A stretch of DNA of 64,000 nt, from positions 163,584 to 227,583 of the IMG/VR virus record IMGVR_UViG_3300042359_000853. One strand, given 5' to 3'. Below, one piece after another: positions 1 to 64,000 of this stretch (position 1 is the stretch's first letter; each line of letters starts with the position of its first letter). The translations under genes were made by a program, and so were the position numbers. The notes beneath the pieces are model-generated. The model was not told where the DNA came from and did not search any database. It was given only the letters and a program-made list of their open reading frames with translations.

Positions 1-1
1 T

Positions 2-190
2 GATTCAAAACCTCAGACAAAAAGAAGACTTATATCTAAATATCAAGGTCTTTTCCTAGTTTCTACTCTATTAGACAAGTTGTTGGTTAGTAAAGAATCT
101 GTGGATAATGTTCTTCAAAAAATATTCTATTACGCTCTTGCTATTGAAAATCAAGAATATGAATGCCCTAAATACATTCGTATTATATGA
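2..190 (+). CDS. 3' end of a hypothetical protein (truncated by window start)
   Basis: Open frame from base 2 (DSKPQTKRRLISKY...CPKYIRII) to TGA at 188-190, directly followed by a terminator hairpin; not in the ORF track. Confidence 0.6.
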   Translation, partial: DSKPQTKRRLISKYQGLFLVSTLLDKLLVSKESVDNVLQKIFYYALAIENQEYECPKYIRII

Positions 191-218
191 AAAAACCCAG
201 ATTTCTCTGGGTTTTTTT
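190..218. terminator. Bidirectional intrinsic terminator
   Basis: aaaaaacccaga-tttc-tctgggttttttt inverted repeat between convergent genes. Confidence 0.8.
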
Positions 219-242
219 GTGCTGAAAAATAAAAAAAAGTAA

Positions 243-869
243 TTAAGAAACATAAACTTGTGGTGGTTGAATAGTAAATCCACCGTCAATATACTCATCA
301 ATGAAGTAATCCCAAACAAAAGTAGCATCGATACTGTTGATGATACCTGGTGTTGCCCAATCAAAATCAGCATAAGTCAAAGTTTGAAGTTGGCAATTTT
401 GGTAAGTTACTCTTCTAAGCACATATCCTTTTTTATCATGTTGATTAACAATTATTGTTCCGATAAGATCAGATTTATAATGAAGAGAACCGTTTTGAGA
501 GTTCCAAGCTAGATCATACCAAGCTTTGAGTGTAGTGAAGGTTTCCATATTCAATTGCTCATTAACATTCACGTTGAATGGAATTGTGATTGTTCCAGAG
601 GTTGTTTGTGGAGTATTCAAAAATTCACGAGTTGAGTATTTAAATCTTTGCGTTGAGTTTTGAAGGTTTCTAGTGAGCTGTGTTTGATTTATCGGAGCTT
701 TAAGACCTTGTTGAAGAAGAAGAACTGGATCTCTTCCTTGTGCTTGTAAAATTACCGGTAGAAGAAAAGTAATCTCAAAGAGATTGGTATATACCGGTTC
801 TTGTGGCTTGGTTCCAGGACCACCCGGAGAACCAGTCATATAAAGTTGTGTGAAATGTGGTAGAGGCAT
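243..869 (-). CDS. Tail tube protein (T4 gp19-like)
   Basis: MPLPH...EPVYTNLFEITF N-terminus, 'LKAWYDLAWNSQNG', 'IGTIIVNQHDKKG...RRVTY.NC' pattern typical of gp19-like tube proteins; size ~200 aa. Confidence 0.8.
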   Translation of the reverse strand: MPLPHFTQLYMTGSPGGPGTKPQEPVYTNLFEITFLLPVILQAQGRDPVLLLQQGLKAPINQTQLTRNLQNSTQRFKYSTREFLNTPQTTSGTITIPFNVNVNEQLNMETFTTLKAWYDLAWNSQNGSLHYKSDLIGTIIVNQHDKKGYVLRRVTYQNCQLQTLTYADFDWATPGIINSIDATFVWDYFIDEYIDGGFTIQPPQVYVS

Positions 870-953
870 ATTTCTAAAGTTTTTTTTAGTTATATATTAA
901 AGTTTTTTTTTCTCTATTCCTAACATTTTCATAAAAAATATTATAATTAGATT

Positions 954-2078
954 ATGAGTAAAATATTTTTAGTAGGTGATATACACCTAGGTATGGGTTG
1001 GCCTAATAGTTATACTAAATGGTCAAAGGTCCATCAAGATTATTTTTCCGATTTTCTATTTCCACTTCTTGAAAGTCAGTTAAGTAGCCAAGATATTATT
1101 GTATTACTTGGTGATTTTTTTGATAATCGTGAAGTGATACCTATAGATACCTTAAATTATGGAAAAAGTGTTATAGAAAGATTATCTCGGTTAGCTCCAA
1201 CACACATCATCGTTGGAAATCACGATCTTTGGACTAGAAGTTCATCCGAGATCAATTCAGTCAATATTTTTGGATGGATACCGAATGTTTCTATTTATCA
1301 AAAAACTTCCCAAATCCAATATAGAGATAAGAAGATTTGTATGATGCCCTATATTCACCATAAAGAAGAACAAATCAAAGAAATCGAAAAATTTAGAGAT
1401 AGTAACTATTTATTTTGTCATTCAGATCTGAATGGATGTAAAATGCACTTAACATCGACAGCGCATAGAAACTCGGATAAAATTGATCTAGATGAGTTCA
1501 GGTCTTTTGAAAAAGTAAGATCAGGTCATATTCACATTCGTCAAGAGACAGGTATATTCAAGTTTGTTGGTTCTATTTTTCAAATGGATAGAGCTGATAT
1601 GGGAGACCAGAAAGGTATTTGGATTATTGATACTGATGATGATTCCGAGGTTTTCATCCCCAACACGAAATCTCCTATTTTCGAAAAGGTTTATGTTAAA
1701 ACTCCTGAAGATGTTGAAGATTTATCTAACCTAAAAGATTCTAAAAACTGGATAGATCTCTATATCTCAAACTCACTTCTTATCAACAACAGAAAACTCA
1801 GAAGAAAGTTGGAGATTCTTTTAGAAACAATTAACTTTTTATCGGTAAGTTATATTGATGATATTCAAGTTTTAGAAAAATTAGAAGGTCAAAATGAGTC
1901 AGGAGTCTTGGACGAAGAGGTCATAGCAAGAGCTATCAATCTTGAACTCGAATATACAGAAGTTATTAAAAACTATATAGAAGAACAAAAGTGGGAATCA
2001 AAAAAGATCAAATCTGGTATTCTTACTGAGTTTGACGAAATTAGTAGAATATATCAAGATGGATTTCAAAAAAATTAA
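954..2078 (+). CDS. Recombination endonuclease subunit (T4 gp47 / SbcD-Mre11 metallophosphoesterase)
   Basis: GDIHLG, LGDFFDNR, VGNHD, FCH and SGHIH phosphoesterase motifs. Confidence 0.9.
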   Translation: MSKIFLVGDIHLGMGWPNSYTKWSKVHQDYFSDFLFPLLESQLSSQDIIVLLGDFFDNREVIPIDTLNYGKSVIERLSRLAPTHIIVGNHDLWTRSSSEINSVNIFGWIPNVSIYQKTSQIQYRDKKICMMPYIHHKEEQIKEIEKFRDSNYLFCHSDLNGCKMHLTSTAHRNSDKIDLDEFRSFEKVRSGHIHIRQETGIFKFVGSIFQMDRADMGDQKGIWIIDTDDDSEVFIPNTKSPIFEKVYVKTPEDVEDLSNLKDSKNWIDLYISNSLLINNRKLRRKLEILLETINFLSVSYIDDIQVLEKLEGQNESGVLDEEVIARAINLELEYTEVIKNYIEEQKWESKKIKSGILTEFDEISRIYQDGFQKN

Positions 2079-2081
2079 ACT

Positions 2082-2888
2082 ATGATACTTGTTACTGGAT
2101 ACAAAGGATTTATTGGTAAAAACCTATTTGATAAACTCATACAACTCAACTACTCCATCACAGGTTTAGATAGTGAATATTTTCTAGAAGAAGATTGGCA
2201 AGGTTGGCTAAAAAAGTACTTGAATGATAAATCACCAAGTTTCGTATTTCATGTAGGTGCGTGCTCCGATACACTAGAGACTGATGTAAATTATATGCTT
2301 ACTAGAAACTATGAATCTACTAGAATCATTTCTTCTTGGTGCGAAAGAAACGGTGTGGGTTTGGTTTATTCTTCCTCGGCTGCTAACTATGGATCGACTG
2401 GTCATCTTCCTACAAATCTTTATGGATGGAGTAAAAAAATAGCTGAAGATTTTGTATTATTAAAAGGTGGGGTTGCTCTTCGATATTTCAATGCCTTCGG
2501 ACCTGGTGAAGAAGGTAAAGGTAAAATGGCTTCTGTAGCCTATCAATCATGGATTAGAAATAAAGTGGGTGAGAAGATTAAACTCTTTCCAGGCCGTCCA
2601 ACTCGAGATTTTATCTATATAAGAGATATTGTAGAGGCGAATATATCTGCTATGAAAAACTACAGATCTATTTTTGGTAATTACTATGATATAGGAACTG
2701 GAGTTTCATCACCATTTGAAGATGTTTTAGAAAATTTAGATATACCTTTCACCTATACCGATAGTCTAGAAATACCAAAAGGATATCAATTTTTCACACA
2801 AGCTAATTCATCGAAATTTCTAAGAGGTTGGGAACCCAGATGGACTCTCTCAACTGCTCTAGCCGATTATAGAAAATATTTAGATTAA
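2082..2888 (+). CDS. hldD: ADP-L-glycero-D-manno-heptose 6-epimerase-like NAD-dependent epimerase
   Basis: TGYKGFIG Rossmann motif, FHVGACSDT, YSSSAANYG, YGWSK (YxxxK), LRYFN.FGPGE..KG.MAS, RDFIYI. Confidence 0.8.
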   Translation: MILVTGYKGFIGKNLFDKLIQLNYSITGLDSEYFLEEDWQGWLKKYLNDKSPSFVFHVGACSDTLETDVNYMLTRNYESTRIISSWCERNGVGLVYSSSAANYGSTGHLPTNLYGWSKKIAEDFVLLKGGVALRYFNAFGPGEEGKGKMASVAYQSWIRNKVGEKIKLFPGRPTRDFIYIRDIVEANISAMKNYRSIFGNYYDIGTGVSSPFEDVLENLDIPFTYTDSLEIPKGYQFFTQANSSKFLRGWEPRWTLSTALADYRKYLD

Positions 2889-3826
2889 GCAAATATCTTA
2901 TTCGCGTAGTTTCTGGTTTCTCTGCTCAATTGGTCCTGTATTTCTACAAAAGGAATTCCATCTTCTAGAGCTTTTTTATAAATATCTAGATTAGGACCAC
3001 TGTTGTATCCAGCAACAGCTAGGTCAAGTCTTTTCGGAAACCTATTTAGATGATCATTCATCATTTTTATATAGATTCTTAAAGATTCTTCTGAATTAGT
3101 TCTTAGACCACGACCACCATAGGAGTTCCAAGTTCCTATCAAAAACTGACACAGACCCACAGCTCCTGCACTAGATCTTGCCCTAGGATTAAAGTTAGAT
3201 TCAGTGTAGATTTGTCTTAGCGCTATAATATAGGGAAGACCTATTGAATTACAATCCCCCTCGAATTTTTTTGCTACTTCTTGGCCTACCACTTCTACGA
3301 ATTTATTCTTCAAGCTCTCATCATCAGGTAAAGGATCTCTAGAAGGGGCTTTAGCACCATCAAAAGTGGGAATACCCCCTTTCAGTGGAAGATCAAACTG
3401 TCTATTTAATACTGGTGATTCAGACTCCTTGCGAACAGGTCCTTCTGGTGGCATTTCAGTTGAGGGTTTTTTTGTAGTAGTAGAAGTTGTTGTTGCTTCT
3501 TTGGTTGTAGTTGTTGGTGTAGTATCTTGTTCTTTTGGTGTTCCGGCTGGTGTTTTCCAGGCCTGAGCTCTAGTTATCACTTTTTTTGGTGAGCCATCTT
3601 CTCTTTCATCTGGAAATTCAGTATCTAATATGTCGATTGATCTTTGATAAGAGTCTTTGAAATCTTTTCCAGTTATTTGATACCATTTCGTTGAACCCTT
3701 TCGTCTTGAGAGCCAATGTCCACCTTCTACCTTGTACTCAAAAGGATCGCCAGATCGTGTTTTAATTTCACCTACAGATTCGGTCAGATAGCTATAAAAT
3801 TGTTCCCAATTATGAAGTCTTCTCAT
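2885..3826 (-). CDS. Lytic transglycosylase (C-terminal SLT domain) with Thr-rich linker; putative virion protein
   Basis: IYTESNFNPRARSSAGAVGLCQF, AVAGYNSG and ETRNY SLT motifs; TTPTTTTKEATTTSTTT linker. Confidence 0.85.
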   Translation of the reverse strand: MRRLHNWEQFYSYLTESVGEIKTRSGDPFEYKVEGGHWLSRRKGSTKWYQITGKDFKDSYQRSIDILDTEFPDEREDGSPKKVITRAQAWKTPAGTPKEQDTTPTTTTKEATTTSTTTKKPSTEMPPEGPVRKESESPVLNRQFDLPLKGGIPTFDGAKAPSRDPLPDDESLKNKFVEVVGQEVAKKFEGDCNSIGLPYIIALRQIYTESNFNPRARSSAGAVGLCQFLIGTWNSYGGRGLRTNSEESLRIYIKMMNDHLNRFPKRLDLAVAGYNSGPNLDIYKKALEDGIPFVEIQDQLSRETRNYANKIFA

Positions 3827-3840
3827 AGATTTGTTTTTTT

Positions 3841-4407
3841 TTATCTAGAATAGTTAGGTGTTCTAGGCCCCTTTTTGCCCTCTTTTTCAACCTTTCTTTT
3901 ACGAGCAACAGATGCCTTTTTTTGTTTTTTTGTCATTTTAGCTGCTACTCTTACCTTACGACATTTTGGATATCCACCCCTCGACGCATCATCTCTACCA
4001 CATGGTGGATGTGATCCATCTGGATTTGTTTTAGAAATATCAACCCACTTTTCTTTAAACCACTTATCTAGACCACCGTGAGTATCTGAATAAGACCGTT
4101 TTTTTTCAAAGAACTGAGAATAGGATAGAATGTTATCTATAGATTCCTGTGTATTTTCTATTTGTTCTAGTTTATCGTAGTATTTCGGATCTTCCATCAG
4201 ATGATCAGTAGCTATTTCTCTAGCAATACTCTGGTCATCGGTGTGCTCCATTTCAACAGAAATACCCCTTTCTAGTTGCTTGTCGATCGTCTGATCTTCA
4301 ATAGGAAGATTGTGTTTCTTCTTGATATCTGCTAGAGTTTTACCATCGGATAGACCACCTGGTATTTTATCTTCTAAAAAAGATTGATATTTTAGAACGT
4401 CTTTCAT
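3841..4407 (-). CDS. Two-domain hypothetical protein (GIxVEMEHT...DHLxEDPKYY domain plus GLDKWFKEKWVD basic domain)
   Basis: Both motifs recur in large-phage hypothetical proteins; ORF is tightly packed with its neighbours. Confidence 0.7.
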   Translation of the reverse strand: MKDVLKYQSFLEDKIPGGLSDGKTLADIKKKHNLPIEDQTIDKQLERGISVEMEHTDDQSIAREIATDHLMEDPKYYDKLEQIENTQESIDNILSYSQFFEKKRSYSDTHGGLDKWFKEKWVDISKTNPDGSHPPCGRDDASRGGYPKCRKVRVAAKMTKKQKKASVARKRKVEKEGKKGPRTPNYSR

Positions 4408-5195
4408 TTTTTGGATCTTGATTTTTTCTTACCCTTTTTCCAGCGACCACCCTTTTCTTTGTATCTTTTAGCTGCTGCTCCTACAGCATAGGCTGAAGGC
4501 CAAACTTCGTATCTTGATTTGGCCCAACTCTTACAAGAAGCCCAAAGAGATGGATTGAGAGGTATGTTTTTCTCTAATAAAAAACTATATCCAACACTTT
4601 CATTATGTTGTATGTAAAGTTTCAGCTCATCTTGAATAAACCCAACCGCCTCTTCTATTCCAGAAAAGTATAACTCTTCAAATTCATCGTCTAAGTCTTC
4701 GAGATTAGTAGAGAATAGTTTATGTATTCTCACTAGACCTTCTTCACGATTTTCATCTATGTTGATAACCCACTCATAATAATAATCAAGATCGAGTTCA
4801 TCGCTAGTATATCTAACTTTCACAACAATATCATCATCTTGCATTTCCCAATCGAATTTAGATTCAAGCCCTGAAAAAAGTTCAGAAAATTCAATCATTT
4901 TTTCTTTTAGATAATTAATATCTTGAGATATATCTTCATTTATTTGATAAAATTGAGAAAATTTGTAAACAATACCCTCTTCTATCTGTGATTGAACTTG
5001 GGTATCTAAAATTTCATATTCATCTATATCGGGAAGAAGAGCTAATTTACTACCAGAATCCCAATCTACAAAAATACTTCCCATATCATCAATATAACTT
5101 ATTTTTCCCTCATCACCACTTCTAAGTTTAGTATAGGGATCTTCCAGTCGTATAATTCTTACTCTTTTTCCTATTAAATTGTCTTTTTCTTTCAT
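4404..5195 (-). CDS. Modular hypothetical protein (DUF4314-like N-terminus; basic VWPSAYA C-terminal domain)
   Basis: RVRIIRLEDPY..L..GDEG.I..IDDMGSIFVDWDSGSKLAL resembles DUF4314; C-terminus NPSLWASCK..AK.RYEVWPSAYA. Confidence 0.65.
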   Translation of the reverse strand: MKEKDNLIGKRVRIIRLEDPYTKLRSGDEGKISYIDDMGSIFVDWDSGSKLALLPDIDEYEILDTQVQSQIEEGIVYKFSQFYQINEDISQDINYLKEKMIEFSELFSGLESKFDWEMQDDDIVVKVRYTSDELDLDYYYEWVINIDENREEGLVRIHKLFSTNLEDLDDEFEELYFSGIEEAVGFIQDELKLYIQHNESVGYSFLLEKNIPLNPSLWASCKSWAKSRYEVWPSAYAVGAAAKRYKEKGGRWKKGKKKSRSKK

Positions 5196-5248
5196 ATCTG
5201 TATGTATATATATATTTTTTGAAAAATAGTAATTTTATATATAAACAA

Positions 5249-5935
5249 ATGATTACTACAAAAGATTTAGAAACAACATTCAAGGAAATATTCGAAACTG
5301 AAAAGGGGTTAGTTCAATCCATAGAAACTGTATTCGAATTATCAAGGGATAAAAGTTTTTACAAACTCGTAATTTCTATACATGGACTTTCTATCGAAGA
5401 TACACTTATTATTCATACTAAATTTATCTTCAAAACAAATTTAGAAAAAAACAAATTAATCGAAAACTCGTTTATCTATCTCTACGATATAAATTGTGAA
5501 TATCACAAAGTAGATTTTAGAAATATTATTGATCTTAGAAAAAAGATAGAAGATATTATTGAATCAAATGAGTTCGGAACAGATCTTCAAATACTCTCTG
5601 ATTTTATCGAGGCACCATCGATGTTCTTGAACTATTATCTTAAAAGAGCTAGAATAACAAACTACTCAATTTATGATGTTAAATATGATCCGAAATTTAA
5701 GACACTACCTTGTAGTCAAATAACATTTGATTTCAAGATAAATGTTAATAACGCTTATGATATTTCAGTTTCTATTCAGAAAAAAGAAAAAGAAGAGGTT
5801 GATGATATAGTGAGGTATAAATTCAGATTTCAATTTTTAGATAAAATCTTTAATAGAGAAACCGACACACTAACAAACATTCACTTTTTTATTGGATCAA
5901 ATATAGCAAAAACGCTCGATAAAATGATTAAATAA
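5249..5935 (+). CDS. Hypothetical protein
   Basis: Long ORF; start moved from 5219 to the in-frame ATG at 5249, just downstream of a TATATAAA element. Confidence 0.65.
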   Translation: MITTKDLETTFKEIFETEKGLVQSIETVFELSRDKSFYKLVISIHGLSIEDTLIIHTKFIFKTNLEKNKLIENSFIYLYDINCEYHKVDFRNIIDLRKKIEDIIESNEFGTDLQILSDFIEAPSMFLNYYLKRARITNYSIYDVKYDPKFKTLPCSQITFDFKINVNNAYDISVSIQKKEKEEVDDIVRYKFRFQFLDKIFNRETDTLTNIHFFIGSNIAKTLDKMIK

Positions 5936-5967
5936 TTTATATATACATAAAAATAAAAACTTCTACT

Positions 5968-6699
5968 ATGTTCAAACCAAATACCAATAACTATAGAACA
6001 AAATATTCTAAAATATCTCAATTTCATGATTTTACTGATAACATCTCATCTGAAAAAGATGATTTAGAAAGTGTAAAAAGAAGTTATGATCAAGATCATG
6101 ATTCAGATTATGAGCTACCTAATCTCTTCAAGTATAAATACAACCGTGTAACTCGAAAGATAGATGATAAAACGAAAGCTGAAGTTTTAGATGAGTTAGA
6201 AGAGATGCCAAATCCAAAAAAAGAAAAAGAATATACATTAGAACTTGAAAATTTAACTTCATTTGAGGATTTCGCAGATACACCGTCAAATGAAGTGAAT
6301 GAAGGACCAACTTCCTATATGTTTTTCAATAATCTTAAACTTATTCATAAACTTGTTAACGAAATGCTTACTTACGACCAAGAAGTAGTAAACTCTATTT
6401 TAGATCACGGTCACAACTGGGCCGAAGATCATATGTCAGTAGCAAAAGAAGCTATTTCTCATGTAAGAAACTATTTTGTTGGTGAAGTTGATGCTATCTC
6501 CGAATCTTACGAAGGTAACTATATGTTTTTCGGAAATCTAGTTTGTATTTCTGATATGATTGAAGAGATTATGGATAGAGATCCAAATAAAATTGACGTA
6601 GAGCTTAAAGAAAAACACGACTGGGCTGAAGATCATGTCTCAGCCGCTAAAGAAAATGTTACACAAGTTTATGATTTTCTAAAAAATGAAATTAAATAA
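5968..6699 (+). CDS. Hypothetical protein with two tandem (S/N)YMFF..NL...HxWAEDHxSxAKE domains
   Basis: Internal duplication is visible: SYMFFNNL...GHNWAEDHMSVAKE and NYMFFGNL...KHDWAEDHVSAAKE. Confidence 0.75.
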   Translation: MFKPNTNNYRTKYSKISQFHDFTDNISSEKDDLESVKRSYDQDHDSDYELPNLFKYKYNRVTRKIDDKTKAEVLDELEEMPNPKKEKEYTLELENLTSFEDFADTPSNEVNEGPTSYMFFNNLKLIHKLVNEMLTYDQEVVNSILDHGHNWAEDHMSVAKEAISHVRNYFVGEVDAISESYEGNYMFFGNLVCISDMIEEIMDRDPNKIDVELKEKHDWAEDHVSAAKENVTQVYDFLKNEIK

Positions 6700-6702
6700 G
6701 AT

Positions 6703-8124
6703 ATGATTGATAAATATTCCCAGTTTTTAGCACAAAAACTCTTATTAGAATCTGAAATCAAATATTCTGATGGTTTTAGAAAGATATTATCTGATATTGG
6801 TGACCCAGTAAGTAAAACACTATCTTCTCTGGAAAATCAAGATATTAAAACGAATGTTAATTTTATTGATATTCTCAAAGATGATAAAGAGCAATTATCG
6901 TTTATTCAAGATAAAAAAGCTTCAACTCTTTTAAGTAAACTCAAAAATGAAATAGATGTAACTTGGAATGGACAGGGTGGAATACTCAAGAACAACGCGG
7001 ATAATGAAGATGTTTTTTCAGCTCTTGGATATGTTAGACCTGAATCCGGTAATCTTCCAAGACCAGCTTCTACACAAACCAGAGGAAAATTATTGAGAGA
7101 TACGATTTCACCTAAAAGTGGTAAAATCTATGTTCTTGTAAAGTTTGGTGATATGGAAACAGTTCTCAATAAAGAGTTCTTAAATTTTGTTGATAGATCC
7201 GATGAGATCTGGACCCAATCAGTTAGACAACCCATGCGTGTAGGAAGAGCAGTGACTGCTCTATTACAAAATGCACCTGTGAAACACACTTCGGTTGAAA
7301 TTGCTGATTTTGTAAATAGATATAAAACAAAAGTTGATGAACTAAATGACGTATTTAGATTTATAGAAGTTGTAAGTGGTGATGATATAGCTAAGTGGTA
7401 TCATGTAGAAAACTATGAAGAAAAATCGGGTGGTTCAGAACTTCACCGATCATGTATGGCAAGAAAATCAGCAGGTGTCTTTGAAATCTATACCAAGAAT
7501 CCAGAAGTTTGTCAGTTAATTATTCAAAAAAGTGAGAGTGATCCCGACAAAATATCCGCTAGAGCTCTTCTGTGGACTTTGAATAGTGGAAAAAAGTTTA
7601 TGGATAGAGTTTATTTTAATGATCCTCAGTCTATTGAGTTATTTAGAAGTTATTGTAAAGAAAATAATATATGGGCTAAATATAATAATAATAGCGGAGC
7701 TTTTTCATCTGCTATTAATCCCGAAAATGGATCTAGAGAAGAGATCGAAATAGAAGTGGTTCTTGAATCGAGGAAGTACCGTCAGTTTCCCTATATGGAT
7801 ACACTGAAGTTTTTTCATCCGAAAAAAGCAATTCTAGACAACTCACATGAGGATGATCCGAACTGGTATAAATTAGAAGACACCGCTGGTGATTATATAA
7901 GTCAAGAAGATCAGGGGTGTGATAGGTGCTACGGTGAAGATTATGTTGATTGTTGGGAATGTGATGGAACGGCTTATTCTAGTTGTGATAATTGTGACGG
8001 AGACGGTAAAGTTGAAGATGAAGATGGAACAAAAGTTGAATGTGATGTATGCAATGGTAGTGGCAGAATCAATTGTGATACTTGTGATGGGGATGGAAGA
8101 CTTACTTGTCCTGAATGTGGTTAA
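6703..8124 (+). CDS. Hypothetical protein with C-terminal DnaJ-like CxxCxGxG zinc-finger repeats
   Basis: Six CxxC units in the last ~70 aa; SCM, ARALLW, FMDRVY and FPYMDT motifs upstream. Confidence 0.75.
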   Translation: MIDKYSQFLAQKLLLESEIKYSDGFRKILSDIGDPVSKTLSSLENQDIKTNVNFIDILKDDKEQLSFIQDKKASTLLSKLKNEIDVTWNGQGGILKNNADNEDVFSALGYVRPESGNLPRPASTQTRGKLLRDTISPKSGKIYVLVKFGDMETVLNKEFLNFVDRSDEIWTQSVRQPMRVGRAVTALLQNAPVKHTSVEIADFVNRYKTKVDELNDVFRFIEVVSGDDIAKWYHVENYEEKSGGSELHRSCMARKSAGVFEIYTKNPEVCQLIIQKSESDPDKISARALLWTLNSGKKFMDRVYFNDPQSIELFRSYCKENNIWAKYNNNSGAFSSAINPENGSREEIEIEVVLESRKYRQFPYMDTLKFFHPKKAILDNSHEDDPNWYKLEDTAGDYISQEDQGCDRCYGEDYVDCWECDGTAYSSCDNCDGDGKVEDEDGTKVECDVCNGSGRINCDTCDGDGRLTCPECG

Positions 8125-8126
8125 GA

Positions 8127-9068
8127 TTAAATCTTGATTCCTGTCACTGGATCGTAGTTTAAAATAAGAATCTCACGACCTTTTTCTTGTGGTTTTTTTG
8201 TTGATGCGTTATTTCCACCTGAGGCAGAGGATCGATTAACTTCTTTTTCATACCACACATATTTATCTTTCGGAAGAAGCTCTTCAAGTAATGGAAAGTA
8301 ATAATAAGATAGAGACCACCTTGAAGATGTAGTTTTAAGAAGTTCTAATAACCTTCTATGTGAAGCGGGACCGAATACACCTTCAGAATCTGCACCATAC
8401 CAAAATAATCTTTTAGCATCATCTTCACCCTTTTCATTTGGTCTAAAATAAGGTGGATCTAGATATAGATAAGTTGTTGGGCTATCCCATTTTCTAATCA
8501 GAACCTCGAAATCTAGATTATTAAATTCAGTGATTGAATTTAACTTCTGCTCATATTTGCCCTCTTTAAGTTTTTTTAGAAGTGTAAGAAGTTTTAGTCG
8601 GTCTTTATCTTTTTTGTAACCATTAAACCCAGCTCCTCTTGGATAAACCGAATTGTGAGAAGATGTGATTAAAAACGCGTAGATTGCTGCTCTCTTTAGG
8701 TCAGGAATCTCGAAATCTGTAATATCCAAGAAATCATTCTTGGTATATTTGTGGTAGATAGATTTGTAAAAATCCCATTTTTTTAAGGGGTCAGTTTCTG
8801 TCGTTCTTAGAGGACCAGATAAGAACTTTTCTAGAACATCTACGAATGCATCTTTTTGAGAAGCACATTTGAAGAGATTGACTTGGTGTCTGTTTTTATC
8901 ATTGAAGATGACTTTGTCAAAGACCAACTCTGGATCATCCATGTAAGTGGCAAAGCTACCACTGAATGGTTCAATATAACAATCTATACCGGTTTTGGGA
9001 ATTTTTTTATTGATAAATTCCATAAAAACATTCGAACTCTTGCCGCCAAAAAAACTGATAATTGACAT
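8127..9068 (-). CDS. DNA adenine methyltransferase (Dam/D12 class)
   Basis: FFGGKS, YIEPFSGS (motif I) and YLDPPY (motif IV). Confidence 0.9.
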   Translation of the reverse strand: MSIISFFGGKSSNVFMEFINKKIPKTGIDCYIEPFSGSFATYMDDPELVFDKVIFNDKNRHQVNLFKCASQKDAFVDVLEKFLSGPLRTTETDPLKKWDFYKSIYHKYTKNDFLDITDFEIPDLKRAAIYAFLITSSHNSVYPRGAGFNGYKKDKDRLKLLTLLKKLKEGKYEQKLNSITEFNNLDFEVLIRKWDSPTTYLYLDPPYFRPNEKGEDDAKRLFWYGADSEGVFGPASHRRLLELLKTTSSRWSLSYYYFPLLEELLPKDKYVWYEKEVNRSSASGGNNASTKKPQEKGREILILNYDPVTGIKI

Positions 9069-9137
9069 TTTACTTTCTATATTTAATTTTTGTCTTAGTT
9101 ATAGATACTACTCCATCGAAAGTTTCACTACTTTCAT

Positions 9138-9167
9138 AAAAAAACCCAACTCTTCTGGAGTTGGGTT
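9138..9167 (-). terminator. Intrinsic terminator of tmRNA
   Basis: aacccaactc-ttctg-gagttgggtt hairpin with a T-run on the minus strand, immediately 3' of the tmRNA CCA. Confidence 0.85.
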
Positions 9168-9170
9168 ACT

Positions 9171-9520
9171 TGGTGGAGGTGCTGGGATTCGAACCCAGGT
9201 TTCTACATTTACCTAAATAATCAATCATTCACAAGCTTAGAACTCTTTTCTAAGAGAACCAACTATCGGATTTTATCGAAGAACCTTCCGAAAAAACTTT
9301 TGAGGCTATTTATAGAGTTACCTCATTCTCGGAAACGTCTAGGCTACGGCCAATCTGTTTGCCTTTAGGATGTTGTTGCGTAGGGCGAATACTAAGTCTT
9401 CAACGCTTCCTACTTCATTCGTGTTGCCACTTAAAGTTTTCATACAACTTATGAATCGGTGAGTATGATCCGATGCTTGCTTGATTACCCGAATAAATGA
9501 GTCAAAAGCCATTCACCCCC
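9171..9520 (-). ncRNA. ssrA: tmRNA (one-piece, 350 nt)
   Basis: Minus strand starts GGGGGTGAATGGCTTTTGAC and ends CTGGG-TTCGAAT-CCCAG-CACCTCC-A-CCA. The 7-bp acceptor stem has the G3-U alanine wobble, a T-arm is present and CCA is encoded. Internal ORF 9428-9339 reads GNTNEVGSVEDLVFALRNNILKANRLAVA*. Confidence 0.95.
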
Positions 9521-9555
9521 GAGTGTTGATATATATAAAATCGAAAAGATAAGTT

Positions 9556-9852
9556 TTAATCAAAATTGAAAAAAACTTGAATGAATGGTTCACCAACTCC
9601 ATCCTCAAGACACATTTCTAAAACCCCATCGTATTTAGGAAAAAATCTCATCTCAATTTCATCTAGAAAATCTGTGATTTCAATAAGACGACTTATATCC
9701 TTTAATCCTGGATCATCCAAGAAGCACTGCATATAGAAACCCTCGTCTTCCCACCATACTGAATAGTTGCATATAGCGAACTCTTCAAGATAGGCTTCGA
9801 GCTCTGATAAGATCGCTTCTCTTTCAACTTCTTCCTTTTCACTCAAGGCCAT
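9556..9852 (-). CDS. Acidic hypothetical protein
   Basis: ORF directly downstream of the M28 peptidase gene, same strand. Confidence 0.65.
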   Translation of the reverse strand: MALSEKEEVEREAILSELEAYLEEFAICNYSVWWEDEGFYMQCFLDDPGLKDISRLIEITDFLDEIEMRFFPKYDGVLEMCLEDGVGEPFIQVFFNFD

Positions 9853-9857
9853 ATTGT

Positions 9858-11516
9858 TTAGTCAAATTTGAATTTTATAGTGCCGGTCTCAAATACAATA
9901 GTAGGTTTGAAACCCGTATCGTCAAAAAGTTTTTTGTAGGTTTCAAGCTCTCTTTTCACCGTTAGGATAGGAGTTTCATCTACTGGAAGCAATAGATAGA
10001 AGTTTTCATCATCGGTATAAACCTTTTTTGAGTTGAATAACCTTTGTCTTTTCATCTTCATAATCAGTGAGCCATATTTAGCTGAGATAGATGGATCTAG
10101 ACCTACTTTTCTAGCTATACGAAGATTATTCCAATTTACACCGAGAGTTGCTCTTGCTAATCTTTCGAGAAAAGAAATGTTTTGCATTTCAGTATGTGTA
10201 TGCTCTGAGAAATATCCAACAGAGATGTTTGTACATTCTGGTATAAGATCCATAAATGATGCTGAATCGGTGAACACACCGGTGTTATCTAACCTCATCT
10301 GCATACCATTCGCGTTAAGTTCATCACATAGACTTTGAGCAAAGACGTTTGAGCAACAAGTTTGAGAAAGTTGAGAAGTGATTACTGAGAAATAGTTTCT
10401 TCTATCAAAAGAAATACATTTTTTCATACCTCTAAGATGTTGTATAGTATCAAAGTTTTCAGCTACTTTACTAGATCCAATAGCCCCGCGCTCTTCACCA
10501 ATAAAGAAGTAATACACACCAGGTATTCTGTTAGCAATCATATAAAGAAGTATAGTAACACCAGCCTTATCATCAGCTCCAAGTATAGATGTTCCATCAG
10601 TTACAAAAATTTCATCTCCGTTCTCGGTATAGGAAAGAACTCTAACTGCACTTTTAGTTCTTGATGCTGTGTCAGTGTGACAAGTAAACATGGTATCAGA
10701 ATTTCCGATGACTAAGTAGTAGTTTCCCCACTGGTCCTTTTGTAGACCAGGAACAGGTAGATATTCCATGACTTCTTCTTCGTGTCCATGTGGATAAGTC
10801 TCAGTTGTAAGAGATAAGAAAGTAGATCGAACGTCTTTTGGATCATATTGAAATGGACGAACCGTTACTGGATCCCCTTTAGCTACTGAATAATATTTAC
10901 TACCATAACTAGATCCGTAACCATAAGATGTTCCGGTTCCCCAACTTTTGTTGCCACTTTTAGATGACCACGAACCCGAACCACCATACAATTCAACATC
11001 TGAACCATCGTAATAATCATAATCATCATCACGAGCACCTTTAGAAGTAGAAGTTGATCCAGAAGTTTTGCTCAAACTAGGAATAAGAGGTTTTTTCTGA
11101 ACCCAACGATTATAATAGATCAAAAAGTTCTGAACAAGGGAGTCTAATTGTTTTTTGGTGTATTTAGAAGAAAAATCCGGATTTTTACCCATGAAATATT
11201 TTAGAAGAGCACTCACACCAATCACACCGGTCTTTTCTCCAAGTACGACATCAAAATAATCAGGTGAAGTAGAGCAGTCTAAAGTTTTCAGATTTATCTT
11301 GTTTTCATACTTATCATTTTGGTGTAGATCGAAGAAAAACTCACAAACAACAATTGTTTCATCCAACGACTTTGATGTTTTATCATTAACTTTGGCTTTA
11401 TCATAGGATAAATCTGATAGATCGCCGAGCATCACCCAAAATCCATCTGTGAAATTAATTAGTGGCCCGGATTCTCCACCTTCTAACATTTCTATTTTTT
11501 CTTTTTCTTTTTGCAT
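9858..11516 (-). CDS. M28/M20-clan metallopeptidase with ~220-aa N-terminal extension
   Basis: CHTDT, LGADDKAG, GEERG, SFDRR and SEHT metal-ligand motifs. Confidence 0.85.
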   Translation of the reverse strand: MQKEKEKIEMLEGGESGPLINFTDGFWVMLGDLSDLSYDKAKVNDKTSKSLDETIVVCEFFFDLHQNDKYENKINLKTLDCSTSPDYFDVVLGEKTGVIGVSALLKYFMGKNPDFSSKYTKKQLDSLVQNFLIYYNRWVQKKPLIPSLSKTSGSTSTSKGARDDDYDYYDGSDVELYGGSGSWSSKSGNKSWGTGTSYGYGSSYGSKYYSVAKGDPVTVRPFQYDPKDVRSTFLSLTTETYPHGHEEEVMEYLPVPGLQKDQWGNYYLVIGNSDTMFTCHTDTASRTKSAVRVLSYTENGDEIFVTDGTSILGADDKAGVTILLYMIANRIPGVYYFFIGEERGAIGSSKVAENFDTIQHLRGMKKCISFDRRNYFSVITSQLSQTCCSNVFAQSLCDELNANGMQMRLDNTGVFTDSASFMDLIPECTNISVGYFSEHTHTEMQNISFLERLARATLGVNWNNLRIARKVGLDPSISAKYGSLIMKMKRQRLFNSKKVYTDDENFYLLLPVDETPILTVKRELETYKKLFDDTGFKPTIVFETGTIKFKFD

Positions 11517-11524
11517 GGTTTTAT

Positions 11525-12022
11525 TTATTTTTGATTGGTATAGTTTTTAAAACTTAATATTTTTGATTCGTTTTTGGGTGTCTCTTCAACTGATATTTTA
11601 ATAATACTTGGAAGATTTTTATACATATCGCAAAATTGATCTAGGCTATCAAAGTAGCAAAATATATATTTATGGATATCAATCTCGTCGAGAATGTATC
11701 TCACACCACCATGAAGAAGGTAACCACCCACATTCCTTCTTTTCAATAGATAACCTTTGAAATAAATTCTCTCCTTACCAAAACCACCATATCCACGTGA
11801 AAAATCATAGTGGGTAAAAGTTTTAGAAGGTTCTCCAAACTCAATACCTTTAAGATCTCCAGTAAGTAGATTTAGTTTATTTATTTCATCTTTTTCAAAG
11901 TGAGCCCTATATCTTGATTGATTAAGAAAATCAGTTATCTCAATCTCGTTGGGAAGTTCTAAAATTGTTGCATTTTTAGAGTCTTTTATCGACAAACGTT
12001 CTAAAGTAGAAATATTTTTCAT
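11525..12022 (-). CDS. Hypothetical protein
   Basis: ORF with upstream AATATATA element; C-terminal NESKILSFKNY motif. Confidence 0.65.
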   Translation of the reverse strand: MKNISTLERLSIKDSKNATILELPNEIEITDFLNQSRYRAHFEKDEINKLNLLTGDLKGIEFGEPSKTFTHYDFSRGYGGFGKERIYFKGYLLKRRNVGGYLLHGGVRYILDEIDIHKYIFCYFDSLDQFCDMYKNLPSIIKISVEETPKNESKILSFKNYTNQK

Positions 12023-12047
12023 ACAGGGTATATATTATTTTCAAAAC

Positions 12048-12377
12048 TTATAAAAGTCTATTTAGTTGAGATAAACCCTGATAAATATCAATAACTCGTA
12101 GTTTTAGAACAGATTGAGTTGATGGTGATGTCATCGATTGACCTTCTCTACGAATAAAGGCAGTTATATAAACAACATCCCCTCTTTTTACTTCTTTGTT
12201 AGCTAAATCTGTATTTACTGCTATTAAGTTTTCATTGGCACCAGAAGTAGATTCTTTTTCAGGTTCTACGAAAATATCAACAATAGATTCTATTTCGATT
12301 TTACCAGAAATCTCGTCAGAATCGAGATTTAATTTTTTATCTTCTACGTCAGAAGAGAGATTTGTAAATTTCTTCAT
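12048..12377 (-). CDS. Hypothetical protein
   Basis: ORF divergent from 12423 across an ATATATATA element. Confidence 0.65.
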   Translation of the reverse strand: MKKFTNLSSDVEDKKLNLDSDEISGKIEIESIVDIFVEPEKESTSGANENLIAVNTDLANKEVKRGDVVYITAFIRREGQSMTSPSTQSVLKLRVIDIYQGLSQLNRLL

Positions 12378-12422
12378 TAAACAATCGGTTTTTAATATAT
12401 ATATAAAATTTAAAGGAATAAA

Positions 12423-13739
12423 ATGTCAAAATTAGTAAACTTGAACACAATCAGTGATTCAGACCAAATCGATAAGATCTTGGATTCTGATCTGATGATA
12501 TTTGAAGATGTTCAAGGATCAAAAATATTAGTTCAATGGGATGGTGAAAAATTCACGATAAAACCAAAATCTTTATCTTCAGAACCTATCAACCTAGTTG
12601 ATTTAGCTATGCAGAACTATTATAACGCGGCTTTTGACTACCTTAATTCGTTAGATAAAAGAGTGAAAACATTACTCAATAAAAAGTGGTGGTATGTTTT
12701 TGAGTATTTCTCTGATAATCAACCTGCTAATATAGCTTACACAAGAACCCCAAAAAACGGATTAGTTCTAACATCCATCATTAAAGGTCGTGATTATAAC
12801 TATACTATCGAGGAGCTTGATGAATATTCCAGACTTTTCAATGTTGATCCTCTGCCGATTATTTTTCGGGGAAGACTTTCACAAAAAACAAGAGAAGCTA
12901 TTAAATATTTTCTCAACACCTCTGAGAAAGATTTAGAATATGTTTTTGGTGAAAAATCTTTTGCTTTTTTCTTTTACAAAATACTTAACCCTAACACACA
13001 AAACTCTTTTCTGATGGAAGATGAGTTTCAAAATAATCTAGAAAAACTGATTATTAAAACACCAGATACCGAAACAACATTTGCTATCTTAAATCCACTC
13101 TATAAAAAAATATCTGATAATGGATCTACTGAATTTGTTGAAGTATATACTCTTATTTTAGTTAACTTTTTGAGTTTTTGTCAATCCGTGGATCTGAAAC
13201 GTATAAAGTTGGATGCCACCAATCGTGAAGAAGCCTATATTAGCCTAATATGTAAACTATTTAATGTGTATATGACCGAGGTTAAATCTGATGTTTTAGA
13301 TTTTGAGTTTACGATACCTCATTTTTTCAATAAAGATAAGTTTAAAATAAATCGTGAGCTTATTTCTGATGTAGCTACAAAGAATATTATCTCACAAGAT
13401 CCGAAAATAGAATATATCTTCAAAGTGGTCCTGGGATCATTCAACAGAAAAAAGAAAAAACCGATTGGTGTTTTTAATAATAATACCTTAAATCTTTTCA
13501 ATAATTTTGTAGATACTTTAGAAGCTCGTGTTGATGAGTATCTTAACAAAAAATCAGAAATAGAACTCACCAAAAAGGGTCTTCTAGATTTTAGTGATTA
13601 TTTTGATATTAAATATGATACTGATTCACAAGGTCAAGTTTATCCAGATGTCTATAAAGAGTTTGAGAAGGGAGCTGATGAGAAATCTAAAAAAGATAAA
13701 TCACCAAAAGGATTCTCAATTCCAGAAAAAAAACCTTGA
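12423..13739 (+). CDS. Hypothetical protein with degenerate RNA-ligase-2-like nucleotidyltransferase motifs
   Basis: FEDVQGSKILVQWDG resembles motif I (EKxDGxN) without the Lys; YVFEYF, DPLPIIFRG and LEKLIIK resemble later motifs. The CDS is confident; the family assignment is tentative. Confidence 0.5.
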   Translation: MSKLVNLNTISDSDQIDKILDSDLMIFEDVQGSKILVQWDGEKFTIKPKSLSSEPINLVDLAMQNYYNAAFDYLNSLDKRVKTLLNKKWWYVFEYFSDNQPANIAYTRTPKNGLVLTSIIKGRDYNYTIEELDEYSRLFNVDPLPIIFRGRLSQKTREAIKYFLNTSEKDLEYVFGEKSFAFFFYKILNPNTQNSFLMEDEFQNNLEKLIIKTPDTETTFAILNPLYKKISDNGSTEFVEVYTLILVNFLSFCQSVDLKRIKLDATNREEAYISLICKLFNVYMTEVKSDVLDFEFTIPHFFNKDKFKINRELISDVATKNIISQDPKIEYIFKVVLGSFNRKKKKPIGVFNNNTLNLFNNFVDTLEARVDEYLNKKSEIELTKKGLLDFSDYFDIKYDTDSQGQVYPDVYKEFEKGADEKSKKDKSPKGFSIPEKKP

Positions 13740-13861
13740 ACTTTTAATCTATAATATCATACCTATTAGGTATTATAAATAATTATATTTTTTATAGTAA
13801 AATATAGAAAAAAAGTTGAAAAAATACTACTTTACAGATTTATATTTTAATATATAGATCT

Positions 13862-14431
13862 ATGAAATATAAAGTAAGTGAATATGCTAAATTGAAAAAC
13901 GTTACCTACCGAACCGTTTGGAACTGGATAAAATCAAATAAGATAGACTATCAAACTACAAACACCGGTGGTCTGGTTATAGTTGAAGAAGATCCCAATT
14001 CAAATAAAGAGGTAGCAGTTTATGCTCGTGTTTCTTCATCAGAGAATAAAGATAATCTAGAAAGACAGAAAAATAGATTATTGGACTATTGTGCTTCTAG
14101 AGGATATAAAGTTTCTAGTATAGTAACAGAGATTGGATCTGGATTGAACGATAAAAGACCAAAATTAGAAAAAATTCTAACAAATAGATCTATAAGTATA
14201 ATTGTAGTTGAACATCGGGATAGATTATCAAGATTTGGATTTAATTATATAGAAAAACTATTAAATTCAAATGATAGAAGGATAGAGGTAATAAATGAGC
14301 CTCTTAATGAAAAAGAAGATTTAATACAAGACTTTGTATCTATAATTACTAGTTTTACCGCTAGATTGTATGGACAAAGAAGAAGTAAAAGAAGAACCGA
14401 ATTTCTTATAAAAAATCTACAAAGTGAATGA
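13862..14431 (+). CDS. tnpA: IS607 transposase TnpA (MerR-like HTH + serine recombinase)
   Basis: N-terminal HTH, VAVYARVSS catalytic motif, EIGSGLN, VEHRDRLSRFG, EDLIQDFVSIITSF. Confidence 0.95.
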   Translation: MKYKVSEYAKLKNVTYRTVWNWIKSNKIDYQTTNTGGLVIVEEDPNSNKEVAVYARVSSSENKDNLERQKNRLLDYCASRGYKVSSIVTEIGSGLNDKRPKLEKILTNRSISIIVVEHRDRLSRFGFNYIEKLLNSNDRRIEVINEPLNEKEDLIQDFVSIITSFTARLYGQRRSKRRTEFLIKNLQSE

Positions 14432-15597
14432 TCCTAGTTGAAAAGCACATAATTAGATCAGGTAAATATTTCAATCAACTAATGGAAGTTACTAGATTGA
14501 GTAAAAATCTTTATAATTCTGGTTTGTATGCTGTGAGGCAGCACTATTTTGAATACAAGAAGTTCTTAAATTATGTAAATCTTAATAATATGTTTGTTGA
14601 ACAGAAACAACAAGATTATTACAAACTACCAGCAAAGGTTAGCCAACAAACACTGAAAATGGTGGAACAAAATTTCAAATCATTTTTTGGATTACTAAAA
14701 TCTGAAAAAACTAAAAAGGTAAAAATACCTAAATATCTGGATAAAAATTCCAGTTTTTTAACAATTTGGACAAATCAAGCAGTTTCTCTCAAAAAGAAGG
14801 GTTACTTAAAGCTATCAGGAACTGATGTCTATATCAAAACAGATATTGATCATATCAATCAAGTTAGAGTTGTTCCTAGAAATAATGAGTTAGTAGTAGA
14901 GATATTATATGAAGTCCGGGAAAATGATTTAAAGAAAGATAACGGAAAATATTCATCTATAGATCTTGGCATCAATAATCTCATGACTTTATCGGGAAAC
15001 ACAACAAAACCTATTATAGTCAATGGGAAACCACTAAAATCTATTAATCAGTATTACAACAAGAAAAAATCCGAAATTCAGGGTAAATTAGAAACAATCA
15101 ACAAAACAAAAAAGAGCAAAAAATTAAATAAACTAACAAACAAAAGAAACAACAAAATAAATGATTATCTACACAAATCAAGTAAAATAATTATCAATCA
15201 TTTAGTTTCCAAAGATATATGTACTTTAATAGTTGGATACAATCAATACTGGAAACAAGAGATAAATATTGGAAAAAAGAATAATCAGAATTTTGTTTCA
15301 ATTCCCTATCTAAAATTATTAAATATGTTAGAATACAAATGTAAAAAAGAAGGCATTAACTTTGTCAAAAACGAGGAGAGTTATACATCCAAGTGCTCGT
15401 TTATAGATGGTGAGGAAATTAAAAAACATACAAAATATTTAGGTAAAAGAATAAAAAGAGGATTATTCGAGAGCGCGTCTGGTAAATTGATAAATGCGGA
15501 TTTGAATGGATCTCTAAATATTCTCAAAAAAGTAGTTGGGGAATTTCAGTACCCAATAGAGGTGTGTAGCACGCCAAAAGTTATTAATTTAGCTTAG
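14428..15597 (+). CDS. tnpB: TnpB RNA-guided endonuclease (rearranged RuvC-II type)
   Basis: RuvC-I SIDLGINNL; IVGYN at the canonical RuvC-II site; downstream EESYTSK; RuvC-III INADLNGSLNI. Confidence 0.92.
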   Translation: MILVEKHIIRSGKYFNQLMEVTRLSKNLYNSGLYAVRQHYFEYKKFLNYVNLNNMFVEQKQQDYYKLPAKVSQQTLKMVEQNFKSFFGLLKSEKTKKVKIPKYLDKNSSFLTIWTNQAVSLKKKGYLKLSGTDVYIKTDIDHINQVRVVPRNNELVVEILYEVRENDLKKDNGKYSSIDLGINNLMTLSGNTTKPIIVNGKPLKSINQYYNKKKSEIQGKLETINKTKKSKKLNKLTNKRNNKINDYLHKSSKIIINHLVSKDICTLIVGYNQYWKQEINIGKKNNQNFVSIPYLKLLNMLEYKCKKEGINFVKNEESYTSKCSFIDGEEIKKHTKYLGKRIKRGLFESASGKLINADLNGSLNILKKVVGEFQYPIEVCSTPKVINLA

Positions 15598-15633
15598 AAA
15601 CTTTTTCTATGGATTTCCATAAAATTAGTAGCT

Positions 15634-16791
15634 ATGAACAAGGATTATTTACTTCACCATTATCCAACCTATTTAGATAGATATTTTTCTGGGAAAACTA
15701 TAAAATTTCGAGATCAAATTTTGAAGCGTGATTATTTTGTTCATCTGATCTCTTCGCTACTTACTAAATATTATTACACTAAAGAGAACGAGTTCAAGTT
15801 GAATGCTACTATCTTAAGAGAAACTTATGGTAAGTGGTATAACTATTATATGGAATATTTAGTTCATAACGGTATTCTTATTGTTTATAAAAATCATCAA
15901 AGGGGTAGGCGGTCAAGAATCTACCAGCTCTCTATCTCTATCTTAACGAGTCCTGTAAGTAGATATCTGAATGGTGATGAGATTTTGTTGAAAAAAAGAA
16001 AAAAATGGACAGATTATAATCTCAAATCAAGTGAATCACCTATTTGTATGGAGATAAGACAAAGGTTGATAGAAGATTTATATAGCGTTCAAATACAATA
16101 TGATAAGGCTTGTTTTGAACTCTTATCAAAAGAACACCTCTCTCGAGTTGAACTTGAAAGAAATAACTTCGCGGTGGAATGTATTCGTGAAGGCGAAATC
16201 TATTTTCACTTTGATGATTATGGAAGATTTCACACACCTTTCACTATACTTCCCAAAAACGTTAGAAATAACTGCCTTACTATTCAAAATAGTGATATCA
16301 CAGAGATTGATATACCAAACTCACAGCCACTATTCCTTCTAAAACTCATTCAGATGAATAGGCACATTCCGATAGAAGAGGTAGAGTATGAACTATTCTC
16401 AGAATTAGTTAGAGATGGAGTTTTCTATAAACATCTTTCTAAAATCTCTGGAAATAAAAATGTTAAAGAAGTGAAAAAAAATGTTTTTGAGATCTTTTTC
16501 GGACATAATAATCAAAACTCTACATCTAGATTATTTTCTGGTTTTTTTCCAAGTATCTTTAATTTTCTAAGGGTCATTAAAAGGGAACGTGGTGATTACC
16601 GATGGGTTTCCCATCAACTACAAAGATTAGAATCAGATTTTATTTTCAATAAAGTTATTAAAAAAATCTATAGTAGAGATCCCAATATCAAACTATTCAC
16701 GGTTCATGATAGTATTTTTTGTAGAAAAGATAGGGTTGGGTTTGTAGATAACATCTTTATTTCAGAAATAAAAAAAGAGTTTGATTTCTAA
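15634..16791 (+). CDS. Compact PolA/T7-RNA-polymerase-superfamily palm protein
   Basis: FHFDDYGRFH, EIDIPNSQP (motif A Asp), KKNVFEIFFG (Kx7FG, motif B), TVHDSI (motif C). Confidence 0.6.
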   Translation: MNKDYLLHHYPTYLDRYFSGKTIKFRDQILKRDYFVHLISSLLTKYYYTKENEFKLNATILRETYGKWYNYYMEYLVHNGILIVYKNHQRGRRSRIYQLSISILTSPVSRYLNGDEILLKKRKKWTDYNLKSSESPICMEIRQRLIEDLYSVQIQYDKACFELLSKEHLSRVELERNNFAVECIREGEIYFHFDDYGRFHTPFTILPKNVRNNCLTIQNSDITEIDIPNSQPLFLLKLIQMNRHIPIEEVEYELFSELVRDGVFYKHLSKISGNKNVKEVKKNVFEIFFGHNNQNSTSRLFSGFFPSIFNFLRVIKRERGDYRWVSHQLQRLESDFIFNKVIKKIYSRDPNIKLFTVHDSIFCRKDRVGFVDNIFISEIKKEFDF

Positions 16792-16815
16792 TCTTCTTTT
16801 TTAATATATACCTTC

Positions 16816-17355
16816 ATGTTTGATTCTCTACATCAGTCAAGTTTTATTATCTTTTTCGATTATGATCACGCTCAAAAATCTATTATAGAATCCATTCTTT
16901 ATTCAAGAAATTGGTTTATTCGTAATATATCTAAAGTGGACGATACACTTACAAGTGAAGCTCTTTTTTGCTACACACTTGATGATGTAAACTTGAAATC
17001 TGAAGCTCTGTATCTTTTACAAAAAACAGGCCTTCGTCACTGCGTTGTTTCTATTGAAAACTCTCTATTCATACTGACTCGTTCGAATGAATCTATAAAA
17101 ATTTCTAGAGTAGTAGATGAGAACGATATCGAGCCGGTGATATTATACTTTATCATTCAAAATATGCCCTATAGATTTGTAAGAGAAAAAACTTATAATC
17201 TGGTTTCTATGAAAGAAGATTTAGAAAATGGAACCCAAGTTCAAGTTTTAGACGGTAAGGTGTGGATTGACATGGTTGTAGAAGATTTAGATAGTGAATG
17301 GAAAAACCTCTACGGAATCCTATCTAAATACGGCAGGGTTCGTATTCAAAGATAA
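16816..17355 (+). CDS. Hypothetical protein
   Basis: ORF preceded by AATATATA. Confidence 0.65.
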   Translation: MFDSLHQSSFIIFFDYDHAQKSIIESILYSRNWFIRNISKVDDTLTSEALFCYTLDDVNLKSEALYLLQKTGLRHCVVSIENSLFILTRSNESIKISRVVDENDIEPVILYFIIQNMPYRFVREKTYNLVSMKEDLENGTQVQVLDGKVWIDMVVEDLDSEWKNLYGILSKYGRVRIQR

Positions 17356-17362
17356 AAAATAT

Positions 17363-18109
17363 TTAGGCCAATCGATTAGAAAGGCCTATTTTAGGTCTCG
17401 AGTTGTTGATATAAGCCTCTAAGTTCTTATCATCGATCATCCTGAATTGATTGAATAGTTGAAGATTTTTCTGGTAGAGTTCCATATCGGGTTGGCCTCT
17501 GTGGTGCCAAAAATGAAATGCTCGATAGGGCATTTGGTGGTTAGATAGAAGACGAGATACTTTAACACTCTGCGCATCGTCTTCGGCTCCCCAACCGATA
17601 TATTCTTCAGGCCATCCGGCAATTCTTTCGATAGCAGGTCTTCTAAAAATAGTAATACCTCCACAGAAAGGAACTTTTTGATGATCGTTTTCACCTCTAC
17701 CTGGACGGTTGATTCCTAAAATTTGATTGAAATCAAGATTATTCTCCCACTCCTCTAGATCAACTACTGATTTGTAGGGATTCACTACATCGTAGAACTG
17801 CGTTTGATTGAGTGAATCAATTAGTTCATTTGGATTCATAATCACATCGGCATCTCCAAAGACCACAACCTGACTAGTTGAGTGTTTAAGACCTACGTTA
17901 TAGGCTAAAGATTTAATGAAAGGCCCGTCGTTATACATAAAAATATGTTTACCTGGTAGGTTTAGATGATCGATTTTGGTGTTTCTATCTTGTTCTACTA
18001 CAATAATTTCAACACCCTGAAAACCGGACACCCATTCAAGGACTTTTCTTAGGTTCATAATCCTATCTTGTGAAAATCTGAAAGCTATAATAAATGAGAA
18101 TGGAGGCAC
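17363..18109 (-). CDS. GT-A fold glycosyltransferase (GT2/GT7C galactosyltransferase-like)
   Basis: IIVVEQD, K..AYNVG, FGDADV (DxD), GWPEEYIGWGAEDD, FHFWH. Confidence 0.85.
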   Translation of the reverse strand: MPPFSFIIAFRFSQDRIMNLRKVLEWVSGFQGVEIIVVEQDRNTKIDHLNLPGKHIFMYNDGPFIKSLAYNVGLKHSTSQVVVFGDADVIMNPNELIDSLNQTQFYDVVNPYKSVVDLEEWENNLDFNQILGINRPGRGENDHQKVPFCGGITIFRRPAIERIAGWPEEYIGWGAEDDAQSVKVSRLLSNHQMPYRAFHFWHHRGQPDMELYQKNLQLFNQFRMIDDKNLEAYINNSRPKIGLSNRLA

Positions 18110-18208
18110 TTTATGTTATTTTTTCTTTTTATAGTTTTTTTTAGACTATAAGTTTTTTTTTCATAGAATATAGCTGGAAATTAAAAAATATTCCGTAACT
18201 TTGCTATT

Positions 18209-19300
18209 ATGAAAATTATAGACACTTTTTTAGAGCTGACCTCTCAAACTTATCCACACGGTCACGAACGGGAACTTGAACGATTTTTACCGAAAGGTAT
18301 TTGTATCGATGAGTTTGGAAACTATTTTATGTATGTTGGAGATAAAACAACTACGACAATGTTTACTTGTCACTTAGATACCGCATCGTATGAAAAATCA
18401 AGAGTAACACATGTTATTCGTGATGATAAAATTTTTACCGATGGTCGAACCATTCTCGGAGCTGACGATAAATCTGGTATGACTATCCTTCTTTGGATGA
18501 TTCATAAAGGTGTTCAAGGTCTTTATTATTTTTTTCTAGGTGAAGAAAGAGGTTGTGTTGGTTCGGGAAAACTTAAAAGAGTATTTACCGAAATGTATCC
18601 ACTGATTACGAAAATAATTTCTTTCGATAGACGAGGCACACACTCGGTGATTACACACCAATCTTACGGAAGAACAGCCTCAGACGAGTTCGCTAGAGAT
18701 CTATCAAGGCGACTAAACGAAACCGGTTATGGTTTTAGGTATGAGCCGGATCCCACGGGTATTTACACCGATTCCAATCAGTTTGCCTCGATAGTTCCAG
18801 AATGCACAAATATTTCAGTAGGTTACCGAGACGAGCACTCAACTTATGAATCTCAAATTATTTCACACCTTGAAAATCTTTGCTACGCAGTTACTCAAAT
18901 TGATTGGGAATCAGTAGTAGTAGCTAGAGACCCTAAGGTAAAAGATAGTGGTTGGGGATACGACTATGGATATTGGGGGAGGAGCCAAAGCTATACTGAA
19001 CGAGATGAATGGTTCGATGATTACTTTAGTCAATCGGATAGTTCTACCTATTCTCACGGGAAAACTTACTATGACGGAATAACGATAGACGAATTCGGTG
19101 ATCCCGTTGATAGTAATGACGAAATTTCACTTGAAGATATTAAGATGGTCCTCGATAAAATGGAAGTCGAATACCAAAAAATCCACTGGAATGGTGAAGA
19201 ATGTTATGTTGAAATTGATGGTTCTATGCAGTATTTTGCCGATAGAGAAAACTTAGTTGATTTTATCGATTATTATCAACACTTCTCTAACCAAGAATAA
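18209..19300 (+). CDS. M28/M20-clan metallopeptidase (second copy)
   Basis: CHLDT, LGADDKSG, GEERG, SFDRR, DEHS; shares F..LT..TYPHGHE with the 9858 gene. Confidence 0.85.
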   Translation: MKIIDTFLELTSQTYPHGHERELERFLPKGICIDEFGNYFMYVGDKTTTTMFTCHLDTASYEKSRVTHVIRDDKIFTDGRTILGADDKSGMTILLWMIHKGVQGLYYFFLGEERGCVGSGKLKRVFTEMYPLITKIISFDRRGTHSVITHQSYGRTASDEFARDLSRRLNETGYGFRYEPDPTGIYTDSNQFASIVPECTNISVGYRDEHSTYESQIISHLENLCYAVTQIDWESVVVARDPKVKDSGWGYDYGYWGRSQSYTERDEWFDDYFSQSDSSTYSHGKTYYDGITIDEFGDPVDSNDEISLEDIKMVLDKMEVEYQKIHWNGEECYVEIDGSMQYFADRENLVDFIDYYQHFSNQE

Positions 19301-19472
19301 GTCCTGGGTTCTTGTATTCTCTGTTTTGAGAAATCTCTAAAAGTTGCTCGGTAGATAAATTTTCGGGGTTCCAACCTTTGTCTCTACAATACTGGTGAAT
19401 AAATCTTTCTCTTAGTAGAGAGATTTCTTCTTTTTTGAGTCCTGTTTCTGATTTGATTAGTTGGTCTTTCAT
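19287..19472 (-). CDS. Small hypothetical protein
   Basis: 61-aa ORF, divergent from 19525 across an ATATATA element. Confidence 0.55.
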   Translation of the reverse strand: MKDQLIKSETGLKKEEISLLRERFIHQYCRDKGWNPENLSTEQLLEISQNREYKNPGLILG

Positions 19473-19524
19473 AGTGGTTTTTTATTTTTTCTGGGAATAA
19501 TCCTTTTCATATATATAAAAATAT

Positions 19525-19896
19525 ATGATCATCACAAAAGAAATACGGGTAAAAATTACCGAGCAAAATATAAATCACTTTGAGAATCTCGGATATGAAA
19601 CAGCACTGGGAGAAGAAATATCCATACCGGTTGAACTACTTACTTCGGGAAGTCATCATAGAATTCGTTGTAAGTGTGATAGTTGTGGTATAGAAAAAGA
19701 TGTTATTTACAAGAACTATATCAAATACGATAATAACTGGGGAGAATATAAGTGTAGAAAGTGCTCTGAGTCAAAAAGAAAAGAATCACTAAAGAAATCT
19801 TTAGGTGTTGAATATCCAATACAAAACATTGAGATAAAAAAAAGAATATTATCTCGTTCAAGTGGCACGAAAGTCACTTCTAAACAACTAGATTAA
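19525..19896 (+). CDS. Zinc-ribbon protein (CxCDxC...CxxC) related to homing-endonuclease N-termini
   Basis: CKCDSCG and CRKC motifs; one KKSLGVEYPIQN repeat like those in the Hef-like ORFs. Confidence 0.6.
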   Translation: MIITKEIRVKITEQNINHFENLGYETALGEEISIPVELLTSGSHHRIRCKCDSCGIEKDVIYKNYIKYDNNWGEYKCRKCSESKRKESLKKSLGVEYPIQNIEIKKRILSRSSGTKVTSKQLD

Positions 19897-21599
19897 AACT
19901 CAAACTCTGTTCCGGGCTCTGGTGGAGTCTCAGTTCCACCTTGTGCTGGTGGTCCTTGTGCTGGTGGTCCTTGTGCTGGTGGCTCCTCTGTACCTGGTTC
20001 TGCTGGTGGCGTCTCTGCACCGGGTTCAGTAGCTCCACCCTCGGGAACACCACCCATATCCGGTGTTGCTTCTGATGAACCTTCTACTTTTTTATTTAAC
20101 CAATATCTTTCATTTTCATTTCTTTCTTCTTGAGAAAGACCATAGATATGTTCCATAAGATAATCAATATGGAAATAAGTTCTATCGTCTTTCATAAGAG
20201 AAAGAAGATTAGTAACAATAGATACTTTTTTATCCATATTTGACAGCTTTCTCCAATTCTCAAAAATTTGATTTACATTAAAAACAATATCACACTCATT
20301 TAAGAAAACTTCATCATCTTTGAGCTCGGGAAACTCCATACACATCTGAAGTCTTATGGGCTTAACGATGAGTTCTTTATAGATTGCACGAAGACGACCG
20401 ATAAAATTTCCAAATACAACTTCATCACGAGTCATCGAAGATATTTCTTCATAAATAGTTCCACCACCAGAGGTTTCATCAAATCTCTGAAAAGGAATTT
20501 TAGAAGCTGATTGAAGAGCTTTCTTAAAGTATCCAAGAATAACATCCTCGTTTAAGTTGTGACCTTGGGGTTGTTTAATTTCCATGGTAGGAGTTCCAGC
20601 ATCACTATCAGGAAACCAATATTGTTTGTTGTAGGGTAGATGTTTCGATCCACTAATCTGAAGAGTTCCTAGTGTATCATCCCATTCAACTTCTTCAGAG
20701 TAGTCAGAAATAAGTTGACCGATTTGCTCCTCTGCTCTTTGACGAGGAAGACCTTTCACAGGAATCGTAAATTGTTGATAAAGTGTAGCATTGATAACAT
20801 TGAACATTATTCTTGCTTGTTCAATAACTTTCAACTGGTTGTAAGGCTTGATAAGACCCTCAAGATAAGAAATCTCTGTGTAGTCGTTTTGTGTTGAATA
20901 AGAGATGAAGATTATCTGTGAATCAAGAAAAATTCTTCTTAGTTGTGGATCTTCGGGAAATTGAATCCAAAGATTTCCAATATTTGGTTCATAAGCTGGA
21001 ACTAATGTTTCCGGCTTTAATCTGTTGAAATGAACAACGTTTTGTTTTTTATCATCCCAAACAATTTCCATGGCTATGTAACCATCTATCAAAAAATCTT
21101 TCATTAGATTGAAAGCTGTTATGCCATCATTAAATCCGTATTTGTTATATATTTTCTCGAAAAACTCTTGATATTTATCTCTAATTTCTTGTGAATACGA
21201 GGCGGATATGTTTTTTGGTGTACAAAAATCTTTCTCACTATAAATAATTGCCTCTTCGGCTACTCTTGAAACATAATCTCTCAGGTAATCTTTGATCGAA
21301 TATTCACGAAGTATTCTTCTTTTATCAATATAAGCTCTATCAAGATAAGGTATTGATTTTTTGTTTAATACACTAGCAACTGCTCTTTGTGAGAAAAAAT
21401 CATAATACGATCCATCTTTTTGAGAATATGGATCCTCATTCATATTTACACCCACGGTGTTTCTTAAGATCATATCGTCGTATTTCATACCCCATGAACT
21501 CAAATTTCTTAAAAGTCGTGAGAAAAGACCACGATTTTCGACTGATGAACTCATTATCAGTCCAGAGCCTTCTCTATTTTGAGGATTGTATGATGCCAT
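19893..21599 (-). CDS. Portal protein (T4 gp20-like)
   Basis: FLIDGYIAME, SYLEGLIKPYNQLKVIEQARI, YFKKALQSASKIPFQRF, RDEVVFGNFIGRLR; Pro/Gly/acidic tail. Confidence 0.9.
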   Translation of the reverse strand: MASYNPQNREGSGLIMSSSVENRGLFSRLLRNLSSWGMKYDDMILRNTVGVNMNEDPYSQKDGSYYDFFSQRAVASVLNKKSIPYLDRAYIDKRRILREYSIKDYLRDYVSRVAEEAIIYSEKDFCTPKNISASYSQEIRDKYQEFFEKIYNKYGFNDGITAFNLMKDFLIDGYIAMEIVWDDKKQNVVHFNRLKPETLVPAYEPNIGNLWIQFPEDPQLRRIFLDSQIIFISYSTQNDYTEISYLEGLIKPYNQLKVIEQARIMFNVINATLYQQFTIPVKGLPRQRAEEQIGQLISDYSEEVEWDDTLGTLQISGSKHLPYNKQYWFPDSDAGTPTMEIKQPQGHNLNEDVILGYFKKALQSASKIPFQRFDETSGGGTIYEEISSMTRDEVVFGNFIGRLRAIYKELIVKPIRLQMCMEFPELKDDEVFLNECDIVFNVNQIFENWRKLSNMDKKVSIVTNLLSLMKDDRTYFHIDYLMEHIYGLSQEERNENERYWLNKKVEGSSEATPDMGGVPEGGATEPGAETPPAEPGTEEPPAQGPPAQGPPAQGGTETPPEPGTEFEF

Positions 21600-21639
21600 T
21601 AAAACTTTTAATCTTTATTTTTATATATTAAAATTTTGG

Positions 21640-22332
21640 TTATTGGTTGAACTTTTCTAAGTTTCTCTGGATTCTATCGTATCTTTCTTTTAACTCAACT
21701 GGAGTAAAGTTCTTACCCTCGGCTTCTTTATAGAGCTGCTCAAGAGATAACCTTTTCATTTCTGCGTCTCTTTGTTGTTGTTTATCTTTCTTGGCGAGCA
21801 TAATCTCGTATAATTTTTTTGGATCATATTTATTGATAGGGTGACCAGCGTATAGAAATCTTGGAACTAGATTGGTATTGATTCTGTGAGATTGAGTGAG
21901 CTGTGCCATATTATACTCCATGAGGCTATATTCAAATCCTATTTGTAAAAGTTTATTGTAGATGCCTTGAAAATCGACCGGTAGATCACGATTTTTTGTA
22001 AAATCATCCTCTATCATATAATCATCAAATATTCTCGCACGAAACTCTAGTGGTATAAAATTCAAGTTCAGAGCTAGTATAACAATTTTATTCTCAAATT
22101 TCTTGAACTCTACCGTAAATACCGGTGAATAACTCATCCAATTAGATTCATCTCGATAATGAAAAAAATAAAAACCACCGAAACTAATCTCACGAAAGGG
22201 AATGTTCTGGACCTCTTTATCACTACCTCGATATTTATTATAAAAAAATACAGAATTATTTTTATAGGCATCTGCGGTAGATACCTTTTTTAGATTATTA
22301 TCTGATTGAACTTTATCTAGAAGAATTCCCAT
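21640..22332 (-). CDS. DNA end protector protein (T4 gp2-like)
   Basis: FYFFHY...YSPVF...LALNLNFIPLEFRA parallels the gp2 F.Y....Y..FPL.....GLNLHYLP..R pattern; adjacent to gp4; start moved to MGILLDK at 22332. Confidence 0.6.
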   Translation of the reverse strand: MGILLDKVQSDNNLKKVSTADAYKNNSVFFYNKYRGSDKEVQNIPFREISFGGFYFFHYRDESNWMSYSPVFTVEFKKFENKIVILALNLNFIPLEFRARIFDDYMIEDDFTKNRDLPVDFQGIYNKLLQIGFEYSLMEYNMAQLTQSHRINTNLVPRFLYAGHPINKYDPKKLYEIMLAKKDKQQQRDAEMKRLSLEQLYKEAEGKNFTPVELKERYDRIQRNLEKFNQ

Positions 22333-22351
22333 TTCTTCTATATATAAAGAT
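22333..22351. promoter_or_regulatory. Type example of the recurrent (A)ATATATA upstream element (putative late promoter, bidirectional)
   Basis: 19-nt gap between the divergent gp2-like and gp4-like starts contains CTATATATAAAG; the same element occurs upstream of more than 25 genes. Confidence 0.65.
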
Positions 22352-22858
22352 ATGTTAAACCAAAAACCTACTAACACACAGAAATACCATCAAGGATTGT
22401 ATATTCCACAGAATCGTGATAAACTCATTAAAGCTAACAACGAAGGTGGCGTCTATTATAGAAGTGGTCTTGAGAAAAAAATGATGATCTATCTAGATCT
22501 TAATGATAAAATTTCAAGGTGGTGCTCAGAATATATTAAAATACCTTATGAGAAAACCGAATGGAGTTCTGTAAGAAAAGATTTTGAGACAACCCAACAT
22601 ACTTATTATCCTGATTTTTACTATGAACTTTATAAATCAGACGGTAGTCTTTCTAAAGTTGTAGCAGAGGTTAAACCACGCTCAGAAACAATTGAGCCAG
22701 TAATCAAGGAAAACATGACCTCGAAACAGATAAGAAATCTCGAATACAGCTTAAAAACATATAATAAAAACCTACAAAAGTGGAAGTATATGATAGAATA
22801 TTGTCAGAGAAAAGGGTTCGAGTTCATTATTATCACCGAAGAACATTTAGGAAATTGA
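22352..22858 (+). CDS. Head completion nuclease (T4 gp4-like, TnsA-type)
   Basis: YRSGLE..MM.YLD, WCSE...IPY, HTYYPDF, AEVKP, K.....EYC...GFEF.IITE. Confidence 0.88.
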   Translation: MLNQKPTNTQKYHQGLYIPQNRDKLIKANNEGGVYYRSGLEKKMMIYLDLNDKISRWCSEYIKIPYEKTEWSSVRKDFETTQHTYYPDFYYELYKSDGSLSKVVAEVKPRSETIEPVIKENMTSKQIRNLEYSLKTYNKNLQKWKYMIEYCQRKGFEFIIITEEHLGN

Positions 22859-24364
22859 GGGTCTTTTCCAGATCCATTTATCTTGACCACATCCCCAAAT
22901 TCTATAATAATTTTGTGAATGCATGATTTGAACTTCAGTAAGTGTTGAATCATGGCCTAGACTAACTAATTTTCTTTTATTGTAACCAAACCGATGTTTT
23001 CTCAAACCATCGACCACCCACCAGTAGTTCAATCCACTATTCTTATCAAAAATGAATCCGAGTCTAGAATATACTTCACCAGAATATAGGGAAAGATCTG
23101 CGTAGGTTTTGATCTCTTCAATATTTGTGTTATTTCTGATAAAATATTCGAACAATCTAGATGCCGAACCAGTGACCTGATAATCAATACCGTTACAAAA
23201 TCTTAGAAGTTCATATTCTTTTTTTCCATTGATCCAACGAAAGCCAAAAGTCATTAAGCTTACTAATCTATCTTCATAAAAAAGACCCAACGCTGTTGAA
23301 TAGTTGGAATAACCTTGTATATGATTATCATTTAAAAACTTAGAAACTATTTCTCTTTGAGTTACCCCTTTAATTTGGCATTTTCTAGCAAATATTCTAT
23401 TTTTAGATTTTTTACATCTATTTAATAAAATAGATTTAAGAACTTCTTTTCTATTTTTCCAGTCATCCTCCCAGATATGTATAAGTTGAACGCCTCTTTC
23501 TTTACATAAGTTTGTTTTCGTGAGATGATAGTTTTTATCTTTTTTAAATTCACTATGCCAATAAAGTCTGTTGAACTCAATAGCGAGATTGTGATCTGGT
23601 ATATAAATATCAAGAAGTAGAGGTGAAATAAGATCTCTTTCACTAATTTTATGGTTGATTTCTTTTTCGTTTAGAAAAGAAGAAATTTCATCTTCAAATT
23701 TACTTCTATTGTATGATTTTATATTATCTCTTGAATGTTTTGTGTTCAAGTATGTTTCAACTCCGTATTTTATGAGGCAAGTTTGTTTTATTTTTTCTTT
23801 GACCTGGTCGAGTTCTAGCTGGTGATTGACGCCCCATCTTTCTAAGTAATATTTTTTTGTTTTCAATTTAAATTCTTCAGTCTTAAAGTAATGATCTGTT
23901 CCCCATTTTTCAAGTGCCGTTTTCTTGTATTTTTCTTGTATTTCTGGGTTTTGAAAACTAGATTTATGACCCCATCTCTCTAGGTTAGTTTCTTCCTGTC
24001 TTTTTTTGATGGTATCTGACTTAGAAACGTTATCCACACCCCACTTTTCTATCGAGGTATTCATTCTCTTCTCTTTTGTAGATTGATCTGTGGCTGAACA
24101 TTTTGCTGAACAAAAGTCCCTATATCCATCTCTCCAGTTACGGTGAAAAGAGGTTTTACTCCCACACTTACAAGTATAATACTTCGGTTGGTTCGATACC
24201 CAATGCCAAATTTTCTGGATAAAGGGTAAGTCTTCAATATTTTTACAAAAACTTACGATCTCTTTGTATAGATCAGAGAAATTATTTCTGAGGAAATTTT
24301 CTCGTAATCTAACAGAGTGACCTTGTGTGACTTCATTTATCTTATTTAATCTTAGTTCATCCAT
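22847..24364 (-). CDS. Free-standing Hef-like homing endonuclease (E(K/R)WGV repeats + PD-(D/E)xK-like domain + C-terminal ARKC domain)
   Basis: Repeats IEKWGVDN/LERWGHKS/LEKWGTDH; LDIYIPDHNLAIEFNRLYWHS; IHIWEDDW; ARKCQI...NHIQG. Confidence 0.75.
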   Translation of the reverse strand: MDELRLNKINEVTQGHSVRLRENFLRNNFSDLYKEIVSFCKNIEDLPFIQKIWHWVSNQPKYYTCKCGSKTSFHRNWRDGYRDFCSAKCSATDQSTKEKRMNTSIEKWGVDNVSKSDTIKKRQEETNLERWGHKSSFQNPEIQEKYKKTALEKWGTDHYFKTEEFKLKTKKYYLERWGVNHQLELDQVKEKIKQTCLIKYGVETYLNTKHSRDNIKSYNRSKFEDEISSFLNEKEINHKISERDLISPLLLDIYIPDHNLAIEFNRLYWHSEFKKDKNYHLTKTNLCKERGVQLIHIWEDDWKNRKEVLKSILLNRCKKSKNRIFARKCQIKGVTQREIVSKFLNDNHIQGYSNYSTALGLFYEDRLVSLMTFGFRWINGKKEYELLRFCNGIDYQVTGSASRLFEYFIRNNTNIEEIKTYADLSLYSGEVYSRLGFIFDKNSGLNYWWVVDGLRKHRFGYNKRKLVSLGHDSTLTEVQIMHSQNYYRIWGCGQDKWIWKRPSIS

Positions 24365-24403
24365 AGACGAGGAGCGAATGTTTCATATTATATATATAGA
24401 AAT

Positions 24404-24433
24404 AAAAAAAGTCCCTCTTTTGGAGGGACTTTT
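24404..24433 (-). terminator. Terminator after major capsid gene
   Basis: aaaaaaagtccctc-ttttg-gagggactttt hairpin. Confidence 0.85.
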
Positions 24434-24455
24434 TCTTTTTTTGATTACAAGAAGG

Positions 24456-26114
24456 TTAGTTCAAGTATCCATTGGCGTCAGTAACGACCATAGTCATATA
24501 CTGCTTTTGTGGATACCAACCTACTTCAGTTACAGCGTATCTAGATCTTAAAAGCATTCTTGGTGCGAATGTAGCTTCTGAGATAATACTGATGGATTGT
24601 GCCATCAAGTAAGGAACAAAGATGATACCTGGTTGATCAGGGTTGTTCTTTCTTCCGATTACGATTCTGTTGTCGTTATACTTCATATAAGGATCAACAT
24701 ATACGGTGATATCACCAATTTGACCTACTGGGTAAAGCTGACCAGAACCACTCAATTTTGATTTTAGAGGGTTGATAGTATAACCAGCGATGTCCATAAG
24801 CGATGCAGCTAGACCTCCGTTTGTTACAGCGAATTGAGCTGGACCAACACGACCTTCTGTGGCTATGAAGTTAGATGCATGAACCATTTTGGTGATAAGT
24901 TTTCTCTGATAGGCGTGTGTTGTTTCACCACCTGGTGCGGTAGCATAACTTGTATTATAGTCGAAGATAGAAGCACCACCCCTTGTAGGAGCAGAAGTTC
25001 TGTTGAGGTTACCCATTTCGAAAATCTTAAATACAATTTGCTTAGAGATAGTCTGTGAAAGTTCATTCACAAGGATACTTTCCATTTTTTGAGTGATATC
25101 CATACCAGTGTTGGCTTTGATATCCTCAATTTCAGTTCTTCTAAGAGCTGATGATACTTCAATTGTACCTACAGCAACCGACTTAGTAGAAACTTTTGGT
25201 CCGATTACACCTGCGTATGAGTTGTCATCGTCACCACGACCCATTGGGTAATCACCAGAAGCAGAAGCTCCTGTCCAGTTTGCTGAGAAACCAGGAATGT
25301 GATCTTCAAGTGCTGAAACAAGTTCAACAGTAACACCAGATGCAGTTACACCAGCGATGTTACGAATTTGAGCTGCGATAGTAGCAGTTGGGCCAAATGT
25401 GTTTTTTGCTTGATCATATACGTTTAGAGATGTGAATGCTGACAAATTAGCCGAACCAACAGCGTTTGTTTGTCTGTAGGCTCTGAACATTGGGTATCCA
25501 TCGATACGTGAGAAACCTAAGAATTCAACAAGACCTTCTTTATTGTCAGAAGCAGCAGGTATAGCTTGAGTCATAGCTGTAGAGTTGAATACATTATCAA
25601 AAATTCTACCACCGGATAGACCACCAGTTGTTTCTGTGATGGCTGGGCTAGCACCTGCTAAAGAAGCTGTGATACCTGCTTTGATGGCATCCAAGTTTGA
25701 GGCATTAACCTTGAAAACTTGTGGTCTGCCTTCATTTTCTTCATCTACATCATCGTATCTGAAATCGATGAATAGAAGTTCAATTCTTGGGCCAGGGGTT
25801 GGTTTTACAGCTACAAGGTCAAGACCGATTGTTTGAGCTGCGATTTTCATAGCAACTGGTAGTAGATTCTGAGCTACGTCACCCGAACCAGGAGTTGCGT
25901 TGATGGTTTGACCAGCGAAGCTGGCTGGGTTTGGAGCTAATACGCTACCCATACCTTGAATACCTGCGTTTACGTAGGCATTTTCATTGATTGAGTGATA
26001 TTCAGCATATTCTGACATCCAACCCAAACGTTCACTATCTGTGACACCCATGTTCTCTAGAACAGGAGACCACTTCTTAAGTGCTTTTTGTGAATCAATT
26101 CTTATGTGAGACAT
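24456..26114 (-). CDS. Major capsid protein (T4 gp23-like)
   Basis: KKWSPVLE, SINE maturation site, AAQTIGLDLVAVKP..GP, ELSQTISKQI, VYVDPY, G.IFVPYL, RYAV. Confidence 0.93.
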   Translation of the reverse strand: MSHIRIDSQKALKKWSPVLENMGVTDSERLGWMSEYAEYHSINENAYVNAGIQGMGSVLAPNPASFAGQTINATPGSGDVAQNLLPVAMKIAAQTIGLDLVAVKPTPGPRIELLFIDFRYDDVDEENEGRPQVFKVNASNLDAIKAGITASLAGASPAITETTGGLSGGRIFDNVFNSTAMTQAIPAASDNKEGLVEFLGFSRIDGYPMFRAYRQTNAVGSANLSAFTSLNVYDQAKNTFGPTATIAAQIRNIAGVTASGVTVELVSALEDHIPGFSANWTGASASGDYPMGRGDDDNSYAGVIGPKVSTKSVAVGTIEVSSALRRTEIEDIKANTGMDITQKMESILVNELSQTISKQIVFKIFEMGNLNRTSAPTRGGASIFDYNTSYATAPGGETTHAYQRKLITKMVHASNFIATEGRVGPAQFAVTNGGLAASLMDIAGYTINPLKSKLSGSGQLYPVGQIGDITVYVDPYMKYNDNRIVIGRKNNPDQPGIIFVPYLMAQSISIISEATFAPRMLLRSRYAVTEVGWYPQKQYMTMVVTDANGYLN

Positions 26115-26188
26115 TTTTTTATTTTTTTTTGTTTTATATATTCCTTAAAAAACCATACTTTTTACAGAGGTGGATTTTTTATTGAATA

Positions 26189-28318
26189 TTAGATACTTTT
26201 GAATCTTTCTAGTATAGATCCGATTTCTTTTTCACTTAGTCTATCTTCTTGAATAAGAGCTTCGTGAGAAACTAACTTCTTAGAAGTTTGTTCTTTTTTG
26301 AATTGTCTTGTGTTCCAGAAGTGTTCAACTTTAAGTTCAGAATCAAGTTCTGGATAAAGTTTAGCTTGTGAAATAATCGATTTCTTACTTGATTCATCGA
26401 TCTTTGTCCAGATTGGCTTTATGTTATCAGGCATCAATCTGATTAGTCTTTCTTCTAAAGACTCGTTTTTGGCCGATAGAGCCTCGTTGATTAGTCTTAA
26501 AACCTCACCACCAGTAAAATAACTTCTTTCGTTTACATAAAGTTTTACTGTTTCCTGCTCTTCATTTGTAAGATTGTGGAAACTATCTACTTGTGTTTTG
26601 TTAAGGAATTTTAAGAAATTCAAATCATTATTCTCAGAAACTTTTCTTTTTTTAGCTTCTAAAATCAGTTTATCTATTTGTTTTGATAATTTAGATTCAT
26701 TGTAAACAGGGTTCTCTTCTTCTTCGAGTGGATCGGTTTCGATAGTATCTTCATCGTAACCACACTCCTCACAACCTTCTGTGTCCATATAGTATGCAGA
26801 AGTTGATTTTGGAAGATCTCCTTTCATTTTGCCATACATCGGAAGTTCTTCTTCTTCGTTTGGTTCGTCTGTTGGCATTTCATCCATAGCAACTACCTCT
26901 TCTTCTTCAAATCCGAAGTCTTCAAGTGTTGGAATAATTTTACCACCTTTTGATTCATTGATTCTTGAACCATTTAATTTTTCTGAAATAAGTCCAGCAT
27001 AAGAAATTGTCTTATCAACATTTTCAGCTAGATACTCAGAATAAGCGATGTTATCATCTAGATGCTCGGCGATGTATTCAGAGTAAGCGATGTTACCATC
27101 AAGGTTCTCAGCGATATACTCAGAATAAGCAATAGAGTTATCTAGATTTTCAGCTAGATATTCAGAGTAAGCGATGTTTGTATCAAGGTTCTCAGCAATA
27201 TACTCTGCGTATTTGATACTACTTTCTAGATTCTCAGCAATGTATTCTGAGTAGGAGATATTTCTATCCAAGTTCTCAGCTAGGTATTCTGAATAAGAAA
27301 TATTTCTATCCAAATTCTCGGCTAAATATTTAGAGTAAGAGATATTTCTATCTACGTTCTCAGCTAGATACTCAGAGTAAGAAATGTTCTTGTCTAGATT
27401 TTCGGCTAGATATTCCGAATAGTTGATTGCTTTTTCTAGATTTTCGGCTAGGTAATCGTTGTGAGAAATGATTTTCTCAGTTTTTGTTCTCAAGTCTTTG
27501 TTTTCATTAACAACAACTTGAATTTTCTCAGCTAGATAATCTAAATATTTAACTACTTGGCCGTTAGTCTTATTAAGTTCTTCATAATACTCAATAAGTT
27601 TTTCAACTTTCTTAGGTTCAACACTACCTTTGGTGATAGCTGTTTTTACCTGTTGCTTTGTTGAAGCGATTTCATTAATTAGATAATTAGAATAGTCCGT
27701 GAGTTGTCTTTTTGTAACAAATTCATTTTTGTTCATATTAAAAAGTTCATTTATTTTGGACTCGTTGGATACTTCGTATATCCTAAAGTTGCTTTTATTA
27801 TTAAATCCTAGGGATTCATTGATCGAAGACATACGAGCTGATGCAAATCCAGGATCTGCTACGATATCGTAAGTAAATAGTTTCTTGAGTGTTACTGATC
27901 CGTCGGATTCAGTAATACCAGCTGCTCTTGAGGAAACAAAGATTGGGCAACCATCATCAACAAGTGACTTAGCTTCTTTACCCCAATAAGTAGAAAGTAG
28001 TTTAATTCTACCATCAACTCTGTTTTCATTTTTGAGATATTTTGCCTCTAAAACAAGGTGTGAAGCTCTAGAAAGAGATGTATCAAAAACATCTGGGTGA
28101 TCAAATTCGCCATAGACGACACCCATGTTTTGAATTCTTTCTGTTAGTTCAGTTAAGGCCGGAACGAATTTATCGGCTGTGTATATCCTCTCATTTCTGT
28201 TCTTTTTATCGAACTCGGTGAAGATACCACCTAGAACATAACTGTTTTTTTGTGATGTTGCACTCTCATTGACCTCTAAAGGATTAGTGTTGTTTTCAAC
28301 AATTAATATTGGTTTCAT
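26189..28318 (-). CDS. Prohead core protease (gp21-like) fused to a scaffold-like repeat/coiled-coil region
   Basis: LGGIF...KNRNERIY, GEFDHP, SH, VSSRAAG, FTYDIVADPGF; 709 aa versus ~210 aa for T4 gp21. Confidence 0.88.
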   Translation of the reverse strand: MKPILIVENNTNPLEVNESATSQKNSYVLGGIFTEFDKKNRNERIYTADKFVPALTELTERIQNMGVVYGEFDHPDVFDTSLSRASHLVLEAKYLKNENRVDGRIKLLSTYWGKEAKSLVDDGCPIFVSSRAAGITESDGSVTLKKLFTYDIVADPGFASARMSSINESLGFNNKSNFRIYEVSNESKINELFNMNKNEFVTKRQLTDYSNYLINEIASTKQQVKTAITKGSVEPKKVEKLIEYYEELNKTNGQVVKYLDYLAEKIQVVVNENKDLRTKTEKIISHNDYLAENLEKAINYSEYLAENLDKNISYSEYLAENVDRNISYSKYLAENLDRNISYSEYLAENLDRNISYSEYIAENLESSIKYAEYIAENLDTNIAYSEYLAENLDNSIAYSEYIAENLDGNIAYSEYIAEHLDDNIAYSEYLAENVDKTISYAGLISEKLNGSRINESKGGKIIPTLEDFGFEEEEVVAMDEMPTDEPNEEEELPMYGKMKGDLPKSTSAYYMDTEGCEECGYDEDTIETDPLEEEENPVYNESKLSKQIDKLILEAKKRKVSENNDLNFLKFLNKTQVDSFHNLTNEEQETVKLYVNERSYFTGGEVLRLINEALSAKNESLEERLIRLMPDNIKPIWTKIDESSKKSIISQAKLYPELDSELKVEHFWNTRQFKKEQTSKKLVSHEALIQEDRLSEKEIGSILERFKSI
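26987..27448 (-). repeat. Eleven tandem 42-nt / 14-aa repeats (AENLDxNIxYSEYL)
   Basis: Counted in the translated protease ORF. Confidence 0.9.
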
Positions 28319-28347
28319 GAAGGCTTTTTTTTGTTTATATATTAATT

Positions 28348-28380
28348 AAAAAATCCACTATTAAAGAAGGTGGATTTTTT
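28348..28380. terminator. Hairpin / probable terminator between Hef-like gene and protease promoter
   Basis: aaaaaatccac-tattaaagaag-gtggatttttt. Confidence 0.6.
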
Positions 28381-28396
28381 ATATAAACTCAAAAAC

Positions 28397-30103
28397 CTAC
28401 TTATTCAAGATCCATTTTCTGTTACCACAATTCCAAACTCTTGAGTATCCAAGTTCTTGTGTTATTTGCTCTTCTGTTTTGTTTGGATCAGCTCCTTTTT
28501 TTACAAGTAAGTGTTTTCTATAGTTGAAACGATGTTTTCTAATACCATTAACAACATACCAATATCCGGGTTGTGATTGTCCTGAATAGTCAAAACCCAA
28601 TGTTTCGTATAGTTCTCCCTGAGAAATCATATTATCTGAGTAGGTTTGTATCTGTATCCAAGAATAGTTGTTTTTAAAGTGTTTTAGTAATTTTGAGGCA
28701 CTTCCTGGACAACTAACATAATTTTTGTTACAAAATCTAGTTAGTTCCCATATACCTTCACCACCTTTTCTAGAAATAGGTAATCTTATTTTGGAAAAAC
28801 ACATAAGTGATATTAGTTCGCCTTCATAATACAATCCTAATCTTACAGAAGATTTACAATCTCCTTGTAAATGATTATCTTCTAAGAATTTTTTTGATTC
28901 TAGATAGAGAACTTCTCTTATCTGACATTTTCTAGCCCAAATACGAGTAGTTGGTCTTTTCAACTTGTTTAAAATGAAAGATTTCACGATATCTTGTTTG
29001 GTCAAATAATCATCTTCCCATATAGTATAAAGTTTTATTCCTAGTTTTTCACACACTTTCATTTTTTCTAGATGATAATCTTTGGACTTGAATCTAGATG
29101 AGTGCCAAAAAACTCCATTAAATTCAAATGCAATTTTAAGATCTGGTAGATAAAAATCAAGCTCTTTGGGATATATTACTGATTTATCATTCATAAGAAC
29201 TTCGCCATCAAAATTTTCCTGAAATATTTTTAACAATTCTTCTTGTTTTAGTGAGATAGTCTCACCTATAGGATGGCATATAGTGCATATAGGTGTTGAA
29301 TTTTTTACTCTTGTATAGAACTGATAGGTTAAAATATTGAAATTCTTAAAACACTTATTACAACCAAAATGTAGCGAAGTAGTATCTGTATCTTTATCAA
29401 ATCCAAGAAAAGTATAGTCTGATGGATTTATTTTTTCTTCAATTCTATCTCTATAGTTTTTGTAAAACTCGAAGATTGTTTTTTTATGAACTTCTGGATT
29501 AGACCAGGGGTGTTCTGTACCCCATCTTTCTATAGACGTTTTTTTATAGGATTCTTTCCAGATCTGGATGTTTTCTTTGAAACTTTCAACTCTTTTATCT
29601 AATATATCTCTATTCTTTGATGGATTATCAACTCCCCAATTTTTGATAAGTGTTTCTTTTGATTTATTTTTAACCACATCACTAGACATAGGTGAATTAC
29701 CGCCCCATTTGGTTTGATTAGTTTGTATTATCTTGTTCCGAATGGTCGGGGATTCACTTGGTGTTTTAGTTCCCCATTTTTCAAGTGAATTATTTATTTT
29801 TTTATTTTTTACATTAGGATCAGAAGAAATACATTTTGTAGAACAATATGAAATATATCCTAGAGTTGAATTTTTATATTTTGTAAAATTCTTACAATCA
29901 TCTCTTTTACATTTTGGTTGAGTAGTAATTCCGTGATATGATAAGTAAACCTTTTCTTTGAACGGTAAGTCATTCAATCCATTTTCTTTGCAAAAATTTA
30001 AGATAGCTAAATAATGATCCGGATAGTGATATTTGACATAAGATTCTTTTGACATCTTACCTGAACTATCATTTTTTAATAAGTTGCCTAAATCTTCTAA
30101 CAT
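28397..30103 (-). CDS. Free-standing Hef-like homing endonuclease (second copy)
   Basis: KWG repeats, CNKC/CTIC zinc motifs, LDFYLPDLKIAFEFNGVFWHS, IWEDDY, ARKCQI...NHLQG. Confidence 0.75.
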   Translation of the reverse strand: MLEDLGNLLKNDSSGKMSKESYVKYHYPDHYLAILNFCKENGLNDLPFKEKVYLSYHGITTQPKCKRDDCKNFTKYKNSTLGYISYCSTKCISSDPNVKNKKINNSLEKWGTKTPSESPTIRNKIIQTNQTKWGGNSPMSSDVVKNKSKETLIKNWGVDNPSKNRDILDKRVESFKENIQIWKESYKKTSIERWGTEHPWSNPEVHKKTIFEFYKNYRDRIEEKINPSDYTFLGFDKDTDTTSLHFGCNKCFKNFNILTYQFYTRVKNSTPICTICHPIGETISLKQEELLKIFQENFDGEVLMNDKSVIYPKELDFYLPDLKIAFEFNGVFWHSSRFKSKDYHLEKMKVCEKLGIKLYTIWEDDYLTKQDIVKSFILNKLKRPTTRIWARKCQIREVLYLESKKFLEDNHLQGDCKSSVRLGLYYEGELISLMCFSKIRLPISRKGGEGIWELTRFCNKNYVSCPGSASKLLKHFKNNYSWIQIQTYSDNMISQGELYETLGFDYSGQSQPGYWYVVNGIRKHRFNYRKHLLVKKGADPNKTEEQITQELGYSRVWNCGNRKWILNK

Positions 30104-30146
30104 ACCTTTCTACATATATATAAAATACTCCAAAAGTTTTTTGCAT

Positions 30147-30178
30147 AAAAAAACCAGACACTTTGGTCTGGTTTTTTT
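30147..30178 (-). terminator. Terminator after tail sheath gene
   Basis: aaaaaaaccagac-actttg-gtctggttttttt. Confidence 0.85.
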
Positions 30179-30193
30179 GTTTTGCACTTTTTG

Positions 30194-33100
30194 TTATGCT
30201 GTGATAAATCCACCACTTTGTATTGCCCCGGTTCTGAGAATTGTTACGTTGTTTACTATAACACCCATCGCCTTTATAGGTTCTACATAAGTATCCAATA
30301 CACCAATCTGATTATCAATAATATCAGGTGTGTTGTTTTCTTCATCACATTTGTTAAAGTAGTTATACAAACCAGCTCTGTTGACATAGGTTTCGCAGAT
30401 TACATCAGCTCTGAGTTTAATTTCAGCTCTAATTTCTGGAGTATTAAATTTCCATTGGAAATCAAGTAACATATCAGCTAGTTCTCTCTCAAGTTCAATA
30501 AGAACTTCTCTAACGTGAATATAAGATAGAGCAGATACAAACTGAGTTTGTGCTGTATTTTCTGTTTCAATTACGAATCCTCTGTTTCTCTTGAATACAA
30601 TAGGGTTCATTTTAGCTCCGTTCAAGTTTTCAATATCTGTTAGTGAAAAGTCTATTTCTAGATTATTGATGCCAAGAACTCTACCGTTTGTAACACCTGC
30701 AACAACTGTCCAAGGAGTGATTGTTGAGTTTGTTGTAACAATTTTTCTCAAATAAGATCCTGCTACATACATAGCTGGTGGAATATCAATTATTCTACCA
30801 TTATCATCAATTGTAACGTAAGGTGCAAAATATCCAACAGCTGATACACCTTTACCCTGTCCAAATGAATATAGGAAAGCAGCTGCTGTGTCTGGGTCTC
30901 CACCCTGAGCTATAAAGCTTGTCTGAAGAACACCTTCGCTATCTACGAAGCTTGGTGATACAGAAGTTCTGAAACTTCTCATCGATGGCATATTAATGAT
31001 ACCGAACGCGTCAAGTCTTTCTCCACAAATATCAACTAATTGTTGTTTTGAATTTTCGATAAGACCAAGACCAAATGAGTCAACTACATATCTGAAGTCA
31101 AGAGCTTCTTTATTTGTAAGAGCTCTAAATAGTGGAGTCCCTTTAGCTACAAGATTCAAGATTTGGTTTTGACGAGTTTCTGTTCCATCCGGCATCGATG
31201 CTTCTCTAATTTGGAATCCTTCGAATGCAAGGCCCTTATAAGTGGTTACATAATTTTCGATTGAACTATATCTCTTGGTAATATAATCACCGTTCACAGT
31301 TGTTTTCTTAATTGCTGAATCACAAGTAAGCTCTGTGAGTGCGGTATTTCCACTCCATCTTCTTTTTGTTAAAATTCTAGTGAGTTTTCTTGGAACTTCA
31401 CCAGTAGCCAATGAAGCAGTTGAATAATCAGCTTCAAGAAAATCTCCAATCTTAATCTCAGGATATCTAGTAGAATCCACTAAGATCTTATTTGTATTTT
31501 CAGTCCATCCTGTTGGAACTAGAATATCGACTGTTTGATCGAAGTTACCTCTCTTAGAATAGGGGAAAAAGTTTGTATTATAGTCTAAATTAGTAAGAGA
31601 TTGTGTTCCAACTAAAGTTTCATCTGTAAATTTACAGATAAGATTTTCATTAGAACTTGTATCTGAAGTATACATTTTCAGATAGTGTTTTGTATCAGCA
31701 TCCCAAATATATTTAGCAACTCCACTCTCATTCGACACAGATTTGTCTAGAACATAATATGATCCACTAGCCGCTGTAATTTCATAAATAGATGTATTGA
31801 GTGTTGAATCTGGTAGAACAAAAGAAAATCCTACTCCAACTTCAGATGGAACACTACCACCTGAAAATAATATCAAATCAAGATCTGAATCTAAAAACTG
31901 ATAACTAATCGTTCCTGATAGAACATTAGGGTGAAAATAATCACCAGTATTGATAAATCCGTCGTAGTAGTTTCTAAAGAACGTTGACCACTCACCAACT
32001 GAACCCATATCTGTTGTCTCGGCTACTTCGGTCTTTGTTTCAAAACCATTTATACCTAATATCAACTCATTATCTACTCTATATAGAACAAGAACACCAG
32101 ACTGCATCATTGAGGTTACTGCCTCTGGTAATACGAGTTGGAAAGATTTGTTTTGTGTTTGTGTATTGACTACATTTTGAACTTCAGTATTTTGTAAACT
32201 TAGTTTGTCAAAATCTGTATTCAATAAAATAGAACCTTTATACTTATCGGTCGATTGTAAGAAACTTACAAGAGAATTGAAAGTTTTAATTCTTCTATAG
32301 TTCTCGTAATCAGATGTTGCGATTGTTCCAGTTGTTGATGGGAATAATACATTAAGTGTTTTAAGGTCTGAACCAGTCGCCGTGATATAGTAGTCTGAAC
32401 TCGAACCATGTGAAAGCTCTCTGTAACCACTATGACCTACCGTAACATTTGAATATGTTACGCTACTAAATGAACCAGACACAATATCATAAGTAGTATA
32501 TCCTAGAACAATATCCGTAGCAGCTACTGTTGGTTTAGAAGAACCTCTTAAGGTCTTGAATTCACCACTTGAATTCAAGTAGAATACTTGTGAATAAGTT
32601 CCGTTGGATAGTGTCCCGGCACTTACTGTGTATGTGAAATTATCCGTTAGTGATATAGTTGAAGATCCTATAACTACAAATGAATCAACACCAACTTTAT
32701 ATTCGAAGTTGAAACTTGTGTCACCCATCAAACTGAAAGACCATGTATATCCACTAATTGTTCCTGCCACTAAATCATAGATGTATCCATCTGAGTAGAA
32801 AGCAGTTCTTTCTTCTCTTGTTGGTGCTACACGAAAATCTGCTGAGAAAGTTCCAGCTAGACCGATAACATTACCAGGAGAATCCAAAAACTTTTCAGAA
32901 TATGAAAGTTTTTCAATAAGTGTTTCTTTGTAAGAAAGAAATTCTACTGAAGTAGCTGAGCTTCCTACTAAATTAGCACCGATTAAATCAACAAGTCCAT
33001 TTGGATAATCTGTCTCGAATAGATCGTTGTCAAAAGTACAAAATAGACCCGATCTATCGGTATCGTTATTTATAATAGTTTCAATAAAGATATTTCTACC

Positions 33101-33913
33101 ATTTGCATCCCTAAAGTATGGAACAAGTGATAGACCTTCATAATAGGCTAAAAGATTGATATTTCTATCGTTTGCGAAATTTCTAAGTTCACTCTTTTTG
33201 ATACCTTCTGTTGTAAAATACTGTGACCATCTCGGATCAGAAGTTAATTCAACATAATTAGTCCAATCACCACCAATTACAACAACATCAACCATATAAT
33301 CGGATGCGTAATCGTGCATATTTAAATATCTTGGCATATTTTCTACATTACCATACCATTCGATCATTGTTCTGTCAAAACCTGTTAGGGAAGACTTCAC
33401 AACAAAAACTGTTATTGTTCTATCTGAAAAGTTTGTAAATGAGAGAATTTGTTTAGTGTAGTCACCTTGATTTTGTTTTGTATAGAGGCCAAAAGATTGT
33501 TCATCTCTCTTCCAAAAACCAGTAGTATCAAAAAATCTCCTGTAGGGAGCAGTTCTCTTGACCAAATTGGTATTATCCGTTGAGGTAGAAAGACTTCTAT
33601 ATCGTAGTAAATCTTCTGTATCTGAAGTCGATAAAAGATTAACCGCTGTTACTGGTGTTTGTTCAAGTAACTTGGTGATAGTTCTGTGAAAAAAAGATCC
33701 CTTTCTTTCTAAGTTTCTATCGATAGGACCAAAAATCCTTTCTAGATCAGAGGTGTTCTGTATTAGAACAGCCGTATTTACTGGACCTTTTCTAGAAAAT
33801 CCCACAACTAAAGTACTGAAAGTATCGATAATTGTTGGTGACTCGACTATTGACCTATCAATTTCTTCTAAAAAGACACCGGGTCTTTTATATTTTCCAA
33901 TTTGAATTGCCAT
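30194..33913 (-). CDS. Tail sheath protein (T4 gp18-like), enlarged
   Basis: YKRPGVFLEEID, GFSRKGPVN, FGPID N-terminus; C-terminal PW..VAG..NG, NPIVF, SYIHVREVL, CDEENNTPDIID. Confidence 0.92.
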   Translation of the reverse strand: MAIQIGKYKRPGVFLEEIDRSIVESPTIIDTFSTLVVGFSRKGPVNTAVLIQNTSDLERIFGPIDRNLERKGSFFHRTITKLLEQTPVTAVNLLSTSDTEDLLRYRSLSTSTDNTNLVKRTAPYRRFFDTTGFWKRDEQSFGLYTKQNQGDYTKQILSFTNFSDRTITVFVVKSSLTGFDRTMIEWYGNVENMPRYLNMHDYASDYMVDVVVIGGDWTNYVELTSDPRWSQYFTTEGIKKSELRNFANDRNINLLAYYEGLSLVPYFRDANGRNIFIETIINNDTDRSGLFCTFDNDLFETDYPNGLVDLIGANLVGSSATSVEFLSYKETLIEKLSYSEKFLDSPGNVIGLAGTFSADFRVAPTREERTAFYSDGYIYDLVAGTISGYTWSFSLMGDTSFNFEYKVGVDSFVVIGSSTISLTDNFTYTVSAGTLSNGTYSQVFYLNSSGEFKTLRGSSKPTVAATDIVLGYTTYDIVSGSFSSVTYSNVTVGHSGYRELSHGSSSDYYITATGSDLKTLNVLFPSTTGTIATSDYENYRRIKTFNSLVSFLQSTDKYKGSILLNTDFDKLSLQNTEVQNVVNTQTQNKSFQLVLPEAVTSMMQSGVLVLYRVDNELILGINGFETKTEVAETTDMGSVGEWSTFFRNYYDGFINTGDYFHPNVLSGTISYQFLDSDLDLILFSGGSVPSEVGVGFSFVLPDSTLNTSIYEITAASGSYYVLDKSVSNESGVAKYIWDADTKHYLKMYTSDTSSNENLICKFTDETLVGTQSLTNLDYNTNFFPYSKRGNFDQTVDILVPTGWTENTNKILVDSTRYPEIKIGDFLEADYSTASLATGEVPRKLTRILTKRRWSGNTALTELTCDSAIKKTTVNGDYITKRYSSIENYVTTYKGLAFEGFQIREASMPDGTETRQNQILNLVAKGTPLFRALTNKEALDFRYVVDSFGLGLIENSKQQLVDICGERLDAFGIINMPSMRSFRTSVSPSFVDSEGVLQTSFIAQGGDPDTAAAFLYSFGQGKGVSAVGYFAPYVTIDDNGRIIDIPPAMYVAGSYLRKIVTTNSTITPWTVVAGVTNGRVLGINNLEIDFSLTDIENLNGAKMNPIVFKRNRGFVIETENTAQTQFVSALSYIHVREVLIELERELADMLLDFQWKFNTPEIRAEIKLRADVICETYVNRAGLYNYFNKCDEENNTPDIIDNQIGVLDTYVEPIKAMGVIVNNVTILRTGAIQSGGFITA

Positions 33914-33971
33914 ATTTTTTTATTTATTTTGATACTATATATATTTATTTAAAAGTGATTTTTTACACTTT

Positions 33972-34826
33972 TTAGGATAGTAGAGCGAAATACTCTTTAA
34001 AATGTTTCAAACGATCCGCAAGACCGATTGTTCCACCATTTACTCTTTTCGTTACCGCAGTTACTGTCGCTTCATCACTACCTTTATCACAAATAGCCCA
34101 GAGTTTGTTAGAGTCAAAGAAAAAAGCTGCTGATGCTAGAGGATATTTACTAGCTACAAGATCAGGATTGGCAACTGTATCTTCACCTATAAACTTAGCA
34201 AAATTAGTATAGTTCGATTTACCGGTGAGTTGGATATAACCACGACCTCTAAACTTATAACCTTCTTTTGTAGATTCGTCACCATTACCCATACGACCAC
34301 CGTATACTTTAGATGCTATTTTTTCTGGATTTTTAGCGTAAGAATCAGCAGTGGTGCCAGGGAAATATTTTGGAAATATCTTTTTAAGACCATCAGCTGA
34401 GTAATTGAGATTTTCTTGGATGTGCTTGAATCCACCAGATTCATGACCACACTGTGCTAGAAAATGAGCTAAACGAAGTGGTGTAGTAATATTGAATTTC
34501 TTAGCAGTGTCAGGTATTTGAGCTATTACGGCATCAGGAATATGACCTTTTAGTTTTTCAAGTTTGAACGTAGAATCTGTTGGAAATACGACATCTTCTT
34601 TGATTGGTTTTGCTGCGGCCGGTGCTGTAGGTGCAGTAGTTGCTGCTGGAAACATTTTCGCCCAAGTTCCATCACCAACAATACCATCTGCTGTAAGTCC
34701 GTTAGCTGCTTGCCACTCTTTTACTTTCTTTTCAGTTCCAGGACCGAATACTCCATCAGCAGCCAATCCTAATTTTTGTTGAAGTTTTTTTACTTCTTCA
34801 CCTTTTGAATTTAATTTAATGACCAT
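33972..34826 (-). CDS. Endolysin: peptidoglycan-binding domain + GH19 lysozyme
   Basis: GEEVKKLQQKLG..ADG.FGPGTE..VK.WQ...GL.ADGIVG (PG_binding_1); AHFLAQCGHESGGF, FRGRGYIQLTGK.NY, VNGG.IGLADR. Confidence 0.92.
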   Translation of the reverse strand: MVIKLNSKGEEVKKLQQKLGLAADGVFGPGTEKKVKEWQAANGLTADGIVGDGTWAKMFPAATTAPTAPAAAKPIKEDVVFPTDSTFKLEKLKGHIPDAVIAQIPDTAKKFNITTPLRLAHFLAQCGHESGGFKHIQENLNYSADGLKKIFPKYFPGTTADSYAKNPEKIASKVYGGRMGNGDESTKEGYKFRGRGYIQLTGKSNYTNFAKFIGEDTVANPDLVASKYPLASAAFFFDSNKLWAICDKGSDEATVTAVTKRVNGGTIGLADRLKHFKEYFALLS

Positions 34827-34872
34827 AGTTTTTTATTTTTTTTTTTTAGGATATATATAAAATCAAAAATTA

Positions 34873-35274
34873 TTATTTTTTCATGGCGTTTTCAAGTGAC
34901 TGACGAAGAGCTGAAGAAAACTCAGTTCTCTCGAAAGGAAGTTTTTCATCTTGAAGTTGAAGTAAGGTTGAGGATACAGAAGTTTTGTTTGATCCTTCAC
35001 CGATATACTCTTTGCCGTCGATAATAATTTTTGTTTTAACAATCGTTTTCTTTTGCTTGAACTCGAAAGGTCCGATACGAATACCTTTTGTTGGTGCTTC
35101 GATTGAAAGTATTTCTACGTTAATAGCTCTGCCGCTATCACATAAGGTATATCTATCGTTAGCAAGTTCCGTAACGATTTGTTTTGCTCCGTAGGTTAGT
35201 TTTGTATCTTGGACACCGTTCATGTGAGCGAGTGTTATAACACTCGCTATAAAGTAACAAATAATTGAATCCAT
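34873..35274 (-). CDS. Small CsgG-fold-like protein (reduced paralogue of the 39603 gene)
   Basis: Visual similarity to the CsgG ORF: GAKQIVTEL/GVSNRIVENL, KQKKTIV/KKTNTTIM, GEGSNKT/GQGQST, FERTEFSSALRQSLENA/FDQSTVGIATQKALEVA. Confidence 0.45.
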   Translation of the reverse strand: MDSIICYFIASVITLAHMNGVQDTKLTYGAKQIVTELANDRYTLCDSGRAINVEILSIEAPTKGIRIGPFEFKQKKTIVKTKIIIDGKEYIGEGSNKTSVSSTLLQLQDEKLPFERTEFSSALRQSLENAMKK

Positions 35275-35335
35275 TTTTAATTTCTAGATTTTATCTTGAA
35301 ATTTTTAATTTCAAGTATAGTTATATATCTAGAAA

Positions 35336-36505
35336 TTAATCTTGAATTTTAGAAGCAGTTGTTGTAGTTCTGTGTTTACCTTTTGAAACTATCCATATTA
35401 GTGAAGTATTCTCAAAGGTTCTAGTATGACTCAGAGGTCTTGTCAGGTAGTAATTTGGTAAAGTAGAGTTTTGTTCTATATCGAGTTTTTCGGCGTTGGA
35501 AAACACTAGATTTTGATTTAATGTTGAATTATTCCAAAATATATTCCAAGCAGATTTAATATCAAAATAATTTGTTGTAGAGTCTGAGGTTATATCACAA
35601 GTGTAAAAATCCCAACTTCTCATCTCTGATGGAAAAGTTTTCATAAAGAGTAAATAATTCAGTTCTGATTCTATTATTGTGTTAGAGTATTGTGAACTAT
35701 TTATTGTAGCTCTGAACGTATAGTTTTGTGGATTAGAAAATGAAGAATTACCCTGCGTATTTGTAAGAATAGTTCCTTGTGGTATCCAAGTTGAACTCTG
35801 AACGAAAGGCGTAAAAAGGACGGAGGAGTTAGAGGTTCCGCTCCAATTTGAACCATTCCTTCCTGGTGTGGTGATTATTTGAGAGTTATCACTATTTGAA
35901 ATACCCTGTAATGAAGATAGAGAAGCGCAACCAGGGTGCGAGAGTAGATTTATTCTTACAGTGTTGGTAGTTTCTGATAATACTATTTGAAAATCAGTAA
36001 AGAGAGTAGTAGTTGTTCTACAATTATAATATCCAATGTGATAACTTACTATAAATCTTCTATTTGGTTGTGATCCGGTAGTTTGGTATCTAACAAAATA
36101 TCCGGATATCGGAAAGAGATCCATAGCGTTTGCGTGTATTCCGTTTCTTACTGTATTATTTGGAGAACCACCAACGATATCACCACCCGTATTGGTAAAT
36201 GAAATCCATCCGTTAGAGCAGATATTTACAGTTGTAAAATTAGTTCCCCAGTAATTGAAAGTAAAACCAATTGGTAGATTTGATATAGTCTGGTCATCAC
36301 CGAGAGTAAGTGAAGTTCCTGATGTTGATTCATAAGCATATGGAACAGATCCTTGTGTGTATCCAGTCTGACCTGGAACAAAATGTTCAACCGTTACTGG
36401 AATTCCCTGTGGTATTCTACCATCAATAGTAGAAATAGTAATAACTTGGCCAAATACAACACTTGATAAAAAGAGAAAATACGTAACAATTCTAAATATT
36501 TTCAT
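35336..36505 (-). CDS. Secreted protein with nidogen-like domain and degenerate dockerin-like tail
   Basis: Signal peptide MKIFRIVTYFLFLSSVVFGQ (start moved to 36505); LGDD....LPIGFTFNYWG..FT.VNICSNGWISF; CDITSDSTTNYFD. Confidence 0.6.
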   Translation of the reverse strand: MKIFRIVTYFLFLSSVVFGQVITISTIDGRIPQGIPVTVEHFVPGQTGYTQGSVPYAYESTSGTSLTLGDDQTISNLPIGFTFNYWGTNFTTVNICSNGWISFTNTGGDIVGGSPNNTVRNGIHANAMDLFPISGYFVRYQTTGSQPNRRFIVSYHIGYYNCRTTTTLFTDFQIVLSETTNTVRINLLSHPGCASLSSLQGISNSDNSQIITTPGRNGSNWSGTSNSSVLFTPFVQSSTWIPQGTILTNTQGNSSFSNPQNYTFRATINSSQYSNTIIESELNYLLFMKTFPSEMRSWDFYTCDITSDSTTNYFDIKSAWNIFWNNSTLNQNLVFSNAEKLDIEQNSTLPNYYLTRPLSHTRTFENTSLIWIVSKGKHRTTTTASKIQD

Positions 36506-36543
36506 TTTAATATATATAAACAAAAAAATAAAAGTCCAAAAAA

Positions 36544-36969
36544 ATGAAACTTATAAAAAAATTTGAAGAGTTTTCACCAGGTGAAAGTTGGGATAATCTT
36601 TCTAAAAAAAGGGGCAGAAAATTAGATCATTTAGTAGGTCAAACACTTAATTTTAATATCATAACTTATCGCACTGAGGATTTCACCAAAGACGAATTAG
36701 AATATAAAAGAAAAACTAACTATGTCGGCACTATAAAACAAGTTCTAGATTGGGATATTTACGAAGAGCCAAAACTTGTTATTGAGTTACCGGAAAGAAC
36801 ATACAAAATAGGATATAACAAAGCAAAAGATATCTTCTACATAAGTAGATACTATCTAGCTAATCAAATTTTAGGAAAACGAGATGTTGATAAAAATATT
36901 TTAGAAGAGTTTAAACAATTTTTCTATAGTCAACTTTTCGATCTTGACAAACAATACAGAGATCAATAA
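36544..36969 (+). CDS. Hypothetical protein (MKLIKKFEEF N-terminus) interrupting the minus-strand envelope cassette
   Basis: ORF with its own AATATATA element. Confidence 0.7.
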   Translation: MKLIKKFEEFSPGESWDNLSKKRGRKLDHLVGQTLNFNIITYRTEDFTKDELEYKRKTNYVGTIKQVLDWDIYEEPKLVIELPERTYKIGYNKAKDIFYISRYYLANQILGKRDVDKNILEEFKQFFYSQLFDLDKQYRDQ

Positions 36970-38117
36970 ACTAAATTCTGTTGATTAGTAAAACCCGGTG
37001 TTAGTAAATAAAAATTTGACACACCACCATTTGTAGGTGTAAAAGTGTAAGTAGATTGAATACCAGGTATCGTATTTCTTAGATCTCCAGTGCTAGAAAT
37101 AAGAGTATTCCACTGAGTTTGTGTGAAAAGAAGTGTTCTTTTTTGATAGGATAATCCACCTATTCTTCTTGATGTTAAATAAATATCACCAATAGTTATA
37201 CTATTATCACCCGTAATCTCGTATTTATGGAAATGGATAGAACGTAATGGTATTCTTTGTAAAACAATACTATCAATACCTAAAAAATCAGAACTTGTTA
37301 GATTTGACAAAGTTGTCGGTATAGTCACTTCTACAGACCATTCATCACCAATTAGTCCTGTTGAAGAAAGAGAATATTGACCAGAACTATTTGTTTGTGA
37401 AGTTGATTGTAAAGTCCAAGAGCCAGGTGATGAAGTTGGAATACCAATTTCCGAAGTTTGTAGAGAGTGAGTTGATTGACCGGGTCTTCTCCAAACAACA
37501 CTAAGACCATCACCTCCGGCATACTCCTGCATTCTAGCTCGAAAGGTGTATTGAACACCACTTGTTAAGTTAATATTTCCATAAATTGGACCACTCATTC
37601 CGTGACCACCGTAATAACTAACTACAAAATTTCCACCAATAAATAGATCAGATCCATCATCTGAGTTGATACCAAAAGAATATTGACCACTTGTTTGTGG
37701 TATAAATGTTCCAGTAACCTCAACTGAATAATACTCTCCGTTATTAGGGACTGTGGCTCCTGCGTTTCTGATTGTTGTGAAAGTCGTAAAATTTAGGCAA
37801 GTAGTAGTAGGTAGTGTTCCAGTCCATCTAAGTTGTGTATTTGAAAAACTAGTATTGAATAGTCGATCGAATTCAGATGTTACTGTAGGATATGCTCCGT
37901 ATTGTGAGGTATTTCCATTTCCCAAGTGTGTTGAGTATATTTTCACGTTCATCGTATTAGATAAAACTATAGTAGGTGTTCTTCTGAACAACTTTGTGAT
38001 AATATTCTGAACAGGAGCATCGCCTTCAGTTCTAATAAAACCTGAATGTGTAAAACTTTGCCCTTGAGTCGATAGAGATAAAAAAATAAGTAGTAGTGGA
38101 AATATAACTTTTTTCAT
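36963..38117 (-). CDS. Secreted PA14-domain protein with dockerin-like tail
   Basis: Signal peptide ending QGQ; PA14 pattern TG.FIP..SG.YSFG..SDDGS.L.IGG..V...G.HG...G.I.L.SG..Y.....E..GG..L.V.W; YEITGDNSITIGDIY. Confidence 0.8.
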   Translation of the reverse strand: MKKVIFPLLLIFLSLSTQGQSFTHSGFIRTEGDAPVQNIITKLFRRTPTIVLSNTMNVKIYSTHLGNGNTSQYGAYPTVTSEFDRLFNTSFSNTQLRWTGTLPTTTCLNFTTFTTIRNAGATVPNNGEYYSVEVTGTFIPQTSGQYSFGINSDDGSDLFIGGNFVVSYYGGHGMSGPIYGNINLTSGVQYTFRARMQEYAGGDGLSVVWRRPGQSTHSLQTSEIGIPTSSPGSWTLQSTSQTNSSGQYSLSSTGLIGDEWSVEVTIPTTLSNLTSSDFLGIDSIVLQRIPLRSIHFHKYEITGDNSITIGDIYLTSRRIGGLSYQKRTLLFTQTQWNTLISSTGDLRNTIPGIQSTYTFTPTNGGVSNFYLLTPGFTNQQNLVY

Positions 38118-39613
38118 AATAGAATTTTAGTTCCTGTCAGGACTTGCCAGTTTAAAAATGACTGATTTACTTGATAAACACCAGAAAAACTAATAGTCCA
38201 TTTAAACTTAGAAGTTACTTTCATATCTGTATTTATCATAGGAATGAACAATAAACCACTCTGATACCACTGACCTTGGTAATAATAGGTGTAGGGTGAA
38301 TAAACACCAAGACCTAAAAAATTAATTCCAAGAGATCTACCACCCTTGAAATTAGTAAAACCACCACCCATCAATGCCCAGTTTCTAAAATCTTGATCTG
38401 ATAATTTTCCGGTCGTGAAGGTAGTGCCTGCCATTAGTGTTACTTTATTAACTTTCTGAGCGTTGAGTAGTGAGGCTGTTAAAAACCAATCGTTGTTAAA
38501 ATTAGTCATATAAGATGTCGAAAAAATACCCATATAGTTTTTCATCTTCAAAGAACCATAACCGGACAAATTAAGAATATTCTGACCTGTCTGGTAGTTG
38601 ATATTTAGACCTTTGATGAAGGTTTGTTCAGTATTTACATGTGTTAGTGATGTGTTGAAACGGAAGTTATCATTACCTGTTTTGGTGATATCAGAATCAT
38701 TTCTAATAACAACTATATCACCTGTAGCAATGAGAGCACCAGAAGCAACACGTGATGAACCTCGAGATGATTTACCACCACCAGAAGATCCCCCACCATC
38801 ACTACCTCCACTTTCACCACCACTAGAAACTTGTTGGTTTTGTTCTCCCAGTGCGGTTACGCCACCAGATTCGGAATTATTTTCTGTAGAACTACCGTTT
38901 TGAGTTGAACCACCTCGCTGATTTGACCCACCACCCCCTCCTGTGTTGTTACCGGGAGCAGAACCATTTCCGGTTCCACCAGTTCCACTACCTGATCCAG
39001 AACCACCACCAGAACCAGATCCACCAGTATTTGAACCAGATCCACCAGTATTTGAACCAGATGCACCTGAGTTGTTTCCTGAACCATCACCAGCATTACC
39101 ACCACTGCCACCTGAGTTGTTTCCCGAACCACCACTAGATGATCCTGAAGAGTTTGAGTTAGATCCATTACCGTTTTGACCTGTAGTTCCTCCAGTTGTG
39201 CCGGATCCGATACCACCGACCGAATTTCCTATCGAGCTAGCCATCGATACAACAGAAGTAAGAGATGCTACATTGTTAGCAGATACACTTCCCAAAAAAT
39301 TACTTAAATTCGTAGATGCTCCAGAAGCTGCTTGACCTCTTTCTGAAGCACACGGATCAGTTCCTGGTGGGAGAGAACTTATAATTCCCTCTCTCCATCT
39401 CTCAAGTTCACCATTTTCCATTTCAGCCTGAGTGAAAGTTCTGAATCTTCCTAAAAAATTAATTGTTACAGAACCACCTATGGGTATTTGAATAGTTTCA
39501 TTTCTTTGTAAACAACTATTATAATAAGTATAGGTGAAACTTTGAGCTTTTACACTCAAAATTCCACCTATACAAAGTGTTAAAATAAACGATAATAAAA
39601 ATTTACCAACCAT
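38114..39613 (-). CDS. Secreted Gly/Ser/Asn-rich protein with C-terminal predicted outer-membrane beta-barrel
   Basis: Signal peptide ending VKAQ; ~150-aa GSGN-rich linker; C-terminal ~200 aa of alternating hydrophobic/aromatic strands. Confidence 0.6.
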   Translation of the reverse strand: MVGKFLLSFILTLCIGGILSVKAQSFTYTYYNSCLQRNETIQIPIGGSVTINFLGRFRTFTQAEMENGELERWREGIISSLPPGTDPCASERGQAASGASTNLSNFLGSVSANNVASLTSVVSMASSIGNSVGGIGSGTTGGTTGQNGNGSNSNSSGSSSGGSGNNSGGSGGNAGDGSGNNSGASGSNTGGSGSNTGGSGSGGGSGSGSGTGGTGNGSAPGNNTGGGGGSNQRGGSTQNGSSTENNSESGGVTALGEQNQQVSSGGESGGSDGGGSSGGGKSSRGSSRVASGALIATGDIVVIRNDSDITKTGNDNFRFNTSLTHVNTEQTFIKGLNINYQTGQNILNLSGYGSLKMKNYMGIFSTSYMTNFNNDWFLTASLLNAQKVNKVTLMAGTTFTTGKLSDQDFRNWALMGGGFTNFKGGRSLGINFLGLGVYSPYTYYYQGQWYQSGLLFIPMINTDMKVTSKFKWTISFSGVYQVNQSFLNWQVLTGTKILL

Positions 39614-40295
39614 TTTGCTCCAGACGCTTTACTAGGTTCATTGTAGCAACCTCCAAAGCTTTCTGAGTAGCAATACCAACAGTTGATTGGTCAAATCCCA
39701 TTTCTGGGTTCTTAAAGTAACCTTCACCGAATTGTGTAGATTGACCTTGACCAGAAGCAACGATATATTGTGAATTTTCTACATTAACTAAACGAATCTG
39801 AATACCCATAATAGTAGTATTGGTTTTCTTCAACTTACCTTTATCGTAGTTTTCTGAGTATGATACAGAAAAATCATAAATCTCTGCGTAAACGATATAT
39901 TTTGGTAAGCGAATACCCTGCATTTTTAGTTTAGTTTTACCATCGTCAAGACCGTCGATTTTCTTTTCCCAGGCGTCGAGCATTTGATTGACTACGGCGT
40001 CTTTTTCTTCGGTAAATTCAAAACGATTGGTATATAATAGATTTTCTACAATACGGTTAGATACACCAAGACCTAGTCTTTTTTCCCTAAGTTCAGGAAA
40101 AGTTTCCCAGAGTTCTTTGTTGACATTCAATTTTGAAAGCTGCACGGTTTGTTTTTTACCCGTGTAGGTTGAGATAGATTCTAGTGTTCTATCAGTTTTT
40201 TCAAAATCCGCTTGATATTGTGTGGTCGAAATACTAGATTTACAACCAACTACCATCAAGAAACTTAGTGAGAGAATCGATAACCAGTTTTTCAT
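39603..40295 (-). CDS. CsgG/HfaB-family outer-membrane lipoprotein
   Basis: Lipobox VVGC; LGVSNRIVENLLYTNRFEFTEE, IVYAEIYDFSV, IQIRLVNVENSQY..ASGQG. Confidence 0.75.
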   Translation of the reverse strand: MKNWLSILSLSFLMVVGCKSSISTTQYQADFEKTDRTLESISTYTGKKQTVQLSKLNVNKELWETFPELREKRLGLGVSNRIVENLLYTNRFEFTEEKDAVVNQMLDAWEKKIDGLDDGKTKLKMQGIRLPKYIVYAEIYDFSVSYSENYDKGKLKKTNTTIMGIQIRLVNVENSQYIVASGQGQSTQFGEGYFKNPEMGFDQSTVGIATQKALEVATMNLVKRLEQNGW

Positions 40296-40696
40296 TCTTC
40301 TCCCTCCTGTTCTTGTTGTTTTTGTCTGAGTCTTTTCATTCTCTCGGCTGGTGTTTCTTTCTTTTCCTCAGCAGGCGCAGCGGCTGGCTGAGCCTGTGGT
40401 TGAGATGCTGGCGCTACTTCTCTGATAGTTTCTTTCTCTCTGATGACGGTCGTTCCACCACCTCCAGAGTTACTCGATGCGTTGTTTTGGTTGTTGTTTT
40501 CCAAGTTGAGATTTATAACCGGAGCAGCCGCTGGTGCTACTTGTTCAGTTTTTGTCTCTTCACTGTCGTTTCCACCACCTCCGAAGAGAGTAGTAGAAAT
40601 CCATACACCACCACCTGTTACCACAGTTGCTAGTGTGCCTACGATGGTCTTTTTCAATCCACCCCAGGTTCCGTCATTTTCGGTTTCTTCTGCCAT
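40292..40696 (-). CDS. Membrane-anchored hypothetical protein
   Basis: One hydrophobic Gly-rich segment (residues ~17-38), then an APVINLNLENNN and APA-rich tail; 4-nt overlap with the CsgG-like gene. Confidence 0.65.
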   Translation of the reverse strand: MAEETENDGTWGGLKKTIVGTLATVVTGGGVWISTTLFGGGGNDSEETKTEQVAPAAAPVINLNLENNNQNNASSNSGGGGTTVIREKETIREVAPASQPQAQPAAAPAEEKKETPAERMKRLRQKQQEQEGEE

Positions 40697-40715
40697 AGTT
40701 TTTTTTTGTTTTTTT

Positions 40716-42617
40716 TTATTTTTTAATAAACTTATATATTTTTTGTTTTGTTCCTGTAGTTAATCTAACAAAATATAAGCCTGGCTTAAGAGTATTTGTT
40801 TCAATTCTTCTAGTGACGGTCTGATCTTGTGCTACAAACTGTGTTTCAGCGCTGTGTAGTTTTCCAGATAGATCGTAGATTTCTGAAGTTAGATTGTCTG
40901 GTGTTGTTTGAAAATAATCTACATACATTTCATCTACAACTGGGTTTGGATACACTCTGAAACCATTTACAAGTTGATCTACAAGATCTCTAGCTCTTCT
41001 ACCGTTTACGATTGTAGCATCGGTTGGTGAAGGAATGATATTCAAATCTTGTGCTTTATCACTACCAGCTGCTTTATTGATTATTTGTATAGGTGATTCT
41101 TCCCAGTTATTGTTTAGGATTTCAAATTTGAAGTTAAACATCTGAGTTGGATTAGTGATTAGAGAAGGTGACATTTTTGATTCGTGACCACCCCATAGAA
41201 TTTCACCTGTTTTCGATGAGATAAATGAGTTCCAAGCACTTGCCTCTTGTCCTACATTAACACCTACAAATTTAAAGATTTGAGGATTGTATTTTAGACC
41301 GATTTGAGAAGCACCTACTTTGTTACCATGTGTAATAAGTGTTACATTAACATCAACGGTATTATCACCAGAAATAGTAAGTTTAGGTATTCTAAACTGA
41401 ACTGAATCTTTGATGTTTTGGTAGATCATACCTTGATCAAGAACATAAGATGTTCCAGATGTGCCGGTGTTAAGTCTTTGTATTTGAAAAGAAACGTTAT
41501 TAAGACCCGTTCCAGTAACGTCACCAAGAACATATCCAAGATAAGTCATTGAGCTCATACCATTAAGTAAGAGATCTACGAGAGTTGTTCCGATGATCGA
41601 GGTTTGAAAAGTGTTAGGGTTTGTTATTATTGCATCAAATTCTGCCTGAGTATAATATCTAACATTGTATTCGTTAGCAACAACTGGTGACCAAGTCGTT
41701 CTTCCGGTAGCTAGACGATTAAATATAAGATACGCGTCAGAAACCGAAATTGAACCACTTCTGTTTACGTCAGCTTGTTGAAACTCATAAGATTGTGCTG
41801 TGTCAGCATAAATACTCATATCAGAAAGACGATAAGCATCTGTGATATTGATAGCTGAGTTATCAGAAAGTGTATCTAAATTTGATACTAATTTCACGTC
41901 ATAGAAAGAAGTATCGTAAGGTATTTTGATACCAGCAATACCAAAGGTGTTGGTAGTGAATCTTTGACCTCTTTGATAAGCTTGTGCTGACTTTAGTTTA
42001 TAGTCAAAGGCAAATGGCATTCCACTTGCAGGAGTTCCATCAACATTTAATACCGATACTGGTATTAAAAGAGTATCCATCTGAAATCTACCACCAAGAT
42101 TGTAAGTTCCTAGTGTGTTATCAATACCACTTGTAGTTGTAGCGATATTGTTGTAGGTTGGTGTTCCAGTGACTCTAAGTGAGTCTACAGATGAAGGATT
42201 GAAACCAACATTATGTGGAAGTAAAACCTCGAATACTGCGCCATCTGGCCAATCAAAAACAGCCGAAGATCCGGTGTAGATGGCTGTTGCATTTACCCAA
42301 CCTGGTTGTGAATAATAAGAACCATATTTGGTGGATATCGATGTTGTTGTAGGCCCCCATTTAACAATTGGTTGTTTGAATGAAGCCTGTGGATAAAAAA
42401 ATCTAACCTGAAAACCAGCATAGTTTGTAAGGGTTGGATTGTGATAGTGAAGATAAACTTTAGTAGTATCTTGAAGAATACTACCAAGTGTAAACACAGT
42501 GTCGATAATAAAGTGTGGAGAAGATGAGTTTGGTGATATCAAAACTTCATTTCTACCATTTTGGCCGAACGCATTGAGCGTTATTAGGGCAAAAAGCCCT
42601 ACAAGAAACTTTTTCAT
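40716..42617 (-). CDS. T9SS-sorted protein: cohesin-like + dockerin + cohesin + Por C-terminal domain
   Basis: Signal peptide ending AFGQ; ADVNRSGSISVSDAY dockerin/EF-hand-like motif; GASQIGLKYNP..F.F.GV cohesin-like motif; FRVYPNPV...IYDLSGK...LKPGLYFVRL....YKFIKK type-A CTD. Confidence 0.85.
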   Translation of the reverse strand: MKKFLVGLFALITLNAFGQNGRNEVLISPNSSSPHFIIDTVFTLGSILQDTTKVYLHYHNPTLTNYAGFQVRFFYPQASFKQPIVKWGPTTTSISTKYGSYYSQPGWVNATAIYTGSSAVFDWPDGAVFEVLLPHNVGFNPSSVDSLRVTGTPTYNNIATTTSGIDNTLGTYNLGGRFQMDTLLIPVSVLNVDGTPASGMPFAFDYKLKSAQAYQRGQRFTTNTFGIAGIKIPYDTSFYDVKLVSNLDTLSDNSAINITDAYRLSDMSIYADTAQSYEFQQADVNRSGSISVSDAYLIFNRLATGRTTWSPVVANEYNVRYYTQAEFDAIITNPNTFQTSIIGTTLVDLLLNGMSSMTYLGYVLGDVTGTGLNNVSFQIQRLNTGTSGTSYVLDQGMIYQNIKDSVQFRIPKLTISGDNTVDVNVTLITHGNKVGASQIGLKYNPQIFKFVGVNVGQEASAWNSFISSKTGEILWGGHESKMSPSLITNPTQMFNFKFEILNNNWEESPIQIINKAAGSDKAQDLNIIPSPTDATIVNGRRARDLVDQLVNGFRVYPNPVVDEMYVDYFQTTPDNLTSEIYDLSGKLHSAETQFVAQDQTVTRRIETNTLKPGLYFVRLTTGTKQKIYKFIKK

Positions 42618-42622
42618 GGCTA

Positions 42623-42973
42623 TTATTCTTCAGTATTTCCAGATGAGAGAGACACTCCGTCTTCTTCATCCATCTTTTGAACAAGCATTTTATCTCTGTC
42701 TTCATTTGAGAACCAGAAATCAATTACTTTGTTCAAATTACCTACGAACGCACCTAAAAGAATAAGTAAAAGTTCTTTCCAGGCTTCAGCAATTGTAGCT
42801 TTGAATAGTACGGCCATTACTATACCAAAGATTATAAAGAAAAATGTTGATAGAATAATCAAAGTGATTTTCCATCTGTTAGACTGCATAGTTTGCAGCA
42901 TGAAGTTAAACCGTTCATCCGGCTCAACTTTTTGATACTCCGTGTTGTAGAGTAGTTTTGTAAGTAGTCCCAT
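42623..42973 (-). CDS. Two-TM membrane protein, possibly holin-like
   Basis: Two hydrophobic helices (ITLIILSTFFFIIFGIVMAVLF; ELLLILLGAFVGNL) and an acidic C-terminus. Confidence 0.5.
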   Translation of the reverse strand: MGLLTKLLYNTEYQKVEPDERFNFMLQTMQSNRWKITLIILSTFFFIIFGIVMAVLFKATIAEAWKELLLILLGAFVGNLNKVIDFWFSNEDRDKMLVQKMDEEDGVSLSSGNTEE

Positions 42974-43041
42974 AACTTATTTTTTTTTATTTTTATATAT
43001 TAAAACAAAAAAATGGGTTTTTTTACGAAAAACTCGGTTTT

Positions 43042-43596
43042 TTACTTGAAATTATCTATTTGTAATCTAAGATCAGATAATTTTTTTTTAGAATCCGTAA
43101 TTAATTTTTGATGTTTAGTTTCTTCTTCTGAAATTCTTCTTTTCAGAAGATTTATTTCCGAATCTTTTTTTGAAACCTGATCAGATATAAGTTTTGACTG
43201 AGCCGCCAAATCTTCAGCTTGTTGAGGTAGGGTAGTTTCTTTTTTTCCTTTATCTTGAGCTTCTTTTTGAGATTGAGATTTGAAAGTTTCTAAATCTTTA
43301 ACTTTCCTTTTAAGATCAAGAATAGATGCATAACTAGAAAAAAGTGGATTGATATATGATATTTCTTGTTGTTGTGTATCTTTAATATACTTTCCTAGTT
43401 TTAGCCTATTTATCAAATCTCTTTTATCTAAATAAGTGTTATAAATTGTTTCAAGTCCTGGTTTTTGACTCTCAAATTCTTTTATTTGTTCTTCTAGAGT
43501 ATTATAGTGGTTCTTTTTATCTACTAGATTTACATTTTCATCAGGTTGAATAGTATATTTTTCAAGAAAACTTCTAAAACTTTGGAGTATTTTCAT
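43042..43596 (-). CDS. Coiled-coil hypothetical protein
   Basis: Heptad-rich C-terminus; MKILQSFRSFLE N-terminus. Confidence 0.7.
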   Translation of the reverse strand: MKILQSFRSFLEKYTIQPDENVNLVDKKNHYNTLEEQIKEFESQKPGLETIYNTYLDKRDLINRLKLGKYIKDTQQQEISYINPLFSSYASILDLKRKVKDLETFKSQSQKEAQDKGKKETTLPQQAEDLAAQSKLISDQVSKKDSEINLLKRRISEEETKHQKLITDSKKKLSDLRLQIDNFK

Positions 43597-43598
43597 TG

Positions 43599-46184
43599 TT
43601 ATATTTCAATTACATCCAATCTGCCAGTATTTGATGGATTTGAATCATCAGTAATCTCTAACATAAAACTCTTAAAACTTTTACCCGTGGATTCTACTTC
43701 TCTTTCATAGAAATTTTGGTAAGTTTCTAAATCTATTGTTGATAATCTTTGATTTGGTGCACTTAAGAATTTATTATTTTGATCATAAAGTGCTGATAGT
43801 TGAATATTAGCCTCTCCTTCTTTACCATCTCCTTCGGGATCTTTTCTTCCAGAATAAAGTTGTGGATTTATTTTAACTTTTTGATAATGAACAGATCTAA
43901 AAGGAGATTCATTTATATCACAATAGAATATCCAAATTATACCATTTTTTTCGTACAAATATCCATAGTATATGTTAGGGTCAAGTTGTGTAACATCACT
44001 CCAATCTGTGTATCCAGTATAACTCGATCTATTATCTTCATAAAATTTATTTGCAGATAATGGAGTCTTAAAAGTTATTTTGACAGGATAAAACTTTATC
44101 GACACACCACCTGATTTTGTTTCAACTTTATCTACTAATGATGTATCAAGAAAATTAACATAAATAGGAACATTACTTCCTGATTTATTTTGTAGAATAT
44201 TACCGTAAGAAGTATTTTGTATTTCTGATTCCTCTTGTTGTGATATAGGATCTTTAGTAGTTGGGATGCACCACATGAATCTTTGTGTTGTTAGCGATGG
44301 TTTTACGTTCCAATATAAAAAATTTTGATTTGTATCACTGTTTTTACTCTTGTCGGCGGAATATCTCAAATCGGGTAATTTTTCTTGAATTTCTTGTCCA
44401 AAATATTTACGAGTGGCTTCGTCTATTAAATCTTCACCTCTACATTTTGATGGGGTTGCTAAATCTTGAAGTAAGTTGAACAATACTGGTCCCATCTTGC
44501 CCTTCCCTTGAATTTTTGGTGTTGATGAGTCCTGATTTTCCAATAATAATTTCCATTTGTATGAATCATTGAATTTATCCTCTGCTCCTGGATAATCAAA
44601 GTTTATATTTGCAAATATCTTCCTTAATTTTTGGTCTTGAAGTAGTCGATTTACGAAAGTCTGAAACTTTCTATAGACGATCTTTTTTGCCCAAGGTCCG
44701 AAATCAGGAATTACAGCTTCTCCACCCGCATCTTTTAGTGTAGAACTAGCGTCTCTACCTTTAGATGGACCACCTCCCAATTTTTCATATTCTTGAAAAG
44801 TTTTCATCGAAACTCTACCACCTGGTCTACCCGAAGGTATATAATCTGTTGCAAATAATCTATATGCTACTGTTAATAAGTTAAATAGTCTTACCATAGC
44901 ATCCGAAGCTATTTGATAGTCGAGTGTGAATGTTCCAGCGGAAAGTTGATTCTCTAGTTCTTCTAGTTCTCTTTCATCATCTCTAGTAAGTCTGAAAGCT
45001 GTTAAATTTTTCTCATTTACCATAGAATATTCATAATGAAAATTCTCATTGATGCCTGCTTTTGGGAAATAACTTTTCCAAATATTAGCAATTGTTTCCG
45101 GTTTTAGTGTTGTTGTTGAGGTTGTTATTGTTGGCGTTGGAACTGGTGTTGTAGTAGTTGATGTTGTAATACTCTGTGTTGTAGTTGATGTATTTGTTTG
45201 CGTTACAGTTGAAGTATTTGTTTGAGTTACAGTTGAGGTATTTGTTTGAGTTACAGTTGAGGTATTTGTTTGCGTTACAGCTGGTGTAGAAGTATTGGTT
45301 TGTGTAACAACTGGTGTTGTTTTTATATTTTTTTTATTATATGAAGTAGAACCAAAACCTATTTTTCCCCTACCGTAATCCGTATTTTTAATACCTATTT
45401 GAGATTTTGTTTTTATTTCTTCTAATAATAATCTATATTCTTCAAATTCAGAAAATTTACGGAAAATTCCTTTATTTAGTGATTCATTTTTTACAGAAAT
45501 TTCTTTTCTCAATACTTCGTCTGAATCAGACACAACAGTTCTCTCTTTCCACTGTTGTTTTCTAGCATTATCGCCTCCTAGATCTCTAGTTGGATTACAT
45601 TTTTTCCATCTAAATCTTCTAAGTTCGATAGCGAAATCCGAGTGAATATCTCTCAAATCATTCAATTCTTCTCTTTTGAAAAGTTTTTTTAGTTCTTCTA
45701 AAGTTTCTAATTCTAGTAATAAATCACCAATTAGTGAGCCTGGTGGTAGGTCTTTCCATTTATCTGTTATATCTTTATTGGAAATAAATTTAGCATCTGA
45801 TGAATCGATGCCAATTAATAATTTTAGCTTTGTGTCATCTGTGCCCGTGCCATCACAATCTACGTCTTCTTTCCAATCAGGTAGAGCATCATTTGTTGTT
45901 AAGCAAACATCTTTTATTTTAGCAACGTGATTTTTTATTCTTAGTCGATACAACTTTACTCTCAAATCTTTATTCATACTTTCTCTGAGAATCTCATAGA
46001 TAGTATTTTCTATTTCTTGTAAAACCCCATCCATCCTCATAGAATCATATTGAAGTTTTAATTTTCTCAAAGTTGAGTTTATTAGCCTTCCAAATAAAGA
46101 ACCACCCCAAGTTACTTCATTTTTGAATACTTCATTCATTTTATCTTTTTGTAAAAAAGTATCTCTTTTAAGAATATATCTCAT
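43599..46184 (-). CDS. Large hypothetical protein with Thr-rich repeat linker; putative head protein
   Basis: 861-aa ORF; repeated xNE/LLE sites and a KFSEF motif. Confidence 0.75.
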   Translation of the reverse strand: MRYILKRDTFLQKDKMNEVFKNEVTWGGSLFGRLINSTLRKLKLQYDSMRMDGVLQEIENTIYEILRESMNKDLRVKLYRLRIKNHVAKIKDVCLTTNDALPDWKEDVDCDGTGTDDTKLKLLIGIDSSDAKFISNKDITDKWKDLPPGSLIGDLLLELETLEELKKLFKREELNDLRDIHSDFAIELRRFRWKKCNPTRDLGGDNARKQQWKERTVVSDSDEVLRKEISVKNESLNKGIFRKFSEFEEYRLLLEEIKTKSQIGIKNTDYGRGKIGFGSTSYNKKNIKTTPVVTQTNTSTPAVTQTNTSTVTQTNTSTVTQTNTSTVTQTNTSTTTQSITTSTTTTPVPTPTITTSTTTLKPETIANIWKSYFPKAGINENFHYEYSMVNEKNLTAFRLTRDDERELEELENQLSAGTFTLDYQIASDAMVRLFNLLTVAYRLFATDYIPSGRPGGRVSMKTFQEYEKLGGGPSKGRDASSTLKDAGGEAVIPDFGPWAKKIVYRKFQTFVNRLLQDQKLRKIFANINFDYPGAEDKFNDSYKWKLLLENQDSSTPKIQGKGKMGPVLFNLLQDLATPSKCRGEDLIDEATRKYFGQEIQEKLPDLRYSADKSKNSDTNQNFLYWNVKPSLTTQRFMWCIPTTKDPISQQEESEIQNTSYGNILQNKSGSNVPIYVNFLDTSLVDKVETKSGGVSIKFYPVKITFKTPLSANKFYEDNRSSYTGYTDWSDVTQLDPNIYYGYLYEKNGIIWIFYCDINESPFRSVHYQKVKINPQLYSGRKDPEGDGKEGEANIQLSALYDQNNKFLSAPNQRLSTIDLETYQNFYEREVESTGKSFKSFMLEITDDSNPSNTGRLDVIEI
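45190..45315 (-). repeat. About five 24-nt coding repeats (VTQTNTST)
   Basis: gtatttgtttg(a/c)gttacagttga(a/g) tandem units. Confidence 0.85.
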
Positions 46185-46210
46185 AATAATATTAAATTTG
46201 TTCTATATAT

Positions 46211-46648
46211 TTATTTAAGCATCTCGTTTTTCAGTGCGAACTCATAGATATCCAAAAAATTAACCTCTTTAAGAAATCCACTTCTTACATCTGAGAGTGT
46301 TTTTGCTTTTTTTGAGATTTTTACAATTTTATCTGACCACTTTTCTGAAAATTTAGAGGAGAATCTACCCCAATTACCTCGATAATGCTCTGGTTGTCTC
46401 CATTCTTTGTGACCACCTGTTAGCCAATAAAGTGATTTTACGGGGTTTATATTTCTATCAAAAACAATTTTTGTAGACCATATCGGATCATCTTTTCTTA
46501 TCTTTGTCATCATTATAGCCACTGCTTCACAAAAATCTATTGTTATTTCATTTCCAATCTCGAAGAAAAATTGACCGTTGGCCTCTTTTTCGATAAGAAC
46601 TACTTTAGTAGTTTTTAGGTTTTCTTTGCTCTCTAAATTCTTTTTCAT
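46211..46648 (-). CDS. Hypothetical protein
   Basis: ORF within the minus-strand run. Confidence 0.65.
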   Translation of the reverse strand: MKKNLESKENLKTTKVVLIEKEANGQFFFEIGNEITIDFCEAVAIMMTKIRKDDPIWSTKIVFDRNINPVKSLYWLTGGHKEWRQPEHYRGNWGRFSSKFSEKWSDKIVKISKKAKTLSDVRSGFLKEVNFLDIYEFALKNEMLK

Positions 46649-46677
46649 ATCCGTAAATTATTTTTTTTTTTAAGTGT

Positions 46678-46962
46678 TTATTCTCGAACACCACTTATGA
46701 ACTTCCCATAAAATTGACCACCTTCGATAATACCATTATGAAAAGTTCCCCAGAACTTTCCACCTTTCAAAATACCATAATACCAGTCACCTGAATAGAA
46801 AAATCCATCCCACCATATAAGAGTTCCCTTTTTTATTTCTATTTTGGCCATCTCTATTTCCGAGTCTATTAGCCAGTGAAAACCTTCAGATTTCAGGATT
46901 TCATCAATACGATCCTGATCAGTTATTATCGAAGTAGCGAATTTTAGTTGTGAATACCTCAT
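46678..46962 (-). CDS. Hypothetical protein with GxW/F short repeats
   Basis: DGFFYSGDWYYGILKGGKFWGTFHNGIIEGGQFYGKF. Confidence 0.65.
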   Translation of the reverse strand: MRYSQLKFATSIITDQDRIDEILKSEGFHWLIDSEIEMAKIEIKKGTLIWWDGFFYSGDWYYGILKGGKFWGTFHNGIIEGGQFYGKFISGVRE

Positions 46963-47007
46963 AGATCAGATACTCTATATATAAAAAATAATATATAACT
47001 TCAAGAT

Positions 47008-47847
47008 ATGAAATCACACTTTTTCGATATAGATTGTTTATTGAAGGTTAATCAAAAAGCCTGGATTGTTGATAAGCTTAAACCAAACAAGCCTATCATG
47101 AAAATTTCACCCGAAGATTTCAATTTATTTGAATCGGGTATCTACCAAAAAATGGGTCATAAAATAGATTTTAATGGAAAAAATTTCTATTTAGACACCG
47201 ATACCTACAACCGTCTTCGTGTAAAAATAAAAAAATCAGGTGTTAATCTGGGAAATTTAGGTATTTCTCTACAAGAGTTCTTGAATCCAGATATTATTAA
47301 TGAACTCGAATATAAAATAAACTATCAAATACTAGAACCTCTGAAAAATTCACCGGATGATATTTATATTATACTATCAAAACAAACTAGAAACTCATAC
47401 AAAAAAATGCTTGAAAAAATAAAAGAAGCCTTTAGAGAGTTCGGTGTAAATATAAAGAGGTATTATTTTGTTGCGGAAACTTTTTATTCTCAAAACAGAG
47501 ATGATGTGAAATATGCTAAACTTAAATTATTAGCCGAACATCTCACGGGTCACAAAATCGAAGAGGATAAATTTGTTGATAAAGAAGTTGAAGAATATCG
47601 TGTAGTGAACTATTGGGATAACTCAATAGAAACTCAAAAATATGGTAGTTATATTAATGATGTTATCAGACATTGTTTAAGGGGTTCGACTCCATCTATA
47701 CAAGAAGTTATCAAAGAAAATCTTATTCAACTTCCTTGTAAGTTTATTACTCATCAAGTATTTGATAATGGTGTAAATCCAGTCTTAACTCGGGAAAATG
47801 ATATTATACTTCAGAAGTTCATAAAAACTTTCGAGTCTTTCAAATAA
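47008..47847 (+). CDS. Hypothetical protein, possibly HAD-like
   Basis: N-terminal FFDID (DxD) and late YWDN; weak family evidence. Confidence 0.5.
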   Translation: MKSHFFDIDCLLKVNQKAWIVDKLKPNKPIMKISPEDFNLFESGIYQKMGHKIDFNGKNFYLDTDTYNRLRVKIKKSGVNLGNLGISLQEFLNPDIINELEYKINYQILEPLKNSPDDIYIILSKQTRNSYKKMLEKIKEAFREFGVNIKRYYFVAETFYSQNRDDVKYAKLKLLAEHLTGHKIEEDKFVDKEVEEYRVVNYWDNSIETQKYGSYINDVIRHCLRGSTPSIQEVIKENLIQLPCKFITHQVFDNGVNPVLTRENDIILQKFIKTFESFK

Positions 47848-48274
47848 TTTTGTTACTATCTAAAAGTATTACACCTCTAGATTTTGCACTCTCTATAATA
47901 TGTGGTCTTATTTTTTTCCAACCTTCTTTTGAATAATATCCGGTTACAAGAGTAACCTCATTTTTTTTAGACCAATCTAAAATTTCATCGATAATGCTCC
48001 TTGCTAATCCCCTTGATTCATATCCTAAACGAGTAGAAATAAAAGTTATTTTCCAGGGATTTGGATGTCTAAAAGAAGATGTTTTTTGTGAAAAATCATA
48101 ATCTTTGGATAGATGAGCTACACAAACTGGATTTGAATCCTTTTCAATTACAAAAAAAATTACCGAATTCTCTGGATATAAAAACTTATCAAGTGAAGTA
48201 AAAAATTTGAATTGACCAGAAAAGCAATCCATTTTCCAGAAATAATTTGATGCTTCCGAAGAGTTCAGTTTCAT
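47840..48274 (-). CDS. GNAT-family acetyltransferase
   Basis: ITFISTRLGYESRGLARSII acetyl-CoA-binding motif; ~145 aa. Confidence 0.7.
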   Translation of the reverse strand: MKLNSSEASNYFWKMDCFSGQFKFFTSLDKFLYPENSVIFFVIEKDSNPVCVAHLSKDYDFSQKTSSFRHPNPWKITFISTRLGYESRGLARSIIDEILDWSKKNEVTLVTGYYSKEGWKKIRPHIIESAKSRGVILLDSNKII

Positions 48275-48882
48275 TCCTTATTCTTGAGATATTTATCAAT
48301 CATATCGTTTAGTGAGCGATTATCCATAAGTCCAGTAGTTGAACCGCCTTGGTCATCTCCATCGGAAATTAGTTCTTCTCCTGTTGAAATTTCATTCAAT
48401 CCAAAATCTTTACGCATATCTTTGTAAAATTTCTCAAGTTCAGTTCTTTGCGATTGAGAGAATTTAGTATTTTCCCTAATTTGTGAAATAGATTGATTGA
48501 TAACTTCATGCATTCTAGCTGAATTATCACCGTTATCTACTTGTTTAAGTTGAGTTAGAAAATTACGCCTTGCCATTCTCTGTAAAAAAAGAGCCTCTGC
48601 GTAAATATTGGCATCTTCCTTTAGTTTATTGATAACATAGGGATGCTTTCTAATTGAAGGATTATCACCCAGGTAAAGATCCACCAAACTCTCTAGTATT
48701 TCAATAGATTGTTCACTTGTTTCATCAATATCTTTGTCATAATCATAGATCTGAATGGTTCCAAGATCGGGTAAATCATCTCTGGTTGCTAGATATTTAC
48801 CTATTTCAATCTCTTTACTCTCGTTTTGTAATCTTGCGTATTCCTCTTGAAGTTGAGACATTTTTTGCTCTTTTTTATCCAT
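48271..48882 (-). CDS. Putative terminase small subunit (gp16-like)
   Basis: GDNSARMHEV resembles the gp16 G..(P/A)R(M/A)YEV motif; helical; divergent from TerL. Confidence 0.45.
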   Translation of the reverse strand: MDKKEQKMSQLQEEYARLQNESKEIEIGKYLATRDDLPDLGTIQIYDYDKDIDETSEQSIEILESLVDLYLGDNPSIRKHPYVINKLKEDANIYAEALFLQRMARRNFLTQLKQVDNGDNSARMHEVINQSISQIRENTKFSQSQRTELEKFYKDMRKDFGLNEISTGEELISDGDDQGGSTTGLMDNRSLNDMIDKYLKNKE

Positions 48883-48935
48883 TTACTTAAAAAACCGTTT
48901 TTTTTATATATATTATTAAAAACATACTGGTTCAT

Positions 48936-51080
48936 ATGGCAGTAGCAAAAAAAGAAGAAGTTGTTAAGCAGATAGTATTCACAACCAAAATGGTTGAGAA
49001 TGTTACCAAAAATATAAACGACGGTGTAGTCGTAAAAAGATTTCAAAACCCTTGGTTTCAAAACGAAATCGGTGTAAGAAGAAGTGGAGTTGTATTCAAT
49101 AGAACAGAAGAAGAACTTCAAGAATACATTAAATGTAAACTTGATATTAAATATTTTGCACAAAAATATTGTAAAATAAAAACAGAAGATGGAACGATAA
49201 CACATATCGAGCTTCGTGATTACCAAAAAGAAATCTTAGATCTATTCTCAAAAAATAGATTTTCTATACTTTGTTCGAGTAGACAAATAGGAAAAACCGT
49301 AAACACCGCGATCACGATATTACATTTTCTACTTTTCAACAACGATAAAAACGCGATGATCGTAGCAAACGTAGCTGCTACAACAATTGAAATCGTAGAT
49401 AAGATTAAGGCTATTTATGTTCTTCTACCTTTCTTTCTGAAGGCTGGTATAAAAAACTGGAATCAACGAAGTATTGTATTTGATAATGGTTGTAGAATAA
49501 AAACTGCGGCTAGGTCTAAAACACCAGCTATTGGTTTTACGATTGACCTACTTTATATGGACGAATTTGCGCATATTCCCTCGAATATCATCGAACCCTA
49601 CTACACGGCTGCCTATCCAACGGTATCTGCTATACAGAACTCAAAAATTATTATTACTTCAACCCCGAACGGTATGAACCTGTTCTATAAACTTTTAACA
49701 GCTGCTGAAAGACCTGAGGGAGATCCACTCAAGAACAACTACAAAGCTATGAGAGTTTATTGGTATCAAGTTCCTGGTAGGTTCGTGACTTACTACCGAT
49801 TGAATCCATTTAAAATGAGAGATTTTGATCTTACCAAAGAAATGGTCTTCAATATAGCTCGTGAAGAGTTTGAAGATTCTACAAAAGTTCTACTTAAATA
49901 CAATCCAGATTTCGAGAAAGATGTTGTTCATGTTTATAACAACGATATTATTACGGAGGATGTATCTAAAGGATTTAGATTCTTAACACCATCGGGTAAA
50001 GAAATACACATTTCACAGATAGCTGAAGTTTCAACTTGGAAAGAAGAAGCTATCAAAGATATTGGTGGAGAAGATGCATTTAATCAAGAGTTTGGATTGA
50101 GATTTATTAACTCTTCAAGATCCCTACTTTCAGAGAGTGTAATAGAGGGTCTTATAAAGGCTAAGAAAAACTATCAGTGGCAAGAGATTGATAAGATGGA
50201 GACTTTGCTTAATTTTTCCTATCAAGATCTTAAATGGATCGATGATCCTGATATTTTTTCTCAAGAAAGAAGAAAGTTAGTTAAAGGTGTAATATCAATC
50301 GATATATCTGAAGGTTTAGGTCAAGATTATTCTGTTATGAATATATTTAAGATCTCACCGAAATCACTAGACACGGTAGAAGCTTTCAGCGTTGATTATA
50401 AAAATTTATCTGATTTCTTTTGTCTAGAACAAATAGGTTTATTTAGAAGTAATGTTATTTCAGTAAAGCAACTAGCTGAACTTTTCTATGTTTTAGCTTT
50501 TGAGTTTTTTGATCCCGATAACTTTAAGGTTGTTCTAGAAATTAATACCTACGGAAATGAGTTTTTAGCTCATCTACCACATGTGTTTGATGGTAACAAC
50601 AATTACGGTAGTAATATTTTCTTTAGATATAAGCATAAATCCGACGCTATAGAAGAAAAAGTCGGTCTTAAACTAGGTGAAAACAAAAATCTTTTAGTGA
50701 AAGATTATCAAGATAACATGAATAAGAAAAATATTATCATCAATAACGAAGATAATATTAGAGAAATAACTACTTTTGTTAAGCACACAACAGCTCACGG
50801 CAACACTCGTTACGCCGCAGATATTGGAAATGATGATATAGTTATGACCGTAGTAAACTCATCGTCGGTTTTCCAAAAACATCCGTTCAGAGAAATTGTT
50901 GAAGATGCTGCTCCTGTCATAGCTGGAACCGAGTTATACAAACATTTTCAGGCAATATTAGGAAATCAAGTTGATGAAAACTCAATCAACTACTCGTCGA
51001 TTATTAGAGAGCAGAAGTTCAGAAAGGATAGACTAAAGAAGATGTCAAGTTACGAAAAAAGTCCTTGGGCTAGAGATTAA
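48936..51080 (+). CDS. terL: Terminase large subunit (T4 gp17-like)
   Basis: YFAQKYCKI, LRDYQ, SRQIGKT (Walker A), LLYMDEFAH (Walker B), STPNGMN.FY, IDISEGLGQDYS, NDDIVM. Confidence 0.95.
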   Translation: MAVAKKEEVVKQIVFTTKMVENVTKNINDGVVVKRFQNPWFQNEIGVRRSGVVFNRTEEELQEYIKCKLDIKYFAQKYCKIKTEDGTITHIELRDYQKEILDLFSKNRFSILCSSRQIGKTVNTAITILHFLLFNNDKNAMIVANVAATTIEIVDKIKAIYVLLPFFLKAGIKNWNQRSIVFDNGCRIKTAARSKTPAIGFTIDLLYMDEFAHIPSNIIEPYYTAAYPTVSAIQNSKIIITSTPNGMNLFYKLLTAAERPEGDPLKNNYKAMRVYWYQVPGRFVTYYRLNPFKMRDFDLTKEMVFNIAREEFEDSTKVLLKYNPDFEKDVVHVYNNDIITEDVSKGFRFLTPSGKEIHISQIAEVSTWKEEAIKDIGGEDAFNQEFGLRFINSSRSLLSESVIEGLIKAKKNYQWQEIDKMETLLNFSYQDLKWIDDPDIFSQERRKLVKGVISIDISEGLGQDYSVMNIFKISPKSLDTVEAFSVDYKNLSDFFCLEQIGLFRSNVISVKQLAELFYVLAFEFFDPDNFKVVLEINTYGNEFLAHLPHVFDGNNNYGSNIFFRYKHKSDAIEEKVGLKLGENKNLLVKDYQDNMNKKNIIINNEDNIREITTFVKHTTAHGNTRYAADIGNDDIVMTVVNSSSVFQKHPFREIVEDAAPVIAGTELYKHFQAILGNQVDENSINYSSIIREQKFRKDRLKKMSSYEKSPWARD

Positions 51081-51361
51081 ACAGATTCGATTGTTACTGA
51101 GAGACCGTTCAGCTTCAAGGCTTCGTAGGGTTTTTCAACTTCTGATTTCGATCCACGTTTTACATCACAAATGCCACGAAAATGAACAATATGAGCACAT
51201 TGATTAGCTTGATCATAATCATGATCACAAAACTCTATCAAGCAGTTTATAACATGTTGAAAACTATTATGGTCATCGTTATGAAGATAAAGAATATATC
51301 CTGAAGAATAGATCTGATCTAGTTTTTCTTCGGTTTTATCTCTGGTGATTGTTTTAGACAT
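51077..51361 (-). CDS. clpS: ATP-dependent Clp protease adaptor ClpS
   Basis: LYLHNDDHNSFQHVI.CL...C.H...QA.QCA.IVH.RG.C.VK.G......L...GLSVTIE. Confidence 0.9.
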   Translation of the reverse strand: MSKTITRDKTEEKLDQIYSSGYILYLHNDDHNSFQHVINCLIEFCDHDYDQANQCAHIVHFRGICDVKRGSKSEVEKPYEALKLNGLSVTIESV

Positions 51362-51411
51362 AGTGATTAATTTTTTTGTAAAGATAATGGATTTTTTTTA
51401 TATATAAAAAT

Positions 51412-51849
51412 ATGAACGAACAAGATAACTCAAAAAAAGAAGCTCTCTGGAAGATTCATCTTATCTATCTACTTATTATTATTCTTTTAGGTGGATGGAT
51501 AGTTTATACTCAAATCAAATCAGAAGAAACCAATCCAGAAAATAAAAAACTACACGAGGAGATTCAAAAACTCGAAGATCAAAGAGATTCACTTAGAACT
51601 GAAAGAGAAGGATTAAGGTCTAGAATACTAGGTATTGAATCTGATATCGAAAAGAAAGAACTCGAAATCAAAATAGTTAAGCAAAAAGTAGCTTCTCTTG
51701 AGGGAAAATTGACTTCGGCGACAACAGATTTAAAAAACTCCGATAAAAAAGTTTCTCAAGTAAGATCTGAAATTCAAAACCTTGAAAAAAATATACCTCT
51801 TAAAGAAGGAGATGATCTTCTAAACTCATTAAAAGATAAATACAAATGA
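51412..51849 (+). CDS. N-terminal TM + coiled-coil protein (possibly spanin-like)
   Basis: IHLIYLLIIILLGGWIVY TM segment followed by long heptads. Confidence 0.5.
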   Translation: MNEQDNSKKEALWKIHLIYLLIIILLGGWIVYTQIKSEETNPENKKLHEEIQKLEDQRDSLRTEREGLRSRILGIESDIEKKELEIKIVKQKVASLEGKLTSATTDLKNSDKKVSQVRSEIQNLEKNIPLKEGDDLLNSLKDKYK

Positions 51850-52343
51850 AAAAAATATTATTAACCCTACTTACAACTTTTTTATTTTTCTCCCTCTCTG
51901 GCGCACAAACAACTGAAGAGAGTTTTCCACAACTTTACAAGCAAAATGGTAGTGTTGTGGGTATTGTTTTTAGTGTAAAACAAGCTCAACAGATTGATAG
52001 AGATAGAGAACTATTAGAACTACTAAAAACACTGACCTCGGAGCTAGAAACCAACAAAGTAGCTAGTCTAGAAGTTATAAATGTTCAAAAGCAAACAATA
52101 GAAGCAAAAAATGATCAAATAAAAATCCTTGAGGATGAGATACTTGATTATAAACTGGATATCAAAACAAGAGATTCTTTAGAAAATAATCTACAGACTG
52201 ATGTTAAGTATTGTGATGAACAATCAAAGAAAAAAGACCAGATTATATCAAATAAAGATAAAGAAATTACTAAACTAAAAGGTCATAGATTACTTCTTGG
52301 TGGAACTACTTTATTATTTTTAGTTGTATCAATAATTTTCTAA
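51846..52343 (+). CDS. Signal peptide + coiled-coil + C-terminal TM protein
   Basis: Signal ending SGAQ; C-terminal LLLGGTTLLFLVVSIIF; 4-nt overlap with the previous gene. Confidence 0.5.
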   Translation: MKKILLTLLTTFLFFSLSGAQTTEESFPQLYKQNGSVVGIVFSVKQAQQIDRDRELLELLKTLTSELETNKVASLEVINVQKQTIEAKNDQIKILEDEILDYKLDIKTRDSLENNLQTDVKYCDEQSKKKDQIISNKDKEITKLKGHRLLLGGTTLLFLVVSIIF

Positions 52344-52392
52344 AAAAGTGATTTTTAAAAATAATATATAAACAAAAAAAAACGAACAATTT

Positions 52393-53028
52393 ATGAAAAG
52401 TTATGTAGCTAGATTTGATTCTTACCAAAAACAAAAAAGAAGAGAAGATATCATCAAAGAATCGGTTCTTCAAGTAAATGATATTTACAAGGTGAGAACC
52501 ATGGTTGATATTCCACAGAGTCTTATCAACGCTTATGTTAAAAAAGTAAAAGATGTTACTGGTAACAATCTTAGACAATTTTTCGGTGATGTTGATATCG
52601 CTGAAGAAATAATCAAGCATATCAATCTTAATTATTTAGATGCTGATAAAATTCCAGCAAATGCTTTGATGGGTGGTCCATCACAAACACAAACACAGAC
52701 ACAAGGACAAGCTCAAGGACAAGCCCAGACACAAGCACAACCACAAGCCCAGCCACAAGCACAACCACAAGGACAATCCCAGCCACAAGGTCAAGCTCAG
52801 GGACAAGTCGAGCCACAAGGTCAAGCTCAGGGACGACCACAAGCCGAGCCACAAGCTCAACCACAAGCACAACCAGAAGATGAAGGACAATCACAGGGTC
52901 AAGTTCAAGTTCAAACCCAAGTTCAAGGACAAGGCGAGCCTGAAGATGAAGATTTTGAAGATCTAGAAGATGAAGAAACTGGTGAAGATGAAGAAGAGAG
53001 AGAAGAAGATACGGAAGAACTTCCTTAA
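52393..53028 (+). CDS. Hypothetical protein with Gln/Ala/Pro repeat and acidic tail
   Basis: QAQPQ/QGQ repeats (~52681-52935) then EDEDFEDLEDEE. Confidence 0.75.
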   Translation: MKSYVARFDSYQKQKRREDIIKESVLQVNDIYKVRTMVDIPQSLINAYVKKVKDVTGNNLRQFFGDVDIAEEIIKHINLNYLDADKIPANALMGGPSQTQTQTQGQAQGQAQTQAQPQAQPQAQPQGQSQPQGQAQGQVEPQGQAQGRPQAEPQAQPQAQPEDEGQSQGQVQVQTQVQGQGEPEDEDFEDLEDEETGEDEEEREEDTEELP

Positions 53029-53050
53029 CATATAAAAAAAAATAGAAAAT

Positions 53051-53080
53051 GACCTCACTTTTTCAAGTGGGGTTTTTTTC
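53051..53080 (+). terminator. Intrinsic terminator
   Basis: acctcactt-tttc-aagtggggt followed by a T-run. Confidence 0.75.
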
Positions 53081-53108
53081 TGCCTCAAATATTTCAATAT
53101 ATAGAATT

Positions 53109-53720
53109 ATGATGATAAAAACCTTCGAAAAGTTCAGGCACCAGGAGATACTCATTATTGTGGATGTTCAGAAAAGTTTCCGTAAATTTTTTACAGAGAT
53201 GTATCTGAACGAGTTGAAAAAATACTGCAAAGAGTTTGATAAGGTCTATTATATTTTTGATAATCATGTTGATGGTAAAAATGTTGATCAAGATTATCTC
53301 TATGATAGAAATGTTCAGGTCGAAGGTCATCCGGATCTCTATGAGTTTCCTAATATGGAAGATATGATTGAAAAAAGATATAATTATGATGTTGATGTTG
53401 AATTTTTCAAAGATGTTCTCACTCACAAAACTTATCAAGAGATTAAAAAATTAGAATCAAGAAAAAAATTGAAACGTGGAGATTTTTTCAGAACAAAAGA
53501 AAATACGATACTCGTCTATATCGGAAATAATCATCAGTGGTTTCACTGCCCGAAGAAACTCTACGAAGTTTTAGTAGAGAACACAGAAAATACCATTACA
53601 ATTGTGGGTGGTAGTGATAAAGAGTGCCTAGAAGATGTTTTTATCACTGCCTCTGCACTTGGCGTTGAGATGAAAAGAAATTGGAAATATATCTACTCGG
53701 GATCTCATTGTCCTTTATAA
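53109..53720 (+). CDS. Isochorismatase-like cysteine hydrolase
   Basis: LIIVDVQ (Asp), EKRY (Lys), IVGGSDKEC (Cys). Start moved to 53109 because the tracked start runs through the terminator. Confidence 0.65.
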   Translation: MMIKTFEKFRHQEILIIVDVQKSFRKFFTEMYLNELKKYCKEFDKVYYIFDNHVDGKNVDQDYLYDRNVQVEGHPDLYEFPNMEDMIEKRYNYDVDVEFFKDVLTHKTYQEIKKLESRKKLKRGDFFRTKENTILVYIGNNHQWFHCPKKLYEVLVENTENTITIVGGSDKECLEDVFITASALGVEMKRNWKYIYSGSHCPL

Positions 53721-53727
53721 ATAAGTA

Positions 53728-54117
53728 TTGAAGATGAGAAATATACTCGATTTTTACATACTTTATCCGGGTCATCCAAGATACGAAAGTGCTAATTTAA
53801 TTGAAGACGATCTTATACGTATCATTATTCAAAAATATGAGATGATTATTTTTACTATTAAAGGAGATGTTCTTGGTGATCCAAATTTTGGAGCTTCCCT
53901 AGAAAGTCTTCTTCATACCACTCTATTATCAGGAATTGCGGTAGAAGAGAGTATCAAGGCTCAAATAGACACTTATATACCAGAGCTACAGGGAAGAAAA
54001 TACACATTAAGAGTTGAATTTATTCAAGATAATACCGACTTCAGAGAAGTTATGGTAATTTATTTTCAAATCGCTGACTATGATGTCTATTCCATATTCG
54101 GCGAGAGTTCTATGTAA
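53728..54117 (+). CDS. Baseplate wedge protein (gp25-like)
   Basis: IIFTIKGDVLGDPNFGASLESLL...I..QI..YIPE. Confidence 0.75.
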   Translation: MKMRNILDFYILYPGHPRYESANLIEDDLIRIIIQKYEMIIFTIKGDVLGDPNFGASLESLLHTTLLSGIAVEESIKAQIDTYIPELQGRKYTLRVEFIQDNTDFREVMVIYFQIADYDVYSIFGESSM

Positions 54118-55093
54118 GGCTGATTTCTCTCATACGACCTATGAACGCAACTGCTACTACTAGAGGATCAGAGGAAGTTTGTAAAAATCTCTGAGATTCA
54201 CTCAAAATCCAATTGTATTTGAATAATTTTTCAGAATCTACTTTTTTGTTTTCTAGATGCCAAAGTATAAAGCTCTTACCCCATAAATCTAAAAATTCTA
54301 CTACACGATCAGAACCAAATTTATCTGATATAAAAAAATATATCTTTTCATAATCTATATTTTTGTCATAAATAAGAGAATAGCACTCTCTGATCAAATC
54401 ATTTGAAATACTTATACCTGAAAAATTAGATTGACCAGAATTTTTATAATACTCAAGTTCAACTAGTATAGATCTGAAATCTGGGAATTTTTTTTTGATG
54501 AGAGAGACCAAATCTTCTTTGGACATCGACAGATTTTCACTAGGTAAGATTTGATCGTTGATCTTTCTGAACATTTCTATTTTTAGTGCTCTCTCCTCAT
54601 CAATACTTTGACACTCAAGATTAATTTGTATGAAACGACTTCGAATACCTTCAGATATTTTACTAAGATGATTTGTAGATAGTATAAACCGAACATTCTT
54701 GGTAGAGTAATCTTCTATGTATGCTTTAAGAGCGTCTTGATATTGAATTGAAGTTCTATCGAATTCATCTAAAAAAACATACTTAATCAGATTGGTCTCT
54801 GATTGTTCTATATCAAAGTCGAGAAATACTTTAGAGCAGAACTCGTCTATTTTTCCTCTCAAAATATCTATAGAAGTATAGAAAGAAGAGTTTATCTCGA
54901 TGTGTGGTGAATTTTTAGAGTATTTACCAATAAGAATTCTTGCAAGAGAAGTTTTACCTATGCCGTAATGTCCATGTAGAATAACATTTTGGGTGAGGCC
55001 AGATGAAAAATAATCTCTGACTCTTTTTGGTAATAGAAGATCTTCGAACTTTTTAGGTCTCCACTTATCAGAAATAAGAAGTTGTCTGTCCAT
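54110..55093 (-). CDS. Sliding-clamp loader ATPase (gp44/RFC-like)
   Basis: DKWRPKKFEDLLLP, GHYGIGKTS, YVFLDEFD, FILSTN, IRSRF, PDFRS; ATG at 55093 (tracked TTG at 55132 also possible). Confidence 0.9.
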   Translation of the reverse strand: MDRQLLISDKWRPKKFEDLLLPKRVRDYFSSGLTQNVILHGHYGIGKTSLARILIGKYSKNSPHIEINSSFYTSIDILRGKIDEFCSKVFLDFDIEQSETNLIKYVFLDEFDRTSIQYQDALKAYIEDYSTKNVRFILSTNHLSKISEGIRSRFIQINLECQSIDEERALKIEMFRKINDQILPSENLSMSKEDLVSLIKKKFPDFRSILVELEYYKNSGQSNFSGISISNDLIRECYSLIYDKNIDYEKIYFFISDKFGSDRVVEFLDLWGKSFILWHLENKKVDSEKLFKYNWILSESQRFLQTSSDPLVVAVAFIGRMREISLT

Positions 55094-55163
55094 TGGGTTG
55101 ATTATATGTGGAGGATTTCCGATTGTTTTCAAGAAAGATTAAAAAACAAATATATACAAAAAT

Positions 55164-55898
55164 ATGATAGGAAACAAATTTAATTTTGATGATGTCTATT
55201 TCAGGGATTTGACTATTTGTCTTTTAGACTTATTACAAGGTAAGTTGAAATGGATAAATAGGTTTTCTGAAGGAGATAGACAAGTTGAAGTTCCTATGTA
55301 TTATTCTCTAACAGGTGATGAAAGATACCTACTTGATTCTTTTTCCGATGACGTAGTTTCTAACAATCGTCTTGTTGAGATAAATACCGATATTATCCCA
55401 CGAGGTCATATAACACTCAAGTCTTGGAACATCAAATCTGATGATTTCACGAATCCAAACGTTTGGCTTAAAACCATAGTTGAAAATGAAAGTGAAATAA
55501 AAACGATGCTTTCAAAAGTTAGAGCTATACCAATACAAGCTAGTTACGACCTTTCAATAAAAGTTAAAAGTGAAATAGACGTATTCAAATGTTCTCAAGC
55601 AATTATGAACACTCTGTGGTTGTATCGATATATGTATTTTGAGTATAATTATATGAACATCGATGCGGTGGTTATAGTTCCAGATACAGAACAAGTAACC
55701 ATTTCTAGAGAAAAGAATTTAACTTCAGATAATACAATAAAAATTGATGTATCACTTGAGGTTCACTCTTACTACCCAGCTTTTATGGAAAATTTAGAAG
55801 ATTATAACTCTGCAGCTCTTTCACAATGGCGAGGTAATCTATATACAACAAAAAGTAGATCTGGTAAATCAACCAACGATTTGGTCCAAAAAATATAA
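55164..55898 (+). CDS. Tail sheath stabilizer / tail completion protein (gp15-like)
   Basis: YFRDL.I...DL......RF......VPMYY, IPRG, P....YDLSI pattern. Confidence 0.6.
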   Translation: MIGNKFNFDDVYFRDLTICLLDLLQGKLKWINRFSEGDRQVEVPMYYSLTGDERYLLDSFSDDVVSNNRLVEINTDIIPRGHITLKSWNIKSDDFTNPNVWLKTIVENESEIKTMLSKVRAIPIQASYDLSIKVKSEIDVFKCSQAIMNTLWLYRYMYFEYNYMNIDAVVIVPDTEQVTISREKNLTSDNTIKIDVSLEVHSYYPAFMENLEDYNSAALSQWRGNLYTTKSRSGKSTNDLVQKI

Positions 55899-55968
55899 TT
55901 TAAAAAAAGGTAAAAAACACACTTTTTAAATAATATATATAGTTTAAAAAAAATAAACATTTTTTAAT

Positions 55969-57252
55969 ATGAAGAACTTGAAATTAGAATTATTTAACTT
56001 TGTAAGAAGTTTAAATTTAGATCAGGAAGAAATCTCGACCATAGTAAATTCACATATGGGTGCTATAGGTAGAGTATCTGAAAAGCAGGTAATTTCCTCC
56101 TTGAACGAATCATTGAAAATTCATACCTATGATAGATCAGTAAAGAATTTACTCGAATCACTCAATGATGACGTGGCAAATCATAGCCTTATTTATGAAC
56201 TAAAGCACCTCTATAATGTTCTTAATTCTAAGAATCAAGGTGAGCTTTATAGACAACCTATTAATGTTGTTCTTGAAGTTATCAACATGGAGTCTGATCA
56301 AGATAGATTAGGAAAAATTGTAAATGAGCTAGCTATTTATGACTGGGTTCCTGAAATTAAACTATTTGTTCATAATCTTACTAAATCTCCTGAGCAAAGA
56401 TCAAATCTTCTATCAGGGGGTAGTTCAGAAAGTGTCTATACTATAGTTGAGCAAGTAGAAGGTGGTTATTGTGCATTTATCAACGGCAGTTGGTTCCTTC
56501 TAACCGAGAGTGGCGTTGAAAAGACCCTTCTTGAAAACTGGGTTAAAAATGATGAAGATCTTAGAACTCTTAGAAACATCGAAACTGGTCTAAGGTATTC
56601 AATGATTCATGAAGATAGAATTAATTTCAGAATCTCTGAAAACTTAACTATCGGTCTTTCTGTAGCTAACGAAGGACTTATCTATATCAATGATGATAAG
56701 ATGAACAAAGAAACTACACTAGAGACCTTATTTCAATCACCTATTATTCCTATTGCTAACAAAAACTTCTATCCCATTCTATTAGAAACACAGAAGAATA
56801 TCGATAAGTTCGTTGAACTTGATGTAGTTAAAAGAGTAACTAATTTAGTTAATCCATATTTAGAATGCTTTGTATTCAATTACAAAGCAGGCAACTATGT
56901 TTATCGTTGCGATCAAAGATACGGCAATTCATTCTATAAATACGACACGGCACTTGAGCTTGTAAATGAAATCAAAAATGAATTAAATAGCGATCTTACC
57001 TATTTCTTTGAGAATAAGTTAGATAAAGAAATTGTAAAAAATAGAAGATTAGAAGATAAAGAAAGAGAAATAACTCTAAAATTAGAAGACGTAAATATAA
57101 ATCTATCAAAAATCAATAATTCACTAAGAGTTACCGGAGAGTCAAAAATTCTTTTAGAGGCTCGTCAAAATCTTACAAAAAGAAAAGAACATTTAGAAGA
57201 AGAGTTGATGGCAGTCAAAGAAGTAAAGAGTTCAAATAAGTATAAAATGTAA
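55969..57252 (+). CDS. Hypothetical protein with coiled-coil C-terminus
   Basis: 427-aa ORF with its own AATATATA element. Confidence 0.75.
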   Translation: MKNLKLELFNFVRSLNLDQEEISTIVNSHMGAIGRVSEKQVISSLNESLKIHTYDRSVKNLLESLNDDVANHSLIYELKHLYNVLNSKNQGELYRQPINVVLEVINMESDQDRLGKIVNELAIYDWVPEIKLFVHNLTKSPEQRSNLLSGGSSESVYTIVEQVEGGYCAFINGSWFLLTESGVEKTLLENWVKNDEDLRTLRNIETGLRYSMIHEDRINFRISENLTIGLSVANEGLIYINDDKMNKETTLETLFQSPIIPIANKNFYPILLETQKNIDKFVELDVVKRVTNLVNPYLECFVFNYKAGNYVYRCDQRYGNSFYKYDTALELVNEIKNELNSDLTYFFENKLDKEIVKNRRLEDKEREITLKLEDVNINLSKINNSLRVTGESKILLEARQNLTKRKEHLEEELMAVKEVKSSNKYKM

Positions 57253-57273
57253 AAAAAAAGTTCGGGAAGATGT

Positions 57274-57302
57274 AAAAACCTCTATATAACATAGGGGTTT
57301 TT
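57274..57302 (+). terminator. Probable terminator
   Basis: aaaaacctctat-ataac-ataggggttttt. Confidence 0.65.
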
Positions 57303-57362
57303 ACTTTTTAAACAAAAATTGAAAACTTTTAACAAATTATACAATAAAAAAAATTAAAACCT

Positions 57363-57728
57363 GTGTATCTTCATAATAAAGATCTTTACATGGAGATAAT
57401 TGTCTCCAAAGCAACTGGAAAACTCACCAATAAATCTAAACTTATGCTAGAAATTCTAGCAAAAAGAACGATTAAAAAAATGAGATATAGAAGTAACGAT
57501 GATAAACTTGACTGCTATCAGTCGGGAATTCTGGATATGTTCTCTAACTGGTATAATTTCAATGAAGAAAAATCAGATAATGCCTTTGCTTACTTTACCG
57601 AAATATTTAAAAGAGGTATTGCTCGTGGTTACAACGATTTATACAAGAAAAAAGGAGATAATGATCATCAAATAAGACTTATTTCTATAGAATCATCAAA
57701 CGATGGACAAGGATTACATTCTATTTAA
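57363..57728 (+). CDS. Late-transcription sigma factor (T4 gp55-like), short
   Basis: YLHNKDLY and D.....I.DM..NW.NFNEEKS.NAFAYFT.I match the gp55-family YV.NK.L and NFDPEKS.NPFAYFTQI motifs; GTG start. Confidence 0.7.
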   Translation: MYLHNKDLYMEIIVSKATGKLTNKSKLMLEILAKRTIKKMRYRSNDDKLDCYQSGILDMFSNWYNFNEEKSDNAFAYFTEIFKRGIARGYNDLYKKKGDNDHQIRLISIESSNDGQGLHSI

Positions 57729-57742
57729 GAAAAAATATTACT

Positions 57743-58180
57743 ATGAATAAAGTATCACTTCGTAAAAAAATACAACTTTATCTTACTTATAGAAAAACTT
57801 TGGAAAAAAACAGAGAAGATCTATTTCAAAATTTCACTAGTCGTATCGATAAAGTTTATAGGATTTATACGGTAATAAATTTGCCTAAAGAAGAAATGGA
57901 AGAACCCTATAATTTCAGAAAAAGAGATTTAGATATTTTTGCAGAAAAATACATTCGAGAATATTCACAAAATATGGGTAAATATCTCAATAATTTAGGA
58001 TTGAATGAACTTTATGATATTTATGAAGTAAAAAAAGTAGATAAATTTTCGTATTTAATTGTTATAGGATTCAGATTATTCAACACAGATAAACTAGCAA
58101 AGAATTTTTGGTTGAAAGTATTACCCTGGAGTCTCGGAACATTGATTTTAGGCTCTATAATTTTGAAACTTCTTCTATAG
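57743..58180 (+). CDS. Hypothetical protein with C-terminal TM helix
   Basis: VLPWSLGTLILGSIILKLLL C-terminus. Confidence 0.7.
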   Translation: MNKVSLRKKIQLYLTYRKTLEKNREDLFQNFTSRIDKVYRIYTVINLPKEEMEEPYNFRKRDLDIFAEKYIREYSQNMGKYLNNLGLNELYDIYEVKKVDKFSYLIVIGFRLFNTDKLAKNFWLKVLPWSLGTLILGSIILKLLL

Positions 58181-58209
58181 GGTTTATATAAGTTACAAAC
58201 AATTTAAAA

Positions 58210-58665
58210 ATGTCAAAATATTATAATCTTTCACAAGACTCAATTAACCTATTCAATCAGATTTTTGATACCAAAGCATTTCCATTAGGAATAAACTTTG
58301 CTTTTATTGGTCACGAAGAGCAAAAAGAACTTATTAAAATCTCAAAAGTTCCCGATCAGTATAACTTTCTACTTCAAAATGAACTTCTTGTTTGTATGAA
58401 CGAAGAGCTTATCTCTAAGTTTGATGAAGAAAGTGTTACTATTCTTATAGAACAAGAACTTGATAAAATAAGTATCAATCTAGATACTGGTAAAATTAAG
58501 TTTGTAAAACCTAATCTCTCTACTTTCACTTCTCTTATCTCGAAATATGGTCTTGAAAAAGTAGGAAGAGCTAATCAAATTGAAGATTTATACAACGAAC
58601 AACAACTCGATTCTGAACAAGGATTTGTAGAACAAAAAAAATCACACTATGGAAAACGAAAATAA
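58210..58665 (+). CDS. Degenerate phage-metallopeptidase-like protein
   Basis: ILIEQELDKI...KPNLSTF..LISKYG parallels LxxHELxHI...HDxxEF...VxRYG, but the His ligands are missing. Confidence 0.4.
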   Translation: MSKYYNLSQDSINLFNQIFDTKAFPLGINFAFIGHEEQKELIKISKVPDQYNFLLQNELLVCMNEELISKFDEESVTILIEQELDKISINLDTGKIKFVKPNLSTFTSLISKYGLEKVGRANQIEDLYNEQQLDSEQGFVEQKKSHYGKRK

Positions 58666-59317
58666 AAAACTAATTGAAACCGCTACGGTAAAGCCAAAAC
58701 TTACAATATTCGAAAACGAAATCGAATATAGACTTCTTGATCTAGAGGATGAAGTTCAAATGGATAGACTCATAAGTCAAATAGAAGACTATATGAAAAA
58801 CAACAACGGATATGGTGAAAGTGATAACACGAAAGATATTCTTTATGCTGACGCACAAGGATTATGGAACGAATACGCTAAAATCTTGAGAGATGTAAAA
58901 TTTACTTTTTATATTAATAGAAAGCAGTATCAATTTTTGACTGAACTTCTTCGTGATAAACTTGAATATGACGTTAATACAATATTTATAGCTATTGAAC
59001 TGACCGATATGCTTGGAACTTGGGTCTCTGAAGGCACTAACAAAGATGATACTTCAGTAAAAGGGTACCAGGCTAATGCTACCGAAATGACCTATATGTA
59101 TCACCTTATCGCAAAACATAAAGTAAAAGGTCTCGGATATTCTACCTATATTTTTGCTGATATTTTAAGGAGAATTGGTGAAATCTCTAAGATTATCAAC
59201 TATTATGATAATCACGCTAAGCAACTCTCTACAGATATACAAAAATGGGTTGCTTCTTTTGAAGATCCAGAAACAGGTGATGATGTAGCACCACCAGAAG
59301 GTCAAGAAACAAAATAA
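58649..59317 (+). CDS. Hypothetical protein
   Basis: 222-aa ORF overlapping the previous stop region. Confidence 0.7.
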   Translation: MENENKKLIETATVKPKLTIFENEIEYRLLDLEDEVQMDRLISQIEDYMKNNNGYGESDNTKDILYADAQGLWNEYAKILRDVKFTFYINRKQYQFLTELLRDKLEYDVNTIFIAIELTDMLGTWVSEGTNKDDTSVKGYQANATEMTYMYHLIAKHKVKGLGYSTYIFADILRRIGEISKIINYYDNHAKQLSTDIQKWVASFEDPETGDDVAPPEGQETK

Positions 59318-59342
59318 AATCCCAACAGATTTTATCTATCCG

Positions 59343-59376
59343 AAAAAAAAACACACCTTAGGGTGTGTTTTTTTTT
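59343..59376. terminator. Bidirectional terminator
   Basis: a9-cacacc-ttag-ggtgtg-t8 between convergent genes. Confidence 0.85.
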
Positions 59377-59378
59377 GA

Positions 59379-61106
59379 TCAAATACAGTAGTAAGAGGAC
59401 ATAATCGACCCATTTGTATTGATCTGTAGAGGTCTTTTTGTCCCTACACCACCAACTGTAAGTGCTATCCACTTTCCACCACCATTTGTAGGTGTGGTAA
59501 GTGCGGCATCATCATAGATAATATCTCCATTAATTAAAAACGCTAATGATTTAGTGCTATAATAAGCTCTGACTGTTTGATAAGTTGAACAAGCACCAGC
59601 TGCGTTTATAGCATCCGGAGTAGTTCTACCTAAGAATGTAAATAAGGTTGGAGTTGGTGTGGGTGTTCTTGTTGGAGTAACAGTTGGTGTTTTGGTTACT
59701 GTAGGAGTTGGGGTTTTAGTTGATGTTATTGTGGGTGTAGGTGTAGGACTCATAACAGGATTTTCATTCTGTGGCAAACCCCAAACGAGTTTAATGGATT
59801 TACTTTGTGAGTACAAATTGGAAAGATTAACAGAAATCTGAGAGAAAGTTCCAGAGAATTTTATTATACCTGTAGCCATGTTAGCACCACTTAAAATATA
59901 ACTAGATTCTGATACTAATGAAGATTTTAGTTCTGGACAATCGTTACAATCACAACACATAGAATAAGTTGAGCTAAATTGTAAATATTCCGTATTCGTA
60001 ATACCTGATTGGGAGAAACCTAGATGATAGATAGCTAAAACAGGATCAGATACGGGAGAATTGAAGACAAAACTATGTGTTCCATTACAAACCATCCTGA
60101 ATCCACCTGTTCTTTCAGGATTTCTAATATCACAACTCATGTAATTGTAGGCACTCGAATAAGTATTTCCACCACAAGAGAACGTAGCACAAGATCCAGC
60201 ACCAATTTCGCAGTTGTGGCCAGCTATATCTATTGGATAAATTGTTCTACTTGGTGTTGTGCACAAACCAGATACGTTATTCTCTACCGTGTTTATGAAT
60301 TGAGAAACTAAATTGTAAAGACTAGAAGATGATGTTGGTGAACTATAGAAATTTGCTGTTCTAGGAACAGGATCTACAAAACTACCACCGTTGGGTTGAG
60401 ACCAGTCAAGACCATTCAAGTAAGACCATAAATAAACTCCATCACCTTGTGTACATTCAGGACAACCAGGTGTTGCGCTAGGTGTCTGTGTTAATGTAGG
60501 TGTCAGGCTCGGTGTTAAAGTTGATGTGATTGATGGAGTAGGTGTGTTGGTGGGTGTCGCTTCTGGTGATGCACCGGGTGATCTTGTTATACTAGGTGTT
60601 ACTGTTATTGTGGGTGTTAATGTAGGTGTAACTGTTGAGGTTGAACTTGGTGTGGATGTAGGTGTGTCAGTTGGTATTGGACTCTCAGTTGATGATGGTG
60701 TAGAAGTATTCGTTGGTGTTGGATCTGGGGATATACCGGGAGTTTTAGTTAAAGTTGGTGTTGGTGTCGGGGTAGAAGTGACAGTGGATGTTACAGTTAG
60801 TGTTGGTGATACAGCAGGCAAAGAAGTGTGCGATGGAGATGGTGTAATAGAAGGTGTCAAAGTTATAGTAGGTGATGGTGTTGGTGTTAGAATATAGTTA
60901 GATACTAAAACTGTATAATCACAACCATCACAGGTAAAAATATAAGTTCCATTTAACTCATCCGATCCTCGGCCGTATAAAATAGGATCAAAAGTCCAAG
61001 GAAAACTAAAAGTAGAACTAATATTTAAGACACCTCCACCACTGGGAAAAATAAGTTGTAATGTGCAGTTTGTAAGCGGACTAGCCTCAAAAGTTACTGT
61101 AGCCAT
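59379..61106 (-). CDS. Pro/Thr-rich (TPTP) modular protein, putative virion surface protein
   Basis: Two TPTPS/T linkers (~60480-60890 and ~59650-59750) separating Cys-containing beta-rich domains; no signal peptide. Confidence 0.7.
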   Translation of the reverse strand: MATVTFEASPLTNCTLQLIFPSGGGVLNISSTFSFPWTFDPILYGRGSDELNGTYIFTCDGCDYTVLVSNYILTPTPSPTITLTPSITPSPSHTSLPAVSPTLTVTSTVTSTPTPTPTLTKTPGISPDPTPTNTSTPSSTESPIPTDTPTSTPSSTSTVTPTLTPTITVTPSITRSPGASPEATPTNTPTPSITSTLTPSLTPTLTQTPSATPGCPECTQGDGVYLWSYLNGLDWSQPNGGSFVDPVPRTANFYSSPTSSSSLYNLVSQFINTVENNVSGLCTTPSRTIYPIDIAGHNCEIGAGSCATFSCGGNTYSSAYNYMSCDIRNPERTGGFRMVCNGTHSFVFNSPVSDPVLAIYHLGFSQSGITNTEYLQFSSTYSMCCDCNDCPELKSSLVSESSYILSGANMATGIIKFSGTFSQISVNLSNLYSQSKSIKLVWGLPQNENPVMSPTPTPTITSTKTPTPTVTKTPTVTPTRTPTPTPTLFTFLGRTTPDAINAAGACSTYQTVRAYYSTKSLAFLINGDIIYDDAALTTPTNGGGKWIALTVGGVGTKRPLQINTNGSIMSSYYCI

Positions 61107-61150
61107 ATTAAACTATATATTCTAAAACAGAGCTATCACACAAACAAAAT

Positions 61151-61417
61151 TCATGAAAGTTTTATAAGTTTTATTTTTAGATCTCCTGAACCTTTGATTA
61201 CTCGATGATAGACACCTTTTGGTATAAAAATTTTACCGGATATTATTTTAGGAAGTTCATTATCCATTTGTATCATCCAATCTGTTCCAGATAATGACTC
61301 AATTATTCTATCTTCTCGATCTCTATGCCAAACATAATCACCAGAATCAACATCTTGATCGAAAGTTCTTAGGAAGATATTTTCACCTATCGTTTTTTCT
61401 TTGAAAGGTAAATTCAT
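61151..61417 (-). CDS. Small cupin-like protein
   Basis: WHRDREDR...IFIPKGVYHRVIKG cupin-type His pattern. Confidence 0.6.
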   Translation of the reverse strand: MNLPFKEKTIGENIFLRTFDQDVDSGDYVWHRDREDRIIESLSGTDWMIQMDNELPKIISGKIFIPKGVYHRVIKGSGDLKIKLIKLS

Positions 61418-61443
61418 AAATTTTTTTTTTAATATTTTTTATT

Positions 61444-62025
61444 TTACCAGAACCCCGGATATGACTTACCCCAAAGAGAGGAGAATCTGTTAGCACGACA
61501 TGCCCAGTAACCAGGTGTCATTTTATCCTTTTTTTCACGACAATTATGTCTTTTCGAAAATCTAGCTCTTGCTTTCGGATCACTAACTTTAGCATTTAGA
61601 CCACCTTTTACATCACCAAAATGAACTACTTTCACATTTCCAGTCTTGGGGTTTTTAACATAAACTTTATACTTTTTAGGTCCTGAACTTCTCATAGGTT
61701 TTCCAAGACTTACTTTTTTTCCTTTATATTCAGCTTCTGTAATAAACTCATCACAAAGTATCGGAAAATCAAGTGGCACCATTTCCCCTTCGAACTTTGC
61801 CCAAAGACCTAGATCACTCTCTTCAAAAAGAACTCGATCAGCATCACTCAATAATTCTTGATGATTTCTTGATTCTCTTATCAACTCGAAAAATGAAGTA
61901 GATCCAGGTCTAAATATATTTTCCAAAACTGATATCTTATTTTCTAAGTGATAAACTAGATTATTACTTGGCTTCTTATCGATGAAGTCCTCGAATTTTA
62001 ATATATTCTCGTAAATATTTTCCAT
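61444..62025 (-). CDS. Two-domain hypothetical protein (basic KKYKVYV...HFGD...HNC...GYWAC C-terminal domain)
   Basis: Motif recurs in large-phage hypothetical proteins; KFEDF N-terminal motif and an ITE^AEYKG junction. Confidence 0.7.
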   Translation of the reverse strand: MENIYENILKFEDFIDKKPSNNLVYHLENKISVLENIFRPGSTSFFELIRESRNHQELLSDADRVLFEESDLGLWAKFEGEMVPLDFPILCDEFITEAEYKGKKVSLGKPMRSSGPKKYKVYVKNPKTGNVKVVHFGDVKGGLNAKVSDPKARARFSKRHNCREKKDKMTPGYWACRANRFSSLWGKSYPGFW

Positions 62026-62086
62026 AACTTTATCCAGGGGTATTTTTTGTTAGTTTATATATATATCTAAATTTGAAACTCAGAAA

Positions 62087-64000
62087 GTGATAGAAGAAAA
62101 ACTTATTTTCTTTGATAAAGAAGGTAACCAGATTAATACCAAATGGAATGACGAATCCCAAGTGTGGGAGGCTGATTTAATATTTTCTGAAAACTCTTCA
62201 GACACCTTTAGAACTTATGGTCTTTATTCATTTGAAAAAATTGATGCCTTTAATTATCTCTCAGATAAGATGGTGCTTGAAAAATGGCAACTTTTCAATG
62301 AAAGAGGATTTGATTACTATGGATCTTCTACTCAAAGTTACAAAGTATCAAAAATAGAACCAGAGAATAGAGATAACACATTCTATTCTAAATGGATCTA
62401 TGGTCCTAATTTTGAAAGAAATTTTCCAAAAGGTTCCTATTTGAGATTTGAAAGTAATATTTTTAATCTAGGAGATACCAATACAATTTATCAAATTATC
62501 GATACTAAGAAAGATGCGGTGATGATTATATCAACACAAAGTAATTCTAGTTTTTATACAAATTGGTCTGGTTCTTATTCAAATTCAAATACTTACCTAG
62601 GTGTTACAGTTTCTGGGGTAAATTTTCTTTCGGTTGGGGATTATAGATATTCTGATGGTTCAACCAAATTATCAAGTTGGTCAGAACAATATTTCGATAA
62701 AAGAGTTTTTAACGGCAGAAAACTAACCGTTGTTAATTCTACAGAAAACGACGGCATCTATACTATATTAAATAAAGATCTTAAAGATAGTGAATATACT
62801 GAATATTACTTTTTTGAAGACTCAGTAGATACAGATGATAATATCATAGCTCGACTAACACTTCTTACAAGACTTCCTATTGTTTACCAGGGAAATATAG
62901 GTCTGAGTGGTAGTAATATATTTTTTTCGAATAGTATAGGAGATTTTCTAAAGCCAGGGAGCGTATTCTACATACCTGAATCTTCTTTGAATACTTCAAC
63001 ACTTCAAGTTGATAATATCTTAAATTTCAATCAGATTCTAACAGGTAGACTTTTTGATCAACGTGATTTGGTTGTTTATAATGGAAAAATTTATCAGTGT
63101 ATTCAATCTTATACACATAGTATAAACTCACCAGTATATCCATCAGATACTCTCTATTGGTCAGATTCACCAGATTATCTACCACTTACCTCAACAGTAA
63201 CTACAGAAAATTTATCCAATGCTACTATTCAATTAAATAATAATGTTTTGATATTTGAGGGTGGAACTTATTCACCAGCAAATATTACTAATACCCAAAA
63301 CATAGCAAAATTTGTAGATAAGTTTGAAGATGAATTTCTTAAGTTCGGTCTTATTTTAACATTTGATGGTAGAAAACTACTCGTAAAACCACAATATTCA
63401 TCGAAATACTTTGATATAAAATTCTATAAGAATAGTTACCTTACCGAAATCACCTCGAGTGAAATCACATACAATAGAAATTTAGAGATCACTGAAAAAC
63501 TAGTTCTAGAGAAAAATAGAGATTTTTCCCAAATTTTCAATTATAATATTTACCTTTCAGATATAGATGATTTTGGTATCGAAATTACTGTAAACTCACA
63601 GATTTATCATCAAGATACTGTTTGGGCTTATAATGGAGTGAGTGTAGATATTGAAAAAACAATAAATCTTACTCTTAAAGCTTGGAGAGATAAACATTTT
63701 GCCGAGCTTTCTAAGCTAGGTGTGGTTATTACTCTATCAAGTAAATGGGGAACATCCTACTACAACATTATAAATCTATCTAGTTTTTATCCAAATGTCG
63801 AGTTAAGATTCTCAGTTAGGGTAGGAACTACAGCAAAATATGATATTCTCTATTATGTTGGTGAGTTTTCACGCGTAGGGCCAAGATTAGGGTTAGTGCT
63901 TAACGGTCAAGAATTTACTGTAACATCAGCAACATCTAATTCTGGGTACTTAGTGAAAGAGACCATCGATAGTTTAATTACAACTTGGCAAGCTTATTTG
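62087..64000 (+). CDS. Large probable structural (baseplate/tail-associated) protein, truncated by window end
   Basis: GTG at 62087 after a TATATATA element reads MIEEKLIFFDKEGNQINTKWNDESQVWEADLIFSENSSDTFRTYGLYSFEK. Appears open to the window edge (spot-checked, not fully translated). Contains a DLVVYNGKIYQCIQSYTH CBM5/12-like motif. Function inferred. Confidence 0.65.
   Translation, partial: MIEEKLIFFDKEGNQINTKWNDESQVWEADLIFSENSSDTFRTYGLYSFEKIDAFNYLSDKMVLEKWQLFNERGFDYYGSSTQSYKVSKIEPENRDNTFYSKWIYGPNFERNFPKGSYLRFESNIFNLGDTNTIYQIIDTKKDAVMIISTQSNSSFYTNWSGSYSNSNTYLGVTVSGVNFLSVGDYRYSDGSTKLSSWSEQYFDKRVFNGRKLTVVNSTENDGIYTILNKDLKDSEYTEYYFFEDSVDTDDNIIARLTLLTRLPIVYQGNIGLSGSNIFFSNSIGDFLKPGSVFYIPESSLNTSTLQVDNILNFNQILTGRLFDQRDLVVYNGKIYQCIQSYTHSINSPVYPSDTLYWSDSPDYLPLTSTVTTENLSNATIQLNNNVLIFEGGTYSPANITNTQNIAKFVDKFEDEFLKFGLILTFDGRKLLVKPQYSSKYFDIKFYKNSYLTEITSSEITYNRNLEITEKLVLEKNRDFSQIFNYNIYLSDIDDFGIEITVNSQIYHQDTVWAYNGVSVDIEKTINLTLKAWRDKHFAELSKLGVVITLSSKWGTSYYNIINLSSFYPNVELRFSVRVGTTAKYDILYYVGEFSRVGPRLGLVLNGQEFTVTSATSNSGYLVKETIDSLITTWQAYL

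What the first reader, a model, noticed from the sequence alone, without database searches (positions are those of the whole stretch)
891..62066. Near-palindromic (A)ATATATA element upstream of most genes, often shared by divergent pairs
Seen about 5-35 nt upstream of starts at roughly 891, 5205, 5236, 5938, 9530 (tmRNA), 12030, 12397, 13850, 16804, 19510, 21622, 22340, 24389, 26136, 28336, 30116, 33938, 34852, 35323, 36510, 42994, 46204, 46977/46991, 48905, 51399, 52363, 53097, 55150, 55932, 61114 and 62056. It is often preceded by a T-tract (e.g. GTGGATTTTTT-AATT-AATATATA before the protease gene). Established: T4 late promoters are a lone -10 TATAAATA read by gp55. Inference: this is the variant late promoter of the gp55-like gene at 57363, and its self-complementarity lets one element drive two divergent genes, which would explain the frequent strand switching.
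Basis: partly seen in the sequence, partly recalled or inferred. Interest (0 to 1): 0.62.

Follow-up and report, generated by a model that had tools for sequence, protein, structure and literature searches.

The report
Variant T4-type late promoter in megaphage
A short A/T box, (A/T)ATATATA, marks about half of the gene starts in this lake-water giant phage and is most likely its late promoter, a one-base variant of the phage T4 late promoter that is read in one direction by the phage's own small gp55-like sigma factor.

Summary
All 32 listed sites carry an alternating A/T run of at least 7 nt. Sense ATATATA lies within 60 nt upstream of 77 of 147 genes, against 5.5 ± 2.3 in dinucleotide shuffles. 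It is depleted about 4.5-fold inside genes on both strands. It is common in divergent and tandem gaps and nearly absent from convergent gaps.

It behaves as a promoter. It is conserved upstream of the capsid gene in five relatives with 35-69% identical capsid proteins. It precedes the tmRNA gene. Its spacing to start codons is bimodal: 3-9 nt (probably leaderless mRNAs) or 15-28 nt.

It is an 8-bp box with no -35 element and differs from T4's TATAAATA only at -9. It precedes virion, lysis and packaging genes but not replication genes or the gp55-like gene. That gene is a true gp55 homologue. Related Bacteroidota phages with gp55 homologues use TATACATA or AATAAATA.

Correction: the element is directional. 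All 32 one-sided 7-nt runs read ATATATA on the sense strand. Only the 8-bp form TATATATA can face both ways, and shared use is plausible at a few gaps only. A second phage sigma (ECF type) remains a rival reader. No transcription start sites were mapped.

The parts
891..897 (-). late-promoter box, sense ATATATA, 21 nt before ATG of 243-869
5205..5215 (-). 11-nt alternating run; 9 nt before ATG of 4404-5195
5236..5243 (+). TATATATA, 5 nt before ATG 5249 (gene 5249-5935): leaderless class
5938..5945 (+). box 22 nt before ATG of 5968-6699
9529..9537 (-). box before the tmRNA gene (9171-9520). The last A of the sense motif is at 9530 and the mature 5' G is at 9520. The predicted start at 9524 would leave a 4-nt leader.
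12029..12035 (-). box 6 nt before ATG of 11525-12022 (leaderless class)
12395..12405 (.). 11-nt run shared by divergent genes 12048-12377 (18 nt) and 12423-13739 (17 nt)
13850..13856 (+). box 5 nt before ATG of resolvase gene 13862-14431
16804..16810 (+). box 5 nt before ATG of 16816-17355
19509..19517 (.). 9-nt run, 7 nt before 19525-19896 and 37 nt before 19287-19472
21622..21628 (-). box 22 nt before ATG of portal gene 19893-21599
22339..22346 (.). TATATATA filling a 19-bp divergent gap. ATG 22352 lies 5 nt to the right and ATG 22332 lies 6 nt to the left. This is the best candidate for a truly bidirectional, doubly leaderless module.
24389..24398 (-). box 24 nt before 22847-24364 (homing-endonuclease-like), just after the terminator hairpin of the capsid gene
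26135..26141 (-). box 20 nt before ATG of major capsid gene 24456-26114; conserved in five relatives
28336..28342 (-). box 17 nt before ATG of prohead protease gene 26189-28318
30114..30122 (-). box 11 nt before 28397-30103 (homing-endonuclease-like)
33936..33944 (-). box 22 nt before ATG of tail sheath gene 30194-33913
34851..34859 (-). box 25 nt before endolysin gene 33972-34826
35322..35328 (-). box 47 nt before 34873-35274 (non-canonical spacing)
36510..36518 (.). 9-nt run, 25 nt before 36544-36969 and 5 nt before ATG 36505 of the gene 35336-36505
42994..43000 (-). box 20 nt before 42623-42973
46204..46210 (-). box 19 nt before 43599-46184
46976..46983 (-). TATATATA 13 nt before 46678-46962
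46991..46997 (+). separate box 10 nt before 47008-47847; this divergent pair has two boxes
48905..48913 (.). 9-nt run shared by the large terminase gene 48936-51080 (23 nt) and 48271-48882 (22 nt)
51399..51406 (.). TATATATA 5 nt before 51412-51849 and 37 nt before 51077-51361
52364..52370 (+). box 22 nt before 52393-53028
53097..53103 (+). box 5 nt before ATG 53109; the longer ORF from 53049 is probably over-called
55150..55156 (+). box 7 nt before the gp15-like tail sheath stabiliser gene 55164-55898. On the other strand it overlaps the host-type box of the clamp loader gene.
55933..55941 (+). box 27 nt before 55969-57252
61114..61120 (-). box 7 nt before 59379-61106
62056..62066 (.). 11-nt run, 21 nt before GTG 62087 and 30 nt before 61444-62025
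57363..57728 (+). gp55-like minimal sigma gene (121 aa), the proposed reader of the box. It has no ATATATA upstream, here or in five relatives.
55147..55154 (-). host-type Bacteroidota -7 box TATATTTG, 14 nt before the clamp loader gene 54110-55132
18196..18203 (+). host-type box TAACTTTG, 5 nt before the peptidase gene 18209-19300
9171..9520 (-). tmRNA gene, a non-coding gene preceded by the box

Best explanation
The element is a directional, -10-type promoter with consensus 5'-(A/T)ATATATA-3' on the non-template strand. It has no -35 partner. It is the late promoter, or at least the main phage-specific promoter, of an uncultivated lake-water megaphage of the Mahaphage clade that infects Bacteroidota.

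The most likely reader is host RNA polymerase core carrying the phage's 121-aa gp55-like sigma (57363-57728). By analogy with T4, the box would span -13 to -6, and it differs from TATAAATA only at -9 (T instead of A). Transcription would then start about 6 nt after the last A.

This gives two classes of late mRNA. Roughly 40% would be leaderless or nearly so, with the ATG 3-9 nt after the box (mode 5). Roughly 40% would have a 10-22 nt A-rich leader without a Shine-Dalgarno sequence, as is usual in Bacteroidota.

A smaller set of host-type TAnnTTTG promoters drives early and replication genes, including an ECF-type phage sigma. The gp55-like gene carries neither box.

Because the 8-bp form TATATATA is its own reverse complement, it presents the heptamer on both strands, and in a few very short divergent gaps it probably fires both ways.

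Shown here: motif statistics, orientation, context, conservation in relatives, gp55 homology and the association with gene function.
For: Enrichment and avoidance
- 77 of 147 upstream regions carry the sense motif, against 5.5 ± 2.3 in shuffles.
- Intergenic DNA is enriched 79-fold over coding DNA.
- Inside coding sequences there are 12 sense and 13 antisense copies, against 55 ± 7 expected. This fits selection against stray promoters on either strand.

Orientation
- 32 of 32 one-sided 7-nt runs are in the sense orientation, p = 5e-10.
- In five relatives the figure is 48 of 51.

Context
- Divergent gaps 23 of 29, tandem 44 of 88, convergent 1 of 8.

Spacing
- Bimodal: 38 sites at 3-9 nt (mode 5), 35 at 15-28 nt, 16 elsewhere. 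The same two peaks appear in relatives.
- A is found 6 nt after the box at 62 of 87 sites.

Non-coding gene
- The box lies 9 nt before the mature 5' end of the tmRNA.

Conservation
- ATATATA is kept 20-30 nt before the capsid gene ATG in five relatives with 35-69% identical capsid proteins, while the flanks diverge. It is absent before the gp55-like gene in all six genomes.

Anatomy
- One 8-bp box, W at -13 (A 34, T 45, C/G 8), and no column above 0.3 bit from -30 to -8. In T4 too, A replaces T at -13 in 9 of 50 late promoters (PMC2988020).

Reader
- PHROG 234 'late sigma transcription factor', E 1e-7.
- A profile of 45 family members hits T4 gp55 (7d7c_F) at E 4e-10 over residues 8-132.
- An AF2 model with pLDDT 88 has 7d7c_F as its top Foldseek hit, TM 0.74.
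- The T4 pocket residues for A-12 and A-8 (Y97, T99; PMC7892883) are conserved here (NAFAYFTE), matching the conserved A at those two positions.

Cross-phage pattern
- PAU and PTm1 have complete genomes, a gp55-like gene and no other sigma region-2 gene. They use (T/A)ATACATA.
- Lak-A1 uses AATAAATA.
- All of these fit WATA-N-ATA.

Function
- 8 of 9 annotated virion, lysis or packaging genes have their own box, against 0 of 13 replication, regulatory or metabolic genes. Fisher p = 3e-5.

RNA
- Contigs from four freshwater metatranscriptomes cover the capsid and protease genes, 24424-28322.
Against: - No transcription start site was mapped. The RNA data are assembled contigs, which cannot show 5' ends. 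The flanking 'silent' stretches may simply be absent from the strains sampled.
- Timing ('late') is inferred from gene function only.
- The contig, and all close relatives, also encode an ECF-type sigma with regions 2 and 4.
- No gp33 homologue or T4-type clamp (PF02916) was found, and the contig is only about 39% of a genome.
- The gp55-like protein is 121 aa against 185 aa in T4, so parts of the T4 mechanism may be missing.
- Some non-virion genes carry the box: two homing-endonuclease-like genes, a resolvase and the tmRNA.
- Some replication genes, such as topoisomerase II, lie downstream of a box-headed gene and could be co-transcribed from it.
- Gene starts were called by a simple ORF rule.
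Confidence: 0.66

Rival explanations
1. The box is a promoter, but it is read by the phage's ECF-type sigma (contig 85972-86592, outside the window) or by another phage factor. The gp55-like protein would then recognise something else.
For: An ECF-type sigma with Sigma70_r2 and r4_2 domains is encoded behind a host-type TAATTTTG box. It would therefore be made early, and it is conserved in all four close relatives checked. No experiment links either sigma to the box.
Against: - ECF sigmas use region 4 to read a -35 element at fixed spacing, and no such element accompanies the box.
- PAU and PTm1 have complete genomes with no second region-2 sigma, yet show the same kind of box, TATACATA.
- The box is one base away from the T4 gp55 box.
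- The gp55 pocket residues for A-12 and A-8 are conserved.
Confidence: 0.12
2. One reading: one self-complementary element generally drives both genes of a divergent pair, and this accounts for the frequent strand switching.
For: - 14 divergent gaps in the contig hold a single run of at least 8 nt that offers ATATATA on both strands.
- 6 of these have canonical spacing on both sides, including two gaps of only 19-20 bp that leave no room for another promoter: 22333-22351, and contig 27174-27193.
Against: - The 7-nt form is strictly one-way: 32 of 32 here and 48 of 51 in relatives.
- 9 motif-bearing divergent gaps serve one side only, and 3 use two separate boxes.
- Runs of at least 8 nt are not significantly enriched in divergent gaps, p = 0.16.
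- Canonical spacing on both sides is not above random placement, 6 observed against 3.6 expected, P = 0.10.
- Half of the strand switches are convergent junctions, which a promoter cannot explain.
Confidence: 0.2
3. The box is a host sigma-A promoter variant, or simply an A/T-rich -10/UP-like sequence used by unmodified host polymerase.
For: It is A/T-only and sits where a -10 element would. Host polymerase core is needed in any case.
Against: - The Bacteroidota sigma-A -7 consensus TAnnTTTG is present in this genome as a separate, distinct class of about 14 sites, before the clamp loader, ABC transporter, HNH endonuclease and ECF sigma genes. The box lacks the TTTG part.
- The box and the host-type element are split by gene function.
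- Related phages of the same host phylum use different central bases.
Confidence: 0.07
4. The box is not a promoter. It would be an RNA-level signal (translation enhancer or processing site) or a DNA-structural or protein-binding site unrelated to initiation.
For: Many copies lie only 4-8 nt from the start codon, where a translation signal could act. Bacteroidota lack a Shine-Dalgarno sequence.
Against: - It precedes a non-coding tmRNA gene.
- It is absent between tightly packed genes within operons.
- It is avoided on the antisense strand of genes as strongly as on the sense strand, which an RNA signal would not cause.
- It has a second spacing class at 15-28 nt.
- It is nearly absent from convergent gaps.
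Confidence: 0.05

Closest known systems
Bacteriophage T4 late promoter (TATAAATA) read by gp55, with gp33 and the gp45 sliding clamp
   Same: - A single 8-bp A/T-only box at the -10 position with no -35 element.
- A or T tolerated at the first position.
- An A/T-rich stretch downstream.
- Late transcripts of either polarity (PMC2988020).
- A gp55 homologue is encoded, with the A-12 and A-8 pocket residues conserved.
- The box precedes virion genes.
   Different: - Position -9 is T, not A.
- The sigma is 121 aa against 185 aa.
- No gp33 or T4-type clamp was found.
- About 40% of boxes sit 3-9 nt from the ATG, implying leaderless mRNAs.
- The host is Bacteroidota and the mRNAs lack a Shine-Dalgarno sequence.
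- The box also precedes a tmRNA gene and mobile-element genes.
Variant late-promoter consensus sequences of other T4-family phages (KVP40, 44RR, S-PM2; Aeh1 with a/gC at -13/-12)
   Same: In silico consensus boxes that stay close to TATAAATA in phages with gene 55 (PMC2988020).
   Different: Those variants keep the AAA core. Here the change is at -9, a base that T4 gp55 flips into a shallow pocket formed by N13 and H95 (PMC7892883).
Upstream boxes found here in other Bacteroidota phages with gp55-like genes: PAU and PTm1 ((T/A)ATACATA), Lak-A1 (AATAAATA)
   Same: The same WATA-N-ATA frame and the same gp55-like family. Lak-A1 also has the host-type TATCTTTG box.
   Different: The central base is C (PAU, PTm1) or A (Lak) instead of T. 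I found no published description of these boxes.
Bacteroidota sigma-A promoters (-33 TTTG, -7 TAnnTTTG; from established knowledge of the phylum)
   Same: Present in this phage as a separate class of about 14 sites, often TATCTTTGTAAAAAAA.
   Different: The ATATATA box lacks the TTTG part and heads a different functional set of genes.
A/T-rich promoters of jumbo phages that encode their own multisubunit RNA polymerases (phiKZ, AR9)
   Same: Short A/T-rich boxes close to the start site in very large phage genomes (papers listed).
   Different: Those are read by phage polymerases. I did not search this contig for polymerase subunit genes. Iyer et al. assign sigma-encoding phages with a gp23-type capsid to a group that lacks its own polymerase (PMC7824862).

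Membership tests
T4-type late promoter / gp55-dependent late transcription | A single 8-bp A/T box at the -10 position with no conserved -35 element | tested here: met
   The position matrix of 87 sites gives W-ATATATA. No column from -30 to -8 exceeds 0.3 bit.
T4-type late promoter / gp55-dependent late transcription | Consensus TATAAATA | tested here: not met
   The consensus is (A/T)ATATATA, with T rather than A at -9. TATAAAT and ATAAATA are not enriched upstream in this clade.
T4-type late promoter / gp55-dependent late transcription | The phage encodes a gp55 homologue (a sigma region-2-like protein) | tested here: met
   PHROG 234 at E 1e-7. Family profile against PDB 7d7c_F gp55 at E 4e-10. 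Foldseek top hit 7d7c_F at TM 0.74.
T4-type late promoter / gp55-dependent late transcription | The box lies about one helical turn upstream of mapped transcription starts | not testable with these tools
   Only assembled RNA contigs were available. Indirect support: the ATG lies 5 nt after the box in the modal class, and the mature tmRNA 5' end lies 9 nt after it.
T4-type late promoter / gp55-dependent late transcription | Heads late (virion, lysis) genes but not early or replication genes | tested here: met
   8 of 9 virion, lysis or packaging genes have their own box, against 0 of 13 replication or regulatory genes, p = 3e-5. Timing itself was not measured.
T4-type late promoter / gp55-dependent late transcription | gp33 co-activator | not tested
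   No family model for gp33 was at hand. The neighbours of the gp55-like gene gave no relevant Pfam or PHROG hit.
T4-type late promoter / gp55-dependent late transcription | Activation by a gp45-type sliding clamp through a C-terminal epitope of gp55 | tested here: inconclusive
   - A clamp loader is present at 54110-55132.
- PF02916 gives no hit in the contig, two complete relatives, PAU or PTm1.
- The candidate neighbouring gene turned out to be gp15-like.
- The gp55-like protein has a conserved, low-confidence C-terminal tail (ISxExSNDGxGxHSI) that could be such an epitope.
Bacteroidota sigma-A promoter | -7 element TAnnTTTG | tested here: not met
   The box has no TTTG. TAnnTTTG forms a separate class of about 14 oriented sites.
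ECF sigma promoter | Conserved -35 and -10 elements at fixed spacing | tested here: not met
   No upstream element accompanies the box. A candidate AACTTTT element showed no strand bias, 9 sense against 7 antisense.
Leaderless mRNA | Transcription starts at or within a few nt of the start codon | not testable with these tools
   Spacing of 3-9 nt at 38 of 89 sites, mode 5, places the A of the ATG at the T4-equivalent +1. The same peak appears in relatives.

The most novel reading that the evidence does not exclude
gp55-type late promoters have diversified at the single flipped base -9: A in T4 and Lak, C in PAU and PTm1, T in this Mahaphage lineage. The change tracks lineages of a shortened gp55, which would give naturally orthogonal sigma/promoter pairs. 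In this lineage the 8-bp box alone would specify leaderless late mRNAs, and in its palindromic form TATATATA it would work as a complete 19-20 bp bidirectional promoter for two leaderless genes.
Probability: 0.4. Interest if true: 0.62.

Novelty: new variant of a known kind. Interest (0 to 1): 0.5.

Why it matters
- I found no published promoter description for the huge uncultivated phages of the Mahaphage clade. This element would give a first map of their transcription units and a probable scheme: host-type promoters first, then phage sigma(s), then the late box.
- It offers a simple rule for annotating late genes and true start codons in these genomes. Several ORFs here are over-called by 5-20 codons relative to the box.
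- The natural A/C/T series at -9, set against the solved T4 gp55 open complex, makes the specificity of the shallow -9 pocket directly testable.
- The abundance of apparently leaderless late genes in a phage of a phylum that lacks Shine-Dalgarno pairing is a testable point about translation initiation.

Tried and rejected
- Megablast of 10 kb against phage records gave no match.
- A single-sequence search of the gp55-like protein against PDB and Pfam gave nothing. The family profile and the fold were needed.
- I tested whether the T-tract before the box is a terminator tail. Only 5 of 87 sites pass a strict hairpin search, against 3% of controls, so this is not general.
- I looked for a third promoter class for the ECF sigma. 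AAACTTTT is conserved before the gp55-like gene in four genomes. Genome-wide, AACTTTT shows no strand bias (9 against 7) and k-mer counts gave nothing, so it is left as a weak lead.
- The divergent neighbour of the clamp loader gene was a candidate sliding clamp. Its homologues carry PF16724 (gp15 tail sheath stabiliser), so the idea was rejected.
- PF02916 (T4 clamp) gave no hits.
- RNA contigs cover the capsid and protease genes but cannot give 5' ends. The uncovered flanks are homing-endonuclease-like genes that may be missing from the sampled strains, so they are not a valid DNA-contamination control.
- Single-residue covariation between gp55 and the -9 base: only P94 (T4 numbering) tracks A at -9, in T4 and Lak, and there are too few lineages to count.
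- TAG was read as Q only for Lak-A1. There the genome shows the recoding: coding density rises from 0.68 to 0.86, and three TAG codons lie inside the gp55-like match.

Full report
**What the window is**

The window is the last 64 kb of a single 227,583-bp contig. The contig has 33% G+C and is 96% coding under the standard code. Genes lack a Shine-Dalgarno sequence and have A-rich leaders. CheckV rates the contig as about 39% of a genome. DNA runs that hold it come from lake water.

The capsid protein and the gp55-like protein are closest to uncultivated 462-735 kb phages: LR745206, LR756502, LR756504, LR756501/3 and LR756500. More distant matches are the Prevotella Lak megaphages, Tenacibaculum phages PTm1 and PTm5, and phage PAU. 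[quoted passage not shown] PAU's host has been reclassified as a Sphingobacterium (PMC4621102). A protein at 40716-42617 carries a type IX secretion sorting domain, which also points to a Bacteroidota host.

- All 32 listed positions carry an alternating A/T run of 7-11 nt.
- The unit is at least 7 nt. Runs of exactly 6 nt are at background, with 145 in coding DNA and 9 in intergenic DNA. Runs of 7 nt or more number 71 intergenic against 25 nominally coding, and many of the 25 sit at over-called ORF starts.
- ATATATA/TATATAT is 79-fold richer in intergenic than in coding DNA.
- 77 of 147 upstream regions have the sense heptamer, against 5.5 ± 2.3 in 500 dinucleotide-preserving shuffles.
- Inside genes it is depleted about 4.5-fold on both strands relative to codon shuffles. 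Other A/T heptamers are not depleted to that degree.
- In the window, 38 of 70 genes have it, or 37 of 52 genes with an upstream gap of at least 15 nt. It therefore marks most transcription units rather than most genes.

**It behaves like a promoter**

- Gaps of at least 15 nt carry it in 23 of 29 divergent, 44 of 88 tandem and 1 of 8 convergent cases.
- It precedes the tmRNA gene. The sense sequence reads TTTTATATATAT-CAACACTC-GGGGG, and the mature 5' end follows 9 nt after the last A of the heptamer.
- Its distance to the start codon is bimodal: 38 sites at 3-9 nt (mode 5), 35 at 15-28 nt and 16 elsewhere. Five relatives show the same two peaks.
- Upstream of the capsid gene the heptamer is kept in five relatives (35-69% protein identity) while the flanks have diverged.
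- Contigs from four freshwater metatranscriptomes cover the capsid and protease genes (24424-28322), but contigs cannot show 5' ends.

**It is directional**

Among runs of exactly 7 nt that have a gene start on one side only, 32 of 32 read 5'-ATATATA-3' on the sense strand of that gene (p = 5e-10). In 50-kb stretches of five relatives the count is 48 of 51.

The position matrix gives W at the base before the heptamer (A 34, T 45, C/G 8) and an A/T-rich, T-biased flank. Nothing resembles a -35 element.

**Relation to the T4 late promoter**

T4 late promoters are a lone 8-bp TATA box about one helical turn before the start site. They have no -35 element, A replaces T at -13 in 9 of 50 sites, and late transcripts run in either polarity (PMC2988020). 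Placed in the same frame, -13 to -6, the present box is W-A-T-A-T-A-T-A and differs from TATAAATA only at -9. With the T4 geometry, the modal 5-nt spacing puts the A of the ATG at +1, which would make those mRNAs leaderless. At the tmRNA gene the same geometry predicts a start at 9524, leaving a 4-nt leader.

**The proposed reader**

The 121-aa protein at 57363-57728 matches PHROG 234, 'late sigma transcription factor', at E 1e-7. It belongs to a large family, with 680 representative clusters at E up to 0.001. A profile of 45 members finds T4 gp55 (PDB 7d7c_F) as the best PDB hit, at E 4e-10 over gp55 residues 8-132. An AlphaFold model with mean pLDDT 88 has 7d7c_F as its top Foldseek hit at TM 0.74, followed by sigma region-2 domains.

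In the T4 open complex, gp55 flips three non-template bases: A-12 (Y97), A-9 (a shallow pocket formed by N13 and H95) and A-8 (T99) (PMC7892883). The Y and T residues are conserved here (NAFAYFTE), as are A-12 and A-8 in the box. H95 is F, and -9 is the base that differs.

The protein is shorter than T4 gp55. It ends in a conserved, low-confidence tail (ISxExSNDGxGxHSI) of unknown role.

**Pattern across phages**

Unbiased upstream k-mer counts give these results:

| Phage | Top upstream box |
|---|---|
| LR745206, LR756502 | ATATATA ranks first |
| LR756504, LR756500 | ATATATA ties for first |
| LR756501 | ATATATA is among the top four |
| PAU, PTm1 | (T/A)ATACATA |
| Lak-A1 (with TAG read as a sense codon) | AATAAATA, plus the host-type TATCTTTG |

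All of these phages have the gp55-like gene. PAU and PTm1, which are complete genomes, have no other sigma region-2 gene. The frame WATA-N-ATA therefore travels with gp55-like proteins, and the central base varies by lineage.

**Which genes carry the box**

- With their own box: portal, major capsid, prohead protease, tail sheath, endolysin, large terminase, gp15-like tail sheath stabiliser, and a virion structural protein outside the window.
- Without it: clamp loader, SbcD-like nuclease, DNA methyltransferase, exonuclease, Lon-like protease, topoisomerase II, ABC transporter, HNH endonuclease, glycosyl- and methyltransferases, a peptidase, the ECF sigma and the gp55-like gene.
- The count is 8 of 9 against 0 of 13, p = 3e-5.
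- Several genes of the second set sit behind a different, oriented box, TAnnTTTG (often TATCTTTGTAAAAAAA). This is the Bacteroidota sigma-A -7 element, with about 14 sites, mostly outside the window.
- At 55147-55156 the host-type box of the clamp loader gene and the late box of the gp15-like gene overlap on opposite strands.

**A rival reader**

The contig also encodes an ECF-type sigma (Sigma70_r2 plus r4_2) at contig 85972-86592, behind a host-type box. It is conserved in the close relatives. The absence of a -35 element and the PAU and PTm1 comparison make it the less likely one.

**Bidirectional use**

After preferring ATG over nearby GTG or TTG starts, 26 of 31 divergent gaps carry the motif:

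- 14 hold one run of at least 8 nt that offers the heptamer both ways.
- 3 hold two or more runs.
- 9 serve one side only.

Six of the 14 have canonical spacing on both sides, against 3.6 expected by random placement (P = 0.10). Runs of at least 8 nt make up 60% of runs in divergent gaps and 41% in tandem gaps (p = 0.16).

The clearest case is CAT-TTCTTC-TATATATA-AAGAT-ATG at 22330-22354, a 19-bp gap with both ATGs 5-6 nt from the box. A second such gap lies at contig 27174-27193. Shared use is thus plausible at some loci. It is not shown, and it does not account for the strand switching.

**Limits**

- No start sites and no timing data.
- Simple ORF-based gene calls.
- The contig is a partial genome.
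- gp33 and the sliding clamp were not found.
- Searches of the held literature found no description of this box, or of TATACATA, as a phage promoter.

Noticed in passing
contig G000:C1:85972-86592 (+), outside the window; locus L012:5972-6592: A second phage sigma factor of ECF type (Sigma70_r2 plus Sigma70_r4_2, 206 aa). It lies behind a small ORF and a host-type TAATTTTG box and is conserved in LR745206, LR756502, LR756504 and LR756501. LR756504, LR756500 and Lak-A1 have several such genes.
   Followed up: partly
window 18196-18203 (+) and 55147-55154 (-); about 12 more sites in contig 1-163583: A separate, oriented promoter-like class, TAnnTTTG (often TATCTTTGTAAAAAAA), which is the Bacteroidota sigma-A -7 element. 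It lies before the clamp loader, ABC transporter, HNH endonuclease, peptidase and ECF sigma genes. Lak-A1 shows the same TATCTTTG box.
   Followed up: partly
window 22847-24364 (-) and 28397-30103 (-): Two paralogous homing-endonuclease-like genes (PHROG 3339; Pfam on 22847-24364 gives DUF7487 plus a REase domain) flank the capsid-protease pair, and each has its own box. An RNA contig joint from 28344 to 29794 in run X17 suggests that a related strain lacks most of the second gene, as expected for a mobile insertion.
   Followed up: partly
window 13862-15597 (+): A serine resolvase gene (13862-14431) is followed by a transposase gene (14428-15597, PHROG 506). This looks like an IS607-like pair inside the phage. 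The resolvase ATG lies 5 nt after a late box.
   Followed up: no
window 9171-9520 (-): A phage tmRNA with a long predicted tag peptide of 29 residues ending in LAVA.
   Followed up: no
window 26115-26135: The A-tract leader between the capsid promoter and its ATG varies in length among strains in the metatranscriptomes: 1, 3 or 5 extra T on the + strand at 26121.
   Followed up: no
window 36963-38117 (-) and 40716-42617 (-): A PA14-domain protein, and a protein with a cohesin domain plus a type IX secretion C-terminal sorting domain. Both lie in an operon headed by late boxes. They could be host-surface-directed or virion-decorating proteins, and they indicate a Bacteroidota host.
   Followed up: no
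window 57250-57362 and the equivalent stretches of L001-L003: AAACTTTT followed by a TATAAC/ACAAT-like element is conserved upstream of the gp55-like gene in four genomes. It could be a middle promoter, but AACTTTT shows no strand bias genome-wide.
   Followed up: partly
window 21640-22377, 35336-36523, 53049-53720, 5219-5935: The longest-ORF starts (GTG, TTG or an early ATG) are probably over-called. An ATG 5-6 nt after a late box gives starts at 22332, 36505, 53109 and 5249.
   Followed up: partly
window 57363-57728, residues 105-121: The gp55-like protein ends in a conserved but low-confidence tail (ISxExSNDGxGxHSI in relatives with 48-79% identity). It may be a short binding motif, possibly for a sliding clamp.
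   Followed up: no

What the first reader, a model, noticed from the sequence alone, without database searches (positions are those of the whole stretch)
2885..62025. T4 capsid-targeting-like motif (K-F/Y-x-x-F..E) marks about 14 proteins as a candidate packaged and ejected proteome
Seen at N-termini: LHNWEQFYSYLTES (3826), LKYQSFLED (4407), IDKYSQFLAQKLLLES (6703), IKKFEEF (36544), LQSFRSFLE (43596), YILKRDTFL (46184), VARFDSY (52393), IKTFEKF (53109), ILKFEDFID (62025). Also near the start of 5968 (KISQFHDF) and at C-termini: IKTFESFK (47847) and NESKILSFKNY (11525). Established: T4 internal proteins use MKTYQEFIAE as a capsid-targeting sequence, removed by gp21 after (I/L)-x-E. Inference: many 'hypotheticals' here, including enzymes, are loaded into the head and delivered at infection; C-terminal copies suggest a position-independent scaffold-binding motif.
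Basis: partly seen in the sequence, partly recalled or inferred. Interest (0 to 1): 0.75.

Follow-up and report, generated by a model that had tools for sequence, protein, structure and literature searches.

The report
T4-like capsid-targeting tag in a megaphage
About one in ten proteins of this huge T4-type phage starts with a short two-aromatic tag that closely resembles the signal phage T4 uses to load proteins into its head, so the phage may inject many of its own proteins with its DNA; this has not been shown by experiment.

Summary
The motif is real and well above chance. The window is the last 64 kb of a 227-kb fragment of a Mahaphage-type megaphage. It has a T4-type head module and probably infects Bacteroidota. 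The regex [ILVM]xx[FYW]xx[FY] starts within the first 12 residues of 27 of 235 ORFs on the contig, against 10.8±3.2 in N-terminal shuffles. In a complete 635-kb relative it hits 141 of 897 ORFs (z 16). It is not enriched in 1184 Bacteroidota chromosomal ORFs or in AT-rich phage G. The preferred register is M-[KR]-x-h-x-x-Ar7-x-x-F10, usually followed by h-x-E.

A scoring matrix trained only on the relative's N-termini ranks T4's IpII, IpIII and IpI as the top three annotated genes among 241 T4 ORFs. Carriers are unrelated to each other, mostly ORFans, acidic, and poor in membrane segments. They are enriched behind the TATATATA motif that precedes the head and tail genes. The tag is modular, and AlphaFold does not pack it into the fold.

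My reading is a T4 capsid-targeting-sequence analogue used on a much larger scale (confidence about 0.55). Packaging, cleavage and ejection are inferred, not shown. The C-terminal copies are not robust. About 7 to 10 window proteins carry the tag, not 14.

The parts
3776..3826 (-). Tag of the SLT transglycosylase ORF 2885..3826. Residues 1-17 are MRRLHNWEQFYSYLTES, with an L-T-E site.
   Evidence: Matrix score 16.2 bits.
4369..4407 (-). Tag of the DUF5661/DUF5872 protein 3841..4407 (MKDVLKYQSFLED). It lies directly before the domain start IPGGLSDGKT.
   Evidence: 15.2 bits. Untagged homologues exist.
6004..6033 (+). Off-register copy at residues 13-22 of ORF 5968..6699 (YSKISQFHDF).
   Evidence: Not scored as a tag. 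An ortholog in LR756502 has the motif at residues 6-12.
6703..6750 (+). Tag of ORF 6703..8124 (MIDKYSQFLAQKLLLE), with an L-L-E site. This is a member of an expanded family.
   Evidence: 16.1 bits. Paralog at contig 16322..17611. Four tandem paralogs in LR756501, three of them tagged.
36544..36573 (+). Tag of the 141-aa ORF 36544..36969 (MKLIKKFEEF).
   Evidence: 22.9 bits, the best in the window.
43561..43596 (-). Tag of the 184-aa ORF 43042..43596 (MKILQSFRSFLE).
   Evidence: 16.5 bits.
46152..46184 (-). Borderline tag of the 861-aa ORF 43599..46184 (MRYILKRDTFL). The first aromatic is replaced by R.
   Evidence: 10.1 bits.
52393..52425 (+). Tag of the 211-aa acidic-tailed ORF 52393..53028 (MKSYVARFDSY). 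An I-K-E site lies at residues 21-23.
   Evidence: 2.3 bits here. Orthologs start MKHIRTYENY and MKHIRQFESY.
53109..53138 (+). Tag of ORF 53109..53720 (MMIKTFEKFR). The true start is this internal ATG, not 53049.
   Evidence: 17.4 bits. All 120 listed homologues carry the tag about 5 aa before the first strand. pLDDT is 48 for residues 1-10 and 90 for residues 11-20.
61978..62025 (-). Weaker tag of ORF 61444..62025 (residues 8-14, ILKFEDF).
   Evidence: 6.5 bits.
62270..62299 (+). Weaker tag of the ORF that starts at 62270 and runs off the window (MVLEKWQLFN).
   Evidence: 7.1 bits.
26189..28318 (-). Head maturation protease (residues 4-252) fused to a scaffold-like C-terminal part. This is the presumed docking and processing partner.
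   Evidence: phrog_207 E 2.6e-29. Peptidase_S77 E 8.4e-5, below the cut-off. Over 3700 homologues, some with PF03420.
26963..27463 (-). About 11 tandem 14-residue repeats of consensus NI(S/A)YSEY(L/I)AENLD in the scaffold part. Each holds Ar-x-x-Ar-(L/I)-A-E.
   Evidence: 42-nt period, 9.9 copies at 27000-27415. Conserved in four relatives.
24456..26114 (-). Gp23-type major capsid protein. Its N-terminal part holds SEYAEYHSINE-N at residues 34-45 (window 25980-26015), where T4 gp23 has FGSFLTE before its cleavage site.
   Evidence: PF07068 E 2e-27.. The placement against T4 was made by eye, not by a computed alignment.
19893..21599 (-). Gp20-type portal protein.
   Evidence: PF07230 E 4.8e-50.

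Best explanation
The N-terminal motif is a modular protein tag that works like the T4 capsid-targeting sequence. Its form is M-[KR]-x-h-x-x-Ar-x-x-[FY], often followed by h-x-E.

Proposed mechanism: tagged proteins are made together with the head proteins. Their tag docks them onto the assembling prohead core, which is built from the protease-scaffold fusion. Some then have the tag clipped off after the following Glu by the T4-type head protease. The mature proteins stay in the head with the DNA and enter the host at infection.

Shown: the motif, its enrichment, its restriction to this clade, its protein-level conservation, its modularity, its sequence match to the T4 Ip leaders, the presence of T4-type head machinery, and the link to the upstream motif shared with structural genes.

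Inferred: docking, cleavage, packaging and ejection.
For: 1. Enrichment and specificity. Own contig 27/235 against 10.8±3.2. LR745206 141/897, z 16.4. LR756501 z 14.1. LR756504 z 9.2. Bacteroidota loci, phage G and T4 are not enriched.
2. Cross-recognition. A matrix trained on LR745206 N-termini scores 10 bits or more in 17/235 own ORFs, 0/484 phage G ORFs and 3/1184 bacterial ORFs. In T4 it gives ipII 17.4, ipIII 16.9 and ipI 16.5 bits as the top three annotated genes.
3. T4 mutagenesis places targeting on residues 4 and 7, the same i/i+3 aromatic pair (PMC9026906).
4. T4-type capsid protein, portal and protease-scaffold are present. The scaffold carries about 11 copies of Y-x-E-Y-(L/I)-A-E, which matches T4's YQEFIAE at five of seven positions.
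5. N-terminal motifs, compared with interior ones, are followed by h-x-E (45% vs 15%, P 3e-6) and by E/N at +5 (47% vs 14%), and preceded by K/R (60% vs 26%).
6. Carriers are not paralogs, with one exception. Orthologs keep the tag with F/Y/W swaps. All 120 listed homologues of the 53109 protein keep it.
7. The tag is modular. Tagged and untagged DUF5661 homologues differ only by the roughly 12-aa extension. AlphaFold gives pLDDT 48 for the tag and 90 for the next ten residues.
8. Co-regulation. [AT]ATATATA precedes the capsid, protease, portal, sheath, terminase and endolysin genes. It lies within 60 nt upstream of 82/151 carriers against 139/746 other ORFs in LR745206 (P 3e-18), and upstream of 17/28 against 66/219 on the own contig.
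9. Carriers are a distinct class. TM-like segments occur in 5/151 against 77/707. D+E is 18.6% against 14.9%. One carrier is an SLT transglycosylase matching a PHROG named 'internal virion protein with endolysin domain'.
Against: - There is no virion proteome, no N-terminal sequencing and no structure.
- The number of carriers is far beyond any known packaged set: about 100 above chance in a 635-kb genome, against 3 in T4.
- More than half of the carriers lack a clear (I/L)xE site. The best-conserved family (53109) has none between tag and fold.
- Carriers are acidic, whereas T4 Ips are described as basic proteins.
- The TATATATA motif also precedes a topoisomerase-like gene and a DnaJ gene, so it is not proven to be a late promoter.
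- The scaffold repeat does not fit the tag matrix, because its hydrophobic residue is at -2, not -3.
- The complex prediction gave no answer.
Confidence: 0.55

Rival explanations
1. The tag is a docking peptide for some other shared partner, not the prohead. Candidates are the phage's own Hsp70/DnaJ chaperones, an intracellular compartment or import system, or a protease or adaptor that times the removal of these proteins.
For: - The tag is a conserved, unpacked, modular linear motif, which would fit any common binding partner.
- The contig encodes DnaK, two DnaJ proteins and ClpS.
- The number of carriers is high for a packaged set.
- Many carriers lack a cleavage site.
Against: - None of these partners is known to read such a motif.
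- The matrix singles out exactly the T4 Ip leaders.
- The h-x-E site after the tag is enriched.
- The tag is linked to the upstream motif of the structural genes.
- ClpS reads a free N-terminal aromatic or Leu residue, which these proteins do not have as translated (established knowledge, not tested here).
Confidence: 0.25
2. The motif is only a favoured way of starting a protein in this clade, such as an N-terminal amphipathic helix or a translation-related bias at the 5' end of short-leader mRNAs. It has no shared targeting role.
For: - N-termini are rich in K, L and I.
- Many carriers have the upstream motif only 4-8 nt before the ATG, which suggests very short leaders.
Against: - Shuffles that keep N-terminal composition do not reproduce it.
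- Synonymous codons are used as in the rest of the genome.
- F/Y/W and I/L/V substitutions preserve residue class across 120 homologues.
- It is absent from equally AT-rich phage G and from Bacteroidota genes.
- AlphaFold does not pack the tag into the fold.
Confidence: 0.12
3. The motif is chance or a shared-ancestry artefact: the carriers are paralogs of one family, or the pattern is compositional noise.
For: - The loose regex has a background of about 4% of N-termini in the controls.
- One carrier pair is paralogous.
Against: - All-against-all BLAST finds no other similarity between carriers.
- z scores are 5 to 16 in five genomes and about 0 in the controls.
Confidence: 0.03

Closest known systems
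Capsid-targeting sequence (CTS) of T4 and T-even internal proteins IpI, IpII, IpIII and related Ips
   Same: - A short leader at the extreme N-terminus, with two aromatic residues three apart after a hydrophobic residue and a basic residue, often followed by (L/I)-x-E.
- It is shared by otherwise unrelated, non-conserved proteins.
- It occurs in a phage with Gp23/Gp20/Gp21-type head genes.
- The megaphage matrix ranks the three T4 Ips first among annotated T4 genes.
   Different: - The preferred register is three residues longer: the first aromatic is at residue 7, not 4.
- Glu often comes one or two residues after the second aromatic, not three.
- Many carriers have no cleavage site.
- Carriers are acidic, not basic.
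- There are roughly 100-150 carriers per genome against 3 in T4 and 'at least 10' across the T-evens.
- No experimental evidence exists here.
T4 prohead core: gp21 protease, gp22 scaffold, and the gp23 propeptide
   Same: - The N-terminal 250 residues match head maturation protease families.
- T4 gp22 holds KEWLAEN and starts MLKEQLIAEA. T4 gp23 has FGSFLTE before its cleavage site. All are of the same shape as the megaphage repeat YSEYLAEN and its capsid-protein stretch YAEYHSINE.
   Different: - Protease and scaffold are one 709-aa polypeptide.
- The motif is amplified into about 11 tandem 14-residue repeats.
- The Peptidase_S77 score is below Pfam's cut-off in this copy.
Propeptide-dependent head proteins of giant phages phiKZ and SPN3US (ejection or inner-body proteins)
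   Same: Many different proteins are packaged in a large head, and a prohead protease processes them after Glu (abstracts of PMC5694885, PMC7411985 and PMC10052503).
   Different: A shared N-terminal leader motif is not, to my knowledge, described for those phages (my own knowledge, not checked in the papers). The head module here is of T4 type.

Membership tests
T4-type capsid-targeting sequence (CTS) | Located at the extreme N-terminus of the precursor | tested here: met
   The first aromatic is at residue 7 in 23 of 60 instances and at residues 4-12 in all of them. There is no enrichment at interior positions. C-termini are not robustly enriched.
T4-type capsid-targeting sequence (CTS) | Two aromatic residues at i and i+3 that carry targeting (T4 residues 4 and 7) | tested here: met
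   The sequence pattern is present and conserved. The T4 rule comes from PMC9026906. The role of these residues in targeting was not tested here.
T4-type capsid-targeting sequence (CTS) | Followed by an (L/I)-x-E site cut by the head protease | tested here: inconclusive
   h-x-E follows 45% of N-terminal motifs against 15% of interior ones. The strict [ILV]xE form follows 26% against 14%. It is absent in the 53109 family. Cleavage itself cannot be tested with these tools.
T4-type capsid-targeting sequence (CTS) | Shared by otherwise unrelated proteins | tested here: met
   BLAST all-against-all finds only one paralogous carrier pair. Tagged and untagged homologues of one domain exist.
T4-type capsid-targeting sequence (CTS) | The genome encodes a Gp21-type protease, a scaffold core and a Gp23-type capsid | tested here: met
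   PF07068 and PF07230 hits. phrog_207. PF03420 is weak here but is annotated on close homologues.
T4-type capsid-targeting sequence (CTS) | The tag is necessary and sufficient for packaging into the head, and the proteins are ejected | not testable with these tools
   This needs virion proteomics or reporter fusions. The complex prediction gave no answer.
Peptidase S77 (T4 gp21 prohead protease) | Match to PF03420 above the curated cut-off | tested here: not met
   19.1 bits against a cut-off of 27, E 8.4e-5. phrog_207 'head maturation protease' matches at E 2.6e-29, and homologues of 65-70% identity carry PF03420. It is a distant relative, not a clean member by Pfam's rule.

The most novel reading that the evidence does not exclude
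Mahaphage-type megaphages use one T4-like leader to load on the order of a hundred different, mostly acidic ORFan proteins into the head. If so, each infection starts with the injection of a large ready-made protein arsenal, and that arsenal can be read from any genome of the clade with a simple N-terminal scoring matrix.
Probability: 0.4. Interest if true: 0.85.

Novelty: new variant of a known kind. Interest (0 to 1): 0.7.

Why it matters
None of the six full-text searches on capsid targeting, internal proteins, Mahaphage and huge phages found a paper describing such a tag in huge phages.

Most genes of huge phages are ORFans with no handle for study. If the tag marks packaged and ejected proteins, it sorts roughly a tenth of the proteome of an abundant, uncultured clade into one functional class. 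The protease-scaffold alone has over 3700 homologues in metagenomes. In T4, proteins of this class are anti-restriction factors.

It would also show that the T4 targeting system is old, portable and scalable. It would offer a candidate tag for loading cargo into large capsids. It raises the question of how a head sorts a hundred clients.

If the tag instead binds another partner, it still defines a large, previously unnoticed client set.

Tried and rejected
- Complex prediction of the protease-scaffold with the tagged 53109 protein scored 0.00, 'no answer'. It is not evidence either way.
- 'The tag mimics the scaffold repeat' is only loosely supported. A profile of the repeat puts 6 of its top 30 hits at N-termini against 1.2 expected. 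The repeat unit itself fails the tag matrix, because its hydrophobic residue is at -2.
- Paralogy of carriers is rejected.
- A nucleotide-level signal is rejected.
- A general AT-rich or Bacteroidota N-terminal bias is rejected.
- 'Carriers lack known domains' is weak. Pfam hits occur in 2/29 carriers against 6/20 random others. PHROGs and two Atlas searches added no function.
- The fold of the 53109 protein is only weakly nicotinamidase/isochorismatase-like: TM 0.42-0.53, no match at E 0.001 or better.
- The carrier 52393 has homologues only in the five related megaphage records of the phage collection.
- Not used: the representative-library search, sequencing-run look-ups, and a second structure prediction.


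Full report
**What the window is.** The window is bases 163584-227583 of a 227,583-bp viral contig that CheckV rates 39% complete. Its capsid and protease region is about 70% identical in DNA to uncultured huge phages of 635-735 kb: LR745206, LR756502, LR756504, LR756501/3. These sizes fit the huge-phage set of PMC7162821, whose abstract reports a 735-kb genome. I did not check the accessions or the clade name 'Mahaphage' in that paper. The window encodes:
- a Gp23-type major capsid protein (24456..26114, minus strand)
- a Gp20-type portal (19893..21599, minus strand)
- a T4-type large terminase (48936..51080)
- a ClpS homologue
- a protein with a type IX secretion sorting domain

The phage DnaK is 62-68% identical to DnaK of Sphingobacteriales and Flavobacteriales. 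A Bacteroidota host is therefore likely.

I generalised the motif to [ILVM]xx[FYW]xx[FY] and called ORFs on the whole contig with a simple rule: longest non-overlapping ORFs, first ATG.
- The motif starts within the first 12 residues of 27 of 235 ORFs. The interior rate predicts 7.7.
- Shuffling residues 2-25 of each protein gives about 11±3.1. None of 2000 shuffles reached 27.
- The reversed pattern gives no N-terminal hit.
- Synonymous codons at motif positions are used as elsewhere in the genome.
- The conserved positions vary within residue classes: F/Y/W and I/L/V.

The constraint is therefore on the protein, not on the DNA or mRNA.

**Anatomy of the motif.** I pooled 60 instances from the contig and four relatives. 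The first aromatic sits at residue 7 in 23 of them, which gives M-[KR]-x-h-x-x-Ar-x-x-[FY]. I then compared N-terminal hits with interior hits of the same regex:

| Feature | N-terminal | Interior | P |
|---|---|---|---|
| followed by hydrophobic-x-Glu | 45% | 15% | 3e-6 |
| Glu or Asn two residues after the second aromatic | 47% | 14% | 1e-7 |
| preceded by Lys/Arg | 60% | 26% | 2e-6 |

The real signal is thus longer than the regex, and it includes a feature shaped like a T4 processing site.

**Specificity.** The same ORF caller and test were run on relatives and controls.

| Genome | Regex hits | z vs shuffles |
|---|---|---|
| LR745206, complete | 141/897 (15.7%) | 16.4 |
| LR756501, 400 kb | 18.1% | 14.1 |
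| LR756504, 400 kb | 14.1% | 9.2 |
| 80 Bacteroidota chromosomal loci, 1184 ORFs | 2.5-4.3% | -0.4 to 1.0 |
| Phage G, 400 kb, 30% GC, no S77 protease hit | 3.5% | -0.3 |
| T4 | 14/241 (5.8%) | 1.8 |

The motif is a property of this clade. It is not a general property of AT-rich genomes, of the host phylum, or of large phages.

**Link to the T4 capsid-targeting sequence.** T4 ipII and ipIII start with MKTYQEFIAE. A review of the Black laboratory's work reports three things (PMC9026906):
- The first ten residues of IpIII suffice for packaging.
- Residues 4 and 7 matter most for targeting. These are the two aromatics.
- Residues 8 and 10 matter for processing.

T-even Ip genes have been recognised by this leader. 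Ip1-3 are injected inhibitors of GmrSD restriction enzymes (PMC12373910).

I trained a 16-column scoring matrix only on N-termini of LR745206 and applied it elsewhere. Scores of 10 bits or more were found as follows:

| Genome | ORFs at 10 bits or more |
|---|---|
| Own contig | 17/235 |
| Bacteroidota loci | 3/1184 |
| Phage G | 0/484 |
| T4 | 4/241 |

In T4 the three best annotated genes are ipII (17.4 bits), ipIII (16.9) and ipI (16.5). The fourth hit is a spurious ORF inside the tRNA cluster. A model that was never trained on T4 thus recovers exactly the proteins for which capsid targeting has been shown by experiment.

**The machinery.** ORF 26189..28318 (minus strand, 709 aa) has three parts.
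- The N-terminal 250 residues match head maturation protease families: phrog_207 at E 2.6e-29, and Peptidase_S77 at 19 bits, below its cut-off.
- A scaffold-like part follows, with about 11 tandem 14-residue repeats of consensus NI(S/A)YSEY(L/I)AENLD. The DNA period is 42 nt.
- An acidic stretch and a conserved C-terminal domain complete the protein.

All four relatives have the same fusion and repeats. More than 3700 homologues exist in metagenomes, on contigs of up to 770 kb.

Each repeat holds Y-x-E-Y-(L/I)-A-E, which matches T4's YQEFIAE at five of seven positions. T4 gp22 contains KEWLAEN and starts MLKEQLIAEA. T4 gp23 has FGSFLTE just before its known cleavage site (the cleavage position is from my own knowledge). 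The capsid protein here has YAEYHSINE-N at what appears, by eye, to be the corresponding place.

So the pattern aromatic-x-x-aromatic-hydrophobic-x-Glu recurs in core components and clients of both phages. The resemblance between the tag and the repeat is loose, however. The repeat has its upstream hydrophobic residue at -2, not -3, and fails the tag matrix. A repeat-derived profile enriches N-termini only modestly.

**Who carries the tag.**
- In the window the carriers at 10 bits or more start at 3826, 4407, 6703, 36544, 43596, 53109 and, borderline, 46184. Weaker ones start at 52393, 62025 and 62270.
- Carriers share no sequence beyond the tag, apart from one paralogous pair.
- Only the SLT transglycosylase (2885..3826) and the DUF5661/DUF5872 protein (3841..4407) have Pfam families. 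The SLT domain also matches a PHROG named 'internal virion protein with endolysin domain'.
- Orthologs keep the tag while swapping F, Y and W.
- The protein starting at 53109 belongs to a family of at least 1260 members. All 120 listed members start with the tag about five residues before the first strand. In the AlphaFold model of this family, residues 1-10 have pLDDT 48 and residues 11-20 have 90. The tag behaves as a conserved but unpacked linear motif.
- DUF5661 homologues exist with and without the roughly 12-residue tag in front of the same domain start. Small DUF5872-like proteins carry the tag followed at once by (I/L)-x-E-E and a lysine run.
- In LR745206, carriers differ from other ORFs. 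They have fewer membrane-like segments (5/151 against 77/707). They are more acidic (D+E 18.6% against 14.9%). Their median length is 174 residues. They are spread over the whole genome but sit next to each other twice as often as chance predicts.

**Co-regulation.** An upstream motif, [AT]ATATATA, lies 4-30 nt before the start of 83 of 247 ORFs on the contig. These include the capsid, protease-scaffold, portal, sheath, terminase and endolysin genes. The same holds in LR745206.
- On the own contig, 17/28 carriers have it against 66/219 other ORFs (P 0.002). Most of the remaining window carriers lie just downstream of such a gene on the same strand.
- In LR745206 the figures are 82/151 against 139/746 (P 3e-18).

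The motif resembles the T4 late promoter TATAAATA (my own knowledge). It also precedes a topoisomerase-like gene and a DnaJ gene, so its timing is not established.

**Weighing.** The sequence, genomic and comparative evidence fits a T4-like targeting tag well. Chance, paralogy, composition and nucleotide-level causes are excluded. What remains open is what the tag binds and whether the proteins end up in the virion. Four points argue for caution:
- The number of carriers is very large.
- Many carriers lack a cleavage site.
- Carriers are acidic.
- There are no experimental data at all.

The complex prediction gave no answer. I put 0.55 on the capsid-targeting reading, 0.25 on another shared partner, 0.12 on no shared role, and 0.03 on artefact.

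- The C-terminal copies exist. C-terminal enrichment is absent in the complete relative (26 against 27.2±5.0) and marginal on the own contig (15 against 7.2±2.7). I do not accept position independence.
- 'Including enzymes' rests on SLT and a weak nicotinamidase-like fold match.
- 'About 14 proteins' should read 7 to 10 in this window, 17-27 on the contig, and on the order of 100-150 in a complete genome of the clade.

Noticed in passing
window 26963-27463 (within ORF 26189..28318, minus strand): The head protease is fused to a scaffold that holds about 11 tandem 14-residue repeats of consensus NI(S/A)YSEY(L/I)AENLD. The fusion is conserved in four relatives and in thousands of metagenomic homologues.
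   Followed up: partly
window-wide, e.g. upstream of ORF starts at 26114, 28318, 21599, 33913 and 48936: The motif [AT]ATATATA lies 4-30 nt before 83 of 247 ORF starts on the contig, including all recognisable head and tail genes. It may be a late promoter. One class of genes has it only 4-8 nt before the ATG, which would mean very short or absent leaders.
   Followed up: partly
window 22847..24364 and 28397..30103 (both minus strand); contig 44856..46622: Three paralogous homing-endonuclease genes (phrog_3339, DUF7487). Two of them bracket the capsid-protein and protease-scaffold genes.
   Followed up: partly
window 13862..15597 (plus strand): An IS607-like pair inside the phage genome: a serine resolvase (PF00239) followed by a TnpB-type OrfB_IS605 protein with a Cas12f-like TNB domain.
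   Followed up: partly
window 51077..51361 (minus strand): A phage-encoded ClpS adaptor homologue (PF02617, E 9e-14), next to the terminase gene.
   Followed up: no
window 40716..42617 (minus strand); also 36963..40295: A protein with a cohesin domain and a type IX secretion C-terminal sorting domain. Beside it lie several ORFs whose N-termini look like signal peptides. This points to a Bacteroidota host and to phage proteins exported by the host system.
   Followed up: no
contig 12051..13928, 40563..41585 and 102443..103168 (outside the window): The phage encodes an Hsp70/DnaK (62-68% identical to Bacteroidota DnaK). It also encodes two DnaJ-like proteins; the second was confirmed by Pfam and the first is its paralogue.
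   Followed up: partly
window 53049..53720: The longest ORF starts at 53049. Homologues and the tag show that the real start is the ATG at 53109.
   Followed up: yes
window 8127..9068 (minus strand), 54110..55132 (minus strand), 954..2078, 2082..2888: Four further Pfam matches in the window:
- 8127..9068: D12-class adenine DNA methyltransferase
- 54110..55132: Gp44-like clamp-loader ATPase
- 954..2078: calcineurin-like phosphoesterase
- 2082..2888: NAD-dependent epimerase
   Followed up: partly
locus L017 31985..36250 (LR756501): Four tandem paralogs of the window's 6703..8124 family. Three have different versions of the tag, and similarity begins only after residue 50-120. This looks like local expansion of a tagged family.
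   Followed up: partly

What the first reader, a model, noticed from the sequence alone, without database searches (positions are those of the whole stretch)
3841..6699. Candidate polyproteins: domains joined by internal targeting motifs and protease-like xxE sites
3841 ORF: motif - domain 1 - QESIDNILSYSQFFEK - domain 2. 4404 ORF: DUF4314-like - IEEGIVYKFSQFYQINED - acidic domain - HNESVGYSFLLEK - basic domain. 5968 ORF: two tandem domains, each starting right after VNE or SES. The same logic appears in the 43599 ORF (KNES...FRKFSEFEEYRLLLEE) and the 61444 ORF (FITE^AEYKG). This suggests the prohead protease cuts multi-cargo precursors into small, often very basic modules that may compact DNA.
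Basis: partly seen in the sequence, partly recalled or inferred. Interest (0 to 1): 0.68.

Follow-up and report, generated by a model that had tools for sequence, protein, structure and literature searches.

The report
Leader-tagged modular cargo proteins, T4-like jumbo phage
Three late genes of a 228-kb freshwater T4-like phage are chains of small mobile protein modules, each keeping its own short leader peptide that looks like phage T4's capsid-targeting tag, so they may be multi-cargo precursors cut up inside the phage head, but no cutting or packaging has been shown.

Summary
ORFs 3841-4407(-), 4404-5195(-) and 5968-6699(+) are chains of independently folding modules. The modules are joined by low-confidence linkers that carry a recurrent peptide, phi-K-x-[FYW]-x-x-[FWLM]-phi-x-E.

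That peptide is the N-terminal leader of about 20 of roughly 240 genes in this genome. Dozens of metagenomic homologues encode each module as a separate small gene that starts with the leader. Podophage homologues of the two DUF5872 halves lack it.

The leader has the pattern of the T4 capsid-targeting sequence MKTYQEFIAE (targeting residues Y4 and F7, processing residues I8 and E10). The head genes are T4-type. The protease-scaffold protein holds about 13 tandem repeats of NISYSEY[LI]AENLDR. Leader genes share a TATATATA promoter-like motif with the head and sheath genes. The best-conserved phi-x-E of each family lies in an inter-domain linker.

The 'polyprotein' reading is therefore plausible and sharper than before, but cleavage, encapsidation and DNA compaction remain untested. 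Bare 'xxE' has no statistical weight, and the ORF C modules are acidic, not basic.

Verdict: partly supported; a new variant of the T4 CTS / prohead-protease cargo theme.

The parts
4366..4407 (-). ORF A N-terminal leader MKDVLKYQSFLEDK (aa 1-14)
   Evidence: It matches the genome-wide leader pattern.
4153..4329 (-). ORF A DUF5661 module (aa 27-85; net charge -8 for aa 15-86)
   Evidence: Pfam E=1.2e-14. A stand-alone homologue with its own leader is P0296. Charge.
4102..4149 (-). ORF A junction QESIDNILSYSQFFEK (aa 87-102): an internal copy of the leader
   Evidence: It aligns with the N-terminus (MDNILSFEQFFEKK, MEHIKLFEEF..) of many separate domain-2 genes, 103-117 aa long. It ranks 5th among all internal PSSM hits.
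3844..4101 (-). ORF A domain 2 (aa 103-188): C-terminal half of DUF5872, net charge +17
   Evidence: Pfam partial match, profile positions 33-114 of 116; phrog_23735. Leaderless podophage homologues. Charge.
5010..5171 (-). ORF B DUF4314 module (aa 9-62), SH3/Tudor-like barrel
   Evidence: Pfam E=1.2e-17. AlphaFold2 strands and Foldseek hits to SH3/Tudor/PetP folds.
4932..4985 (-). ORF B junction 1 IEEGIVYKFSQFYQINED (aa 71-88): internal leader followed by I-N-E
   Evidence: pLDDT below 50. F79 is conserved in at least 90% of 23 homologues. In the 8 homologues that lack DUF4314 this motif is the N-terminus.
4608..4931 (-). ORF B acidic alpha/beta domain (aa 89-196, net charge -21)
   Evidence: No Pfam or PDB relative.
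4569..4607 (-). ORF B junction 2 HNESVGYSFLLEK (aa 197-209) with candidate sites HNE|S and LLE|KN
   Evidence: pLDDT below 50 at 201-208. E208, K209 and N210 are invariant in 23 of 23 sequences. E208 is the most conserved phi-x-E column of the family.
4407..4568 (-). ORF B basic helical domain (aa 210-263): N-terminal half of DUF5872 plus a Lys tail, net charge +14
   Evidence: Pfam partial match, profile positions 1-48 of 116. Also.
5205..5216 (-). TATATATA promoter-like motif heading the unit ORF B - ORF A - SLT protein
   Evidence: The same motif precedes the MCP, protease-scaffold, portal and sheath genes.
2885..3826 (-). Third gene of the unit: leader (MRRLHNWEQFYSYLTE|S), small domain, T/P-rich linker, SLT lytic transglycosylase
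   Evidence: Pfam SLT E=3.9e-13; PHROG matches to 'internal virion protein with endolysin domain'.
6004..6033 (+). ORF C N-terminal motif YSKISQFHDF (aa 13-22)
   Evidence: Conserved as S-x-I-x-x-F-x-D-F in 29 homologues.
6244..6303 (+). ORF C internal motif LENLTSFEDF, acidic linker and VNE (aa 93-112)
   Evidence: The I-K-S-F-E-x-F column is conserved across the family, and the linker after it is hypervariable. pLDDT below 50 at 99-113.
6304..6495 (+). ORF C repeat domain 1 (SYMFFxNL...GHNWAEDH)
6496..6516 (+). ORF C inter-repeat linker ISESYEG, with I-S-E|S
   Evidence: phi-x-E at this column in 22 of 29 homologues, the highest in the family. pLDDT below 50 at 180-184.
6517..6696 (+). ORF C repeat domain 2 (NYMFFGNL...HDWAEDH)
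26189..28318 (-). Prohead protease (aa ~1-200) fused to a scaffold. Five phi-N-E-[SNA] sites at aa 16, 166, 270, 453 and 610
   Evidence: phrog_207 E=2.6e-29; Pfam S77 weak; BLASTP against T4 gp21 E=6e-4. Five sites against 0.2 expected.
26963..27547 (-). About 13 tandem 14-residue scaffold repeats NISYSEY[LI]AENLDR (aa ~258-452), each carrying the pattern of the T4 CTS core (YQEFIAE)
   Evidence: DNA period 42, 27000-27415. Conserved in the Mahaphage homologues.
24456..26114 (-). Gp23-type major capsid protein. Its N-terminal propeptide region carries LKKWSPVLEN and SINE|NAYVNAG
   Evidence: Pfam Gp23 E=2.1e-27. Sequence, site.
43599..46184 (-). 861-aa ORF with an N-terminal leader-like MRYILKRDTFLQKD and an internal ..VKNES LNKGIFRKFSEFEEYRLLLEE.., followed by a T-rich linker
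   Evidence: The internal hit ranks 11th in the PSSM scan.
61444..62025 (-). 193-aa ORF: leader MENIYENILKFEDF, acidic half (-12), FITE|AEYKG, basic module (+20; phrog_7595 from aa 96)

Best explanation
The three ORFs are late-expressed composite proteins. They were built by in-frame fusion and shuffling of small mobile modules: DUF5661, DUF4314, the two halves of DUF5872, an acidic alpha/beta domain, and a 'YMFF...HxWAEDH' helical repeat.

In this Mahaphage-related, T4-type lineage each module travels with its own amphipathic leader of about 15 residues, phi-K-x-[FYW]-x-x-[FWLM]-phi-x-E. A fusion therefore leaves a leader in the linker.

The most likely role of the leader is that of the T4 capsid-targeting sequence. 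It would dock the precursor onto the scaffold core of the prohead, whose own repeat unit YSEY[LI]AE has the same pattern. The gp21-like protease would then cut after Glu at phi-x-E (often phi-N-E|S or phi-phi-E|K) in the disordered linkers. That would release separate acidic and strongly basic modules, which stay in the head and probably enter the host with the DNA.

Shown here: the modular anatomy, leaders at the junctions, separate leader-bearing genes for each module in relatives, conservation of junction motifs and junction Glu, a T4-type head module, the scaffold repeats, and a shared promoter-like motif.

Inferred only: docking to the scaffold, cleavage, retention in the capsid, ejection, and what the modules do.
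For: 1. Module boundaries.
- Pfam envelopes and AlphaFold2 place both ORF B junctions and both ORF C junctions in segments with pLDDT below 50, between confident domains.

2. Modules as separate genes.
- In the syntenic relative L006, ORF A domain 2 is a separate gene starting MDNILSFEQFFEKK, directly after the ORF B homologue.
- Many protein clusters of stand-alone domain 2 start MEH[IL]KLFE[ED]F..[IL][IL]EEEKK.
- 8 of 23 ORF B relatives lack DUF4314 and start MKYLKLFENF / MIKKWNEFIREF, aligned to the internal VYKFSQFY.
- P0044 keeps an internal Met (NMKHLKLFENF).
- The Mahaphage LR756502 has the modules in permuted order.

3. The leader is a lineage-specific add-on.
- Podophage homologues of both DUF5872 halves lack it. 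The C-half homologues begin at the SY/GGL..KW block that follows the leader in ORF A.
- Leader DNA is not conserved, only the peptide is.

4. T4 likeness.
- Gp23 MCP, Gp20 portal and a gp21-like protease are present.
- The T4 CTS is MKTYQEFIAE. Residues 4 and 7 target, residues 8 and 10 direct processing, and gp21 cuts L/I-x-E (PMC9026906).
- That T4-derived pattern is 8-fold enriched at N-termini here (6 against 0.76). It occurs 11 times in the scaffold repeats, with a further match just upstream.
- The repeats are conserved at 47-66% identity in Mahaphages.

5. Candidate protease sites.
- phi-N-E-[SNA] occurs 5 times in the protease-scaffold protein (0.2 expected) and once at the MCP propeptide boundary.
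- The top conserved phi-x-E column of each family lies in a linker: E208 in 23/23, E179 in 22/29.

6. Timing.
- TATATATA lies upstream of MCP, protease, portal, sheath, ORF B and ORF C.
- Leader genes carry it in 13/20 cases against 64/220 for the others, p=0.0017.

7. Company.
- 10 of 10 tested leader proteins have no Pfam or PHROG family.
- The one leader protein with a recognised enzymatic domain is an SLT transglycosylase in the same unit.
- DUF5661 is fused inside the DUF2213 protein just upstream of the DUF2184 gene in Vibrio phage VPs20. Reading DUF2213 as protease/scaffold-like and DUF2184 as the capsid protein rests on my own knowledge, not on the record's annotation.

8. Independent parallel.
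- A T4-like cyanophage protein of 666 aa by its annotation (the first 662 were read) next to terS strings several small modules together. Among them are DUF5661, DUF6321 and stretches resembling the two DUF5872 halves.
- By my reading, 6 of its 10 [ILV]-x-E sites lie just before a module. PHROG family ends and starts fall at three of them and near a fourth.
Against: - There are no proteomic or biochemical data. Every functional step is by analogy.
- Spacing differs from T4. The leader often has F-L-E or F-F-E rather than F-I-A-E, and P1' is often E, K or D.
- About 8-10% of all genes carrying a capsid tag is far more than in T4.
- The leader PSSM scores the scaffold repeats only modestly (8.4 bits).
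- Internal leader-like hits are only about 2-fold above shuffles.
- phi-x-E is short and is also conserved inside helices, for example E102 and E182 in ORF B.
- Conservation of an internal leader is equally expected if it is a structural linker helix.
- ORF B's own N-terminus lacks a leader.
- All ORF C modules are acidic.
- The modules also occur in podophages, so their function does not depend on a T4-type head.
- The TATATATA motif also precedes a topoisomerase-like gene, and its timing is not measured.
Confidence: 0.45

Rival explanations
1. Ordinary uncleaved multi-domain proteins. The leader is a generic amphipathic N-terminal helix of small proteins in this phage lineage, with a role unrelated to the capsid (oligomerisation, folding, partner binding). 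Its internal copies are simply what gene fusion leaves behind, retained as linker helices.
For: - Fusion and fission and domain permutation are directly documented.
- In some fusions the internal leader has decayed: P0219 has SIDFNEKK and P0214 has LIEEFNEGKK.
- phi-x-E is expected by chance in E-rich amphipathic segments.
- The modules function without leaders in podophages.
Against: - This does not explain why the leader pattern coincides with the experimentally defined T4 CTS and with the scaffold repeat.
- It does not explain why the best-conserved phi-x-E in each family sits in a disordered linker.
- It does not explain why leader genes share the promoter-like motif of the head genes.
- It does not explain why internal leaders stay conserved at 35-45% overall identity next to hypervariable linkers.
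Confidence: 0.35
2. The leader is an address or handling tag for something other than the capsid. Candidates are recognition by the phage's own DnaK/DnaJ chaperones, a degradation or regulatory tag, or targeting to another assembly such as the baseplate or tail. Junction copies would let each module be handled separately.
For: - The genome encodes DnaK and two J-domain proteins, judged from their N-terminal sequences.
- Leader proteins are of unknown function.
- The 43599 and 43042 ORFs lie downstream of the tail-sheath and lysis genes, among signal-peptide proteins, rather than next to the head genes.
Against: - No known chaperone or degron motif matches.
- The pattern match to the T4 CTS and to the scaffold repeat is specific.
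- The MCP propeptide region itself carries leader-like LKKWSPVLEN and WMSEYAEY.
Confidence: 0.15
3. The signal lies at nucleic-acid level or is an artefact: an AU-rich 5' coding bias for translation initiation, a recombination sequence for cassette exchange, or mis-assembled or frameshifted ORFs.
For: - The genome is AT-rich (32% GC) and encodes bS21.
- Lys-tail and Glu/Lys-rich overlaps occur at gene borders.
Against: - Leaders share at most 11 identical bases and differ at synonymous sites. F/Y/W and I/L/V interchange, which indicates selection on the peptide.
- Internal copies are conserved as protein.
- The ORFs are identical and indel-free in independent metagenomes, and 95-97% identical copies exist elsewhere.
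Confidence: 0.03

Closest known systems
Phage T4 internal proteins IPI/IPII/IPIII (and Alt) with the capsid-targeting sequence MKTYQEFIAE, processed by prohead protease gp21 at L/I-x-E
   Same: - T4-type head genes.
- A short N-terminal tag with aromatic residues three apart, followed by aliphatic-x-Glu.
- The tag sits on fast-evolving proteins of unknown function, several of them very basic.
- Shared promoter-like motif with head genes.
- The scaffold is rich in [LI]-A-E, as T4 gp22 is (LIAE, KIAE, WLAEN).
   Different: - The tag is on about 20 genes rather than 3-5.
- It also occurs inside proteins, at module junctions.
- Spacing to the Glu varies.
- Protease and scaffold are one 709-aa protein with a 14-residue tandem repeat.
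- Nothing has been shown experimentally.
phiKZ / 201phi2-1 / SPN3US head, inner-body and ejection proteins cleaved by gp175/gp245 at S/A/G-x-E
   Same: - Jumbo phages that load many proteins into the head and remove propeptides after Glu with very few other determinants.
- Several cleavage sites per substrate (PMC9026906).
   Different: - These phages belong to a different lineage, and their protease is only distantly related to T4 gp21.
- Their P3 preference is small residues, not hydrophobic ones.
- No recurrent leader motif and no multi-cargo chains are mentioned in the review passages I read (PMC9026906).
Polyvalent proteins of phages and conjugative elements (Iyer et al. 2017, PMC5512222)
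   Same: Several unrelated domains in one polypeptide, predicted to be packaged, delivered with the DNA and proteolytically separated.
   Different: - Those are large, enzyme-rich chains (MPTase, ART, methylase, helicase and others), often with their own peptidase.
- Here the modules are tiny, non-enzymatic DUFs punctuated by a leader.
- DUF4314 is not mentioned in that paper.
Pfam DUF5872 (PF19197), DUF5661 (PF18905), DUF4314 (PF14192)
   Same: The modules of ORFs A and B belong to these families.
   Different: - DUF5872 is split here. Its N-half ends ORF B and its C-half ends ORF A, with a leader-DUF5661 module inserted between them.
- Full-length DUF5872 proteins themselves contain 'KNES + INNFEEFNEN' between the halves. 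The Pfam family is therefore itself a two-module chain.

Membership tests
T4-type CTS-addressed head cargo | The genome has T4-type prohead machinery: gp20 portal, gp23 MCP, gp21-type protease and a scaffold core. | tested here: met
   Portal_T4 E=4.8e-50; Gp23 E=2.1e-27; phrog_207 E=2.6e-29. The Pfam S77 match is weak (0.0034). BLASTP against T4 gp21 gives E=6e-4 over the His region.
T4-type CTS-addressed head cargo | An N-terminal tag of about 10 aa with aromatic residues at i and i+3 (T4 residues 4 and 7), an aliphatic residue at i+4 and Glu at i+6. | tested here: inconclusive
   - The genome-wide leader consensus has this pattern, and the pattern is 8-fold enriched at N-termini.
- In the ORFs of the finding the Glu is one residue nearer (FLE, FFE) or further away (YQINE).
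- ORF B has no N-terminal leader.
T4-type CTS-addressed head cargo | Cleaved after Glu by the prohead protease. | not testable with these tools
   Only site conservation could be examined: E208 in 23/23 and E179 in 22/29, both in predicted linkers.
T4-type CTS-addressed head cargo | Present inside mature capsids. | not testable with these tools
   No proteome is available. Complex prediction of scaffold plus ORF A gave no verdict.
T4-type CTS-addressed head cargo | Expressed together with head genes. | tested here: inconclusive
   The promoter-like TATATATA motif is shared with MCP, protease, portal and sheath. Pieces are present in two metatranscriptome libraries, but timing is unknown.
Pfam DUF4314 | Score above the gathering cutoff. 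| tested here: met
   ORF B aa 9-62, 64 bits against 27.
Pfam DUF5661 | Score above the gathering cutoff. | tested here: met
   ORF A aa 27-85, 54.8 bits against 27.
Pfam DUF5872 | Score above the gathering cutoff over the whole model. | tested here: not met
   Each ORF holds only half of the model. ORF B covers profile positions 1-48 (18.9 bits) and ORF A covers 33-114 (18.1 bits); the cutoff is 27.5. Together the two halves cover the model.
Polyvalent proteins (Iyer et al. 2017) | Two to 15 domains, including conflict-related enzymatic effector domains, often with an MPTase or other peptidase in the same chain. | tested here: not met
   No enzymatic or peptidase domain was found in ORFs A-C.

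The most novel reading that the evidence does not exclude
Mahaphage-related T4-type jumbo and huge phages use a lineage-wide capsid address code.
- A portable leader that mimics the scaffold's own 14-residue repeat would load roughly a tenth of the proteome into the prohead.
- Cargo evolves by shuffling leader-plus-domain cassettes into multi-cargo precursors.
- The prohead protease cuts these at the leaders. It would free acidic pro-domains from strongly basic modules that travel with the DNA into the host.
Probability: 0.3. Interest if true: 0.8.

Novelty: new variant of a known kind. Interest (0 to 1): 0.6.

Why it matters
Huge phages of freshwater Bacteroidota are uncultured, and most of their genes have no known function.

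If the leader is a capsid address, it gives a sequence-only way to list the packaged and ejected cargo of this clade, which includes the largest known phage genomes. It would also explain how such cargo diversifies, by cassette fusion and fission.

It yields exact, testable cleavage sites. It would extend the T4 CTS principle, which is already used for protein delivery in engineered T4, to a naturally multiplexed form.

Separately, it shows that Pfam DUF5872 is a two-module chain rather than a single domain.

Tried and rejected
- Complex prediction of the scaffold part (aa 205-709) with ORF A gave no verdict: score 0.00, controls not run. It counts neither for nor against binding.
- Foldseek against the PDB. 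ORF B gave only a generic SH3/Tudor-like match for DUF4314 and nothing useful for the acidic domain. ORF C gave no match at E<=0.001. A profile search of the ORF C family against PDB sequences gave nothing.
- An iterated PSSM drifted into false positives such as Rossmann and Rad50 N-termini. I replaced it with fixed regexes and a curated-seed PSSM.
- Genome-wide enrichment of 'NES' or phi-N-E-S: none. The signal is confined to the protease-scaffold protein and a few others.
- Short (145-175 aa) 'stand-alone' ORF C repeat proteins are mostly from short contigs (550-1984 bp). At least one (P0199) is identical to an internal stretch of a longer protein (P0137). They look like truncated gene calls, so I did not count them as separate genes.
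- A DNA-level explanation for the leader (recombination site or translation signal) was rejected.
- Literature searches for the DUF names and for leader strings found no prior description.
- Reads: only contigs were available, so no transcript ends or expression levels could be read.


Full report
CONTEXT

The window is the last 64 kb of a single 227,583-bp contig with about 32% GC. The head module is T4-type:
- Gp20-type portal at 19893-21599;
- Gp23-type major capsid protein at 24456-26114;
- a 709-aa protein at 26189-28318 whose first ~250 residues match head-maturation proteases (phrog_207, E=2.6e-29; Pfam Peptidase_S77 weakly; BLASTP against T4 gp21 E=6e-4 across the His region);
- a tail sheath at 30194-33913.

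The nearest records are the huge uncultured 'Mahaphage'-type genomes LR756502, LR745206, LR756504 and LR756501, with protease-scaffold identity of 47-74%. The stretch of the finding is near-identical in at least 18 lake-water metagenomes. It shows no indels in two independent runs, and pieces of it occur in two metatranscriptome libraries.

ORF A (3841-4407, minus strand, 188 aa) reads: leader MKDVLKYQSFLEDK, DUF5661 (aa 27-85), QESIDNILSYSQFFEK (aa 87-102), then the C-terminal half of DUF5872.

ORF B (4404-5195, minus strand, 263 aa) reads: DUF4314 (aa 9-62), IEEGIVYKFSQFYQINED (aa 71-88), an acidic domain, HNESVGYSFLLEK (aa 197-209), then the N-terminal half of DUF5872 with a Lys tail.

An AlphaFold2 model of ORF B built on 23 homologues (pLDDT 76) has three confident domains, 9-63, 89-200 and 209-258. 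Confidence drops below 50 exactly at 66-88 and 201-208, which are the two junctions.

ORF C (5968-6699, 243 aa) has a weakly predicted first 112 residues and two confident helical repeats, 117-171 and 186-242. pLDDT is below 50 at 99-113 and 180-184.

The strings quoted for the 43599 and 61444 ORFs are also present.

THE JUNCTION MOTIF IS THE GENOME'S N-TERMINAL LEADER

About 20 of roughly 240 genes begin with phi-K-x-[FYW]-x-x-[FWLM]-phi-x-E. Examples are MKYLKTYESF, MKHLKKFNNLIKE, MIHKKFNQFLNEE, MKILQSFRSFLEK and MKLIKKFEEF.
- Fixed regexes give 15-18 N-terminal matches against about 4 in shuffles.
- Leaders share at most 11 identical bases and differ at synonymous sites, so selection acts on the peptide.
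- Ten of ten leader proteins tested outside the window have no Pfam or PHROG family.
- The one leader protein with a recognised enzymatic domain is the SLT lytic transglycosylase at 2885-3826, the third gene of the ORF B - ORF A unit.

In the syntenic contig L006 the ORF B homologue keeps both junction motifs (KLFSEFFLIEN; NYFLLEKN). It is followed, after a stop codon, by a separate gene that starts MDNILSFEQFFEKKKPYSNTHGGLDKWF. That gene is ORF A's domain 2, with ORF A's internal motif as its N-terminus. DUF5661 is absent there.

Many protein clusters of stand-alone domain 2 (103-117 aa) start MEH[IL]KLFE[ED]F..[IL][IL]EEEKK. A stand-alone leader-DUF5661 also exists, P0296.

Of 23 aligned ORF B relatives, 8 lack DUF4314 and begin MKYLKLFENF, MIKKWNEFIREF or MRYIKLFENF. 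These align with the internal VYKFSQFY, where F79 is conserved in at least 90%. E208, K209 and N210 of junction 2 are invariant in all 23, although they lie outside the Pfam model.

One relative keeps an internal Met (NMKHLKLFENF), a visible fusion scar. In Mahaphage LR756502 the order is permuted: leader - acidic domain - X - DUF4314.

Full-length DUF5872 proteins themselves read: leader - LLEKN - N-half - KNES - INNFEEFNEN - C-half. The Pfam family is therefore already a two-module chain.

The ORF C family (130 clusters at E<=0.001) keeps three features: the N-terminal S-x-I-x-x-F-x-D-F, an internal I-K-S-F-E-x-F before a hypervariable acidic linker, and [ILV]-x-E between the two repeats.

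Podophage homologues of the DUF5872 halves (Pelagibacter phage HTVC027P gp50; phage DSL-LC04) have no leader. The C-half homologues begin at the SY/GGL..KW block that follows the leader in ORF A.

The leader is thus a portable, lineage-specific add-on that moves with each module.

WHY A T4-LIKE ADDRESS-AND-CUT SIGNAL IS THE BEST READING

The T4 capsid-targeting sequence is MKTYQEFIAE. Mutational work puts targeting at residues 4 (Y) and 7 (F) and processing at residues 8 (I) and 10 (E). gp21 cuts after L/I-x-E (PMC9026906).

The pattern taken from that literature, [YFW]xx[FYW][ILV]xE, gives these results here:
- It is found 6 times in the first 15 residues of this proteome against 0.76 +/- 0.95 in shuffles.
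- Outside one protein it is not enriched internally.
- That one protein is the protease-scaffold. It contains about 13 tandem 14-residue repeats NISYSEY[LI]AENLDR at aa ~258-452, with a DNA period of 42.
- The repeats are conserved in Mahaphage homologues at 47-66% identity.

T4 gp22 likewise carries LIAE, KIAE and WLAEN.

The protease-scaffold protein also has five phi-N-E-[SNA] sites, where 0.2 are expected, at the borders of its parts. The MCP has SINE|NAYVNAG where the gp23-type propeptide should end. A related jumbo-phage scaffold (Yersinia fHe-Yen9-03 g252) starts MSKLDKFLNESS and has five such sites.

Within the ORF B and ORF C families, the single most conserved phi-x-E column lies in a predicted disordered linker. 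These are E208 (23/23) and E179 (22/29). E199 (HNE|S column) has phi-x-E in 15/23 and E87 (INE|D) in 8/14.

A promoter-like [AT]ATATATA lies 4-40 nt upstream of 81 of 240 genes. Among them are MCP, protease-scaffold, portal, sheath, ORF B, ORF C and the ORF at 5249. Leader genes carry it in 13/20 cases against 64/220 for the others (p=0.0017). Most of the remaining leader genes lie directly downstream, on the same strand, of a gene that carries the motif.

Two outside observations fit the reading:
- DUF5661 is fused inside the DUF2213 protein just upstream of the DUF2184 gene in Vibrio phage VPs20. Reading DUF2213 as protease/scaffold-like and DUF2184 as the capsid protein rests on my own knowledge, not on the record's annotation.
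- T4-like cyanophage DSL-LC02 encodes, next to terS, a protein of 666 aa by its annotation (the first 662 were read). It strings several small modules together, among them DUF5661, DUF6321 and stretches resembling the two DUF5872 halves. It has only ten [ILV]-x-E sites. By my reading six of them lie just before a module (VKE|G twice, VVE|G, VSE|A, VKE|N, IGE|D). PHROG family starts or ends fall at residues 108/109, 408, 434 and about 578.

WHAT IS NOT SHOWN

Nothing here demonstrates docking, cleavage, presence in the capsid or ejection.
- Bare 'xxE' is meaningless in a Glu-rich proteome. phi-N-E-S is not enriched genome-wide.
- Internal leader-like hits are only about 2-fold above shuffles.
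- phi-x-E is also conserved inside helices.
- The leader PSSM scores the scaffold repeats only modestly.
- Spacing to the Glu differs from T4.
- ORF B lacks an N-terminal leader.
- The charge picture is mixed. ORF A runs -8 then +17, ORF B runs -21 then +14, and the 61444 ORF runs -12 then +20. This resembles acidic pro-pieces on basic cargo. All ORF C modules, however, are acidic.
- 'DNA compaction' is untested, and the same modules live in podophages.
- The complex prediction gave no verdict.
- Fold searches gave no function.

VERDICT

The anatomy is certain: chains of leader-plus-domain cassettes that occur as separate genes in relatives.

The mechanism is the best-supported explanation but rests on analogy. 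It is T4-type targeting to a scaffold that carries the same pattern, followed by cutting at phi-x-E in the linkers. I put it at about 0.45.

The main rival is uncleaved fusion proteins whose leader is a generic helix, at about 0.35. A different addressee for the leader gets about 0.15, and nucleic-acid or artefact explanations about 0.03.

I found no prior description of the leader, of the scaffold repeat, or of leader-punctuated chains. I class it as a new variant of the T4 CTS / prohead-protease cargo theme.

Noticed in passing
window 26963-27547 (-), within ORF 26189-28318: The protease and the scaffold are one 709-aa protein. It holds about 13 tandem 14-residue repeats NISYSEY[LI]AENLDR (DNA period 42), conserved in Mahaphage genomes. 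Each repeat has the pattern of the T4 CTS core YQEFIAE.
   Followed up: yes
genome-wide; in the window e.g. 5205-5216 (-), 5236-5243 (+), 5937-5945 (+): A promoter-like [AT]ATATATA motif lies 4-40 nt upstream of 81 of 240 genes. These include MCP, protease-scaffold, portal and tail sheath. It is reminiscent of the T4 late promoter TATAAATA, which I cite from my own knowledge.
   Followed up: partly
window 22847-24364 (-) and 28397-30103 (-): Two paralogous HNH homing-endonuclease genes (phrog_3339, E about 1e-117) are wedged between the portal/MCP genes and between the protease and sheath genes.
   Followed up: no
window 3841-5195 (-); L006 2155-3227: Pfam DUF5872 is split over two adjacent genes. 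Its N-half ends ORF B and its C-half ends ORF A, with a leader-DUF5661 cassette inserted between them. In L006 the halves are adjacent separate genes. In phage DSL-LC04 they are adjacent leaderless genes.
   Followed up: yes
L002 1414-3399 (Synechococcus phage DSL-LC02, OR032571): A protein of 666 aa by its annotation (662 read), next to terS, concatenates several small modules. Six of its ten [ILV]-x-E sites lie just before a module. Large PHROG families (727, 3477) suggest this architecture is common in cyanomyoviruses.
   Followed up: partly
L031 826-1680 (LR756502): The Mahaphage homologue of ORF B has a permuted module order: leader - acidic domain - extra module - DUF4314.
   Followed up: partly
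window 6703-8124 (+): A 473-aa leader protein (MIDKYSQFLAQKLLLESE) ends in a run of CxxC...G cysteine repeats that resemble zinc-finger repeats. It is conserved next to ORF C in L006 and L007.
   Followed up: no
window 35336-42617 (-): A cluster of five genes whose products start with signal-peptide-like sequences (MKKVIFPLLLIF.., MKKFLVGLFALI.., MKNWLSILSLSF..). They sit beside a protein at 33972-34826 whose N-terminus looks like a peptidoglycan-binding domain (my reading; no family scan was run).
   Followed up: no
genome C1:102235-102426, 12051-13928, 40563-41585, 102443-103168 (outside the window): Judged from N-terminal sequences only, the phage encodes ribosomal protein bS21, a DnaK and two J-domain proteins. 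This would fit the freshwater Bacteroidota bS21-phage group of PMC9723584.
   Followed up: no
genome C1:146283-146933 (-) (L026): A 216-aa protein has three phi-N-E-S sites (PINESS, IVNESI, PLNESL) spaced 20 residues apart, against 0.06 expected. It may be another protease substrate.
   Followed up: no
whole proteome; e.g. window 43599-46184 and 2885-3826: The tripeptide TPT is about 21-fold over-represented (249 against 11.7). T/P-rich linkers are common in this phage's proteins.
   Followed up: no
L006 2447-2490; gene borders of many stand-alone domain-2 homologues: The reading frame stays open for about 10 codons upstream of the leader Met (MEKEKIKEKIM-EH..). The A/G-rich DNA also encodes the upstream gene's Lys tail in another frame. 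A slippery poly-A run at the border could allow frameshift fusion of the two DUF5872 halves.
   Followed up: no
window 2800-8200: The stretch is near-identical in at least 18 lake-water metagenomes and one drinking-water metagenome from many studies. This is a widespread freshwater phage.
   Followed up: partly
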